Assembly: GCA_038087875.1 (NCBI GenBank)
Contig: CM075990.1
Location: forward strand, 14,448,001 to 14,512,000
Direction of reading: 5' to 3'
From: Malacoraja senta
Lineage: Eukaryota
DNA length: 64,000 nt
Numbering within the stretch: the stretch's first letter is position 1; each line of letters begins with the position of its first letter. Shown one piece after another: positions 1-64,000 of this stretch. The notes below the pieces were generated by a model. The model was given only the letters and a program-made list of their open reading frames with translations. It was not told the DNA's origin and made no database searches. Made by a program: the position numbers and the translations under genes.

Positions 1-209
1 TAGTACTGGTGTCAGGGGTTATGGGGAGAAGGCAGGAGAATACGGTTCAGAGGGAGAGATAGATCAGCCATAATTGAATGGCGGAGTAGATTTGATTGGC
101 CGAATGCCCTAATTCTGCTGATTCTATCACATGACCTTGTATATAGATCATTTCCAATCGTCCAAACATGAAAGTCATTGCTTTATTTTATTTCATGGTT
201 AAAAATTGA

Positions 210-520
210 TTAGTTTTGTTTAGTTTAGAGATGCAGCGCAGAAATAGGCCCATCAGCCCACCGAGTCTGCGCCGACTAGTGATCCCCATTCACTAGCACT
301 ATGCTACACACTAGGGACAATTTACAATTTTTACCGAAGCCAATTAACCCACAAACCTGTACGTCTTTGGAGTGTGGGAGGAAACCAGAGCACCCTGGGG
401 AAAAAAAAAAAACGGTCACGAGGAGAACGCACAAACTCTGCACAGACAGCATCCGTAGTCAGGGTCGAACCCGTGTTTCTGGCGCTGTAAGGCAGCAAGT
501 CTATCGCTGCGCCACCATGC
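210..520 (-). mobile_element. HE1-like SINE
   Basis: Reverse complement of the 37867 family, including the tttag tail. Confidence 0.8.
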
Positions 521-1230
521 CGATCTCAGAGAGAAAAATGCATCAAATATTTAGACATCTCCACATTCTTCCTTCAGTGCATATGAACTGCATTAGTGGG
601 TGACTTTGTGCTTGGGTGCTTAATTAATTCTTGGGCTAACACTTTGTACTTTTTGTCTTTAGTCTGGGCCATGAGAATCATACTCTTAATCACTGTGTAT
701 GTAGCAAAATATTTCACATTTAATTTTGATTGGCAGTGGTCTCACTCGTTAATAAAAAAAATATTTGACCAAGTCATCAGCTGTGTGTCTTGACAGAGTA
801 GACTTGATGGGCTGAATGGCCTAATTCTATTCCTATCACATGATCTTATGGATATAAGAATTTGGATACCACCACTGCCATAATTGTGAGTATACAATTG
901 TGTCTTGGATTCCATCAAAAGCAGAACAATTTATAAATAAAAATATGATCTTGGAGCCTTGACTAGATTGTTAAAACTGCAACCACTTCAGAGTAAAATC
1001 AGCAGGAATTTTGTAGAACAAGGTATGATGGATGTGAGGTGCAAAGTCCAAATGTCGTTTCTAAATAGAAAAGAGCCTGTACATGTTTGACTTGCTTGTT
1101 AATGGATTAAAGATAACTCTGGAGTGATTTCATGGGAAATGAGATGTGAAACGCTCGCATAATTAAATGTGCCAGGAGCAGGCAGTTTGCATTTCTTCAA
1201 TGCATCATTTGTTGGGTCTCTCTTCATCAG

Positions 1231-1320
1231 CACTTGAGGAATTCGGGAGCACAGTGCCACAAGATAATAGACTTCCTCATCGAGACTAACCACCCAGTGC
1301 TGTTCACTTTCATGAACCTG
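1231..1320 (+). CDS. candidate internal coding exon of an unidentified gene (HLRNSGAQCHKIIDFLIETNHPVLFTFMNL)
   Basis: Acceptor tctctcttcatcag, 90 nt with only frame 0 open, C/G-ending codon bias, donor CTG|GTGCGA, and non-repeat sequence. Confidence 0.5.
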
Positions 1321-1439
1321 GTGCGAGTGAAGTGGAATATGAGCATTGGTGGGCATCAGTGTAAACTGAAGATACTTTCTTCAGCGTCGTTCTTAGCTGA
1401 TCCTTCTCAATCTCCACCCCATAATCCAAAAAAAACCGA

Positions 1440-2030
1440 GCAGAATTAGGCCATTCAGCCCATCGAGTCTGCTTTGTCATTTGATGATGGTTGATTTATT
1501 TTTCCCTCTTGACCCCATTCTCTTGCCTTTCCTCCATAATCTTTTATACCCTTATTGATCAGGTACCTATCAATCTCCAGTTTTAAAATACCCAATGACT
1601 TGGCCTCCACGGCCACCTGTGGCAATGAATTCCACAGATTCACTACCCTGTGGCTGAAGAAATTGCTCCTCATCATCATTCAAAAGGTATGTCCTTTTAT
1701 TTTGAGGCAGTTTCCTCTGGTCCTGGACTCCATTCTATCTCGGCCTTTAAGTTGCAACCAGGGCCCCCTCATCCTTCTAAACTCATGTTGCTCTGTTATG
1801 CTGCTACTTCTCATCCATCAAAACAGCAGCAGGTGCAGGCCCAGAGCCATCAAACGCTCCTATATATAAACCCGATCATATCTGGGATCATTCTCATGAC
1901 CTCCTCTGGACCCTCTCTAACACCAGCATATCCTTCCTCAGATATGGGGCCCAAAACTGCTCACAATATTCCAAATGTGGCCCGACCAGCGCCTTATAAA
2001 GCTTAGCATGACATCCTTATTGTTATGTTC
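1440..2030 (-). mobile_element. degenerate CR1 3' fragment
   Basis: FFSHRVVNLWNSLP translation and CR1 3' UTR motif. Confidence 0.75.
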
Positions 2031-2047
2031 CACTCCTCGCAAAGTAA

Positions 2048-2350
2048 ATGGCACAGCGGTAGAGTTGCTGCCTTGCGACGCCGGAGACCCGTGTTGGATC
2101 CCGACCACGGGTGCTGTCTGTACGGAGTTTGTACGTTCTCCCCGTGACCTCCGTGAGTTTTCTCCGAGATCTTCCATTTCCTCCCACACGTGCAGGTTTA
2201 TAGGTTAATTGGCTTGGTATGAATGTAAATTGTCCCTAGTGTGTGTGTGTGTGTAGGATGGTGTTAATGTGCGGGGATTGCTGGTCGGTGCGGACCCAGT
2301 GGGCCGAAGGGCCTGTTTACGTGCTGTATCTATAAACTAAACTAAACTAA
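2048..2350 (+). mobile_element. HE1-like SINE
   Basis: Same head, core and (ctaaa)n tail as the 37867 copy. Confidence 0.8.
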
Positions 2351-2618
2351 AAGTAAATGCTGACATTGCATTTTCGTTCCTTACAACCGACTCAACCTGC
2401 AAATTAACCGTTTTGGGAATCGCGCACCAGTGCTCACAAGTCCCTCTGCACCTTCGATTTCTGAATCCTCTCCCCATTTCAATTATCTGGCCTGTTCCCA
2501 TTGGGGTTTTAAATAAGGTATTTGGTGATAGAGCGTGACATATAACAGCATTCATGAAATGAATGAGAATCAGAAGGTTTATGAGATTTAATGAAGAGGC
2601 TTTGACTTTAAACATTAA

Positions 2619-2840
2619 AGGGCCTGTCCCACTTGGGCGTCATTTGCACGTCACGCAGATGGCGCGCGAAGATTTTGTACATCCCAAAATTCTGGGGTGC
2701 CTGCCGCGTGCAACCGCGCGTCACTGCCTACGTCACCACGCACCATGCGCGCATCACGACACGCGCATCACGACATGCGCGTCATGCATCGTGACTCGTA
2801 AATGATGTCGCGTAAATGACGCTCAAATAATGCCCAAGTT
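2619..2840. mobile_element. truncated Harbinger-type MITE
   Basis: TAA followed by AGGGCCTGTCCCACTTGG; CpG-rich interior; partial right TIR cccaagt. Confidence 0.65.
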
Positions 2841-3429
2841 AACTCTGTTTCTCTCTCTTCAGACACTGCCTGGCCTGCAGTGTGTCTAACATTTGCAATT
2901 TTTATTTTCGATTTCCAGCATCTAAACTTTTTCTTTGCCAGTTTTTTACTTTATGGGATGGCTTAGTATAGACGCTTGGTTGCTTTTCTTTCCCAGTGTA
3001 TTTTATATTTTTACTCCACGTTTCCTCTGGATGCTCCAGTTTCCCCCCCACATCCCAAACATGTGCAGGTTTGTAGGTTAATTGGCCTCTGTAGTGTAGG
3101 AGTGGACGAGAAAGTGGGATAACATAGAACTAGTGTGAATGTGTGATCGATGGTCGACGTGAATTTGTTGGGCTGAAGGGCCTGTTTATGTTCTGTTAAA
3201 TTAAACTAAACATGAAGTGCCACAATTTTGAATCATTATTAGGTTTTAAGCATGTTCTGCCAGATATTTTAGATAACAGTACAGAGTCCCACTTTTACAT
3301 CTCCTCAGGACAATTTTTTTGTTTGTAAATTTAGTTTAGTTTAGAGAGACAAGCGCGAAAACAGGCCCTTTGGCCAACCATGCCGCTCGCCAATCTAAAC
3401 TAGATACTAACACACACTACACATGTATA

Positions 3430-4020
3430 GGGCGGCATGGTGGCGCAGTGGTAGAGTTGCTGCCTTACAGTGAATGCAACTCCGGAGACCCGGGTTCGAT
3501 CCTGACTACGGGTGCTGTCTGTACGGAGTTTGTATGTTCTCCACGTGGCCCGCGTGGGTTTTCTTCAGGATCTTCAATTTCCTCCCACACTCCAAAGACA
3601 TGCAGGTATTTAGGTTAATTGGCTTGGTAAATGTAAAATTTGTCCCTAGTGAGTATAGGATAGTGGGGGTGTGTGCGGGGATCGCTGGTCTGTTTCTGTG
3701 CTGTATCTCTAAACTAAACTAAACATGAGGGACAATTTACAATTTTTTTACCATAGCCAAATAGTTTCGGCCCGAAACGTTACCTATTTCCTTCGCTCCA
3801 TAGATGCTGCTGCACCCGCTGAGTTTCTCCAGCATTTTTGTGAACCTACAGACCTGTATGTCTCTGGAGTGTGGGAGGTAACCAGAGCACCCGGGGAATA
3901 CCCACGCGGGGAAAACCCACGGGGAGAACGTACAAACTCCGTACAGACAGCACCCGTAGTCAGGATCGAACCAGGTCTCAGGCGCTGTAAGGCAGCAACT
4001 GTACCTCTGTGCCACCATGA
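3430..4020. mobile_element. adjacent inverted pair of HE1-like SINEs (+ 3430-3724; - 3725-4020 with a PLE fragment inside)
   Basis: Two copies in opposite orientation that abut at about 3724. Confidence 0.8.
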
Positions 4021-5403
4021 CACACATTCCAAAGGTTTTTTGTTCCAGGAAACTTTCTCTTTGCTGCACCTTCTCCTCTTGAATTATCTATTCCATCAGA
4101 GCCCTATCCTCCTGCCTCTCCTCCCCGCCCACCTTTCCGTTTTTCCGTTTATGAGGAGCAATCATCAACCTGAAAGGGAAAGTAATCCCAATTAATCAAT
4201 TTTGTTGCATGTTTTACATTATTGAATTATCAATATCTTTGACAAAGTGGAAAAGAAGGAGATAATGTTGTCAGAATTGTGTTAGTCTTCAGATTGAAGA
4301 TGTGTGTATACATGTCCATGGAATTAATTGTTAGTCCTCACTGAAATATTGTTCTGTCACCAGCAATTTATTTTAAATTTCAAATATATTTTATTCATAA
4401 TTTATACGGAATTACAATCAATTCAATTCTTTCCCTGTGTTCATCACACCATCAATTCAATAGGCAATAGGCAATAGGCCTTCGAACCGAATGCCCTATT
4501 CCTTCAGTACATTCTCTGACAATGCATCAATGCCACTCATTGTTCCTCTTAAACAAGGTATCTGTCGGACTAAACACAAAGTGCTGGTGGAACTCAAGAG
4601 GGTCAAGTCAACCAATATCTATGGGGGAAATGGACGTTTCGGTTGGGACTCTTCTCTGAAAGAAGAATCCCGACCTGAAATGTCATCTGTTCATTCCCTC
4701 CGCAGAAGTTGCCTGACCCACTGAGTTCACATTATAGGAGTAGAATTAGGCCATCTGACCGATCGAGTCCACTCCGCTATTCAATCATGACTGATCTTTG
4801 CCTCCTAATCCCATTTTCCTGCCTTCTCCCCATAACCCTTGACATCCATTCTAATCAAGAATCGATCTATCTGCCTTAAAAATATCCACTGACTTGGCCT
4901 CCACAGCCCTCTGTGGCAATGAGTTCCACAGATTAACTACTCTCTGACTAAAGAAGTTCCTCCTCACTTCCTTTTTAAAAGACCGCCCTTTAATTCTGAG
5001 GCTGATCTCAGTTCCTCCAGCACTTTGCATCTTGCTTAAGAATCCAACATCTGCAGTTCCTTGCATCTGCATCTGGGAGGCATTTTGAGCGGCTTTAGTT
5101 AACAGATGTCAACCACAGCAGACAAGCAGATGTGTACACAGTTGGGTAATCTGGAGTGCCACAGTTTTACATATTTTTAATGGGAATCCATGGAGGATAT
5201 CTGGGAGCAGGTTCCTTTATAATCCCTCTTCTAACACTGTTGTTCACCAACATTGAGAGTTCACAGTGTGTGTGTCACAAGGTCTGTAGCTTGCAATGTC
5301 AAGTTAACTTTCCACTTGCTAAATTTTGGAACCAGTCAGTCAATGATTACGTCAGTGGATCTCTGAAAGACCAGCTCTATTTTTTGTGCTGCTGTCTTGT
5401 CAG

Positions 5404-5487
5404 TGTTATGTGGCTTTTCTCCGTGACCTGTGGGAATCTCCCTGGCTACCTCCATGGGAGAAGAGGCAGGCGTGTTCAGTGCAGTGA
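5404..5487 (+). CDS. candidate terminal coding exon (CYVAFLRDLWESPWLPPWEKRQACSVQ*) ending in a CaaX motif
   Basis: Long pyrimidine tract ending in ttgtcag (AG at 5402-5403). Phase 0 is compatible with exon 1231-1320. TGA at 5485-5487 is preceded by CSVQ. Confidence 0.45.
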   Translation, partial: CYVAFLRDLWESPWLPPWEKRQACSVQ

Positions 5488-6759
5488 CAGAATGGGAAAG
5501 ATAAAAGTATTTCAGGAAGTGGATCCAGTCTTGAAGGACGTTACAGTCAAAAGACCCAAGAAGTGAATGCATTTTTTTGGTTTTGAGGTCAAAAGAACAG
5601 CTTGAACTGCATTTAGTTAAATAGATATCAACTGCAGCTGATAAGCTGATATTTACACAGTGGATTGTTGTAGTTAGCTTATCTGAAATGCCACAGTCTT
5701 ACATATTTTTCTGAAATGGGAACATGCATTTCTAACAATCCACAAAAGATATACATGGAAGGAATGCTAAAAATGGTTCCCAAGTACAGAGAGACAGAAA
5801 ATTACTGTTTAGAAGCTAGAAAGTAGAAGCAGGAGTAGGCCATTTGGCCCACATCTTTCTGCACCACTCTGTACAGTTAAGGCTGAGCTTTTACTTCAGA
5901 TTCACTTTCATGCACATTCTTAATTCCCTTAATATTGATTTATTGAATGATACAGCATGGAAACAGACCCTTCGACCCACTGAGTCCATGCCGACCATCG
6001 CTCACCTGTTCACACCAGTATTATGTTTTCCCACTTTTTCATCTGCTCCCTACGTACTAGGGGTAATTTACTGAGGCCAACCAACCTACAAACCCGCATG
6101 TCTTTGGAATGTGGGAGGATGGATAGATTAGCCATGATTGAATGTCGGAGTAGACTCGATGGGCCGGATGGCCTTATTCTGCTGCTGTGACTTATGGACT
6201 CGGAGCACCCGGAGGGAAACCCACGCAGTCACATACAAACTCCACACAAACTGCACCAGAGGTCAGGATCGAACCTGAGTCGGGGCTGTGAGGCAGCAGC
6301 TCTACTAGCTGTCTTTGATATGCTTAGGACCTGAGCCTTCATTCCATTTTGCATAGAAAATTACAAAGCCCTCTGTCTAAAGAAGCATATTTTTCTTGGT
6401 CCTAAATGGCTGAACTGATCTTGGACTGTGATCCCTTCAGCCAGCTTAATAATTCTCCTTTCAAGCTCTGTTAGATTTGTATACATTTCGATGAAATCGC
6501 CTCTCATTCTTCTAAACCCGAGACTTGAGGACTGTTTACAGATTTGTCTTAAATCATTTGCTGAACAGGTAATGACAGACCTTTTCTTAAAATAAATGTG
6601 TGACAAAGTGGCCACAAGATGTCAGTTGTGAGCCGGATAGGTATATAATTGAATGACAAGAGTTCAACGGGGTTAAATTGGTTGCAATGTGGCTGCACTA
6701 ACTGATGGTCCAAACCAGTGATCATAAGCACTTAGTCATTTATTTGTTGGAGTTGTGTA

Positions 6760-7130
6760 AGAAGGAACTGCAGATGCTGGTTTAAACCAAAGATAGATAC
6801 AAAATGCCAGAGTAACTCGGCGGGACAGGCAGCATCTCTGGAGAGAAGGAATGGGTGACGTTTTGGGTCGAGAACCTTCTTCAGATGGAGGTCGGGAGAG
6901 GGAGATACCTAGATAAGGATGTGTAAGGTGTGAAAATAGAACAAATCCACATTCCCTTTGTTCTATTTTCACACCTAACACTTCCTTATCTTTGTATCTC
7001 CCTCTCCCTGACATCAGTCTGAGGAAGGGTCTCAACCCGAAAAGTCACCCATTCTTTCTCTCCAGAGATGCTGCCTGTCCCGCTGAGTTACTCCAGCATT
7101 TTGTGTCTAAACCAGCATCTGCAGTTCCTT
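6760..7130. mobile_element. PLE-derived fold-back (imperfect palindrome, about 370 bp)
   Basis: The left arm is the reverse complement of the right arm, including gtgtgaaaatagaacaaa / tttgttctattttcacac around a short spacer at about 6946-6956. Confidence 0.8.
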
Positions 7131-7906
7131 TAGACACAAAGCTGAAATTAAGCTGATGAGTTCAGTCATTGATGGACAGGGGGCTCCAAATCCAAATGCT
7201 GCAACTACAGAGGAAACAACATTCTTTTTTGGATTCCAAATATCCTTCGGTAAAGGTTTTAAAGATTTTGACTTCCCTTGGGTATGTTTTAATTAAAGAT
7301 AAGCTTAATATAAGCGGAGAGAAAAGTCTAAACCAGTGGATCTTAGATGGTGAAGTGTTGAAAAGTGCAGTGTTCTGAGGGTAATGGGTGCCTTTCATAA
7401 ATCACTGAAGGTTCAGCAAGTAATTAATAAGGCAATTGGTGTTTTGGCCTCCACTACAAATGGGTTTGACTACAAGAGTCGATACGTCTTGCTCTAAGTC
7501 CCACAGAGAAGGTCCCAGTGAGATCTCACCTGCAATATTGTGTGCAGATTCTAGCCTCCCTGCCTAGAAGGATATTGGCAGCAGAGGCAATGTGGGGAGA
7601 TTCACGAGATTGGGAAAACCCCCCACAACATGCTGGAGTAACTCAGTGGGCCAGGCAGCATCTCTGGAGAACATGAACAGATAATGTTTAAGGTCGGGTC
7701 TCTATCCCCCTCTGTGATTCCTGCTCCCTCTCTCATTGGATTGAAAGATACAGGCTGGAAACAGGTTGCCTAAGTTGCTGTTGCTCACACTAGTCCTAAA
7801 TTATCCATCTTTCTCAACCACTTCCCTGCACACCAAGGGCAATTTACAGAGGCAAGATAACCTGCAAACCCGCATGTCTTTGGGATGTGGGCGGAAATCC
7901 ACAACA

Positions 7907-8468
7907 TCATAGATACATAGAAAATAGGTACAGGAGTAGGCCATTCGGCCCTTCGAGCCTGCACCGCCATTCAATATGATCATGGCTGATCATCCAACTC
8001 AGTATCCCGTACCTGCCTTCTCTCCATACCCCCTGATCCCCTTAGCCACAAGGGCCACATCTAACTCCCTCTTTAATATAGCCAATGAACTGGCCTCAAC
8101 TACCCTCTGTGGCAGAGAGTTCCAGAGATTCACCACTCTGTGTGAAAACGTTTTTCCTCATCTCGGTCTTAAAGGATTTCCCCCTTATCCTTAAGCTGTG
8201 ACCCCTTGTCCTGGACTTCCCCAACATCGGGAACAATCTTCCTGCATCTAGCCTGTCCAACCCCATAAGAATTTTATAAGTTTCTATAAGATCCCCTCTC
8301 AATCTCCTAAATTCTAGCGAGTATAAGCCAAGTCTATCCAGTCTTTCTTCATATGAAAGTCCTGACATCCCAGGAATCAGTCTGGTGAACCTTCTCTGCA
8401 CTCCCTCTATGGCTATAATGTCCTTCCTCAGATTTGGAGACCAAAACTGTACGCAATACTCCAGGTGT
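7907..8468 (-). mobile_element. CR1 3' fragment, same subfamily as the full-length copy
   Basis: Near-identical to 12398-12960; HLEYCVQFWSP...YEERLDRLGLYSLE. Confidence 0.9.
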
Positions 8469-9344
8469 ATACTTCCTATACTCATAGGAAGAAACTGCAA
8501 ACTCCACACAGACAGCACTTGAGTTCATGATGGATCCCAGGTCTCGGGCAGCAGCTCTGCCTGCAATGCCAATCTGATTAATTACTGGGATGGCAGCTGT
8601 GTCGTGGGAGGAGACATTAAGCAGACGGAACCTCAAGAGTTTCAGGCGACCTGACAAAATTAAGAGGCAATAGACAATAGGTGCAGGAGTAGGCCACAGC
8701 CCTTCGAGCCAGCACCGCCATTCAATGTGATCATGGCTTGCAGGGTAGATGTAGGGATTATGTTTTACTTGGCTGAGGTGTCTAGAACCAAGGATCAATC
8801 ATAAACCTGGGGACGAGGCATCTTTGTCGGTATGGACGAGTTGGGTCGAAGGGCCTGTCTCTGGGTGACTCTGACTCACTCAAAATAAGGGTCAGCTATA
8901 GAGCATGGAAGTGAGAAATAATTTGTTTAGACTTTAGAGATACAACGTGGAAACAGGCCCTTCGGCTCACCGAGTCTTCTGACGAGTGATCAGCCCATAC
9001 ATTAGCACTATGTACACACTCGGGTCAATTTACAGGTTCCGGGAGCCAATTAAACCTACAAATCTGTACGTCTCTGGAGTGTGGGAAAAAAACAGAGCAC
9101 CCAGAGTAAACCCACGCGGTCATAGGGAGAATGTACAAACTCTGTATACATAGCACCTGTAGTCGGGATCAAACCTTGGTCACTTGTGCTGTAAGGCAGT
9201 GACTATGGTGGCACCACTGTGCTGCCCCTTGTTCTGCTGGAGGGTTGTAGGTCTGATGTTATATGCCCATCAGGGCAATGAAGGCTCAGTCACTCTTAAT
9301 ATACTTGGGACAGAGATTGGTATTAAGGGAATTGAAGGATGTGT

Positions 9345-10667
9345 AACATAGAAACATAGAAACATTCGGCCCTTCGAGCCAGCACTGCCATTCATTATGA
9401 TCATGGCTGATCGTCCCCTATCAATAACCCGTGCCTGCCTTCTCCCCATATCCCTTGACTCCACTAGCCCCTAGAGCTCTATCTAACTCTCTCTTAAACC
9501 CATCCAGTGATTTGGCCTCCACTGCCCTCTGTGGCAGGGAATTCCATAAATTCACAACTTTCTGGGTGAAAAAGTTTTTTCTCACCTCAGTCTTAAATGA
9601 CCTCCCCTTTATTCTAAGACTGTGGCCCCTGGTTCTGGACTCGCCCAACATTGGGAACATTTTTCCTGCATCTAGCTTGTCCAGTCTTTTTATAGTCTTT
9701 TCAATCTTTCCTCATATGACAGCCCCGCCATCCCAGGGATCAATCTCGTGAACCTACGCTGCACTGCCTCAATCACAAGCATGCCCTTCCTCAAATTAGG
9801 AGACCAAAACTGTCCACAATACTCCAGATGTGATCTCACCAGAGCCCTATACAACTGCAGAAGAACCTCTTTACTCCTATACTGAAATCCTCTTGTTATG
9901 AAGGCCAACATTCCATTAGCTTTCTTCACTGCCTGCTGTACCTGTAAGCCAACTTTCAGTGACCAGTATACAAGGACGCCTAGGTCTCGCTGCACCTCCC
10001 CCTTACCTAACCTAACCCCATTGAGATAATAATCTGCCCCCTTGTTTTTGCCGCCACAGTGGATAACCTCACATTTATCTATATTATACTGCATCCGCCA
10101 TGCATCTGCCCACTCGCTCAACCTGTCCAGGTCACCCTGCAACCTCCTAACATCCTCTTCACAGTTCACACTGCCACCCAGCTTTGTGTCATCTGCAAAC
10201 TTGCTAGTGTTGCTCCTAATTCCCTCTTCCAAATCATTAAAATATATGGTAAACAGTTGCGGCCCCAACACCGAGCCTTGCGGCACTCCACTCGCCACTG
10301 CCTGCCATTCTGAAAAGGACCCATTCACTCTTACTCTTTGCTTCTGGTCTGCCAACCAATTTTCTATCCATGTCAACACCCTACCCCCAATACCATGTGC
10401 TCTAATTTTAGTCACCAGTCTCCCGTGCGGGACCTTATCAGGAGACTGGTGACTAAAATTAGAGCGCATGGTATTGGGGGTAGGGTGTTGACATGGATAG
10501 AAAATTGGTTGGCAGACCGGAAGCAAAGAGTAGGAGTGAACGGGTCCTTTTCAGAATGGCAGGCAGTGGCGAGTGGAGTGCCGCAAGGCTCGGTGTTGGG
10601 GCCGCAACTGTTTACCATATATATTAATGATTTGGAAGAGGGAATTGGGAGCAACACTAGCAAGTTT
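9345..10667 (-). mobile_element. 5'-truncated CR1 with fold-back inverted duplication
   Basis: RT motifs [20 protein letters not shown] and a 3' tail at 9345. 10197-10423 is repeated in inverted orientation at 10441-10667. Confidence 0.92.
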
Positions 10668-11729
10668 AGTTAGTGCAGGAATGTGGAGCTGAACTAAAAG
10701 ATCAGCATTATCTTGTCAATGTAGGATCCGGCATGAGGGGCTGAGTGGCCTCCTCTATTTGTTATGCTCTTAATAAACGATCTTGCATATTTCTTTATTT
10801 GAGACTTATGTGATCCAGGGACTTTCACTGGCACCTTATTATCAGCCTCATCGAAAATCGCACAGCCTATGACTGTAATAAAAGGCTATGCACGGCAGCC
10901 TCTGGGAAAATCTTTGAAGAGCCATTACAATGTGCCAGTCCAGTGAGCTTAATTATCTTCCAATAATTCTTACATCTGTGCATGTCTAAAACTGAAATTA
11001 AATCACACAACCGCTGTGTATTTTACTGGTATTTTATGTACTTAGCCGACCAAGTATTATTCTCAAACAGAAAACTTGTTAGCTAAACCCAATCCATTAG
11101 TAATGCCCTGGTAATTGGAAATGGTTACAGTGCATTGCCTTATTTCAAAAACACAATGACCCAGTCCTGCCGTATATTCAGACCTAATGCTGAGTGAGAC
11201 ACATGAGTCTCAGTGTCTGCCCCAGCATAGCATAAAATACTCAGGAAAGGCAAGACTTGGTAATGTGCACCAAGGCTAACTGATGTTATACTTTTTAACT
11301 AACCTTTTTAACCTGGCATGAGATGGGAGGACTTAGTCATTGAGTCACACAGCATGGAAACAGGCCCTTTGGCCCAACATGTCCATGCTGTCCATGTTGG
11401 CATTCTGGGCTGAGTTGATGGGAAGGAAAGAAATAGCACTTGAATGGAAAATATTCATTAACTTAAAATTAATTTGCAGTATATTACCAAATTATTTTGT
11501 TGCAAAGGCTTTTCACGATACCTCAGTACACATGACTATAAACCAAACTAAACAATAACATCTGATAATTTGGGAATTCCAATGGTTTGGCAAGATGGTG
11601 TTCCCTTACGCCCTCAAACTGACAGAGCCCCACATCCTTGCAGCTCACCCTTATCCTTCCCTCCTTTGAAACTTACAGGATTTACTGGAAAAATTAAGAT
11701 ACCATTCATTCGTCATTCATCATCGTTGA

Positions 11730-12397
11730 AAACATTAGCGACGCAGTGGTGCTGGTTTCCAACAGGAACGGTGACGGACGCACCACACATCTCTGTCCTC
11801 CAGTTCCTGCGGACTTCCGCCGCTGGAAGTATAGGATTTTGGTGTATGTGTGTGCTTTATCATCATTCCTTACAATGCTGTGTACAACATCTACTGAAGT
11901 GTGGATGGCCGTTGGCTCGCTAGAAGCTCATCCGCACTTTGACAGGTCTTGTTTATGGTCCTGCTGGGGGTCCACAGCCCCCTCCTTCGGGAAGCCAAGT
12001 GGTACCCACACCCCAGTGTACATTGCTGGTGCTGAAATAGAGACGGTCGAAAGCTTCAAGTTTTTCATAAATATCACCAGCAATTTGTCGTCGACCAGTC
12101 ACATCAAAGTTATGGCAAAGAAACACCTCTAGTTCCACAAAGCTTGGGATGTTCGGCATGTCCCCACCAACCCTCACGCAGATATGCGGGTGAAAGCATT
12201 TTTATTGGGTTGCATCACAGCATGGTTTGGGGACAGCGACATCCAAGACTGTCAAAAAAAATGCAGTGAGTTGTGGATCTAGTCCAGACCATCCTCCCTT
12301 TCATAGACTCCATCTACATAGACTTCACACTGCCTCGACAAAGCCACCAGTGTAATCAAGGACCAGTCTCACCCCTGTCACCCTCTCTTCTCCCCTT
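11730..12397 (+). mobile_element. Rex1/Babar-like degenerate fragment (host of the full-length CR1)
   Basis: HTPVYIAGAEIETVESFKF...NLS.TSHI...AKK and ESILLGCITAWFG-like remnants. Confidence 0.6.
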
Positions 12398-12586
12398 TCA
12401 TAGATACATAGAAAATAGGTGCAGGAGTAGACCATTCGGCCCTTCGAGCCTGCACCGCCATTCAATATGATCATGGCTGATCATCCAACTCAGTATCCCG
12501 TACCTGCCTTCTCTCCATACCCCCTGATCCCTTTGGTCACAAGGGCCACATCTAACTCCCTCTTAAATATAGCCAATGAACTGGCC

Positions 12587-15500
12587 TCAACTACCCTCTG
12601 TGGCAGAGAGTTCCAGAGATTCACCACTCTCTGTGAAAAAGTTTTTTCTCATCTCGGTCTTAAAGGATTTCCCCCTTATCCTTAAGCTGTGACCCCTTGT
12701 CCTGGACTTCCCCAACATCGGGAACAATCTTCCCGCATCTAGCCTGTCCAACCCCATAAGAATTTTGTACGTTTCTATAAGATCCCCTCTCAATCTCCTA
12801 AATTCTAGCGAGTATAAGCCAAGTCTATCCTGTCTTTCTTCATATGAAAGTCCTGACATCCCAGGAATCAGTCTGGTGAACCTTCTCTGCACTCCCTCTA
12901 TGGCTATAATGTCCTTCCTCAGATTTGGAGACCAAAACTGTACGCAATACACCAGGTGTGGTCTCACCAAGACCCTGTACAACTGCAGTAGAACCTCCCT
13001 GCTCCTATACTCAAATCCTTTTGCTATGAAAGCTAACATACCATTCACTTACTTCACTGCCTGCTGCACCTGCATGCCTACTTTCAATGACTGGTGTACC
13101 ATGACACCCAGGTCTCGCTGCATCTCCCCTTTTCCTAATCGGCCACCATTTAGATAATAGTCTGCTTTCCTGTTTTTGCCACCAAAGTGGATAACCTCAC
13201 ATTTATCCACATTATACTGCATCTGCCAAACATTTGCCCACTCACCCAGCCTATCCAAGTCACCTTGCAGTATCCTAGCATCCTCCTCACAGCTAACACT
13301 GCCCCCCAGCTTAGTGTCATCTGCAAACTTGGAGATGTTGCCTTCAATTCCCTCATCCAGATCATTAATATAAATTGTAAATAGCTGGGGTCCCAGCACT
13401 GAGCCTTGCGGTACCCCACTAGTCACTGCCTGCCATTGTGAAAAGGACCCGTTTACTCCTACTCTTTGCTTCCTGTTTGCCAGCCAGTTCTCTATCCACA
13501 TCAATTCTGAACCCCCAATACCGTGTGCTTTAAGTTTGTATCCTAATCTCTTATGTGGGACCTTGTCGAAAGCCTTCTGAAAGTCCAGATACAACACATC
13601 CACTGGTTCTCCCCTATCCACTCTACTAGTTACATCCTCAAAAAATTCTATAAGATTCGTCAGACATGATTTACCTTTCGTAAATCCATGCTGACTTTGT
13701 CCAATGATTTCACCACTTTCCAAATGTGCTGCTATCCCATCTTTAATAACTGACTCTAGCAGTTTCCCCACTACCGATGTTAGACTAACTGGTCTGTAAT
13801 TCCCCGTTTTCTCTCTCCCTCCCTTCTTAAAAAGTGGGGTTACGTTTGCTACCCTCCAATCCTCAGGAACTACTCCAGAATCTAAAGAGTTTTGAAAAAT
13901 TATCACCAATGCATCCACTATTTCTGGAGCTACTTCCTTAAGTACTCTGGGATGCAGCCTATCTGGCCCTGGTGATTTATCGGCCTTTAATCTATTCAAT
14001 TTACCCAACACCACTTCCCGACTAACCTGGATTTCACTCAGTTCCTCCATCTCCTTTGACCCGCGGTCCCCTGCTATTTCCGGCAGATTATTTATGTCTT
14101 CCTTAGTGAAGACGGAACCAAAGTAGTTATTCAATTGGTCCGCCATATCCTTGTTCCCCATGATCAATTCGCCTGTTTCTGACTGCAAGGGACCTACATT
14201 TGTTTTAACTAATCTCTTTCGCTTCACATATCTATAAAAACTTTTGCAGTCAGTTTTTATGTTCCCTGCCAGTTTTCTTTCATAATCTATTTTCCCTTTC
14301 CTAATTAAGCCCTTTGTCCTCCTCTGCTGGTCTCTGAATTTCTCCCAGTCCTCTGGTATGCTGCTTTTTCTGGCTAATTTGTACGCATCATCTTTTGCTT
14401 TGATACTATCCCTGATTTCCCTTGTTATCCACGGATGCACTACCTTCCCTGATTTATTCTTTTGCCAAACTGGGATGAACAATTTTTGTAGTTCATCCAT
14501 GCAGTCTTTAAATGCCTTCCATTGCATATCCACCGTCAACCCTTTTAGAACTAATTGCCAGTCAATCTTGGCCAATTCACGTCTCATACCCTCAAAGTTA
14601 CCTTTCTTTAAGTTCAGAACCGTTGTTTCTGAATTAACAATGTCACTCTCCATCCTAATGAAGAACTCAACCATATTATGGTCACTCTTGCCCAAGGGGG
14701 CACGCACAACAAGACTGCTAACTAACCCTTCCTCATTACTCAATACCCAGTCTAGAATAGCCTGCTCTCTCGTTGGTTCCTCTACATGTTGGTTTAGATA
14801 ACTATCCCGCATACATTCCAAGAAATCCTCTTCCTCAGCAACCCTGCCAATTTGATTCACCCAATCTATATGTAGATTGAAGTCACCCATTATAACTGTT
14901 TTGCCTTTGTTGCACGCATTTCTAATTTCCTGTTTGATGCCATCCCCAACTTCACTACTACTGCTAGGTGGCCTGTACACAATACCCACCAGCGTTTTCT
15001 GCCCCTTAGTGTTTCGCAGCTCTACCCATACCGATTCCACATCCTCCAAGCTAATGTCCTTCCTTTCCACTGCGTTAATCTCCTCTCTAAGCAGCAACGC
15101 TACTCCACCACCTTTTCCTTTCTCTCTATCCCTCCTGAATATTGAATATCCCTGGATGTTCAGCTCCCAGCCTTGGTCACCCTGGAGCCATGTCTCCATG
15201 ATCCCAACTATATCATAATCATTAATAGCTATCTGCACGTTCAACTCATCCACCTTATTACGAATGCTCCTTGCATTGAGACACAAAGCCTTCAGGCTTG
15301 TTTTTACAACGCTCTTACCCCTTATACAATTATGTTGAAAAGTGGCCCTTTTTGATTTTTGCCCTGGATTTGTCTGCCTGCCACTTTTACTTTTCACCTT
15401 GCTACCTATTGCTTCCGCCCGCATTTTACACCCCTCTGTTTCTCTGCTCACCCATTTAAGAACCCCACCACCTCTTATTCTCTGTTTATTATTGTTTTCT

Positions 15501-15600
15501 TCTTTCCCCCCTACATGTTGGGTCTGAGTGCTTTCCTTCTCTGCCTCCTGCCTCACGCACTGTCTAATAGCTTTCTCTATTTGAGTCCCTCCCCCCAACC
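12587..15600 (-). pseudogene. CR1 ORF2 (APE endonuclease + reverse transcriptase), inactivated
   Basis: Motifs [57 protein letters not shown] premature TAA at 13049-13051 replaces the K codon seen in the related copy at about 59440 (AVKKANG). There is also a frameshift near 12630. Confidence 0.92.
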
Positions 15601-15603
15601 ATT

Positions 15604-16761
15604 CTAGTTTAAAGTCTCCCCAGTAGCCTTTGCAGATCTCCCCGCCAGGATATCGGTCCCCCTCAGGTTCAAGTGCAACCGATCCTTTTTGTACAGGTCG
15701 CACCTTCCACAAAAGAGGTCCCAATGATCCAGAAATTTGAATCCCTGCCCTCTGCACCAGTCCTTCAGCCACGCATTTATCCTCCACCTCGCTCCATTCC
15801 TACTCTCACTGTCGCGTGGCACAGGCAGTAATCCCGAGATTGTTACCTTTGCTGTCCTACTCTTTAACTCCCCTCCTAACTCCCTAAATTCTCCTTTCAG
15901 GACCTCTTCTCTTTTTTTACCTATGTCATTGGTACCTATATGTACCACGACCTCGGGCTCCTCTCCCTCCCCTTTCAGGATATCTTGGACACGTTGAGAC
16001 ACATCACAGACCCTGGCACCAGGGAGGCAAACTACCATCCAGGTCTCCCGACTGCATCCACAGAATCGCCTGTCTGACCCCCTAACTATAGAGTCCCCTA
16101 TTAGTATTGCCCTCCTCTTCTTTTCCTTACCCTTCTGAGCAACAGGACTGGTCTCTGTACCGGAGGCCCGGCCGCTGTCGCTACCCCCAGGTAGGCTGTC
16201 CCCCCCAACAGTGCTCAAACAGGAGTACTTATTGTCAAGGTGTACAGCCACCGGGGTACTCTCTAGTCCCTGCCTGTGCCCCTTGCCTCTCCCAACTGTG
16301 ATCCACTTACCTGCCTCCTGTGGTGTTGGAGTGACCACCTCCCTGTAACTCCTCTCAATGACTTCCTCGCTCTCCCTGACCAGACGGAGGTCATCGAGCT
16401 GCTGCTCCAGGTTCCTAATACGGTCCCTTAGGAGCCCCATCTCGATACACCTGGCGCAGATGTGGACGTCTGGAGGGCTATCAGACTCCATGACTTCCCA
16501 CATCTGACATCCAGAACAGTAAGCTGCCCTGGCCTTCATACTCCCCTTACCCTGGATACAATACATCTGACATCCAGAACAGTAAACTGCCCTGGCCCTC
16601 ATACTCCCCTTACCCTGGATACAATACATCTGACATCCAGAACAGTAAACTGCCCTGGCCCTCATACTCCCCTTACCCTGGATACAATACATCTGACATC
16701 CAGAACAGTAAACTGCCCTGACCCTCATACTCCCCTTACCCTGGCCCTCATTCTCCCTCAT
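15604..16761 (-). CDS. CR1 ORF1p: CxxC zinc finger, coiled coil, SGNH/GDSL esterase domain
   Basis: CSGC...HICARC, LRDRIRNLEQQLDDL coiled coil, and esterase blocks LIGDSIVR, CLPGA, HIGTND, DRLHL. The frame is open for 385 aa. Confidence 0.9.
   Translation of the reverse strand: MRENEGQGKGSMRVRAVYCSGCQMYCIQGKGSMRARAVYCSGCQMYCIQGKGSMRARAVYCSGCQMYCIQGKGSMKARAAYCSGCQMWEVMESDSPPDVHICARCIEMGLLRDRIRNLEQQLDDLRLVRESEEVIERSYREVVTPTPQEAGKWITVGRGKGHRQGLESTPVAVHLDNKYSCLSTVGGDSLPGGSDSGRASGTETSPVAQKGKEKKRRAILIGDSIVRGSDRRFCGCSRETWMVVCLPGARVCDVSQRVQDILKGEGEEPEVVVHIGTNDIGKKREEVLKGEFRELGGELKSRTAKVTISGLLPVPRDSESRNGARWRINAWLKDWCRGQGFKFLDHWDLFCGRCDLYKKDRLHLNLRGTDILAGRSAKATGETLN
16501..16752. repeat. 63-bp in-frame tandem repeat (about 4 units) at the ORF1 start
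   Basis: Units start at 16501, 16564, 16627 and 16690. On the minus strand they translate as (QGKGSMRARAVYCSGCQMYCI)n. Confidence 0.95.
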
Positions 16762-17291
16762 ACTCCCCTTACCCTAGGGTACAATACAAAACAAACTGCT
16801 ACAATACAATACAATCAGCAGGGATCTGACTCCCAATCAGCTGCTCCCTCTTGTCTGCTTCCACCAATCAGCGGCTTCCTCAAGCCCGCTTGTTTTTGAA
16901 GTGCGAGTGGAACTTGGAACGTTACAGATTTCGCTTCCTCCTCCCTCTGCGACCGCTCCAACGGCTCTCGGGCCTCTGTAAGAAGCAAGCCCCGCGCTCC
17001 ACTTTAACTCCTACCGCTCGGGTGTAGCTGCTCCCTCTGTGACCGACCTCTCCAACGGCTCTCGAGCCTCCAATCAGGCAATCATGTACAGTCTAGTTTA
17101 CACGTATTGTAATCATGTATAGACTTTTTTTTGACTAGATACCATGCAAGCAAAGGCTTTTCATGAACCTCAGAAGCAACTGAGAAGTTTTCGGCAATTG
17201 AATTTACATTACATTTTTGTCATTTGAAAATGCAGCTTAATGAAACTTATTTACTGTTGTGGCCTTACCTTGTACTCCTTTTCCTCCATAG

Positions 17292-17363
17292 ATTTGACCA
17301 AAGGACTTTAAGGAGGAGCTTTCAGACTTGGGGACTTATGCAACTTATCAAATAAAGCACAAG
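17292..17363 (+). other. candidate non-coding 5' UTR exon of the elongase gene
   Basis: Pyrimidine tract and acceptor (ctcctttt cctccatag), donor AAG|GTAACT, and stops in all three frames. The acceptor 9 nt before the elongase ATG requires an upstream exon. Confidence 0.35.
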
Positions 17364-17939
17364 GTAACTAGAAAGAAGGGATCAAAAACATTTAATTGTG
17401 AAGAAAATCGTGGTGCAGCAGTAGAGTTGCTGCCGAACAGCACCAGAGACCCGGGTTTGATCCTGGCTACGGGTGCTGTCTGTACAGAGTTTGGATGTTC
17501 TCCTTGTGACCACGTGGGTTTTCATCGAGATCTTCAGTTTTCTCACAGACTCCAAAGACGTAGAGTTTTGTAGGTTAATTGGCTTCAGTAAAGATTGTAA
17601 AATTGTTCCAGTATGTCGGATAGTGCGAGTGTACGTGGTCTGCACAGACTCGGTGGGCCCAAGGGCCTAAACCAAACTAAAGAAGAAGGAATTTAAACTT
17701 TCTCGTTGAGAAAGGCCTGCTGTTTGATTGTAAATTCTGACAATTCACTTTGCCAGTTCTTGAAAAAGGAATTATAATTGGCTGCAGTTAATCCACAAAG
17801 GTTATAAGATAAATCCTACAACATCATCTTTGGTGTCTTATTTAACAGCATACTGAATACTGTAACCCTAACCGCAGTGTTGCTGCGTGGTCAAGTGGGG
17901 CTGTGTAGAAGGTTAGGATTTTGATGCAGGATCTGATAG

Positions 17940-18705
17940 TGTAGGAAGGAACCGCAGATGCTGATTTAAACCGAAGAAAGACACGAAAAGCTGGAGTAAC
18001 TCAGCGGGACAGTCAGCATCTCTGGAGAGAAGGAATGGGTGACGTTTCGTGTCGAGACCCTTCTTCAGACTGAGAGTAGGGGAAAGGGAAATGAGAGATA
18101 TAGAACGTGATGTCGACTCAGATGCAGAACAAATGAATGAAAGATATGCAAAAAAGTACGATGATAAAGGAAGTTGGCCATTGTTAGCTGTGGCCTCGGT
18201 GAAAACGGGTAAAGACAACGAGACTCAACAAGACGACTTTGAAGCTGGTACGACTTGGGCGGGGGGGAGGGATGGAGAGAGGGGGGATGCAAGGTTTACT
18301 TGAAGTTGGAGCAATCAATATTCAAACCACTGGGTTGTAAGATGTCCAAGTGAAATATGAGATGCTGTTCCTCCAATTTATGTTTCGACTCACTCTGACA
18401 ATGGGGGAGGCCTGGGTCAGAATGGTCAATGTGGGAAGGGGAATTAAAGTGTTTGGCAACCGGGTAGGTCCAGTCAGACTGAGCAGAGGTGTTCAGCGAA
18501 ACGATCGCCCAGTCTACATTTGGTCTCGCCGATGTGTAAGAGTCCACACCTTGAACAATGGATATAGTAGATGAGGTTGGAGGAAGTGCAAGTGAACCTC
18601 TGCCTAACCTGAGAGGACTGTCTCAACCTGAAACGTCATCTATTCCTTTTCTCCAGAGATGCTGTTTGACCCGCTGAGTTACTCCAGCTTTTTGTATCTT
18701 ATCTT
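17940..18705 (-). mobile_element. Penelope-like element 3' fragment with inverted terminal copy
   Basis: Degenerate GIY-YIG tail (VAKHFNSPSH..LEEQHLIF..QPSGLNID) at 18296-18600. An inverted copy of the terminus lies at 18621-18705. Confidence 0.8.
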
Positions 18706-19260
18706 CAGGATCTGATACTGCTGGGGATAACAAGCTAAAGCTTCCAATTCACAATGCTGGTGACTGGGGTGCAACTACTAGAGCCATTGCCTCACTGCTC
18801 CAAAGGCCCAGTTTGGATCCTGCCTCTGTGGAGTTTGCATGTTCTCATTGTGTGCGTTTCCTCTGGGATCTCCATTTTCTCCCTCATCCCAAAGACGTGT
18901 GGATTAGTAGATTGATTGATCAGTGTAATATATAGGTGGTAGAATCTGGGGATTGATGGGAAGGTGGGTGAGGAAGGAATTAAAACTAAAATAAACCATT
19001 GTGAATGCAATCAGTCTGCAGAAGGATCCCAACCCAAAATGTCACCTATTCATGTTATCCAGAGATGATGCTTGACCCACTGAATTACTCCAGCACTTTG
19101 TGTCCTTTTGCGTAAACTAACATCTGCAGTTCTATGTTTCTACATATAGGAAAAACTCAGTAGGTCTGGCCGTATCCATTGGAAAATTCTGAAGACGGGT
19201 CTCGACCCGAAACGTCACCCATTCCTTCTCTCCAGAGATGCTGCTGGTCACGCTGAGTTA

Positions 19261-19479
19261 AGGGCCTGTCCCAGTTTCCTGAGCTGCTCACGAATTCTCC
19301 CGGGTTTTCTCCTTGATTCAAACTCGGAGAATGTTCGTAACGGGTACGTAGGAGTTCGTAGATATATCGTAGCGGCTCGTTACGCCAGCCAGGTAAGTCG
19401 GGACGTTTTTTCGTCCCGTTGAAAAGTGTCCACGAGTAAAACAAATAGTCGGGATGACTCGTGAAGTGGGACAGGCCCT
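19261..19479. mobile_element. PIF/Harbinger-type MITE
   Basis: TIR AGGGCCTGTCCCA / TGGGACAGGCCCT, flanked by TTA and TAA, splitting a PLE terminal repeat. Confidence 0.8.
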
Positions 19480-19654
19480 TAAATCTAGCATTTTGTGCCC
19501 ATCTCCATTGAAAGAGACATAGGTTTCAGCCACAAAGTGATTTTTATGGGATTAATGTAAATTGTTAGCATCAACCTGGTTGGCCGAAGGCCCTGCTTAT
19601 GTGTTTTTAAGTCACTGTTGCTCATTATTTGCATTTGAATTTCAGCATCTTGCC

Positions 19655-19816
19655 ATGGAGAATGTGCAGACTGTTAGTCCGGAACCGACCACCAGATGGA
19701 GCGTCTTACTTCGGGTCCTGAATTTGCCGTCCATGCCACTGGCTTGCCTTTACCTGGCGATCATTTTCTTCTCATCATCCTGGCAGAGGTACACCAAACC
19801 CCTGGAGTTGCGGAAG
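19655..19816 (+). CDS. ELOVL-family fatty-acid elongase, coding exon 1 (54 aa, MENVQ...TKPLELRK)
   Basis: Kozak context gccATGG at 19655 and upstream acceptor ttcag (19641-19645). Encodes a hydrophobic helix (LACLYLAIIFF) followed by KPLELRK. Donor AAG|GTGAGA at 19816/19817 is phase 0 and joins exon 2 to give KPLELRK-ILLVYN, the typical ELO pre-TM2 motif. Confidence 0.85.
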
Positions 19817-20706
19817 GTGAGAACGTTGCTTGCTCATTCTCCCACTTCCAGCAGTCCGCCTGGTTCACAGTCGTGTCTGTCCCTTCCTCGCAGCGATGGA
19901 AAACAAGTTAATTTAATTTGGTCATATTTTGTGGACTGGCATTCTGATGAAATGAAGTTCGTGTGACAGCCAGGAATGTGATATGCAAAAACAATTATTT
20001 TACAGTCAGTCACAGGAAACATTGATGGAATATATTTGTTGCACTCTTGCATAAATTGAACATTCTTTGCTTTTGCACACCCCACATTGTCTTTGTTGGA
20101 TCATCTCTCTACAGCTGTGATAAATTGCATGGAATCTTTCGCTTGTTGAGTGGGTAACCTTGCTGGCCACTCTGTTCAATCCCAGTTATTGGCCAAACTG
20201 TGAAAGTAGCTACAAATCCTCGTGCATCCGCTGCCTGGGCATTTCTGACATTTGTTTCTAAAGTGGAACAAATTGTTCCTCTGGTGACTCATTGAGTGAG
20301 TAAAGGCAAACTGCGGGGGGAACTCAACGGGTCAAGCAGCATCCGTAGAGGCAGAGGGACAAAGAGAAAACGAAGAACTGCAGGTGCTGGTTTATACCAA
20401 AGATAGACAAAGCGATGGAGTAACTCAGCAGGTCAGGCAGCATCTCTGGAGAAATCGGATGGGTGTCATTTCTCTTAGTAGTCTGAGGAAGAGTCCCGAT
20501 CTGATACATCACCCATCCTTTTTCTCCAGAGATGCTGCCTGACCTGCTGAGTTACTCCAGCACCTTGTGTCAATTTGAGGCAGAGGGATAGGCAGGCCTG
20601 ATGCAGGGTCCTGACCTGAAATGACGACTATTCCCTCTGCCTCTACACATGCTGTTTGGCTGCTGAGTTCCTCCAGCAGTTTGTTTCCAGCACCTGCATT
20701 CTCTCT

Positions 20707-21855
20707 CAAGTTCAAGTTCAAGTTTGTGTTTATTGTCATTAATCCAACTACGGTACAGCAAAATTTGAGTTACCATACAGCCCATACTAGTGAAAAGCAA
20801 CAATATCATTTACCACAGTGTAACATAAACATCCACCACAGTGCAATCCACATTCCTTAAGGGTTTGCGGTCATCGGCGGTGAAGCGCGGCGTCGCCGGA
20901 AGAGGGGACCGCACGGCAACCACGAGAGCGCCGCACGGATGCTGCGCAGGGGGCCGAGTGCTCTCCGTACGGCCGGTTCCACGAGCTTGCGGCGTCGGGT
21001 GATGACGTCATCACGCAACGCGCTACGCGATGACGTCTTTCGGATCGCGGGGCTGTGGCGGCGGCCGTGCCGCACACGTGCCTCACTGGCGGCTGTGGCG
21101 GCGGCCGTGCCGCACACGTGCCTCACTGGCGGCGGCTGTGCGGTAAGAAATTAGTTTTAGACAGTGTTGATTTTTTGTGAGCACCGTGCGGTGTTGGGAC
21201 CAACGGCGCACGGCCTCGGCAGTGTGCGTTTGACCGAACCCGTGGTCTCTGGCGGTCCACGAGCGGTAGATACTTCCTGTATCACCGCCAATGACCCGCA
21301 GACTCGTGAGACAGGCCTTTTACTGTGATGGAAGGCAATAAAGTTCAGTCATCTTCCTCCTTTAGTCACCCGTGGTGGTCAGGGCCTTTGATCCCTCGGC
21401 AGTCGCCGCTGCCGACGGTCCAATGTCCGAAGCCCTTGCGTCGGGATGGATCGGAACACTCCGCGGCATGCAGCTCCCGAGTCGGCGGCTTCACGGTGTT
21501 AAAGTCCACGGGACCCGCGGTTGGAACGCTTTCGCTGGCGATCCACGGCAAAGGATTGCCCCCTCCATGATGGTAAATCCGTGCCGCACCCGCGGCTTAA
21601 AGCTCCGGGTCGGTCCCCAGGAAAGGCGGCGCCGCTCCACGTTCTTAGGCCGCAGGGGGGAAGGAGACGCGAAACGGAAAAAGAATGCATCTCCGTCGAG
21701 GTGAGTGGCTGAAATAAGTTTTCCCCCGATCCCCCCACAAAGAACATACCAAGAAACACTAAAACATACACTTAAGACACACTCAAAATAACAAAAACCG
21801 AGAAGGGACGGGACAGGCTGTTGGCGAGGCAGCCATTATGGGCACCACCCGGTGG
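20707..21855 (-). mobile_element. non-autonomous LINE-derived (probably Rex-like) element with nested MITE
   Basis: On the minus strand there is an aataaa followed by a (cttgaa)n tail at 20707-20735, and a GC-rich 5' end near 21855. Interrupted at 20860-21318. Confidence 0.45.
20860..21318. mobile_element. GC-rich MITE, relative of 50806-51356
   Basis: Right end is gagacaggcct; the left TIR is partly deleted; internal sequence is shared with the 50806 copy. Confidence 0.7.
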
Positions 21856-22619
21856 CACCCTGTATCTCCAACCATTTTGCTAGTTGGTTTATATCTGAGT
21901 GGTGGCTTCAACATGAAATCATCAGTGAGTTCACAACTGGGATGAAATTGAACCAGAGTGAAATCTCACAGTGAAGCAATAATCTTTGTTCAGATAATGT
22001 CCAACACTACTGTCCCCTGAAGCTGCAGTTATACTGTCTGCCTGCACAACTGCTGCAGTCGGGAGAAAATCAGCTGGACTCATTACATTAATAACACGTT
22101 AAACAGAAGAGTCGGTCGCTTACTGCCATCAAAAATTCAAAGATCGGGACCTGTCTGCTTTCCGGTAAAATTACATTTAAAACATTGGTAGGCAATCTTG
22201 CCCAGTAACGGATTGGGACAGAGCAAGCCAGAAGAAATGGGATCGTCACAAAATGCTGGAGTAACTCAGCGGGACAGGCAGCATCTCTGGATGGAAGGAA
22301 TGGGTGGCGTTTCGGGTCGATCTTTATGTCTATCTTTGGTGCAAACCAGCATCTGCAGTTCCTTCCTACACAGAAAAAATTGGACATGTACCTGGACCAC
22401 TGCACATGGCTTGGGTATCAGTGCTGAACATCTGCAGATACAACCACTAGCTGTCTCGCAACTTCCTAACTTCAAAACTCCACCTTGCCCCTCAGACTGC
22501 CAATAGACTGCCTGGCACTGTGTAATAAAAAGCCTCAGTACTCTGATAACTGCCCCTTGACCTTTAGCCCACAGAGTCCGCACCGACTAGCGATCCCCGC
22601 ACATTAACGCTATCCTACA

Positions 22620-22795
22620 CAGGCACGGAAATCGCTATCAAAACATGGGACGGACCGGGGGACACAATTTATTGGCGGCCGCGCGCGAATGCGTGCACAC
22701 GCACACACACGCACACACACACACACAAACACACACGCACGCACACACACGCACACACACACACACGCGCACACACATACACACACGCACGCACG

Positions 22796-22835
<40 letters not shown>

Positions 22836-22955
22836 CAAAAACACACACACACAAAAACACACACACATACACACACAAACACGCACGCATGCACGCACAC
22901 ACACACACGTGCACACACACACACACACACGTGCACACACACACACACACACACG

Positions 22956-22998
<43 letters not shown>

Positions 22999-23023
22999 GC
23001 ACGCACGCACGCACGCACGCACA

Positions 23024-23118
<95 letters not shown>

Positions 23119-23947
23119 ACACACACACACGGATTCGGAGGCTTCAGCCGTGGGCCCTATGGACGGTAATTAGTGACGGGTGCCAGCAGTCGCCGAAAAA
23201 AGGCCCACAGCCAGCGTGGAGAAGCAGCGCTAAATGCAGCTCAACTCTGCCTGTGTCGCCGGGTTAACCTACAGCCCTGCCTGGACTGACGGGACACCAG
23301 TCCGGAGCCGTGGAGCTAGCTCTGCTTCTCTGCGCTGGTTGTAAACCTGGGCCATCGTTGGCAGGCAGAGTTGAGCTGGGTTTAACGCTGCTTCTCTGCG
23401 CTGGCTGTGGGCCTGGGGGCACCACTCCATGTGTGTGTGTGTGGGGGGGGGGTTATCGGGTGGGGACGGGGATGGTCCAGTGGTGGTTTGGCGGCGATTG
23501 CAGCACCGGAGACCCAGGATCGATCCTGGCTGCAGATGAGGCGCAGGTCTGTGTCCAGGGCTGCCGAGAGTGTTTTTCGCTTGACCTGGGCATGCAGATC
23601 AAGCTCCGCTCTGATCTTTGCTCCACGGACGTCTCCCTCCTCCAATCACCGCGCTCTATCCTCAATCCCACCCCCCTACTTCCGCCTCTGACCGGCACCT
23701 CCCTCCTCCAATCATCGCGCTGAATTATCATGGTCCCCATTGCCTGCTGACCGACGTCTCTCTCGTCCAATCGGCGCCCTCAGTCAGCAGTCCCACCCCC
23801 ACTGTCTGGCGGAAAGCGGAGATTTCACCGGGTTTTAAAATCCGGATTATAAAAAATGGGGGGATCGTCCCCCACCTCTCAAAACAGAGAGGGGGGGGGG
23901 GAACGTGTCCCCCCCTGGCCCCCCCCCCCCTGGGATTTCTGCCCCTG
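22620..23947. mobile_element. non-autonomous hAT-type DNA transposon inserted in a SINE
   Basis: 8-bp TSD ATCCTACA at 22612-22619 and 23948-23955. Imperfect TIRs CAGGCACGGAAATC / GATTTCTGCCCCTG. The SINE resumes after the TSD. Confidence 0.85.
22690..23130. repeat. compound (CA)n/(CACG)n microsatellite inside the hAT element
   Basis: About 440 bp of alternating purine-pyrimidine repeat. Confidence 0.98.
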
Positions 23948-24784
23948 ATCCTACACACACTGGGGACAATTTATACTTATACCAAGCCAATTAACCTACA
24001 AACCTGCACGTCTTTGAAGTGTGGGAGGAAACCGAAGCTCGCGGAGAAAACCCACGTGGAGAACGTCCAAACTCCACACAGACAGCACCCGTAGTCGGGA
24101 TCGAACCCGGGTCTCTGGCGCTGTAAGCACTGTAAGGCAGCGACTCTACTGCCGTGCTGCCACTTAAAGTTATCTGATCATTATCACATATTTTGCTGTG
24201 CTCAAATTGGCTTCTGATTTGATCCCCCAAGGCTCATTCAGGACTGGGTGTCATTGCTCTCGTGTTAACGCATTAACGAGTGGAGATATATTTTGAATTT
24301 GATCATGGTTACAATTTGAAATTTCATCTTCTCCATATTTTCCTTTAACAGTACAAAAGATGGCACAGTGGTGCAGATAGTAGAGCTGCTGCCTCACAGT
24401 GCCAGAGACCCGGGTTCGATCCTGACCTCGGCTGCTGTCTGTGGCGTTTTCACATTTTCCCTGTGACCGTATGGGTTTCCTCCCACATCCCAAAGACTTG
24501 TGGGTTTGCAGGGTATTGGGCCTTTAAATTGCCCCTGGTGTGTAGCGAGTGGATGAGAAAGTTGGATAACATAGAACTAGTATGATGGTCGGGTGATCGA
24601 TGGTTGGAATGGACTCGGTGGGCCGAATGGTGTGTTTAAATGCTATACCTTTCAATCAGTTAAGACATTCAAGCAATTAAACAATTCCCATTTTGCCTCT
24701 CAGACTCACATGGGATTGCCTGGTACAGTAAAATAAAAAAGCCCCAGTATTTTAATAACTGCCCCTTGACTTGTCATTTAATGT

Positions 24785-24935
24785 TAGCTGATCATTATCA
24801 CATGACCATGGGTGTTTGTGGTGCACAAATTGGCGACAATGTTTCCTCATTACATAGATGACTGCACTTTGGAAGAAAGGTTATGGACTGATAGATACTT
24901 GGGGATTTCCTGAGATGGTTAAAAAGTGCCATTTA
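24785..24935 (+). mobile_element. ancient DeuSINE (SacSINE1/AmnSINE1-like) remnant
   Basis: ctgatcattatcacat...gtgcacaaattggc...gtttcct.attaca...tgactgcactt...ggga..tcctgag resembles the Deu domain and tail as recalled; not aligned. Confidence 0.55.
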
Positions 24936-26369
24936 GTGTGAAATATTTTATCCCACATGGATGGTGTCAGCTGTTTGCTTTCACAAGTAAATATCACTAT
25001 TCCGCTGAGTTACAAATTTCAAACTCCGAGCAAGTCTACTTTTTTTGACATCTATTCCAGTATTAAGTAAGACTTGTTACCACTGCATTATTCATCACAG
25101 CTGTGACAGTGATTACTTTAAAACTTGACCTGTTTTATATTCAACTTTATTTAAAAGTGTATTAGGATTAGCATTATTTTTGGTGACTGAATGTTTTCCT
25201 TTTAATTATTATTCCTGCTGTTATATTTGACAAAAAGCACTCCTGTATACTGTTTATATGCCTATTTGCTATTTTCCCACTTGGGTAATAATGTACATGA
25301 ATGATTCATGCCTAACATACATAATGCATAATTAAATCACCGTTTGATGGAGTGGAATTTATTAATTGTGAAGACACATGTGTTTCTGTAATACACTAAT
25401 TTATTTCGATAGTTTTTATTGCTACATTGCTCACTCAGCTGTAATCAGCTACTCTGAGTTACTAAGTAGCAGTTGTACACTGTTGTAACAAATTATCTGC
25501 AGGAACAAGCTAAATACATACAGGGACTGTTAATATACGCATTGGAGTAATACGTTTTTTTAAAGAAAACTTATCAAATTAATTACAGTAATGGTGGCAA
25601 CTTGATCATTTGTCCTTGGTTGTCAAAAGTAAATTTTGATGGATTAACAAGGCTGATAGATTGCAGATTGTGGGTGGAATTTGTGTCAATTATAAATAAT
25701 GGGTTGTGTTAACAGTGCGAGCAGCAATGGAAGCACTTACATCAATTATCAATCTTATTTTGCTTTTAGCCAACTGATGAACAATAAATGTATTTTATAT
25801 TTATATCTTCCACGCTAAATGATGTGGTCGCAGTCAGGAGGGTTGGGTGCCAGTGTGTGACGGCTTTGTCAGTTATGCTTTTGTTTTGTGGTATCAGGTA
25901 CTGAGGTGGAAATGTTCTGTATATTGTGTGTCTGAGATGATTTCACTGGAACGGAAAGCATGGAAGGGTGACTGTTTTAAAACAGTGTGTCCCCCAGTGG
26001 CTGTGTATAAAATTACCACCCAGTCTACCCCAGACGAGAAGATAGGCACAAAAAAGCTGGAGTAACTCTGCGGGTCAGGCAGCATCTCTGGAGAAAAGGA
26101 ATAGGTGATGTTTCGGGTCGAGACCCTTCTTCAGACGCCGTATTTCAGACCAGAATGAAATCAGCTGGTCTTCACTATCAGGCAACACTAAATGGGCTAC
26201 AATTGTCCTCTAAACCTATAATAAGAAAAACTGGAGATAGACACAAATTTCTGGAGTAACTCAGCGGGTCAGGCAACATCTCTGGAGAGAAGGAATGGGT
26301 GACGTTTAGGGTCGAGACCCTTAAACTGAAATTGGTTTTTTTTTACCACGAATTTCATTAATGTTGCTT

Positions 26370-26640
26370 GAAAGTAACGACAGGGGTGATGACGGCCTTA
26401 ATGCCCCGCGCGCCTGCTCCACTGTATGTTGTGACGTTCATCTACATTCGAATGTGATGAATAGCAAACCTGGGCGAGTTACCAAAGGCGCGCGGGTGCT
26501 TTGTGAAATGTTCCAGGAGAACACTGCATACTCAGCAGTAAAACAAAACCGCCAACACAAAAACCCTGGACAAAATTGCAGTGCAATAAATTTTAAAATA
26601 GGATGGTTAGAGGTCGACTTTTCCGGGAATTGCTGCCCAT
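26370..26640. promoter_or_regulatory. non-repeat CpG-enriched candidate regulatory element in the elongase intron
   Basis: Local CpG excess, two TGACG half-CREs, two GCGCGC boxes, and the STAT/GAS consensus TTCCGGGAA at 26621-26629. Confidence 0.35.
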
Positions 26641-28283
26641 GTGAGCCTGTAAAATATTCCGTAATACATCTTGAGTGCATGTTCAGATGGAAGTAAATAA
26701 TTGTTACCTCTGAATTATATTAATTATAACTTGAAGCATCATAAAAATAATACAGCGAATAGCTTTCAAAGAATAGAATACGACGTTTTATCACATGCAT
26801 TTGATTTGTAGGGCAGGCAAATTCAGCTAGATATAATATTTATCGATAAGTTATGCAATATTTTACAGATATAACATTTATTGAGAGGTGTGAAATATTT
26901 AACAGTGCAGCCTTTTTAACATGGACCATGAAACAATCAGATTATGTGAGTGATATCAGTGTCCCCTCTGATGGACTGAACGCTGACCTTTAATAAGAAA
27001 ATTGGTGTTAATTATCAAAAATGCAATCATTAATCTAGCTTTTAATGTGATAAAGCTGAACTTAAACTCACCACTTCAAGGTTTTAACATACTAGGAAGG
27101 CGGCTTTGAATTTTTTTTTTTTAAGACAAAATTTATGCTTGTTGTTGAATTGTTTTTGGTTCATTTGCTTCAGAGTTTGTCATCTATTGTAGCTTTTAAC
27201 TAAACGTGAGGGACCCAGATGCAATGTAATAAAAAAAACGGAAATGCATGGTTCGCAGTACAGGCAAATAAACATTTGGCTTCATTTCACTCCCTGGTTG
27301 TTCACTTGACTCACCATGTCATTTTCTCCCTTACCTCTTTCTCTCTTTTTTTTTTTCCCTTTTATATTTATATGGTTTTAGATGCTGAGTAATAAAGCAG
27401 TAACTCTGGTGTCATTTCCTAGCCACAGACGTTACATGTTTATGAATGGCTGGCAGACACTCATAAACCACACAGTGTGTTACACAGTCCGATAGAGAGA
27501 TATAAACATTTGACATTGGCCATCTTGTCTAAATCTGTTTGATAAATTCAGCCTTCTCCAAAAAATCTTTTTCCTGGGGCTATTGATTTCAGAAGGGTAC
27601 CAGAATATGATGCATTTACTGAGTTAGTATTGGACGCAATGTTACATAGTTATATTGTTAACGGCTCCCTTGTCTCTCGTACACTTAAAAAATAGTTTAA
27701 TTTTAGACTTTAATAATGTTGTGGCAATGTGTTTCTTTTGTTCCGTTTCTAAACAACAGTCACATTTGATTTATTTCTAATGCGCTGTTTAGAATAATAC
27801 CATCCATTTTATTAGTCTGAGCTGCAGCCCGCATGGTGAGCATTTTTTTCCCCACTGTAATAAATGTTTTCGAGAAAATTATAATGTTGAATATTACATG
27901 TGTAAAATAAGTGGATTATATTAAAACACAGGGGTTTGATGTTTTTGGATTGTCTGAATAATTTGAAATTCAAATGCAGTAGCAATAGACTGCAGTGTCA
28001 TTGGACACGTTATGAAGGTTGATACCTCTAAGGCCTCCAGGCTAATATTTACACCATGATGAAGTAATTTTTCTCCTTCTGGGCTGCTGCTCCTGCATCT
28101 TGCAGGAGAAAGTAGACAAATAACCTGCTTGTCCAGTCTGTCACCGTCACTCAATAGCTCGACATGGAGAGAAGCCTCTGCTTGCATTTTCCATCTGACC
28201 CTCTCTCTGTAACTCACGTCTCCAGCTCTGATCGAACAAAGATACCAAGCAGAAGCCGTCTTGTTGAGACTCATTGTCTGTAA

Positions 28284-28869
28284 AGGGCCTGTCCCACTTG
28301 GCTGTCATTCGCGCGCCATTTACGCGACTTGCTAGCGTGTGGGTAGCGGGGACGGGCGCATGGAGTGGTGTGCAGGAGTGTGGACTTCGTCCTGAACGAA
28401 ATCTTCGCGCGCCACCAGCCTGTCGCGTAACTGACGGCCAAAGTGGGACAGGCCCAAGACCCTGGCGCGGCGCAACGTCTCACCTCCAACAGCAGCAGAA
28501 GCAGGAAAACGGTCGCCGAACTCAGCCTGGGGCTCACGGCCGTTGCGGATCCGGATCCGCCCCCACTCCTACTCCCAGAGCGGGGCCAAGACGATTGGAG
28601 ATAGACACAAAATGCAGGAGTAACTCAGCGGGACCGGCAGCATCTCTGGAGAGAAGCAATGGGTGACGTTTTGGGTCGAGACCCTTCTTCAGACTGAAGA
28701 AGTCTCGACCCAAAACATCATCCATTCCTTCTCTCCAGAGATGCTGCCAGTCATTTTGTGTCCCTTCAAATGACGTCACGCGCTCCAGACGGCTGTGCGG
28801 ACGCATGATGACGCGCGCCACTCACTACCGGCCTGTCGCGTAAATGACGGTCCAAGTGGGACAGGCCCT
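28284..28869. mobile_element. PIF/Harbinger-type MITE
   Basis: 18-bp TIR AGGGCCTGTCCCACTTGG / CCAAGTGGGACAGGCCCT with TAA TSD at 28281-28283 and 28870-28872. Inserted in a PLE fragment and contains a PLE fold-back at about 28600-28765. Confidence 0.85.
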
Positions 28870-29260
28870 TAACTCGTTCTCGCCTCGGCCACAGCTAACA
28901 ATGGCCTGTTCCCATTATTATCGTTACTTTTTTGCATACCTTTCATTCATTTGTTCTATATTTCTATATCACCCTCTATATCTCTCATTTCCCTTATCCC
29001 TGGCTCTCAGTCTGAAGAAGGGTCTCGACCCAAAACATCACATGTTGTTGCACCAATTAACACTGCAACAGTATAGCTCCAGCCACCCTGGTTCAATCCT
29101 CATCTCCAGTTCTGTCTATGTGGAGTTTGCATGTCCCCCCCTTTGACTGGTGGGTTGCCCCCGGGTACTCCACTTTCCTCCCACTTCCCAAACACATTTG
29201 GGTAGGCTCATCACCCACTGTAATTTAATTCCTAGTGCAATTGGATGATAGAGAATATAT

Positions 29261-29392
29261 GAGTCTGAAGAAGGGTTTCGACCCGAAACGTTACCTATTT
29301 CCTTCGCTCCATAGATGCTGCCTCACCCGCTGAGTTTCTCCAGCATTTTTGTCTACCTTTGATTTTCCAGCATCTGCAGTTCCTTCTTAAAC
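29261..29392 (+). mobile_element. 132-bp PLE hammerhead micro-insert with 13-bp TSD
   Basis: atagagaatatat occurs at 29248-29260 and 29393-29405. The insert starts gagtCTGAAGA. Confidence 0.88.
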
Positions 29393-30986
29393 ATAGAGAA
29401 TATATTGTTTAGTTTAATTTGGAGTCACAGCGTGGAAACAGGCCCTTCGGCCCACCGAGTCTGTGCCGACCAGCGATCACCCATATACTGCTTCTGTCCT
29501 AGACACTAGGGACAATTTACAGCAGCCAATTAACTTATTAAATCGAAGGTAGACACAAAATGCTGGAGTAACTCAGCGTGTGAAGCAGCATCTTTGGAGA
29601 GAAGGAATGGGTGATGTTTCAGGTCGAGACCCGAAACGTCGCCCATTCCTTCTCTTCAGAGATGCTGCCTCACCCGCTGAGTTACTCCAGCATTTTATGT
29701 CTACAGCCAATTAACCTACATACCTTCACTTCTTTGAAATGTGTGGGGGAAAAAACAGAGCACGCGGAGAAAATCCACGCAGTCACAGGGAGAACGTACA
29801 AACTACAGACAGCACCCGAGGTCAGGATCGAACCGGGGTCTCTGGCTCTGTGAGGCAGCAACTCTACCGCTGTGCCACCGTGCCACCCCTGTTAGCGGAA
29901 GATCAGTGGGCAAATAGTAATGGGACTGATAATGGGACTTGAGAGCTGGCATACACTCCGTGGACTGAGTGGCCTTGTTTCATAAGGAAATATGATTAGT
30001 TTGTTCAGATGTTGGTGGAAGAGTTGAGGCTCCCAGTGGCCGAAAAGGTAAAAAATGATTTCAGAGCACGTTGTTGGCTCTGCCATCCATTAGCAAGCCC
30101 AGACTTTCTGTGTTTGCAAGCTGAACTCCCTTTGAATAGCTGGCATAAACCCACTGCTAGTGAGCTGTTCCAATGTAAATCTGAAACATCAAACTTGTCT
30201 CCCCTCAACGCACACTCTCGAGCTACTCATTATTATTTCCAGGTTTTCCAGATCTTATATCAGCCCTCCAGAATCTGATGTTTTTATTTGGTTTACATTT
30301 GGTCGATGTTTGAAGAAAATCAGAGTCGAAAATCTCAGAGTGCTGGAGTAACCCAGTGAGTGAGGCAGCATCCCTGGTGAACATGGATGGGTGATGTTTC
30401 GGGTCGAGACCCTTTTTCAGACTGATGGTGGGGGGATGCGGACAAAAGTTAGTAGAGAGGTAGGGGCAAGACAAAGCGTGGTAGATATTTGGTAGCTGGA
30501 AGCTGCTCATTTCATAGAACTTTCTTTTTTTTCCAACACTTCTGCATCCCGCTACACGTAGTATTTGTTTGTCTCGTGCATTTGTATCTCTGTGGCTCTG
30601 TCACAACTTTTCTTTTCTTTTCCTTAATCTTTATGTCAACGTTTGCTCTTCTCATTGTTTCCAAATCTCTTTGGACAATTCCCTTTACCAATGTCATCAG
30701 TCTATCTGTCATTCGTGTAGATGAGGGAGAATAGATAATCCAAATGAAACAAGGGTGCAAACTGTGGAGATCGACTTAGGATAGCAGAGTCAGGGAGATG
30801 GAGGGTTTCTGTGGAGTGAGTAGTTACAAGGAACAAAGCCTAGAATTTGGTGGGTGAACAGCTGGGGTGGAAGATAATGGAATGAGGGAGGGATTAAACA
30901 CATGGATGCTTAATGTTGGAACAAACAATGATCAAAGGGCCTGTGTCCGTGCTGCATCGCTCTATGGACTACTGGTCCTATAGAGT

Positions 30987-31450
30987 GTAGACACAAAATG
31001 CTGGAGAAACTCAGCGGGACAGGCAGCATCACTGGAGAGAAGGAATGGGCGACGTTTCGGGTTGAGACCCTTCTTCAGACTGATGTCAGGGGAGGGGGCG
31101 GGACAAAGATGGGATGTAGTTGGAGACAGTAAGACTAGTGGGAGAACTGGGAATGTGAAGGGGCTGGAGAGAGAAAGCAAGGGCTATCTGAAGTTAGAGA
31201 AGTCAATGTTCATACCGCTGGGGTGTAAACTGCCCAAACGAAATATGAGGTGCTGTTCCTCCAATTTGCGCTGGGCCTCCCTCTGACAATGGAGGAGGCC
31301 CAGGACAGAAAGGTCAGATTGGGAATGGGAGGGGGAGTTGAAGTGCTGAGCCACCGGGAGATCAGGTTGGTTAAGACCGACTGAGCGGAGGTGTTCAGTG
31401 AAACGATCGCTGAGCCTGCGCTTTTTCAGTGAAACGATCGCCGAGCCTAC
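30987..31450 (-). mobile_element. Penelope-like element 3' fragment
   Basis: Reverse complement of the 44833-45300 family (atatgaggtgctgttcctccaatttg; cccttcttcagact). Confidence 0.8.
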
Positions 31451-33101
31451 ACTATAGAGGCTGGGGTAACATCATGGGATTCATCTGGTTGTGCTGCTCT
31501 GAAGGCCAAAGGCTCTGTCGTAGCTTTGGGTGCTGTCTTTGTGGAGTTTGCATGATCTCCCTGCAACCATATCTATTTCCTCCAGGTGTCCCGGTTTTCT
31601 CCCACGACCCAGAGACATATGGGTTGGCAGGTTAATTGGCCAGTCTAAATTGCCCAGCGTGTGTAGGCGAGTGGTAAAATCTGGGGGGGGGGGGGGGGGG
31701 TGATGAAAATGCAAGGGAAAATAAAGAAAATGGGAAGAATGTGAAATTGGTGTGAATGGATGGTGGATGGCAGTGTGGCCTCAAAGGGCCGATTCCCCGC
31801 TGTTTCTCTCCTTGAGTCTATGACTCTTCTGGATGACTGAAGAGAGAACTGAGAGCATGTTGGATAGTATCAGGTTTTGAGTTGAAAGGATGTTTTCTCT
31901 CGGGGGCTCGGAGATAGAGAGTAATAGTGTTGTACAGAGCAGAAATGGGCCCTTTGACCCATCGCGCCCATACCCAGACCTGTTTGCCGATTTGCATTGA
32001 TCCCACTCACCTGCATTGGGTCCTTATCCTTTTATTGTTTGCTTATTTAAGCAAAGTCTGTCTAAATGCCTTTCAAACAGAGTATTGGATCTGATTCCAC
32101 CAGCTCCTCTGGTAGTGTGTTCCACTCTCTGTGTGTAAAATTAAAACTTTCCCTTCAGATCTCCTTTAAATCTTCTTCCTCACCATAAATAAACCCATGC
32201 CCCCTTGGCATTGGTGCCGAGTGATGTTACAATACCCTCATCGGTCATGGAGCCAAATTCCAACATGATACATTTTCATTGCCAGTTCCTATTGTATGTC
32301 TGGGAGGCCATGATGGAAAGTGCCAGTGAAAGTGTATCATGGATAGGAAAGGGTTAGAGGGATTCGGGCCAAATGCAGGGAAATGGAACTAGCTGAAGTA
32401 GTCGCCTTAATCGTCAAGGATGAGTTGGGCCAAAGGGCCTGTTTCCATGCTGTAAAGCTGATTTTATAACTTTAAACCAGCAACTAAGAAACATAGACAT
32501 GCACCACAGACCCTTCGGCCCAACTTGCCCATGCCGACCAAGATGCCCCATTCACACTAGTCCGAACCTACCCAGCCTCTCCCTGTAGCTCAGGTTCTCG
32601 AGTCCTGGAAACATTCAATGTAAATTTTCTCTGCACTCTTTCCAGCTTAACGACATCCTTCCTGTAGCATGGTGACCAAAAATGAACACAATACTCCAAA
32701 TGTTCCCTCACCAACATCTGTAATATTAGGTCCTGAATTCATACACAACACCCTGACAATTAAGGCCAATGTACAAAAAGCCTCTTTGATCGCCTTATCC
32801 ACCCGTGACGCCACTTTCAAGGAACGATGGACCTGCAGTCATAGATCCCTCTGCTTTACAAGACTCCCCAGGGCCTTGCCATTCACTGTGAAGGTCCTGC
32901 CCTGGTTTGACTTCCCAAAATGCAACACCTCACACTCATTTCCATTAAAATCTGTTTACAATTCCTTGGCCTACTTGCTCAACTGATCTAGATCCTGCTG
33001 TAATTTTTGATAACCACCCAATTTAGTGTGATCTGCACCCTTACCAATCATGCCTTTTACATTCTCATCCAAAAGAGTCTGTCCAATCCCTGTCCTATAA
33101 T

Positions 33102-33289
33102 AGGTAGACAAAATTGCTGGAGAAACTCAGCGGGTGCGGCAGCATCTATGGAGCGAAGGAAATAGGCAACGTTTCGGCCCGAAACGTTGCCTATTTCCTT
33201 CGCTCCATAGATGCTGCCGCACCCGCTGAGTTTCTCCAGCAATTTTGTCTACCTTCGATTCTCCAGCATCTGCAGTTCCTTCTTGAACA
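33102..33289. mobile_element. PLE-derived fold-back insert with a perfect 153-bp palindrome and 14-bp TSD
   Basis: 33102-33177 is the exact reverse complement of 33179-33254. ccctgtcctataat occurs at 33088-33101 and 33290-33303. Confidence 0.9.
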
Positions 33290-35947
33290 CCCTGTCCTAT
33301 AATCCCGTTTTATATGAAAATTCTGGCTACTAGTTATTCTGATGACAAAGGAGAGGGGAATTAATCAGACCAGGAGTTGCTTCTGTTTACTGTTTTTGAT
33401 TTGGGAGCAATGTATTTTCCTCAAGCATACTCCAAAGTGTACGTACGAAGAAGCCAGGCCCATAGAATGACAGAGGAGGAACACACAAAAACAGGCAATT
33501 ACAGTTTTTCAGTTGGAACCATGACCAATATATTAGCCATTTAAGGATTAATAATTGATATCAAACCATTAATAATTTAAGATCAATTTCCAACATTAAT
33601 TGCATTCTAATTAGATACTATTAGCTTTAATAGCATTGACTTGAATATATATCCCCACACATTTTACCGTGCTCTGAACTCTGATTTTGAAAGACAAATA
33701 TTACATTTTGGATTCTTAGTGTAGAAATAGATTGAAAAATGCTGTTGCTTTATCCTTTTTAAGATATGGGATAAATAGGTTTCTGGCCCTGTTAAACATT
33801 GTGGAGGAGAATGCTGCTTGAATGTGTTATGGGTCTGTCAGCTGTGACACCTTTGATTCCAAAAGAAATATAGTGAATTATGTGCAATCCTACTTTTAGC
33901 CTCGTTATAATCTAATTGCTTTATCATCATCCGATGGTACTCAGAGTGGTATTACTGAAAAGTCGATGTATAATTTTTCAACTTTTCCTCTGATTTGTGC
34001 AAGCTAATAGGGCATGGGGTAGTCCGAAATATCCAGTAGGCACAGAGAACTACAGATGCTAAGAGTCAAGAGTGTTTAGTTGTCAAATATACCAAAAATG
34101 GAACAATGAAATCCTTTCTTGCAGCAGCTGCTTTACAAAAATTAGTTACAAAGTGCTGGAGTAACTCAGCAGGTCAGGCAGCATCTCTGCAGAACATGGA
34201 TAGGTGACATTTTGGTTGGGGTCAAAATTCTTCACCCGAAATATCCAGACTGTGGTCCACACTGACAATGACTCCTCAATGGGAAAATCAACTTGGATGA
34301 AGTTAGAAAAGAAAACCTCCCAACCCGTGGAAAAACTCAATTACAGATGTGATTAGGCCGGCCTGTTTCTTTGGTCAACTTGTGTCAATGTAACATGGAT
34401 GTGTACTCTTCTGTACCTGACTATTCTGATTTGGAGGTGGATGCTATTGAACAAGGTGAGGTACAGTGGAAGTGGTGACACTGAACACCGAGGGAAGCTT
34501 GTTTGATGGGACTTGATTAGAAGTTTGCAGATGAGCGCCCTGGAAGTGTATTAATTTTGCATGCGAATTTTGCTCATGCCACGAAAAGGCTGCGTAAATC
34601 CTCCGTGAGCTTGCATCGTAGCCACAATATGTTAAAGTGCCCAATGCTGCAGTATATCTGCTGCTCGCTGGATGTTGCTTCCTGACAGCTATTGCAGCCC
34701 CTGGAGAGCCCTAATTTATTACCCCGATGCTTTCGCTCCCTGTAATGGATATGATATTACAGGAGATTGCATTATTGTTGTTATCTGGAGGTCACCGTGA
34801 CTTTGTCCCGTGGCAAGAAAATAATTCAGCGCAGCCTTCTCTACAGCGAGTTTCTAGTGAGGCCTGAGAAGGATGGTACACCCCAAGCTAGCTGAGTGAG
34901 GTGGTGTGTGTGCTGTTGGATAAGGATCTGCGGGGCTGAACAAGTCGGATTACTTTTAACAAAAACAAAACAGGCAATGTGGTTGTGTGATGGTTAGTAC
35001 CTACTGCCTTACAGTTCCAGCGAGCCGAGTTCAATCCTGACCTTGGGGTCTTCAGAGCAAGTGTGAGGGTGTTGCACTTTGGGAAGTTGAATGTAAGGGG
35101 AAAGTATAGATGTGTGTAGTTTATTGTCACATATACCGAGGTACAGTGAACAGGTTTTGTGGCGTTCTAACCAGTCAGCGGAAAGATAATACGTGATTAC
35201 AATCGAGCTATCCACCAAAGAAAGGCACAAAATGCTGGAGTAACTCAGCAGGTCAGGCAGCATTCCATTAAATATCCCCTTCCCTGCTTCTCATTTCCAT
35301 TCAGACCTTTGCCGATGCTTTGTAGGTTGTGTCTTTTTCCCCTTTGTATTTCAACCCTTGAATGTTTGAATGCCTCCCTGAAGCCTCTGCTAATCATTTG
35401 CACTCCAAGGAGACTTTTCAACCACATTTGTTGTTGATTTTGAACAAAGTATGACATCCAACTATTGAGCGCTTAAATTTCAGTCTTGTAGCTGTGCAGA
35501 AGTGTCAAATTTCCAGCATGAGAAGAGAGAATTAAAGAAAAACAATTAACCATTTGAAGCAGAACCACATTCTTTGCCTGAAAGATATTGGTTCCGTATC
35601 CAAAAAACGTATCTGTGCAACACAACAAACCTTTTTGGTCCCATCTTTTGATTTCTATCTGAGTTAAAACTGTATAAAAGATGAGTGAGTTTGTGCCAGC
35701 AAAAATGGTCGCACTTGATGCTCAAAGGAAAATAACAGATAAAAGCCTCTGGTTAAATAATTTATGGGTTTAAATCCAAAAGTCTAGTTTGTGTTCAATC
35801 CCAAATGTATTTTTGTAATTACGTTGCTGAGAGCTAAATGAATTCAATTTTCTTAGGTAATGTCATTTGTTATGTTGAGCAGAATGTGATTTGAATAGTT
35901 GCTGCTCACAAGTTCTTGTAATTGTCTGTGTTTGTTAAATTCTGCAG

Positions 35948-36502
35948 ATCCTATTAGTCTACAACATGGCCTGTAGCATCATGAGCCTGTATGCCACTTA
36001 CCTCTTTGTGCAAGGCCTCAGCGTGGCAGATTCCATCTTTCAGAAGGAGTTTTTCCCAAAACTGCAGCATGCCTACTTCATATACTGGCTGGTCAAAAAC
36101 GTGGAACTGCTCGATACGGTCTTCATGATCTTGAGGCATCGGAACCGTCAGATCTCGTTCCTTCACGTCTTCCATCACTGCAGTATGTTGCTCCTGAGTG
36201 ACCTGTGCTATCATTACTACCCTTGGCCAGCCATTGCCCCTTTCCTCCTCTTCAATTCATTTATCCACATCTTCTTGTATTTTTACTACGGCCAGAGTGC
36301 TGTGAATCCATCACACCGACCCACATGGAAGATACGATTGACACAGCTGCAACTCTTCCAGTTTGTTATGGACGTGGTTCTTGCAACATGGGGCTATCTC
36401 TTTCATGGATTCTGCATTTATGGGATCTTGTATGGTATAACAATGCTGAGTCTTTTCTCAAACTTTTACATCAAAGCTTTTACTTCAAAAAAAGCTACAT
36501 AA
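35948..36502 (+). CDS. ELOVL-family fatty-acid elongase, coding exon 2 (terminal, 184 aa + stop)
   Basis: Acceptor ttctgcag ends at 35947 in phase 0. All ELO motifs are present: KxxELLDT, QISFLHVFHH (HxxHH), NSFIHxxLYFYY, TQLQLFQF, LFSNFY, plus C-terminal KKAT (KKxx ER retrieval). Stop is TAA at 36500-36502. Confidence 0.95.
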   Translation: MLLVYNMACSIMSLYATYLFVQGLSVADSIFQKEFFPKLQHAYFIYWLVKNVELLDTVFMILRHRNRQISFLHVFHHCSMLLLSDLCYHYYPWPAIAPFLLFNSFIHIFLYFYYGQSAVNPSHRPTWKIRLTQLQLFQFVMDVVLATWGYLFHGFCIYGILYGITMLSLFSNFYIKAFTSKKAT

Positions 36503-36803
36503 ATGTGTGTCTCTAATTCATAAAAAAATAATTAAATATTATTTTTCCTGCCAATGAACTGAATGAGCTGGGATTAATTGTTTAATACATTATGTTTTTT
36601 GGTTAAAAAGTCCACCAGATCCATTGGGAATCAAAGACCATGAGTCAATATTATAATTATTAAGTATTGGACACTTAATTTTTAAGTTTGGCATGTAAAG
36701 GATGTTTATTACTGGTTTTATAGTTCGTTCCAATGTAAATCCTCAATGATCAGCAGGGATTTTATCGTTTCAGAACCAAATTACAAGCATCAATCAACTA
36801 TTA

Positions 36804-36809
36804 AATAAA
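36804..36809 (+). promoter_or_regulatory. candidate polyadenylation signal (AATAAA) of the elongase gene
   Basis: AATAAA about 300 nt after the stop codon in an AT-rich, repeat-free 3' UTR-like region. Confidence 0.45.
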
Positions 36810-37866
36810 ATATATCACAGATAGCAAGCGTTACTTCCAATCAGACTCAATGTAAACTACTGTAGGTACATTTAAAATGTGGATATAGATGCATCTTGAG
36901 ATGTGTGCAATATCACTGTGGGTTTAAAGGAGAGAAATTGGTTCGAATTAGTTGAGGACATGAAGAGATGGGCAAGGATACGGTGGGATATGAGGCACAC
37001 CTTCTAAATAGGAGCCGGTTTGTGTTTTGGAATTATCTTCCTGGAAGGGAGGTGGTAAAAATGCAAACTGAGTTTCCAGAGGGGAGTTGGATAGAAATTA
37101 AAGGGAAAATAATGTTCAAGACAATGGAGAACAAGAGGGGTGTGGGGACATTTGGGATTGTCCAAAAAGGGCTACCATAGACTGCTGGGGCCATGTGGTA
37201 ACCTCCTGACCGGTAATTAATTTAAACCATAATTTATTACTTTTGTTCTTTGGAGGAAAAACATGTAACCTTCTCAATGCCACGTGTTGGGTTTGTTCAA
37301 TGCACATTGCTGCATCCATCCTGACACAGAAGATAGGCACACAATGCTGGAGTAACTCAGCGGGACAGGCAGCATTTATGGATAGAAGGAATGGGTGACG
37401 TTTTGGGTCGAGAGCCTTCTTCAGACTCAGTCATGACACAGCCAGGTCTGCCCATCTGAGCCCAAGGTAGGATGAGCAAATTCACCATGTCTTGTGGAAC
37501 AGTTCGTCAATTGTGTGCAAGTTACCTCTCGAGTTCCCGGGGTTATCGCCAGGCCAATGCAGGGACACATGGTTTTACGATTCACTGCTTTAATACATTG
37601 CTGAATTGTATAAATGGTACACACAGTTTATTTTTGCATTTGAAGCATTTTTAAAATTAAAATATCTTCGGATATTAAGAAATGTAATTCTGTGTTTTTG
37701 CTTTGGTATGAGTGTTTTGTTGCTAATTGGGGTAGTTTGATTTGCCCTTTCTTGTTGCAATCACTGCTCTTTCATTTAAATTAAAAAAAAAGATCTGACA
37801 AGAATACACTTATGGCAACACTGGTAAAATGACCAAATAGAGTCTGTTGTGATTATCAAATGCATT

Positions 37867-38179
37867 GGGCGGCACGGTGGCGCAGCGGTAGAATTGCTGC
37901 CTTACAGCGCCAGAGTCCCAAGTTCAATCCTGACTACGGGTGCTGTCTGTACGGAGTATGTGTGTTCTCCCCGTGACCGTATAGGTTTTCTCCGGGTGCT
38001 CCGGTTTCCTCCCACACTCCAAAGCCGTACAGGTTTGTAGGTTAATTGGTTTCGGTAAAATTGTAAATTGTCCCTAGTGTGTAGGATAGTGGTAGTGTAC
38101 GGGGATCACTGGTCGGCGCGGACTTAGCGGGTCAAAGAGCCTGTTTCCACGCTGCATCTCTAAACTAAACTAAACTAAA
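37867..38179 (+). mobile_element. tRNA-derived V-SINE (HE1-like), near full length
   Basis: A box (tggcgcagcgg), B box (gttcaatcc), V-domain-like core (ggagt..gttctccccgtg...tccggtttcctcccaca.tccaaag) and (ctaaa)n tail. Confidence 0.85.
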
Positions 38180-39964
38180 AGATGGCCTGGCCCTGTGCAA
38201 ATCAGAAATTAGTCTAATCAATCACAAATGCTGAGATTATTATTCAAAATAAATACTTGCCAAGAATCTCATGAATGTCAAACTGTGTCTGAAAATCTGA
38301 GCCAGGATTGAGATTGTAAGATTCAGTTTTATATATAATCTTAAAAGGCACAGGGATTTCCTGAGGAAGGCCATCTAACATCAGTACAGAGGAAATGAGA
38401 CCTGATAAGTCAGTCAGTCAGTGGTAGGGATGGACATAAAAAGCTGAAGTAACTCAGCGGGCCCGGTAGTATCTGTGGAGTAAAGGAATATGTGACGTTT
38501 CGGGTCGAGATCCTTCTTCAGACCCAAAACGTCACATATTCCTTCTCTCCAGAGATACTGCCTTATCCGCTGAGTTACTCCAGCGTTTTGCATCTATCTT
38601 TGGTGTAAACCAGCATCTGCCGTTCCTTCCTGCCCAGTCAGCGGTGGGGGTTGGAGAGAACTCAATATGGTTCTGAAGTAGGGTCTCGACCCGAAACGTC
38701 ACCCATTCCTTGTCTCCAGAGATGCCGCCTGTCCCGCTGAGTTACTCCAGCATTTTGTGTCTATTTTCGGTGTGAACAACAAACCTCTAGTGGGTTATAG
38801 ACCTTTTCGGAGGGACATTGGAACACATTCTATTTTCTGCAACTGGAACTGTGAACTAGGCCACAATTCCAGGTGACCTCTGCCAGCCTTGCACCCACTT
38901 CTCCAGGATCGAGTGGGTCTGGGCAGTTTCTTCTGGTCGTCATTGGGAAAGATAAATGTTGAATTTACAAGGGTTTCAAGTATTGATGTGAACAATCAAA
39001 GCTTGCAGCTGGTGATGTGAGCCGAGGCCTTCTTCAGATTTGAAACGTAATTCTTTTATGTAACAGCTCCCAAATTGATAGAACTGTTATTCTCCATATT
39101 AAGACGATGACGGCAAGTATTCAATTATTAGGCCAGAGCTTTAAGATGAGAGTAGCAAAGTTCAAAGGAGACTCACTGGGCAAGTTATTTAACGGTGGGT
39201 GCCTGGAACACGTCGTCAGGAGTGATGGTGGAGGCAGGTGCTATTTATGAGGTTTTTGGATAAGCACATGGATTTGCAGGAAATGGAGGAACATGGCAGA
39301 GGAGATGAGCATCATGTTTGATACAAACGTGGGTTAAATAGGCTTGTTCCTGTGCAATATTAGTTCCATGTTCGAATTAATCTCAGTAGAGTTAAGGTTG
39401 AGAAAATGTAGTGGCTCTCTGAGTCTCAAAGATATTTGACAAACCTTACAGGGTGGAAATGTTTGCAGTCCAATAGGAGAAAGTTCCGAAAGGTGTGAAG
39501 AAGAGTCTCGACCGGAAACGTCACCCATTCCTTCTCTCCAGAGATGCTGCCTGTCTCACTGAGTTACCCCCAGCATTTTGTGTCCACAGTTTAGACCAAC
39601 ATCTACACAGGAGAAAGTTAAGATCAGCCTTGAGAGCATTGTTGAAACAATGGTTAATTATTATTGTTTCCAGTTGCCTGCCACTTTATTGCTCCAACCC
39701 ACTTCCACCTTGACCTCCATCTAAACTCTTGCAATGAAACCCAAAACTAGCTTGTGGAACAACACCTCATCATTCATCAAGGCACATTGCAGCTCAATGT
39801 TCAATTCTCCAACTTTAGATAACATATACGTCTTAACTTGGTTAATCGTTGGACGACACAGTTGATGTTGAATTGTGATATGAAGAAAAAATTGCTTTTC
39901 TTGCTATTCCCATAAGAATAATGAAACATTTTGAATTTTAGATGCAGTTAGATGCTAAATTTAT

Positions 39965-40440
39965 TACAGATAAATAAAGCAAGCACGACATCCGGAGGCT
40001 GCAGCGAATCGTCCGATCAGCTGAGAAAGTTGTTGGCTGCAACCTTCCCCCCCCCCCCCCCCCCCATTGACGAACTGTATACTGCAGGGGCCAGGAAGCG
40101 AGTGGGTAAGAACATCTCTGATCCTGGCCACAAACTCTTTTAAACACTTCCCTCTGGAAGGCGACTCCAGACTGCCAAACCGCCACAGCCAGACATAACA
40201 ACAGCTTTTTTCCACGAGCAGTAGTTCTACTCAATAACCAAAAGTCTGTAGCCTCCTTTTGCTCTGGTATTTTATTTCATTCACATGTTTAAACTATAAT
40301 GTTTTATTATTATTGTTTAATGTTTTATGCGTCATTCTTAATTGTTACTGTGTGAGGTGGTGTTACTTGCGAGCGGAGCACAAAGGCAAATTCCTTGTAT
40401 GTGTATATACTTGGCCAATAAACATATTCATTCTTTCATA
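39965..40440 (+). mobile_element. Rex1/Babar-like LINE 3' fragment
   Basis: Frameshifted RLQRIVRSAEKVVG...LYTA..RKR...DPGHKLF..LPSGRR...FFPRAV, followed by a caataaa tail. Confidence 0.75.
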
Positions 40441-41775
40441 ATCAGTTGTGATATTTATGGAAAGTACAGTTCTTTAAGTCATTGGGCTCCTAGTATTAAC
40501 TTCTTTTATTTCCAGAATACTCTTGAAAATAGTCGTTTTAATATGAAGATCGATCTCAAGTAGATCAACTCTCATTTTAGGTCCAACACTGAACAAGGAG
40601 TTGACACCAGGCAGCTGGAGTAACTTTGCGAGTCAGGCAGCATCTTCTGGAAAAAAGGAACAGGTGATGTTTTGGGTCGCATAAGAAATAGGAGCAGAAT
40701 TAGGCCATTTGGCTCATCAAGTCTACTCTGCCATTCAATCATGGCTGATCTATCTCTACCTCCTGATCCCATTCTCCTGCCTTCTCCTGCCTTCTCCCCA
40801 TAACCTCCAACACCTGTACTAATCAAGAATCTATCTCTGCCTCCATAACCTTCTGTGGGAAAGTATCCCACAGATTCACCACCCTCTGACTAAAGAAATT
40901 TCTCCTCATCTCCTTCCCAAAGGAACGTCCTTTAATTCTGAGGCTATGACCTCTCGTCCTGGATTCTCCCACTGGTGGAAACCTCCTCTCCACATCCACT
41001 CTATCCAAGCCTTTCACTATTCTGTATGTTTCAATGAGGTCACCCCTCTTTCTTCTAAACTCCAGTGAGTACAGGCCCAGTGCTGACAAACGCTCATCAT
41101 AGGTTGACCTACTCATTCCTGGGATCATTCAGTCTGAAGAAGGTTCTTGACCCGAAACGTCACCTATTTTTCTTCAGGGGTGTTGCCTGATCCACTGAGT
41201 TACTCCAGCATTTTGTGTCTATCTTCGGTGTAAACCAGCATCTGCAGAACCTTCCCAGACTGAACAAGGAGTCATTGACTCTGGGTGTGAGTTAAAAACC
41301 CATTTCAAAAATGATGACTACATTTGCATTTGGTTATCTGCCAAATTCTCATAAGAGGTATCAACACACAGGGATAAGAAGCCATTGCTGGAATAAAATA
41401 AAACTGCTGGAAATTTTCAACAGGTCGGCAGTAATTGTGAAACGGAGAGGCAGCATTAGTTTCGGGAGTTATCAGAATTAGGAGAAAATTGGAGATTGTT
41501 ATGTATTAAGTTGCAGCGAAGGTGATGAGTGGAGAGAGCAAAGGCAGTGATAGTGAAAGGGTGAAGAACAAGGAGAGCGGAATGACAGAACTGGGGGAGA
41601 GATGTGCTGGCTGAGAGAGGGTGATAAATGATGGGTAAATACAACTGATCAGTTTGAGAGATGTAAATAGAAGGGGATGAATGAGAGCAGAGGAGAGAGA
41701 GAAAAGAAATTCTGCAGCTGTTTTTCCAGATGCACTGATCTCAGTTGTGATCAACGGAGGCATCCGAGATGCTCT

Positions 41776-42145
41776 TAGAAACATAGAAAATAGGAGCAGG
41801 AGGAGGCCATTCAGCCCTTCAGAGCAGGAGGAGGCCATTCGGTCCTTCATGGCTGATCGTCCCCAATCAATAACCCGTGCCTGCCTTCTCCCCATATCCC
41901 TTGATTCCACTAGCCCCTAGAGCTCTATCTAACTCTCTCTTAAATCCATCCAGTGATTTGGCCTCCACTGCCCTCTGTGGCAGGGAATTTCACAAATTCA
42001 CAACTCTCTGGGTGAAAACGTGTTTTCTCACCTCAGTCTTAAATGGCCTCCCCTTTATTCCAAGACTGTGGACCCTGGTTCTGGACTGGCCCAACATTGG
42101 GAACATTTTTCCTGCTTCTAGCTTGTCCAGTCCTTTTATAATTTT
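41776..42145 (-). mobile_element. CR1 3' fragment
   Basis: Near-identical to 9345-9690. Confidence 0.85.
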
Positions 42146-43577
42146 TTAATCATTTTTGTTAAAGTTGATCTTTGGTTGGGGCACATCAGTGATTATAGAA
42201 GCACTAATTTGTTTAGAACAGTTACACTGAATTAACGGAGTGCCTTTCAGGTCCTCATTCATATCATTGAATTTCACAGACAATGGATATGACTTGGATG
42301 CAGTTATGGTTTTCCTGTACATCGGTGGAGCTGCATACTAAATCTCGTTGCACTGACGTGCAATGACAATAAAAGATATTATTATTATTATTATTATTAT
42401 TATGCACGTCACCACAGGTACCAAGTTCCAACAAGAAGTCATCTACAGTTGCTGCATATCTGAAATAGATGGGAGACCTGGTGAAAACTCAGCGCGTCTA
42501 GCAACAGTCGTGGGGAAAGAGAAAACTGAATTAGCATTAATTGAAAGTTTGATGAAAGCTGTTGAAATTGGTGAATTAATTGTGATGTATTGAGGAGAGC
42601 AGAGTGCCAAGTTGGAAGATGAAGTGCAGTTCCTTGAGCTTACTGTGGGCTTTCTGCCGACTGTCACCTTGCTAATTGCTGCCTATTAACTTCCATTGAT
42701 CCGGGGTTCCTTTGAACAACACCTTTTAATCTCCCTCTTTTCAAAATACTCCACTTCTCTGTTGCGTTCTGTCAAAGTGGATGACCTTACATTGTAATCA
42801 CATTATATTCCACCTCAATGGCCTGACCCATTCACGTAACTTGTCGAGACCTCGTGAAGCCTCTCTCACAACCCGCATTGCCACTTTGCTTTGTATCATC
42901 AGTGTAGTTGGATCTGCTACACTTGGCACTCATGATCCATTCTTCATTGATATTGATCGTGAACAGCTGAAGCCGCAGCACCAATGCAGTGGCTTCACAC
43001 TCATTGCAGCCTCCCAACCATTGAGTCATCTATTTATTCCTGCTCTGTTTACTCTCTGAAGTCGTCCTCCAGGAAACTGTCTGGGAATGTGTCCAGAGTC
43101 AAGTTGTCAGTCTTGCTGCGGTGATTAATGTTGCCTTTGTGACTTCTTCCTTCCTCAATGACCTTCTGATGGATCACAGATTTGCAAAACCCTTGGTTGA
43201 TTTTCTTTGCTGGTTGCAAAGAACAATCTTTGTTTCATTCATTGACTGCCGAGTGGCAGGTAATTTGTACACTGGTGACCAACTCATCAGAGATAATAAG
43301 CAATACTTCCTGATGCACTGACCTCATTTATAATCAACTGAGGACTCAGAACTGCTCTTGGTTGAACCTGATCTTTGTTTTGGGCAAATCTGTGGATTCA
43401 TTTAAATGAGTTATATTGAATTTAAGGAGTGAGTTTCAGGTCCTTATTTGTATCAATGAATTTCACAGACATTGGATTGTTTCTGAATGTGGTTATGGTT
43501 CCATGTGGGCGAATACAGCTGCCAATTTGCATGTAACAAGTGCCAACAAAACGCTGGGAGACACCTTTACTCTTTAG

Positions 43578-43670
43578 GTAGACAAAAGTGCTGGAGAAAC
43601 TCAGCGGGTGCAGCAGCATCTATGGAGCGAAGGAAATAGGCAACGTTTCGGGCTGAAACCCTTCTTCAGA
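43578..43670 (-). mobile_element. 93-bp PLE hammerhead micro-insert with 24-bp TSD
   Basis: ctgggagacacctttactctttag occurs at 43554-43577 and 43671-43694. Confidence 0.88.
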
Positions 43671-44832
43671 CTGGGAGACACCTTTACTCTTTAGATAGAG
43701 TCTTTAGCACCGATCACACCTCTAACAGGGCAGCAATCTCTCTTTAATGCAGCAAAGTACATTATATGATCAAATCTGCAAGTCACAGCCATCTCACTTG
43801 GAACTGAAAGGGTTGCCACTGAACCAAGATATTCCATCCCATTGTCAAACATCAAGTGATTTTTTTCCATTAGATTTGATCAATTGATTGATTGAAAGAT
43901 ACGACATGGAAACAGGCCTTTCTGCCCATTGAGTGAACACTGGCCTTATCTCACTTTTGCATCCACTCTCGACACACTAGGGGCAATTTGCAGAGGCCAA
44001 TTAACCTGCAAAACCACACGTCTTTGGGCTGTAGGAGGAAACTGACACATCTGTAAGAAAGCCACGTGGTCACAGGGAGAATATTAATGATGATCATCAA
44101 CAAAGAAAATTATTTAAAATTGTTCAGTGGAATAAGTGGTGTGTTGTGTTAATTGTTTAATAGTGATAATGATATAAAAGCATCAGCTAAGATATATATA
44201 TAAAAATTAACATTTATCAAAGTGAATATTGTCAGCAGAATGGATACTTTTTAACCAATGTAATTTCTTCAACATAAATTAAATCCAATAATTAATGTAA
44301 GAGTAATTCTTGGCACAATGCAGGCTGACATAAAGAGGAACGAAAGTAGATCATCTAGTTATGGGGGAATGATCGGATGTGAGTGTCCTTGGTCTTTCAA
44401 TCTAAGTAGCTTTTTTTTTAAAAGTATAAAACATGATATATATTTTGCATACCGTTTGGAATGCAACATTTACTGTCTCCACCTTACAAAAATGTGACGT
44501 GTTTTAAAGAGCAAACTTTCCCATCTCTGCAGAGGCATGATCAGAGCAGAGCATCCAGGGGTAGTTTTTACAATTAAGTGCACAGTTCAACTCTCCTGTC
44601 TGACTTCGTAAATGCTGCCCTCTCAAATGTTTAACTAATTGGATCAGTGTAGCATTTCATTACTCACCATCTGCAGGAGCACATTGCAGTAAAGGCAATG
44701 TAAGATGTTCCAATTATTTGATTATCAAAGATTAAAGATTTCTGATACATATTACCTGCTGTATTATAACCTGTGTTCATGTTCTTGTCAACTGATGCAT
44801 TTTCATGGACCTTCGAAGTGTGAGCACTGTTA

Positions 44833-45300
44833 TAGGTGAGACCAAGCGTAGGCTTGGCGATCGCTTCGCCGAACACCTCCGCTCGGTTCGCAATAACCAA
44901 CCTGATCTCCCGGTGGCTCAGCACTTCAACTCCCCCTCCCATTCCGAATCCGACCTTTCTGTCCTGGGCCTCCTCCATGGCCAGAGTGAGGACCACCGTA
45001 AATTGGAGGAGCAGCACCTCATATTTTGCTTGGGCAGTTTGCACCCCAGCGGTATGAACATTGACTTCTCTAATTTCAGGTAGTCCTTACTTTCTCCTCC
45101 CCTTCTCAGCTCTCACTCAGCCCACTGGCTCCACCTCTTCCTTTCTTCTTCCCCCCCCCACCCTCACATCAGTCTGAAGAAGGGTTTCGGCCCGAAACGT
45201 TGCCTATTTCCTTCGCTCCATCGATGCTGCCTCACCCGCTGAGTTTCTCCAGCATTTCTGTCTACCTTCGATTTTCCAGCATCTGCAGTTCCTTCTTAAA
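44833..45300 (+). mobile_element. Penelope-like element 3' end: GIY-YIG endonuclease C-terminus, 3' UTR and hammerhead motif
   Basis: IGETKRRLGDRFAEH...VAQHFNSPSH...LEEQHLIFCLGSLHPSGMNIDF, followed by CTGAAGA...GAAAC at 45174-45198. Confidence 0.85.
45170..45206 (+). ncRNA. minimal type-I hammerhead ribozyme motif (representative copy)
   Basis: CUGAAGA-(A)-stem II GGGU[UUCG]GCCC-GAAA-CG-UU. The other subfamily has GGGU[CUCG]ACCC-GAAA-CG-UC. It lies in the PLE terminal repeat, where such motifs are known. Confidence 0.7.
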
Positions 45301-46329
45301 CTATTATTGTAAACTGTTTTTGAGGAAATATTTCCAAAAGTGCTCTAAAATATTAACCAATATATCTTTATAGTATTTACCATTGCATTTCAAAAGGTTA
45401 GATTATAATAACTTGCACGTTATTCTACATTATTTCTTTTTGCTTCTGAGTGCTGGTTTTTCCTCTTAGCTTAGTTCTGTTTAGAGATACAGCGTGTAAA
45501 CAGGCCCTTTGGCCCACCGAGTCGCGCCAGTGAGCACCCGTACACTAGTTCAATCCTACACACTAGGGGAAATTTACTGGAGCCAATTAACCTACAAACA
45601 CGCTTGTCTTTGGAATGTGTTCGGAAACTGGAGCAACTGGAGAAAGCTCATGCGGTCACAGGGAGAACGTAGAAACTCCATACCAACAGCACCAGTAGTC
45701 AGGATCGAACACGGGTCTCTGACGCTGCAAGAGTCGCCAAGTTTCAACAAAGTGACATGAAGTTCATTGAACAGAAGTAGAAGTTGAAGCAGAAGTAGGC
45801 CATGTGACGCCTCTTGCTTGCTTCACTATTCAATTAACTTATGGGTGACCTTTTACCACAGTGCCATCGACCTGTTCTAATATTATAGCCCTTGACACTT
45901 AAATATACAAAAAATTATCAATCTCATTGTTGAATATACTCAGCGACTAAACCACCACAGTTTCTATGGTAATAATTTCCAAAGATTCACTTGATGAAGG
46001 CATTTCCTGTTCTGAATGACTGACCCTTTTTTGAGACTTGTGATCTCTAGTTCGAGACAATCCAGCCAAGAGAAAGATCAAAGTTGCATCTTGCCATGAG
46101 AATTTTGAACGTTTAATGAGACAACCTCTCATTCTTCCAAGCTTTAGCGAGTTTAATCTCTTCTCATAAGGACATCCTTACACCTAATGTACCTAATATA
46201 CACCTTACTTGCATCTCCTCTATTGCAAAGACATCCTACTTGGAATGAGGAGGTAAGACCCATACACAATATTCCACTTTTTACAATTTCCATAAGATGG
46301 TGGCACAGTGCCACGGCAGGTTATGTTAC

Positions 46330-47090
46330 AATAATAATAATAATAATAGATTTTATTTATATAGCGCTTTTCAGGACTCAAAGTCGCTTTACAAATGAGA
46401 GTCAGGAATAAACAAAACAAAATAGAGCAGTAAGACAGAGGGGAGGGGAACATGGGACTAAGGGTATGCAGAGGTGAAGAGATGGGTCTTGAGGCGGGAC
46501 TGGAAGATGGTGAGGGACTCAGAATTTCGGACCGGTTGTGGGAGGGAATTCCAGAGCCTGGGAGCTGCCCTGGAGAAGGCTCTGCCTCCAAAAGTGCAGA
46601 GGTTTGATTTCGGAGTGGAGAGGAGACCAGCTGATGTGGATCTGAGGGACCGTGAGGGTTGGTAGGGGGAGAGGAGGTCAATGAGATAAGGGGGGGCCAG
46701 GTTGTTGAGGGCTTTGTAGGTGAGGACCAGGATTTTGTAGGTGATCCTGTGGGAAATGGGAAGCCAGTGAAGTTCTTTGAGAACTGGGGTGATGTGGTGC
46801 CAGGAATTGGTGTGGGTAATGAGTCGAGCGGCTGCATTTTGGACCAGTTGGAGTCGGTTGATGTTGCTGGAATTGATTCCGAAAAGAAGAGAGTTACAGT
46901 AGTCCAGTCGGGAGGAGATGAAGGCATGGATGAGTCTTTCAGCAGCGGGGGGTGTGAGAGAGGATCTGATTTTTGCAATGTTGCGGAGGTGAAAAAATGA
47001 TGTTTTGACAACATGGCGGATGTGAGGCTCAAGGGAGAGGGTTGAGTCAAGGATCACGCCAAGGTTGCGTGCCTGAGGAGATGTTATTGT
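46330..47090 (-). mobile_element. L2-clade LINE 3' fragment
   Basis: ARNLGVILD, LIHAFISSRLDYCNSLL, LHWLP, RAFSRAAPRLWNSLP, LKTHLF and an (ATT)n tail. Confidence 0.92.
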
Positions 47091-48647
47091 CTCAACAGAC
47101 CAGTTCAATCCTGATTTTGGGTGCTGAGTGGAGTTTGTACATTGCCCATGTGACCACATGGGTTTTCTTTAGTTTCTCTAGTTTTCTGAAGTCGTTGAAT
47201 ATCTGAGAGAGAAAAGATTGCAAGAAAGTATGGGAGATAATTGGGTTTGCTCCAAGAGTTTATAACTTTATGGGGCATATAACTTTCTATGCTTTATAAA
47301 TAAAATATAAGAAATGTGGTGTGCCATTGGTTTTTTTGTATGAGCTGAAATGATAAATAGAATTCCAAAGTCTCAGTATATATGAACAAAGACCTGCAGA
47401 TACTAGTTTATACCAAAGTTAGACGCAAAGAGCAGGAGCAACTCAGCTGGTCATGTAGCGTCTCTGGAGGAAAAGGATAGGAATCTCAATGTTCCTTCTA
47501 CAGAGGCTGATTTATTCAATCGTAGGAAAAGTCAGCTCCTTTGGTCATCATGGCTGGAGATCTCGCCAGTCCTTTTCTCTATCTCCATTTGCAGAGACTG
47601 AGATCACTGGCATTTCTCCATCTTCACCTTGTCTGGGATCAGAATCAAGCAAAGATCAAATATGAGAACCAATTGGGTTTTTTGGGGGGGTTAGAACAAT
47701 TTTACTTGGTACATGAATCTGTGGTGTCCTTGGCAACTTCTCCTCCAAACTCCTGAATGAACTAAAGCAGCTGTAAACTATTGTGTCTGTGTGTGATTTT
47801 ACAGCCAAAAAATGGGATATTATGGCACTGAGAGTTGGCCACTCTTTTTTGCTGATTATTTTTTGTGATTTCACATTATTATGTTTGTGTTTATCAAATG
47901 TCATAATTAGCATGAAAGGTATATGGTTTCAAATGCAAATGCTGCCAGCTGGTACAGTTACATTTAGATCTTGTTAAAACTGTTGTGTGGTTGGAGGTTA
48001 AATGTTTATGAATAATTGGAAAAACGACAGGAAACTGTTGCATGTAAACAGCAGAGCTGCATTCTTTGAGGAACAAATAAAGTCATAGAGAGGCACAGCG
48101 TAGAAACAGGCCCTTCACCCACCAAGTCTGCACTGACCCATTTTTACTAATCCTGTCTCAGAGGGCCGTATTCTCGTCAACTCCCCCTGGGTTCCATCAT
48201 TCACCCATGCACTAGGGGCAATTTAGAGAGGCCAAGTGGTAGGAAACCAGAGGAGACTTACTTGGTCACTGGAAAAACCTGCAAACTCCACACAGACAGC
48301 ACCTGAGGATTGGGATTGAACTCAGGTCGCTGGTGCCAAGAAGCAGCAGCTCTACAAGCTGTAATGTTAAGTTCTTCTTTGCTTTTGGGTTATTTAACAA
48401 AATTTTATTTTGATATGGCATAACATGTGTATCAATTATTGGTGGGATTTAAAGTAGTATTTATATTTGCTCCTGTTTGACAAATCATGATTTATTTATG
48501 CTATTATTTTGTTATTGCAGTGTAACTTTAAATGGCATTTAAAGCAGCATCATTACTGATCAGTGAGCAGAGATCAATTGATGATATTCCAATGTAACAT
48601 TCCCAATGGCACGAGTGATGGTTTTCACGCATCCTGTGACAACCTTA

Positions 48648-49300
48648 AGGGGCTGTCCCACTGCGGTGACCTAATCTGCCCTCGACTTAAACTCGCAGCA
48701 TGGTCGACACGTGGTCCTAGGAGGTCCTATGAGGTCACTGGAACTCTCCTTCATGCTCGAGGGAAGTTCCCGCATACTCGCGGCCTCAGTTTGGTTGAGG
48801 AAAAATTTTCAGCATGTTGAAAGATTTTCCACGAGTAAAAATTGGTTGGCATCGTTCTTTTGAACTCGTAATGCAGTGGAGTGGGCTCGCTAAGTAGTTA
48901 TAGGCAGTCAGGGGCAGCTGTAGGCAATCTCCGCTGACCGGGCATTTTAAATGGCACATTGGATTTTTCAGGACCAAGGAAAACCGACCGGTAATGTTAA
49001 ATGCCCGCTAAACTTTATTACAAGTTGTCTGGGTTCTTAAAAATGTCTCCACTCCTTCTCCCCCCCCCTTCTCTCCCCTTCTCTCCCCTTCTCTCCCCTC
49101 CTCTCTCTCCCCCCCTCCCCCCCCCGCGCTCTCTATAGAACTTACCGTACTCTGTGCAGCCGTCTTTTACCTTCCTGTTCATCGTGGGTGTGAATTTCAG
49201 ACAGCGCTCCCCCGCTTTCCCTGGCCCCCGCCTTTGTGATGTGTGTGTGTGTGCGGTCGGTCGATGCAGCTCGAGGTCACATCGAGGTTCGAATGCTTTT
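48648..49300. mobile_element. Harbinger-type non-autonomous element fragment
   Basis: TTA followed by AGGGGCTGTCCCACT; shares tccacgagtaaaa with the 19261 MITE; right TIR not found. Confidence 0.5.
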
Positions 49301-49759
49301 ATTAGAAACATGTAATTAATCTTCTGATAAATGGACACATTGGTGTGGCTTAGGTTGGGTGTGCTTCAGTTAGTAGCATTCCCACCTTGAAGCTGAAAGG
49401 TTGAGGGTTCAGATCCCGCTAAGCACATGATTCAGGTTGATGGGTTCAATGGGACCTCTGTCTGACAAAGGTAGGCAGTACTCTCAGATTTAGTTTTAGT
49501 TTTGGAGATACAGCACGGAAACAGGACCTTTGGCCCATGAGTCCACGCCGACTAGCGATCCCCGTTCACTCGCACTAGCCTGCTCGCTAGGGACAATTTA
49601 CAATTTTACCCAAAAAGCAATCAACCTACCAATCTGTACATCGTTATAGTGTGTGAGGAAACTGAAGCACCTGGAGAAAACCCACGCGGTCAGAGGGAGA
49701 ACGTCCAAACTCCTTGGTCAGCACCCGTGGTCAGGATCGAACCTGGGACTCTGGCGCAG

Positions 49760-50280
49760 TTCAGGTTGCTCCATTACAGGAAGGATGTGGAGGATTTGGA
49801 GAGGGTGCAGAAGAGATTTACCTGAATACTGCCTAGATTAGAGGGTATTGGTTACAGGGAGAGGTTGGACAAACTTAGATTGTTTTCACTGGAGCATCGG
49901 AGGTTGAAGGGAGACCAGATTGAAGTATATAAAATTATGAAAGGCATGGGGTGGACAGTTAGGACCTTTCTCCCTGGGTGAAAATGTCCAAGACTAGAGG
50001 GATTGGTTGAAGGTGAGAGGGGCAAAGTTTAAAGGAGATGTCTGAGGGCAAGCTTTTTATACAGAGAATAGTGGGTGCCTGCAACATGTTGCTGGGGATG
50101 ATGGTGGAGTCAGATATGATAATAGCATCTTAATGGATTTTGAATAGGCCACATGGATATGCAGTGAATGGAGGGTTATGGATCACGACCAAACATAGGA
50201 GTTTGGCATCATGTTTCGCATGGATGCTGTGAGTCAAAGTACCGAGACTTGTGGTGTACTGTTCTATATTTTCTATATAA
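49760..50280 (+). mobile_element. older CR1 3' fragment
   Basis: gagagggtgcagaagagattta (ERVQKRF) and TRG-like and W-N-L-like remnants. Confidence 0.65.
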
Positions 50281-50805
50281 CTCTGATTTATGAATTAATT
50301 TTTATCTACCAATATCAATATGGGCTGCACGGTGGCGCAGTGGTTCAGTTGCTGCCTTACAGTGCTTGCAGCACCAGAGACTCTGGTACAATCCTGACTA
50401 CGGGTGCTGTCTGTACGGAGTTTGTACGTTCTCCCCGTGACCTGCGTGGGTTTTCTCGCTGTATCTCTAAACTTAACTAAACTGAAAACATGGAAATGTG
50501 AAGTCATTTTGACGACAAAAGAGTGGGTGATAGAAATGGTGGAAACCTTGTCGTTAAACCCATCAGGACCATGTGATTCGAGACTCAGATCCGTTTATCT
50601 GATATTGCATCAATAAAAATTTGGCTGAAGTTTCTTGGAAAAAAGTGAACTGACAGCAATATTCAGTGCTGCCATCAAGTGGAGAAACGTGTTTCAGGAC
50701 ACACACACAATGGTTTGAAGTTATTGAAAGGTTTCTCTATGCTGCCTCTGTGTGGTCTTAATGCCACCTGATCTACTTCACCGGAGCAACTCACCAAGGT
50801 GTTAA

Positions 50806-51356
50806 AGGCCTGTCTCATGAGTCTGCGGTCATTGGCGGCGAAACGGGAAGAATCTGCCGCCATAGACCGCGCACTCGTGAGAACGCACAATTCCGGGGCC
50901 GTGCGGCGGTGTTCCCAACACCGCACGGTGCTAAAATAAAACCTACACTGTTGAAAAATATTTTCCTACCGCACAGCCTCCACCAGTGATGCACGAGTGC
51001 GGCACGGCCGCCCGCACGGCCGCCGCCAGTGTGGCTCGAGCGCCGTGCGTCAAACTTGCACCGCCACAGCCTCCGCCAGTGAGGCACGTGTGCAGCACGG
51101 CCGCAGGCACAGCCACCGCTACAGCGCCGCTAGTGAGTCACGTGCGGCGGGCCGACGTCATCGCAGTCGGCCCGCCCTTTTTTTTACTTACCGCAAGCAC
51201 GTGGGACCAGCCGTATTTGAATCACTCGGCCCCCGCGCAGCATCCGTGCGGCGCTCCCGTGGATAGGCTCGGCGCTCTCGCCGTTGCCGTGCGGTCCACT
51301 CTACAGGCGAAGCCGCGCTTCACCGCCGATGACCGCAAACACGTAAGACAGAGCCT
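50806..51356. mobile_element. GC-rich MITE (Harbinger- or Kolobok-type)
   Basis: Imperfect TIRs of about 33 bp, AGGCCTGTCTCATG..GCGGTCATTGGCGG / CCGCCGATGACCGC..AAGACAGAGCCT, with TTAA on both flanks. Related to 20860-21318 in opposite orientation. Confidence 0.75.
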
Positions 51357-51414
51357 TTAAGATCAGGATGGCAATGTGTTAATGTGCTGGCAGAATACGG
51401 GAACAAAGGGACAA

Positions 51415-51685
51415 AGTTTAGTTTGGTTTAGGGATACAGCACAGAATCAGGCCCTTCGGCCTACCGAGTCCGCACTGACCAGTGATCACCACACATCAAC
51501 ACTACCCTACACACACCAGGGACAATTTCACATTTATACTAAGCCAATTAACCTACAAACCTGTACGTCTTTGGAGTTGGGAGGGAACCAAAGATCTCGG
51601 AGAAAACCCACGTGGTCACAGGGAGAAAGTACAAACTCTGTACAGACAGCACCCGTAGTCGGGATCGAACCCGGGTGTCTGGCCT
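51415..51685 (-). mobile_element. HE1-like SINE (further copies near 5940, 8930, 17410, 24360, 29405, 45470, 48085, 49488, 50322, 62895)
   Basis: Shared core aagccaattaacctacaaacctgtacgtctttggag...cagacagcacccgtagtcgggatcgaacc. Confidence 0.8.
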
Positions 51686-52859
51686 CATCTGTCCTTGTTT
51701 GGTCAATGAGGTGTGTGCATATGCGGGGCCTTTCCAGAGTGTGCGCATGAGCGGGGTCTCGGGCCGGCGAGGCCTGCGGAATCAGCGATATTTTCCAGAC
51801 GCTTTGAAGTTATGTATTACGAGTAGCGTAAAAGTTTCATTTGCCTCACAACAGTCCATATCCCCCCTAAATCAATGTACTTGTAGAAACATATTTTAAA
51901 TGTATAATCAATGAACAATTTCACAGTATCAGATTCTTCATCTTTCTTTTGTTGGCTTTTACAGAATCTAACTGCAGCCCATCAAGAAGACTTAATCTAC
52001 AATGTTCAATGAAATACAAAACCACAGAGACAGGACCTTGGTGATGTTGGAGCCCCCACTTTCATACTTATCAAGCCAGTAAAAACATTATTTGCAGATA
52101 AAATGCAGAAACAACCAACTGCAGATTAATGCTGGTTAATGCACAAAGTGAGTCAGGCAGCTGCTCTGGAGAACGTGGATAGGTGACCCGAAACGTCAGC
52201 TATCCATGTTCTCCAGAGATGTTGCCTGACCTGCTGAGTTACTTCTGCATTTCATGTCATTCTTTGTAGATAAGTTTAAATTAGGTTTACTAATTCACAA
52301 ACGGTAGGACACTTACTGTCTGATCAGTTGGTTATGTAGTACCAAATGTGACTGCCAGTAAAAGCTTTGGATTGCTGGTATACCAATAAATTCTTCAAAA
52401 TAATAAAAAGGTGGAATCCTGGAAATGCAATGTACATTCCTGTCAGTTGGCAGTGGAATCTACCCAGCTAGATTAACATGCTAGCTTCTACATTAAATTC
52501 AACATTATCAGCAACAATAATACGTTGCACTGAAGATTTAAAAAATGCTTCTGTTAAAACCTGATGTTAATGATGGTAAAAGAGTGGTCAGAAAATAACT
52601 AAAGGTCTCATCTTTCACGTTGCAAAGTTGCACTTTAATGATGGAGGAAGGAACTGCAGATGCTGGTTTAAACCGAAGATAGACACAAAAAGCTGGAGTA
52701 ACTCAGCGGGACAGGCAGCATCTCTGGAGAGAAGGAATGGGTGACGTTTCGGGTCGAGACCCTTCTTCAGACTGGTTAGGGATAAGGGAAACGAGAGATA
52801 TAGGCGATGATGTAGAAAGATAAAGAGCAATGAATGAAAGATATGCAAAAAAGTAACAA

Positions 52860-53290
52860 TAGAAACATAGAAAATAGGTGCTGGAGGAGGCCCGTCGGCC
52901 CTTCGAGCCAGCACCGCCATTCATTGTGATCATGGCTGATCGCCCCTATCAATAACCCGTGCCTGCCTTCTCCCCATATCCCTTGACTCCACCAGCCCCT
53001 CGAGCTCTATCTAACTCTCTCTTAAATCCATCCAGTGACTTGGCCTCCACTGCCCTCTGTGGCAGGGAATTCCATAAATTCACAACTCTCTGGGTGAAAA
53101 AGTTTTTTCTCACCTTAGTCTTAAATGACCTCCCCTTTATTCTAAGACTGTGGCCCCTGGTTCTGGACTCGCCCAACATTGGGAACATTTGTCCAGTCCT
53201 TTTATGTTTCTATAAGATATCCCCTCATCCTTCTAAACTCCAGTGAATACAAGCCTAGTCTTTTCAATCTTTCCTCATATGACATTCCCG
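52860..53290 (-). mobile_element. CR1 3' fragment inserted into a Penelope-like fragment
   Basis: RTRGHSLRIKG...VVNLWNSLP. Flanked by PLE sequence on both sides (52645-52860 and gataaaggaaacaggccattgttagctg at about 53293). Confidence 0.85.
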
Positions 53291-54127
53291 CTGATAAAGG
53301 AAACAGGCCATTGTTAGCTGTTTGCACTTTAATGATGCTTCTGTCCTTGCTCCAGTTCCCTGGGTCTTTCTTTGGAGCCACACAGCAACAAACTGGGGTA
53401 ATATTATACACAGCCTCACACTACGTATTGAGCACGGCACAAATGATGATTTGTTCCAATTGTCCTGTCACTCATGAAAAAAGATCCTTCATAACTCACT
53501 TATGCTTACAGCTCTTGTGAGTTATGAGCCTTTTACCGTCACAAAATGGTAGTGAGAATCAATGTTTACATCATCACTGTAATATCCTATACTTCTCCTT
53601 GTCCTTAAAACAGCAGGAACATAAATAGACTTCTGCGATTTTACTGAGTTGGCTCAGTAAAAAAATATGATTAAAACAGTCCTTTCTCCAAACTGAAGAT
53701 GGCAAATAACTTGCTTTCCATTTTGCTGAAGTTTGCTGGGTGGAGACAATAAACTGATCAACTGGAATGTCATCCGCAGAATTGTTTTTGGCTTGCAAGC
53801 CAAATTTATGATGTGGACAAATTGCTGACTGTGCCAGTACCCAGAGAAATGGTGGAGGAAGCCTGTAAGTCATTTTGCATATGCTACCTTTGATGATTTT
53901 AAACAATAACATCTTTATGTACGAATATAGAAGAACGTTTGAGTGTTTGTTGCTGCAAATCCTATCCCTGAAACCAAAGATTTTAAACTGAGATTCCATG
54001 AATTCTGTGAGTAACAAGGCCTCACTGATGCTTCACCTACAAAGCTTTTTGGGAAATCAGAGACTATTTCTGTGCCATTAACTTGTCCACAATTGCTTCC
54101 TTAAGGAAAATAGATTTGAAAATATGA

Positions 54128-54373
54128 ACGGAGACGAGGAAACACTTTTTCTCACAGAGAGTGGTGAGTGTGGAATTCTCTGTCTCAGAGGGCGGTGGAG
54201 GCAGGTTCTCTGGATGCTTTCAAGAGAGAGAGCTAGATATGGCTCTTAAAAATAGCGGAGTCAGGGGATATGGGGAGAAGGCAGGAACGGGATACTGATT
54301 GGGGATGATCAGCCATGATCACATCGAAGGGCCGAATGGCCTACTCCTGCACCTATTGTCTATTGTCTATTGA
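54128..54373 (+). mobile_element. CR1 3' end
   Basis: ttctcacagagagtggtgagt...ggcctactcctgcacctattgtctattgtctattg tail. Confidence 0.8.
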
Positions 54374-57300
54374 TAGCACGTACATGCTACGAGCTGCCTG
54401 GGGAAATGGTCGACACAGTTACGATTATGACATGTAAAAGACACTAAGACAGATACTGGATCGGAACGATTTGGAAGGTTATGGCAGTGGAAGGTGCCGG
54501 CAAGTAGGTCTAGCTCAGTTAAGGAACTAGGTCGGCATGGAAAAAAGACACTAAGTGCTGAAGTAACTGAAGGCTACTTTTCGGGTCGGGACCCACCTTC
54601 AGACCAATTGTAGTGGGGGGGGGGGGGGGTGAAAGGTGGGGACGGGCAAAAACAGGCAAGTAATAGGTAGAGACAGGTAAAGGTGTTTCTGACTGGCAGA
54701 TGGATTGACAAAGGCCAGAGATGGGAAGAAGGCAAAAGCTCATGAAAGAAGAAGAGAAGAGGGGTGAAATGTAAAGGTGGACGAAGGGATATGGATGGAA
54801 GGGGATGAGGAAATGGGGGGCAGATAGTGGGAGAGGTGGGTGTGCATCCAGGTGGGGCACAGTGAAAAAAGGGGGAAGGTGTTGTTGGTTAGTTACTTAA
54901 AATGGGTGAATTCAATGTTCTTGTCGTTAGGTTGTAAGGTGCCCACGTTGAATGTGAGGCGCTGTTCCTCCGGTTTCGTGCTAAATACTTCTATGATTCT
55001 ATGATAGCTAGTTGATTACCAAGTGCACTGTGGTTTTCTAAAACATGTTCTAACTGCAATGTTATTTGCACAACAACATTGCCAAAGCCTGATCATTCCA
55101 ACAGCCAGGGACAATTTTGGTATTCTGATGTTGGTTGAATTAAATGTAACCATTATATCTGTTTGCTTTGGACACTTACCAGGGACAGAACACTCTTGCC
55201 TTGTATTTGCTCCCTGCTATATGCAGTTTCTAATGTTTACTGGCTGGTAGACACAAAATGCTGGAGTAACTCAGCAGGACAGGCAGCATCCCTGGACAGA
55301 AGGAATGGGTGACGTTTCGGGTCGAGACCCTTCTTCTGAGTTACTCCAGCATTTTGTGTCCACCTTTGATTTAAGCCAGCATCTGCAGTTCTTTCCTAGA
55401 CACTTCTTCTGTTTGCTGTCCATTTCCTCTGAAAATCATTAATATTGAAGTCGACAAAATTAACTAATAATTGAATTTAATTTAAAAAAGAATGAGTTCC
55501 GGAAACAAAGTACAGCTCACCAATCACATGTTTACTGCCACTGATTCGGAATACATTTCTGATATCTGTGATATCTGTGAACATCTGTGATAATGCTAGT
55601 TACACTGATGAGCCTCTCTCTCTGTTTGTGAAGAAATGTCTGGAAGCATGTAAGAACCAAATTCTACAAGATCCTACTTTTACTGATGTGACCTTGGAAT
55701 GAGAAGAGGCTGATGTGGCTGTATTTATTGCCACAAGATGATGGTTAAAAGCTGCCTTCCTGCACTGGACCCATTTGTTAAGGGTCAATCTCATAAGATG
55801 GTTAGAATGATATGTAGTCGAGGTCAGAGAAAGGTGACAGATTCTCTTACCTGGAGCAGATTAGTAAACCATTTTTGTTTTTACAGCAATTCAACATGAA
55901 CATATCCCCAGATGTCAACCCATAAATTATCAGAATTATTGAATTCAATTTCACGACTTGTTAGGGAGGGATTTGAAATGTTGACCTCTGCGATCTTATT
56001 TCACATCCATAACATTATGGTACTCGGGCATATGAGGCAGTACTGTGGTAGGTCTTTGGAACTTCTGACTTACAATGTTGAGTCACGTTCCAGTTATCAT
56101 TTCATGCTAAATAATGGATAGAAATGGCTGCTCACTAATCTACTGAATCTCACAGAGTAGACAGAATGTTCATCGCTTGTTGTTTCATGTTCCATGCTCT
56201 AAAGGTGTTAGAATTTAACTTTCTTCTCTGGAATTTCTTTGGTGCAGTGAAGAGGGAAATTGCTGACAAATACCAATTGGCTGCTGTTGTAAAGGTGTTT
56301 TATCAGGTGAAATTAATGCACAGAGTTATATTTAAGGAAGAGATCTTAAAATATGCTTTAATCTCACATAGGTAAGCTGGTGACATTTTAGTGTGTCGGA
56401 AGGGACAGCAGATGCTGGTTTTAACTGAAGATATACACACAAGGGGCTGGAGTAACACAGTGGGTCAGACAGCATCTCTGGAAAAAAGGAATAGGTGATG
56501 TTTCGGGTCAAAACCCTTTTTTAGACATTTTAGTGTTCTATACATCGACAATAGGAGTAATATTTAGTATAGGAAAATTAATTTTGAGTTATAGATTTTT
56601 TATTAGTACGGGTGTCAGAAGGCAGGAGAATGGGGTTAGGAGGGAGAGGTAGCATGATTGAATGGCGGAGTAGACTTGATGGGCCGAATGGCCTAATTCT
56701 ACACCTATCATTTATAACCTTTTGAATAGTGAGCACCTTGTTAATACAGGGAAACCATGGATACATCAAATATTTAGTGAAAATATTTCTTCAGGAGAGT
56801 GATCCTTCTTCCCAGTGCTGTGTCCTTTACAACATTGCTTCCATTGAAATACATCACCTTTAGCATGAAGGTAGAACATCAGGCCACATTCTATGCTCAA
56901 GGCTTGGAATGAATAGGGATTGTGGCCAGACAAAGACATCAAAAGTTGATCAGTAACGATCAGTGAGCAGAGTTAAAACTTATCCTTTGAAAATATGTTA
57001 AAATGTAACAATGTGCTCCACATGTCTGAAACTGTTTCATCGCCAAAATGTATAACATGTATTGAGTACATATTCCTTCCTTCCTTCCTAATCAATCACC
57101 TTTCCTGTCAGAACTCGGCGAGACACATTACATCAGACTTGAGAATGGTACTTTTCCAAAAGACACAACAACACAGGAAAATAGGAGCAAGATTCAGCCA
57201 CCAGTCAGTCCCCTGAATCCTGTTCCACCTTTCAATATGATCTGTCCCACATATTAATTCTCTCCTGTGCCAATTCCTCAACCCCCCCCCCCCCAAAAAA

Positions 57301-58786
57301 AAGGTGTCTCCTCCTGCTCATTGACAGAGCTCTGCAGTTGATCACATTTCATGGTCTTTCTCTGTAGTTGGTCAAATCTTCCCATTAAACTATTGATCCA
57401 ATTCCTTTTCACAACTTGTTATTGCATCTACCTCTATTTTCCTTACAAGTCCCGTAATCAGCTCAGAGCTACTGTGCAATATGTTACCGTTTGCTTCTGT
57501 CTCTGTCCTCTGATTACCAACCCTTCCAAAATTGGAAGTAACATGAGAGGAATAGATCAGGTAGGTAGATGCACAGAGTCTCTTGCCCAGAATGGGGGAA
57601 TCAAGGACCTGAGGACATAGGGTTAAGGTAGTTGAAACAGGTACATAAGGTAGTTGAAACAGGTACTATTGCAACGTTTGAGAGACATTTGGACAGGTAC
57701 ATGGACAGGACAATTTTGGAGGGATATGGAACAAACGCAGGCAGGTGGGACTAGTGTAGCTGGGACATCTTGGCTGGTATGGGCAGGTTGGGCCGAAGGG
57801 CCTGTTTCCACACTGTATCACTCTATGACTCTAACTATAACTTACTCCATAAAAACCTTTGACAATTTTGGTCTCTTCCTGCAAATCTTTTTTAAAGTTC
57901 CCAATTTGAAGGATACTCAGTTTCTCCAGTCTCTCTCTAGAACCGTCCTCATAAATCTCTTCCGCATTTTCTCTGACATGCTTCTTAAAATGTGCTTCCT
58001 GGAATTGACTGCAATACAGCTGGGACCTATCCAAAGTTTTGTAAAGCTTATCAAAACTTGCTAGATTTTTGTAATCTTGTGTTGTAAAGCCATGAATCCT
58101 ATATGCCTTTTAGCACCTTTCAAAGATTCATGGAGTCTCTGTTACTGCTTTTCTTTTAAAATGACACTGTTTGATAAAACAAAACCGCAGAAGTTAAACA
58201 TATTAATGATTGAATATTTGATCTCTAGACCACCTACACAGCCCATGGGTTCGTTATGTCTGGATGCCAGGAGAGCAACTGGGAGGCATTTGTTCCCAGA
58301 TTCCTTACAATTCATCCAATTTGGCAAGACTCACGATGAACTCCACATGAGTAACTCGTGATAATGAGTAACTCGTGATAATGTCAGGAAGCAGAGTTAA
58401 CATCTTGGTCTCTCGAGCAGAGAAATTATTTCTGTTCAACAGTTTGGGAGGCAGGTGCCTGATTTCACCATTGTTTAGAAATCACAGCTCACTATTTTTG
58501 GTTTGCCTGATTGTTGGTAGTTTTATCCCCATGTCAGCTCTGCACATTCATAAAGTTCAATAGAATCAACTTGGAACTTTACAGCCAGTGTCGACTTGGC
58601 TTTTAGCCAATGTTGGAAGACAACTGCCTTCATCAAACCTCCCTGATGATGTTACTGTTAATGCACAAAGATTGAACCAGTGGGCAGAATAGATCTCCCC
58701 CCTTAGACTGTGTGTCCTGATAAGTTGGAAGGTGCATGTTAAGGTAGGTGTGTTATGAGAAAGCTGTTTAAGGGTGATGATATGGT

Positions 58787-59745
58787 CATAGAAACATAGA
58801 AAATAGGTGCAGGAGTAGGCCATTCGGCCCTTCGAGCCTGCACCGCCATTCAATATGATCATGGCTGATCATCCAACTCAGTATCCCATCCCTGCCTTCT
58901 CTCCATACCCCCTGATCCCTTTAGCCACAAGGGCCACATCTAACTCCCTCTTAAATATAGCCAATGAACTGGCCTCAACTACCTTCTGTGGCAGAAAATT
59001 CCACAGATTCACCACTCTGTGTAAAAAATGATTTTCTCAACTCGGTCCTAAAAGACTTCCCCCTTATCCTTAAACTGTGACCCCTTGTTCTGGACTTCCC
59101 CAACATAGGGGAACAATCTTCCTGCATCTAGCCTGTCCAACCCCTTTAGAATTTTGTAAGTTTCTATAAGATCCCCCCTCAATCTTCTAAATTCTAGCGA
59201 GTACAAGCCGAGTCTATCCAGTCTTTCTTCATATGAAAGTCCTGCCATCCCGGGAATCAGTCTGGTGAACCTTCTCTGTACTCCCTCTATGGCAAGAATG
59301 TCTTTCCTCAGATTAGGAGACCAAAACTACGCAATACTACAGGTGTGGTCTCACCAAGACCCCGTACAACTGCAGTAGAATCTCCCTGCACTTATACTTA
59401 AATCCTTTTGCTATGAATGCTAACATACCATTCGCTTTCTTCACTGCCTGCTGCACCTGCATGCCTACTTTCAATGACTGGTGTACCATGACACCCAGGT
59501 CTCGTTGCATCTCCCCTTTTCCTAATCGGCCACCATTCAGATAATAGTCTACTTTCCTCTTTTTGCCACCAAAGTGGATAACCTCACATTTATCCACATT
59601 ATACTGCATCTGCCATGCATTTGCCCACTCACCCAACCTATCCAAGTCACCTTGCAGCCTCCTAGCATCCTCCTCACAGCTAACACTGCTCCCCAGCTTC
59701 GTGTCATCCGCAAACTTGGAGATGTTGCGTTCAATTCCCTCATCT
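58787..59745 (-). mobile_element. CR1 3' fragment
   Basis: KFADD...RPHL and YEERLDRLGLYSLE translations; catagaaacatagaaaa tail. Confidence 0.9.
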
Positions 59746-62700
59746 TTGATGCTTCCAACATTACCATTGATAATTGGCTTCCCAATGATGGTAGGTACCA
59801 TCTTCACTATCAGGGTTTAAACATGGTATTGATCCTCTTCCTCTGATCAGGGTTACTCCATCCTGTTCCTCAGAGGGATAGCAGTTACTACTGCTGCTTC
59901 ATAGCCCCAGCAACCAAGATTTGATGCTGACTTCAGATGCTGTCAATGTGGAGTTTGTACATTCTCCCAGTGACTTCATAGGATTCTATTTCTCCCTTCA
60001 TCCCAGAGACACACGTGGGTTGATAAGTTAATTGGGCACTGTAAATTATTCTCAACGTGCAGTTGGGAGTGAGAAAAGTGAGTTAGTGAGTATGATACAT
60101 CATATTTGATTGGTTAAATAGCGGGCATTGTGTGTAAGCTGTGAGATGTGGTGTTAGCTTTGCAGCTTTGATAGGTGAAGATTCATCCAGGCCCCACACA
60201 AAATCTCCATCTCATCTACACTTCATACAACATAGACAGCATAGATCCGCACCAGATACCATGAGTTTCTGGTCTTGTTTAAAGACCATGTGACGATGCA
60301 TAGGATCATGGCACAGAAGAAACCCATGATGGGTCAGAGGGTGTAGACATCTCGCCAACTTCATGCTTTCTAATAACTGCAACCACACTGCTGTCTGATT
60401 GGAATTCATTGACAAGGGACAATGATCATGACTGGTTTGCCATAGATAAATCTTGTGAATATTTCTTAGCACTAGCTTGGACATCATAGATGTGGAATAC
60501 CAAGGATGACCTGGTAGGTTCTTGAAGAAAGGGACAAAGCAGCAGTGAGAAGCTCCATGGCTTTAGGATGCTGCAATGGGAAGTTTGGTGGAGGAGGTGG
60601 AAAGGAGTTGTGATGGCCCATATTGGCAGAGATGCTCCAAGCTCACAACCCGGCAGTGGTGCAAGCAGATAGCCACGGAAGTCAAACCAGGAGTCCAGCC
60701 CTGAGGTCCAGGATGCAACATTGTAAGAAACTCAATGATCTCACACCAGTGGTCAAGGTCAGTGAATACAACTTCAAATGCCATATTCTATCAACTCCAA
60801 ACATAGCCCTTGGTCTTTCCCAATCCACTGCCTGCTAACTACTTACTACCAGCAATCGCTAACAGTCAGTTGTCATGTTCATATGCTCCATTGCACCTAC
60901 GTACACTTATTGTAGCTGCAAGCCTAACACCACACCTCTTGGCTTGCGCACGCTGCCAGCTATTCAACAGCAGGATCTAGGTCATTCTAACAGGTTGCTG
61001 GGGCTCACTCTTTAGATAGTGTGGCCAACACCCAGAGGAAGTGTAGCAAATCCACACATCCTTACCCTGAGGGGCAGGTATTGACTACCATTGGGACACC
61101 AACGCTCAATGGTGGAGTCAGTATCTCCACATCTCACATCCCCTTCAAGGCACACCTTCTTCTGACTCACCGTTTGCAGATAGTGTAAGTGTGTACATAT
61201 ATTTACCCACTAACCTGCCCTTTCTGTATCAATGTCTAACCTTTGTGGCCCTTTGATTTCAGAGACCCAAGAACTGCACTGTCATACCCTGGCGCAGCCT
61301 GGATTTTAGGTATGATTGATCTGCAGGCCTTGAGACAATGGCCACTGGTGGCTTGCAGTCATGGTAAGGCAAAATAACTGTGCCAGGTTCCAATTATCAT
61401 GGGCTAAGTTTGCAGCTGAGTCCTGCTGCAGTATGTCCAGATGTTAACTTTGACGGGGAACCCTATTGATGAGGCTGAGCACTGTGTAATGCTCCGTGCA
61501 TTGAAGAAGGGTCCCAACCCGAATTGTCACCTATCCATGTTCTCCACAAATTCTCCAGAGATGCTGCCTGACCCGTTGAGTTACACATTTTAACTACTTT
61601 CTGATTCATTGTTTCAAGCAAAGGATGTCAACCAGGGGAACTAACCTGTCCTGAAAAGAGGGCCTTTAAAATGACTATGTTGGCAGCAGATCATGGAACT
61701 CACTGACTAGGGTGAACACAAAGTTCAAGATTAACTCAGCGGGTCTGGCAGCATTTGTGCAGGAGGCGAATAGGGTCGGGACCCTTGGTCACTGACTGAG
61801 ATCCTTGGTTTGTCCACTTCCACACATGTCCAGCTGAGGTCCACAAACGATCCCATGAATAAGGTCCCTCCTCCATGGGTTTGGTAGGGATTCACTTTCA
61901 AAGCCCAAATAACACGCGGAACTCTTGCGCTACTGATCAGAAATGTTACACGGTTTATGTTGAACATGTTAGACAGGAACATTGGACAAATGGTGAAAGG
62001 TCTTAGCAGTATATTCAAGTTAGATTAAAAAACTAATTTGAAAAGATGAATGTATTCCCTTCCTGTTAGCCAGAATCAGATAGAGCCCGACTTGAAGCTG
62101 CACAGACTTCTGATTATTGAATTTTTATGGGCTTGTAATTAATTGCAGATTCCCTGTTTTGTTCTATTTCTTTTTCTTTGACATTTTAATTTCAACAAAA
62201 AGCAGCAGTCTCCATGCAGCCCTTCTCTGGAGATCCTAATGGCCTATAAAACAAAATGAGTTATAGATATGTGGTGGACTTCAATTGGTTAGTAAGAGTT
62301 GAAACCTTGCTGATCATGCTGTATTAAATTTTTTTTGCTCATATTCCTACTTCTTGTCTATTAAATTGTAGCTACATCTAAAGAACGAAAATATATCAAA
62401 CCTACACCGAGTGGTAATATATTATACTCGCTCCATATGACATTCTGAAAGATGCTGCACTTCCTATTAAATTCATCTCGCTGGCATTTAGGAAGTTGCC
62501 CTTGGTTTTCTCTGTATGTGGATCATAGCACTTCAGTATTCCGTCCTAGACTGAGTGAAAAACAATGTAAATCACACTGACCCTCCACTTAAAGACACGC
62601 TTTCTGTCATCATTTTGTTAACATGGTGCTAAATGCACTCTAATCAACTGCTTGGCCTTGACAAATACATTTCATTGCCAATGGTTCTTATAATGCTGGA

Positions 62701-64000
62701 GCTGCATCCACCCTATTCGCTGCAGTTTTGTGATCCAAGGAAATAAAAAAAATATTTATATATTTTGTTAGACGCAATTTTAAAAGCAATGAAAATGAAA
62801 AAGAACTGCGGGTTCTGGGAATGTAAAATAAAAAGAGAAAATGCTGCCAATACTCAGCGGGTCAGTCCACACCTGTGGGAAGAGAAATAGAATTTTTAGT
62901 TTTCAGTTTTAGTTTGCAGCGATCCCCTGCACACTTACACTATCCTATACACACCAGGGAAAATTTACAATTATACCAAGCCAATTAACCTACAAACCTG
63001 TACGTCTTTGGAGTGTGGAAGGAAACCGGAGCTCCAGGAGAAAATCCACACAGGTCACGGGAAAAACATACAAACTCCGTACAGACAGCACCAGTAGTCA
63101 GGATTGAATCAGAGTCTCTGGCGCTCAAAGGCAGCAACTCTACTGCTGCACCAACGTGCCAATAGAAGTTAATGGTTAGGTCGAAGGTCCTTTGTCTTTT
63201 AATTTACTTCACTGCTTTATTCCCCTCCAGGAATGCCTAACCTGATGAAGCCCTACTCCACCCTTCGACAGGATAATCTGCTTGCCTCTCCAGCTTTATA
63301 TTTCACTAGTTCACTCCTCTTCTTTCCTTGTCACTTCCTTAGCCTTTGTCACTATCTCTACCCATCAGCCATTCATCCACCTCTCTCACCAGTATCCACC
63401 TATCACTTAAGATAGACCCATAAAGCTGGAGTACCTCAGTGGGACAAGCAGCATCTCTGGAGAGAATTGGGTGACGTTTCGGGTTGAGACCCTTCTTCAG
63501 ACAGTCCCACCCCCCCCAACCTCTTTTATACAGCTGTCTGCACCCAACTGCATCAATCTGAAGAAGGGTCCCGATCCATTCCATCCACAGATGCTGCCTG
63601 AGCTGCTAAACTCCTCCAAAACGTTTTTTTTGTGCTCAAGAATGTGCCTTTCGCTCGTGCCTTTCTCATCTTCATTTTTGTTTTCCATGTTGTCTTTGAT
63701 AATGTGTTGTCCAAAACCCTACTTCCATGGCCACCTCCCTTTCCTCAGCTGCTGTCCCTGAATACCAGATCACCTTGTTTTTCAGCTTATTCCCACAAAC
63801 ACCTCCCTTTCACCCTTTCGGAGACCGTTCCCCCCTCTCCCTGTACCTTAACAAGATTCCACTCTCTCCTGTATAGGAAAGAACTGCAGATGCTGGTTTA
63901 AATCAAAGGTAGACACAAAATGCTGGAGTAACTCAGCGGGACAAGCAGCATCTCTGGAGAGAAGGAATGGGTGACGTTTCGGGTCAAGACCCTCCTTCCA

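What the first reader, a model, noticed from the sequence alone, without database searches (positions are those of the whole stretch)
6760..63995. Dispersed family of short Penelope-derived inserts built around a minimal hammerhead ribozyme
Seen in sequence: a repeat of about 90-190 bp recurs across the window, for example near 7016, 18040, 19190, 26110, 29262, 31050, 38675, 41130, 43645, 45171, 52740 and 63475. It contains CTGAAGA-A-[stem II]-GAAACG-TH. Two subfamilies keep stem II paired while changing sequence: GGGU[UUCG]GCCC and GGGU[CUCG]ACCC. The base after the putative cleavage triplet (GUU^G or GUC^A) still pairs with the U before CUGA. Stem III is reduced to the self-complementary ACGU/AACGUU. 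Established: Penelope-like element pLTRs carry such minimal type-I hammerheads that can work as dimers. Inference: many copies start right at agtCTGAAGA and have their own TSDs, so this looks like a retrozyme-like non-autonomous ribozyme element mobilised by the GIY-YIG PLE whose tail is at 44833-45083.
Basis: partly seen in the sequence, partly recalled or inferred. Interest (0 to 1): 0.7.

Follow-up and report, generated by a model that had tools for sequence, protein, structure and literature searches.

The report
Penelope run-off inserts with minimal hammerhead
About 7% of this likely skate DNA window consists of short end-pieces of a Penelope-type retrotransposon carrying its known minimal hammerhead-ribozyme motif, and many start just upstream of that motif, likely because reverse transcription runs off the 5' end of the element's RNA rather than because they are a separate retrozyme.

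Summary
The repeat is real: 51 pieces, 4,514 bp, 7% of the window. It is the hammerhead-plus-'tail' end of GIY-YIG Penelope-like elements (PLEs), probably Neptune-type, in a likely skate; four copies still carry the ORF end. Minimal hammerheads, dispersed single copies, inverted pairs and tails are all published PLE features.

Of 29 pieces that reach the core, 19 stop within -6..+1 of C3, and none of 51 starts at the cleavage site. Contig junctions at 45171-45173 in two public runs agree.

The retrozyme reading is weak. The window holds no tandem units, short solos do not form one lineage (p-AU 0.0005), stem I is 2 bp, and only 7 of 25 complete cores are intact.

Best model, inferred: reverse transcriptase primes internally at the 5' copy of the tail and runs off a transcription start at an Inr-like TCAGTCT, giving 95-135 bp 'strong-stop-like' inserts. 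Self-cleavage was not tested.

The parts
44832..45083 (+). 3' end of the PLE ORF (C-terminal half of the GIY-YIG endonuclease), subfamily a, 5'-truncated copy
   Evidence: tblastn 82% identical to P0002; homologs P0004 and P0009 hit Pfam RVT_1 and GIY-YIG
45084..45170 (+). pyrimidine-rich pLTR spacer (subfamily-specific)
   Evidence: pyrimidine fraction 0.9 in the last 40 nt
45169..45175 (+). Inr-like TCAGTCT (also reads as YAG/ splice-acceptor-like); 5' breakpoint hot spot at 45171-45173
   Evidence: motif in 8 of 10 spacer-bearing copies; loose ends in runs X19 and X21; role inferred
45172..45203 (+). minimal type-I hammerhead motif: C3 at 45174, stem II 45182-45185/45190-45193, G12 45194, ACGU 45197-45200, predicted cleavage after 45201, 2-bp stem I
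   Evidence: activity untested
45204..45301 (+). post-hammerhead segment with two 3' end points (about 45267 and 45301); the 34-nt difference is the PLE tail
   Evidence: 3' loose ends at 45266/45267 and 45301; 3' end histogram
30986..31450 (-). long subfamily-b copy: GIY-YIG end, spacer, hammerhead, short 3' end; 8-bp TSD candidate
17940..18706 (.). long copy on - (GIY-YIG with CxxC, spacer, hammerhead, tail; 18623-17940) plus short inverted arm on + (18620-18706); 15-bp TSD with 1 mismatch
54576..54970 (-). old long copy: ORF end, about 290-nt spacer, decayed hammerhead
6761..7130 (.). head-to-head inverted pair, each arm with about 65 nt of spacer
33102..33289 (.). inverted pair joined in the stem II palindrome; arms 100% identical; 14-bp TSD
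29538..29703 (.). inverted pair joined in stem II; 15-bp TSD with 1 mismatch
38429..38631 (.). inverted pair; 11-bp TSD with 1 mismatch
20375..20574 (.). inverted pair with 14-bp TSD, nested in an older inverted pair (20309-20687)
28599..28752 (.). inverted pair joined at the TCAG-T-CTGA palindrome
22241..22370 (.). inverted pair (weak TSD)
55248..55397 (.). inverted pair joined by a 4-nt microhomology (weak TSD)
29261..29393 (+). solo short insert: 13-bp TSD, one extra G, then starts at A(-3); intact core
43576..43673 (-). solo short insert, TSD of 24 bp or more ending in CAG microhomology; intact core
56396..56526 (-). solo short insert, 13-bp TSD ending in GTC microhomology; decayed core
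37326..37427 (-). solo short insert starting at A(-3), 11-bp TSD with 1 mismatch; G12A
39493..39607 (+). solo short insert, 13-bp TSD with 1 mismatch and 7-nt filler
26038..26136 (-). solo short insert starting at -2
41130..41255 (+). solo short insert at the edge of a LINE-like fragment; 9-nt TSD/microhomology candidate
19012..19260 (+). two neighbouring solos (19012-19132 old; 19188-19260 intact core, 3' end cut short)
38672..38777 (+). solo short insert starting at -1
52641..52862 (-). spacer-bearing subfamily-b copy with intact core and tail
63409..63577 (.). old inverted pair
63875..63998 (-). copy cut by the window edge

Best explanation
The repeats are the hammerhead-plus-tail ends of GIY-YIG Penelope-like retrotransposons of several subfamilies, and the short ones are likely by-products of the autonomous element's own reverse transcription rather than a separate element. 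Shown: four copies join ORF end, spacer, hammerhead motif and tail; 3' ends fall at two sites 34 nt apart; 5' ends pile up at -4..+1 from C3 and avoid the cleavage site; many insertions are head-to-head pairs with TSDs. Established elsewhere (Anolis PAc, PMC11167929): the PLE protein nicks and extends both DNA strands, primes internally at the two tail sites, and uses uncleaved RNA. Inferred: the mRNA starts in the 5' pLTR at an Inr-like TCAGTCT, 3 nt before the core, so it carries the tail twice. Priming at the 3' copy gives ordinary 5'-truncated inserts with spacer and ORF end. Priming at the 5' copy gives a 95-135 nt cDNA that runs off the RNA 5' end, sometimes copying the cap as an extra G, and is joined by microhomology. 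Priming from both nicks gives inverted pairs annealed through the stem II or TCAG-T-CTGA palindromes. The hammerhead is predicted to be a dimer- or protein-assisted motif kept under selection in source elements and left to decay after insertion.
For: ORF ends at 44832, 31450, 18623 and 54970 lie upstream of hammerhead copies in the same orientation; homologs carry RT plus GIY-YIG. In the related contig L013 a 961-codon open frame with RT and GIY-YIG homology starts inside the hammerhead, so the post-hammerhead DNA is the element's 5' part. 3' ends: 22 of 51 pieces at +85..+104 and 19 of 51 at +115..+129; junctions at 45266/7 and 45301 in public runs. 5' ends: 19 of 29 pieces reaching the core stop in a 9-nt window against 4.4% expected (binomial p 2e-19; solos only, 11 of 21, p 3e-10); 0 of 51 start within 2 nt of the cleavage product start. 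Unique-flank loose ends lie before 45171 and 45173 in X19 (17 and 18 contigs) and before 45171 and 45172 in X21 (13 and 11). The consensus flank before 45171 ends in GG in both runs, and window copy 29262 has one G between TSD and A(-3). Summed depth steps up at 45170 in all 4 runs (rough). Inr-like motif in 8 of 10 spacer-bearing copies. Solos are not one clade (p-AU 0.00046) and occur in the a, b and older groups. TSD score of 9 or more in 10 of 23 units against 10 of 300 random pairs. A second family in metagenome contigs also begins at -5..-2 in 4 of 8 loci, two of them contig starts.
Against: No transcription start was measured: all runs were contigs, none on record as RNA, and one search listed no molecule start or end sites. 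The G evidence is thin: one clear window copy; in 37427 the G may belong to the TSD; consensus agreement of the loose ends is only 0.41-0.42; and the letter must differ from C by construction. 45173 is as frequent as 45171 in X19, which also fits a YAG/ splice boundary. Only 24 of 1,764 loose-end rows were shown, so ends at the cleavage site are not excluded genome-wide. The Inr match fails in most metagenome loci, which have ATGT rather than AGT before the core. The depth step is confounded by subfamily-specific spacers and is not a copy number. Classes and upstream exposures in the hazard test were set by hand, and TSD unit bounds were chosen after viewing the sequence. The upper 3' bin is capped by query length. 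Arms were closer to each other than to any other copy in only 2 of 9 inverted pairs. PAc is a Poseidon element, so its mechanism is carried over to this family by analogy.
Confidence: 0.5

Rival explanations
1. Same PLE origin, but the 5' hot spot is an arrest or template-switch site on a long RNA. RT primed at the 3' pLTR stalls where the hammerhead meets the pyrimidine-rich spacer or at the TCAG-T-CTGA palindrome, and the cDNA is joined by microhomology.
For: Spacer pyrimidine fraction is 0.68-0.90 right upstream. One inverted pair joins exactly at that palindrome. A second cluster of 5' ends at +6..+20 sits in the stem II palindrome (14 of 51). Microhomology is seen at several junctions.
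Against: Ends stop at -4..+1, before the pyrimidine runs. The 10 pieces that pass continue for about 45-555 nt at a low hazard. It does not explain a G before -3.
Confidence: 0.25
2. A separate non-autonomous, retrozyme- or SINE-like element of about 130 nt, starting at agtCTGA, is transcribed on its own and mobilised in trans by the PLE.
For: Sharp shared 5' boundary and TSDs. The short part exceeds the ORF end about 3- to 9-fold in summed depth (rough). Two X21 contigs join the tail end back to spacer-like letters and the core, and a 45207-to-45170 back-joint occurs in three runs. PLE-derived retrozymes are reported in vertebrates, including one chondrichthyan (bioRxiv 10.64898/2026.07.22.740005).
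Against: No tandem unit in the window. Solos are polyphyletic; the best long copy was as close as or closer than the best other solo for 8 of 11. Only 7 of 25 cores are intact. No canonical 6-bp stem I.
Confidence: 0.15
3. The boundary is a 3' splice site: the spacer is the pLTR intron, as in D. virilis Penelope, and short inserts derive from spliced RNA or a splicing intermediate.
For: A polypyrimidine tract plus CAG ends at -2 in most spacer variants. In D. virilis the intron end maps to the 5' end of helix I (PMC4209133). Loose ends at 45173. A GT-containing donor-like site lies at the ORF stop.
Against: No shared exon-1 sequence upstream of the solos. No GT..AG joint among the 15 of 175 joints shown. 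All four ORF-bearing copies keep the spacer.
Confidence: 0.07
4. The short inserts are copies of hammerhead-cleaved or circularised RNA.
For: A hammerhead motif is present and conserved across families; Cervera and de la Pena proposed cleavage and circularisation for PLEs (PMC4209133).
Against: 0 of 51 pieces start at the cleavage site. The hammerhead fold is 7.0-8.3 kcal/mol above the MFE in the three full-length short RNAs folded. PAc inserts from uncleaved RNA (PMC11167929).
Confidence: 0.03

Closest known systems
Minimal hammerheads (min-HHR) in pLTRs of metazoan PLEs (Cervera and de la Pena 2014, PMC4209133)
   Same: Core, extra nucleotide between 9 and 10.1, G10.1-C11.1, palindromic 15.2-16.2 with no helix III; mostly dispersed single motifs and opposite-strand pairs, which that paper linked to truncated PLEs.
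   Different: Helix II is 4 bp (7-8 in Schistosoma) and helix I is 2 bp (4-5 there; 2 bp in D. virilis). Cartilaginous fish are not named in the parts I read. A sharp 5' boundary next to the core is not described there.
Poseidon from Anolis carolinensis, PAc (Frangieh et al. 2024, PMC11167929)
   Same: Hammerhead at the pLTR-ORF junction, two RT start sites defining a 30-40 nt tail, no sign that cleaved RNA is the template.
   Different: This family's homologs carry a Cys-rich linker (Neptune-type). The short run-off product from the 5' tail copy is my inference and is not reported in the parts I read.
EN+ PLE insertion anatomy (Arkhipova 2013, PMC3846280; Craig et al. 2021, bioRxiv 10.1101/2021.04.23.441226)
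   Same: 5' truncation, head-to-head inverted copies with palindromes at the junction, optional tail, variable TSDs, solo pLTRs, an Inr-like element in a pLTR.
   Different: Here the inserts are far shorter than a pLTR, very dense (7% of the window) and bounded at the ribozyme's 5' edge.
Non-LTR retrozymes (Cervera and de la Pena 2020, PMC7229834; Li et al. 2026, bioRxiv 10.64898/2026.07.22.740005)
   Same: Short, non-coding, PLE-related, type-I hammerhead, dispersed monomers, long TSDs.
   Different: Retrozymes are tandem arrays, in the 2020 paper with canonical hammerheads and circular RNAs. The window has no tandem units, the ribozyme is minimal and the short copies are not one lineage.

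Membership tests
EN+ Penelope-like element | single ORF with RT followed by C-terminal GIY-YIG endonuclease | tested here: met
   Window fragments are 58-82% identical to the C-termini of P0002, P0004 and P0009; P0004 and P0009 hit RVT_1 (below the curated cut-off) and GIY-YIG. The window itself holds only the EN end, and those fragments alone had no Pfam hit.
EN+ Penelope-like element | [quoted passage not shown] | tested here: met
   Copy 18623-18477 reads YYIHCSRCGLLHIGET; feature defined in Craig et al. Introduction.
EN+ Penelope-like element | optional 30-40 bp tail at the 3' end | tested here: met
   Two 3' end classes about 34 nt apart.
EN+ Penelope-like element | inverted 5'-truncated copy and variable TSD | tested here: met
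   9 inverted units examined, 5 with TSD score of 9 or more.
EN+ Penelope-like element | full-length copy in partial tandem (pLTR-ORF-pLTR) | not testable with these tools
   No genome held; no RT region found in the window.
Neptune clade | extra Zn-finger in the RT-EN linker | tested here: inconclusive
   Present in homologs P0002, P0004 and P0005; the linker is missing from the truncated window copies. Nematis shares the feature.
Neptune clade | RT phylogeny | not tested
   No RT of this family in the window; no tree built.
PLE minimal hammerhead (min-HHR) | core C3-A9, G12-A15.1, U16.1, H17 | tested here: met
   Fully intact with stem II and ACGU in 7 of 25 gap-free pieces; the rest are decayed.
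PLE minimal hammerhead (min-HHR) | extra base between 9 and 10.1, G10.1-C11.1 pair, palindromic 15.2-16.2 | tested here: met
   In the metagenome loci these positions were fixed by my search pattern.
PLE minimal hammerhead (min-HHR) | helix I of 4-5 bp | tested here: not met
   2 bp in the window copies; the third pair is formed in 6 of 13 aligned rows, all from related families. D. virilis also has 2 bp (PMC4209133).
PLE minimal hammerhead (min-HHR) | covariation in helices | tested here: inconclusive
   Stem II pair 4: CG 7, UA 5, UG 1, none unpaired; 1.1-2.1: UA 10, UG 2, GC 1; covariation score reached by 1 of 500 shuffles. Biased by the pattern and by relatedness.
PLE minimal hammerhead (min-HHR) | self-cleavage as dimer or with protein | not testable with these tools
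   Folding does not favour the monomer fold, and co-folding favours other duplexes.
Non-LTR retrozyme | tandem repeats with a hammerhead in two or more consecutive units | tested here: not met
   0 of 15 TRF rows in the window; a few head-to-tail-like joints in public contigs.
Non-LTR retrozyme | independent non-autonomous lineage | tested here: not met
   Solo clade rejected, p-AU 0.00046; tree of 40 of 51 pieces with mostly weak branches.
Non-LTR retrozyme | expressed linear and circular monomer RNA | not testable with these tools
   Only contigs were available.

The most novel reading that the evidence does not exclude
Vertebrate Neptune-type PLEs start transcription on the first base of their hammerhead, and internal priming at the 5' copy of the tail mass-produces 'strong-stop-like' cap-to-tail mini-inserts. 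That would explain the thousands of solo minimal hammerheads in animal genomes, fix the PLE transcription start from DNA junctions alone, and supply the seeds from which retrozymes arise when such units land in tandem.
Probability: 0.4. Interest if true: 0.6.

Novelty: new member of a known kind. Interest (0 to 1): 0.38.

Why it matters
The element class and its ribozyme are known. What could matter is the anatomy of the short copies. If their 5' boundary is the RNA start, it links the in vitro finding of internal RT initiation to a genomic product, explains why solo minimal hammerheads so outnumber full PLEs, and places the ribozyme directly behind the cap, where cleavage would decap the mRNA. 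The open question of what the PLE hammerhead does, and where retrozymes come from, could then be tested with existing genomes and one CAGE or 5' RACE experiment.

Tried and rejected
Rfam scan: no hammerhead family at E<=1; the hits were hairpins formed by inverted pairs. Whole-genome analysis: no genome held. Pfam on the two GIY-YIG fragments: no hit. Viral contigs: 0 matches with two patterns. Sequencing runs: no RNA holder listed and contigs only, so expression, cleavage, circularity and transcription start were not testable. Spliced joint across the spacer: none among the 15 of 175 joints shown. Cleavage-defined 5' ends: 0 of 51. Tandem arrays of the unit: none. Same-template origin of both arms: supported in 2 of 9 pairs only. 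Folding: hammerhead fold not favoured; z-scores -0.61, -2.32 and -0.43 for three full units. Selection on inserted cores: non-CpG core mismatches are 18 of 298 against 335 of 2,819 elsewhere, but G12 (CpG) is changed in 10 of 36. I read this as conservation among source elements, not after insertion. A conserved ORF starting in the tail was considered by inspection and dropped, because the ATG frame is open in subfamily a and closed in b. Earlier scan notes: nothing returned. Literature searches listed no paper on this skate family or on a 5' breakpoint hot spot at the hammerhead; the library lacks most subscription papers and Repbase/Dfam.

Full report
Observation. The motif CTGAAGA-A-GGGT-loop-RCCC-GAAACGTH occurs at all positions named. 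BLAST with two window copies gave 51 pieces, 4,514 bp, 7% of the window. A core regex found 11 matches against 0 in 20 Markov sequences. Rfam has no hammerhead match here. The best protein hits of the ORF end are from Leucoraja erinacea and Rhinoraja longicauda (78-84% identity), so the window is likely from a skate. No genome is held.

The parent element. GIY-YIG C-termini lie at 44832-45080 (+), 31450-31187 (-), 18623-18299 (-) and 54970-54896 (-), each followed by a pyrimidine-rich spacer and a hammerhead copy in the same orientation; a fifth, decayed one lies at 39670-39819 with no hammerhead found after it. Longer homologs carry RT plus GIY-YIG and a Cys-rich linker, which points to Neptune-type PLEs (Craig et al., Introduction); no RT tree was built. 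A pattern scan of metagenome contigs gave 17 loci with the same motif in other families; 5 of 17 have PLE ORF homology. In L013 a 961-codon frame opens inside the hammerhead, so the sequence after the ribozyme is the 5' part of the element, as in Anolis PAc.

The ribozyme motif. The core, the extra base after A9, G10.1-C11.1 and the ACGU palindrome match the published minimal hammerhead (PMC4209133). Stem II is 4 bp and stem I only 2 bp. Across 13 rows (4 window copies and 9 of the 17 loci) the fourth stem II pair is CG 7, UA 5, UG 1, and pair 1.1-2.1 is UA 10, UG 2, GC 1; my pattern constrained the former. Only 7 of 25 gap-free pieces keep the core, stem II and ACGU, and G12 is lost in 10 of 36 b-type pieces through CpG decay. 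The hammerhead fold lies 7.0-8.3 kcal/mol above the MFE in the full-length short RNAs. Published minimal hammerheads are weak, dimer- or protein-dependent, so this neither proves nor excludes activity.

3' ends. 22 of 51 pieces end at +85..+104 and 19 of 51 at +115..+129 from C3 (the upper bin is capped by query length). Contigs of four public runs leave the element at 45266/45267 and 45301. The 34-nt gap is the PLE tail, whose ends are RT start sites in PAc (PMC11167929).

5' ends. Of 29 pieces that reach the core (one window-edge piece left out), 10 continue into a spacer and 19 stop within -6..+1: 8 at inversion junctions and 11 as solos. The background hazard of 0.005 per nt predicts 4.4% (p 2e-19; solos only, 11 of 21, p 3e-10). 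I assigned the classes and upstream lengths by hand; upstream pyrimidine content separates them (0.68-0.90 against 0.30-0.60). A second cluster (14 of 51) lies at +6..+20, in the stem II palindrome. None of 51 starts at the cleavage site (+28). In one search, unique-flank loose ends stand before 45171 and 45173 (X19; 17 and 18 contigs) and before 45171 and 45172 (X21; 13 and 11). Only 24 of 1,764 rows were shown, and X1 and X3 were not fully counted. Summed depth rises 7- to 17-fold at 45170 relative to the spacer bin before it, and the peak after the hammerhead is about 3- to 9-fold above the ORF-end bin at 45056-45074; spacer divergence confounds this and it is not a copy number. In one metagenome family, 4 of 8 loci begin at -5..-2, two as contig starts.

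Insertion anatomy. TSD scores of 9 or more were found in 10 of 23 units (5 of 11 solos, 5 of 9 inverted units) against 10 of 300 random pairs; I chose unit bounds after viewing the sequence. Inverted arms mostly end outwards at tail sites and meet at palindromes or microhomologies, as described for PLEs (PMC3846280). The arms at 33102/33171 are identical; most older pairs are not each other's best match.

Not a separate lineage. A tree of the 40 pieces of 70 nt or more (of 51) scatters the solos (10 changes against 9.8 shuffled; one-clade test p-AU 0.00046; branches mostly weak). Subfamily-a solos sit with the long a copy at 100/98 support. TRF finds no array of the unit. A few head-to-tail-like joints exist in public contigs, so retrozyme-like tandems may occur elsewhere in such genomes.

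Mechanism. The boundary coincides with TCAGTCT or CCAGTCT, an Inr-like motif (consensus recalled) present in 8 of 10 spacer-bearing copies. Copy 29262 has one G between its TSD and A(-3), and the loose-end consensus before 45171 ends in GG in two runs. Untemplated 5' G residues are reported at L1 insertions (PMC4729875, one passage); their cap origin is recalled. I infer that the mRNA starts at A(-3) of the 5' pLTR and so carries the tail twice. Internal priming at the 5' copy runs off the cap after 95-135 nt; priming at the 3' copy gives the longer truncated copies; priming from both nicks gives inverted pairs. Confidence is 0.5 for this step and about 0.9 for PLE origin. Rivals are RT arrest at the spacer or palindrome (0.25), a separate non-autonomous element (0.15), a splice boundary (0.07) and cleavage products (0.03). 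Against the model: no start site was measured, the G evidence is thin, -1 is as common as -3 in X19, and the Inr match fails in most metagenome loci.

Literature seen. PMC4209133, parts 1-2 of 4. bioRxiv 10.64898/2026.07.22.740005, parts 1-3 of 5; its supplements are closed and may list this family for the one chondrichthyan it covers. PMC11167929, parts 1-2 of 4; a search of its 3 held supplements gave no hit, and its Fig. S2 coverage plots, which I could not see, may show the same 5' step. bioRxiv 10.1101/2021.04.23.441226, passages and Introduction. PMC3846280, PMC7229834, PMC7561263 and PMC4729875, passages only. The 2014 paper already reports dispersed single minimal hammerheads and opposite-strand pairs as probable truncated PLEs. 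Searches listed nothing on a 5' hot spot at the ribozyme or on this skate family.

Verdict. A new member of a known kind: a skate PLE family with a minimal hammerhead, not a retrozyme on present evidence. The sharp 5' boundary is real and may be an unreported clue to PLE transcription and reverse transcription. Interest 0.38; 0.6 if the run-off model is confirmed.

Noticed in passing
window 35939-36502 (+): Intronless-looking 187-aa ELO (GNS1/SUR4, fatty-acid elongase) reading frame, Pfam PF01151 E 1e-35; the only clear host gene segment seen.
   Followed up: partly
window 13049-15799 and 15604-16773 (-): A 916-aa uninterrupted endonuclease/RT-like frame and an upstream 389-aa frame, CR1 LINE-like by recall; possibly a young near-full-length copy.
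   Followed up: no
window 3764-3847 and 29538-29703: Two PLE pieces inserted at the same motif (GCCAATTAACCTAC) of another abundant short repeat, suggesting a target preference.
   Followed up: partly
window 20309-20687: An inverted PLE pair nested inside an older inverted pair of the same family; several other copies lie within 60-190 bp of each other (19012/19188, 26136/26322, 38521/38672), suggesting self-targeting.
   Followed up: partly
tables 5 and 5c (reference 45167-45297): Two X21 contigs join the tail end to spacer-like letters and back to the core, and a 45207-to-45170 back-joint appears in X3, X19 and X21; possible short tandem (retrozyme-like) units. Joint type not shown for table 5c.
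   Followed up: no
protein P0005 (Stegostoma tigrinum), C-terminus: Ends in SLMKGLRPKRQ, which looks like read-through into a related hammerhead motif, suggesting the same pLTR layout in sharks (inferred from translation only).
   Followed up: no
L002, L003, L005, L006, L009, L012, L015, L016: A second PLE family with the same core (CUGAUGA, AACU loop), two 3' end classes and copies that begin just before the core.
   Followed up: partly
L013:17-2902 (+): Intact 961-codon PLE frame that opens directly after the two TGA triplets of the hammerhead core.
   Followed up: partly
window 10387-10477: Near-perfect 90-nt inverted repeat at an inversion inside a LINE fragment (Rfam miRNA-like hit below gathering score).
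   Followed up: no
window 45230-45285: The post-hammerhead segment holds two CCAGCAT motifs 27 nt apart; the second pairs with AUGCUG upstream in the predicted folds and may form the RT-binding structure.
   Followed up: no
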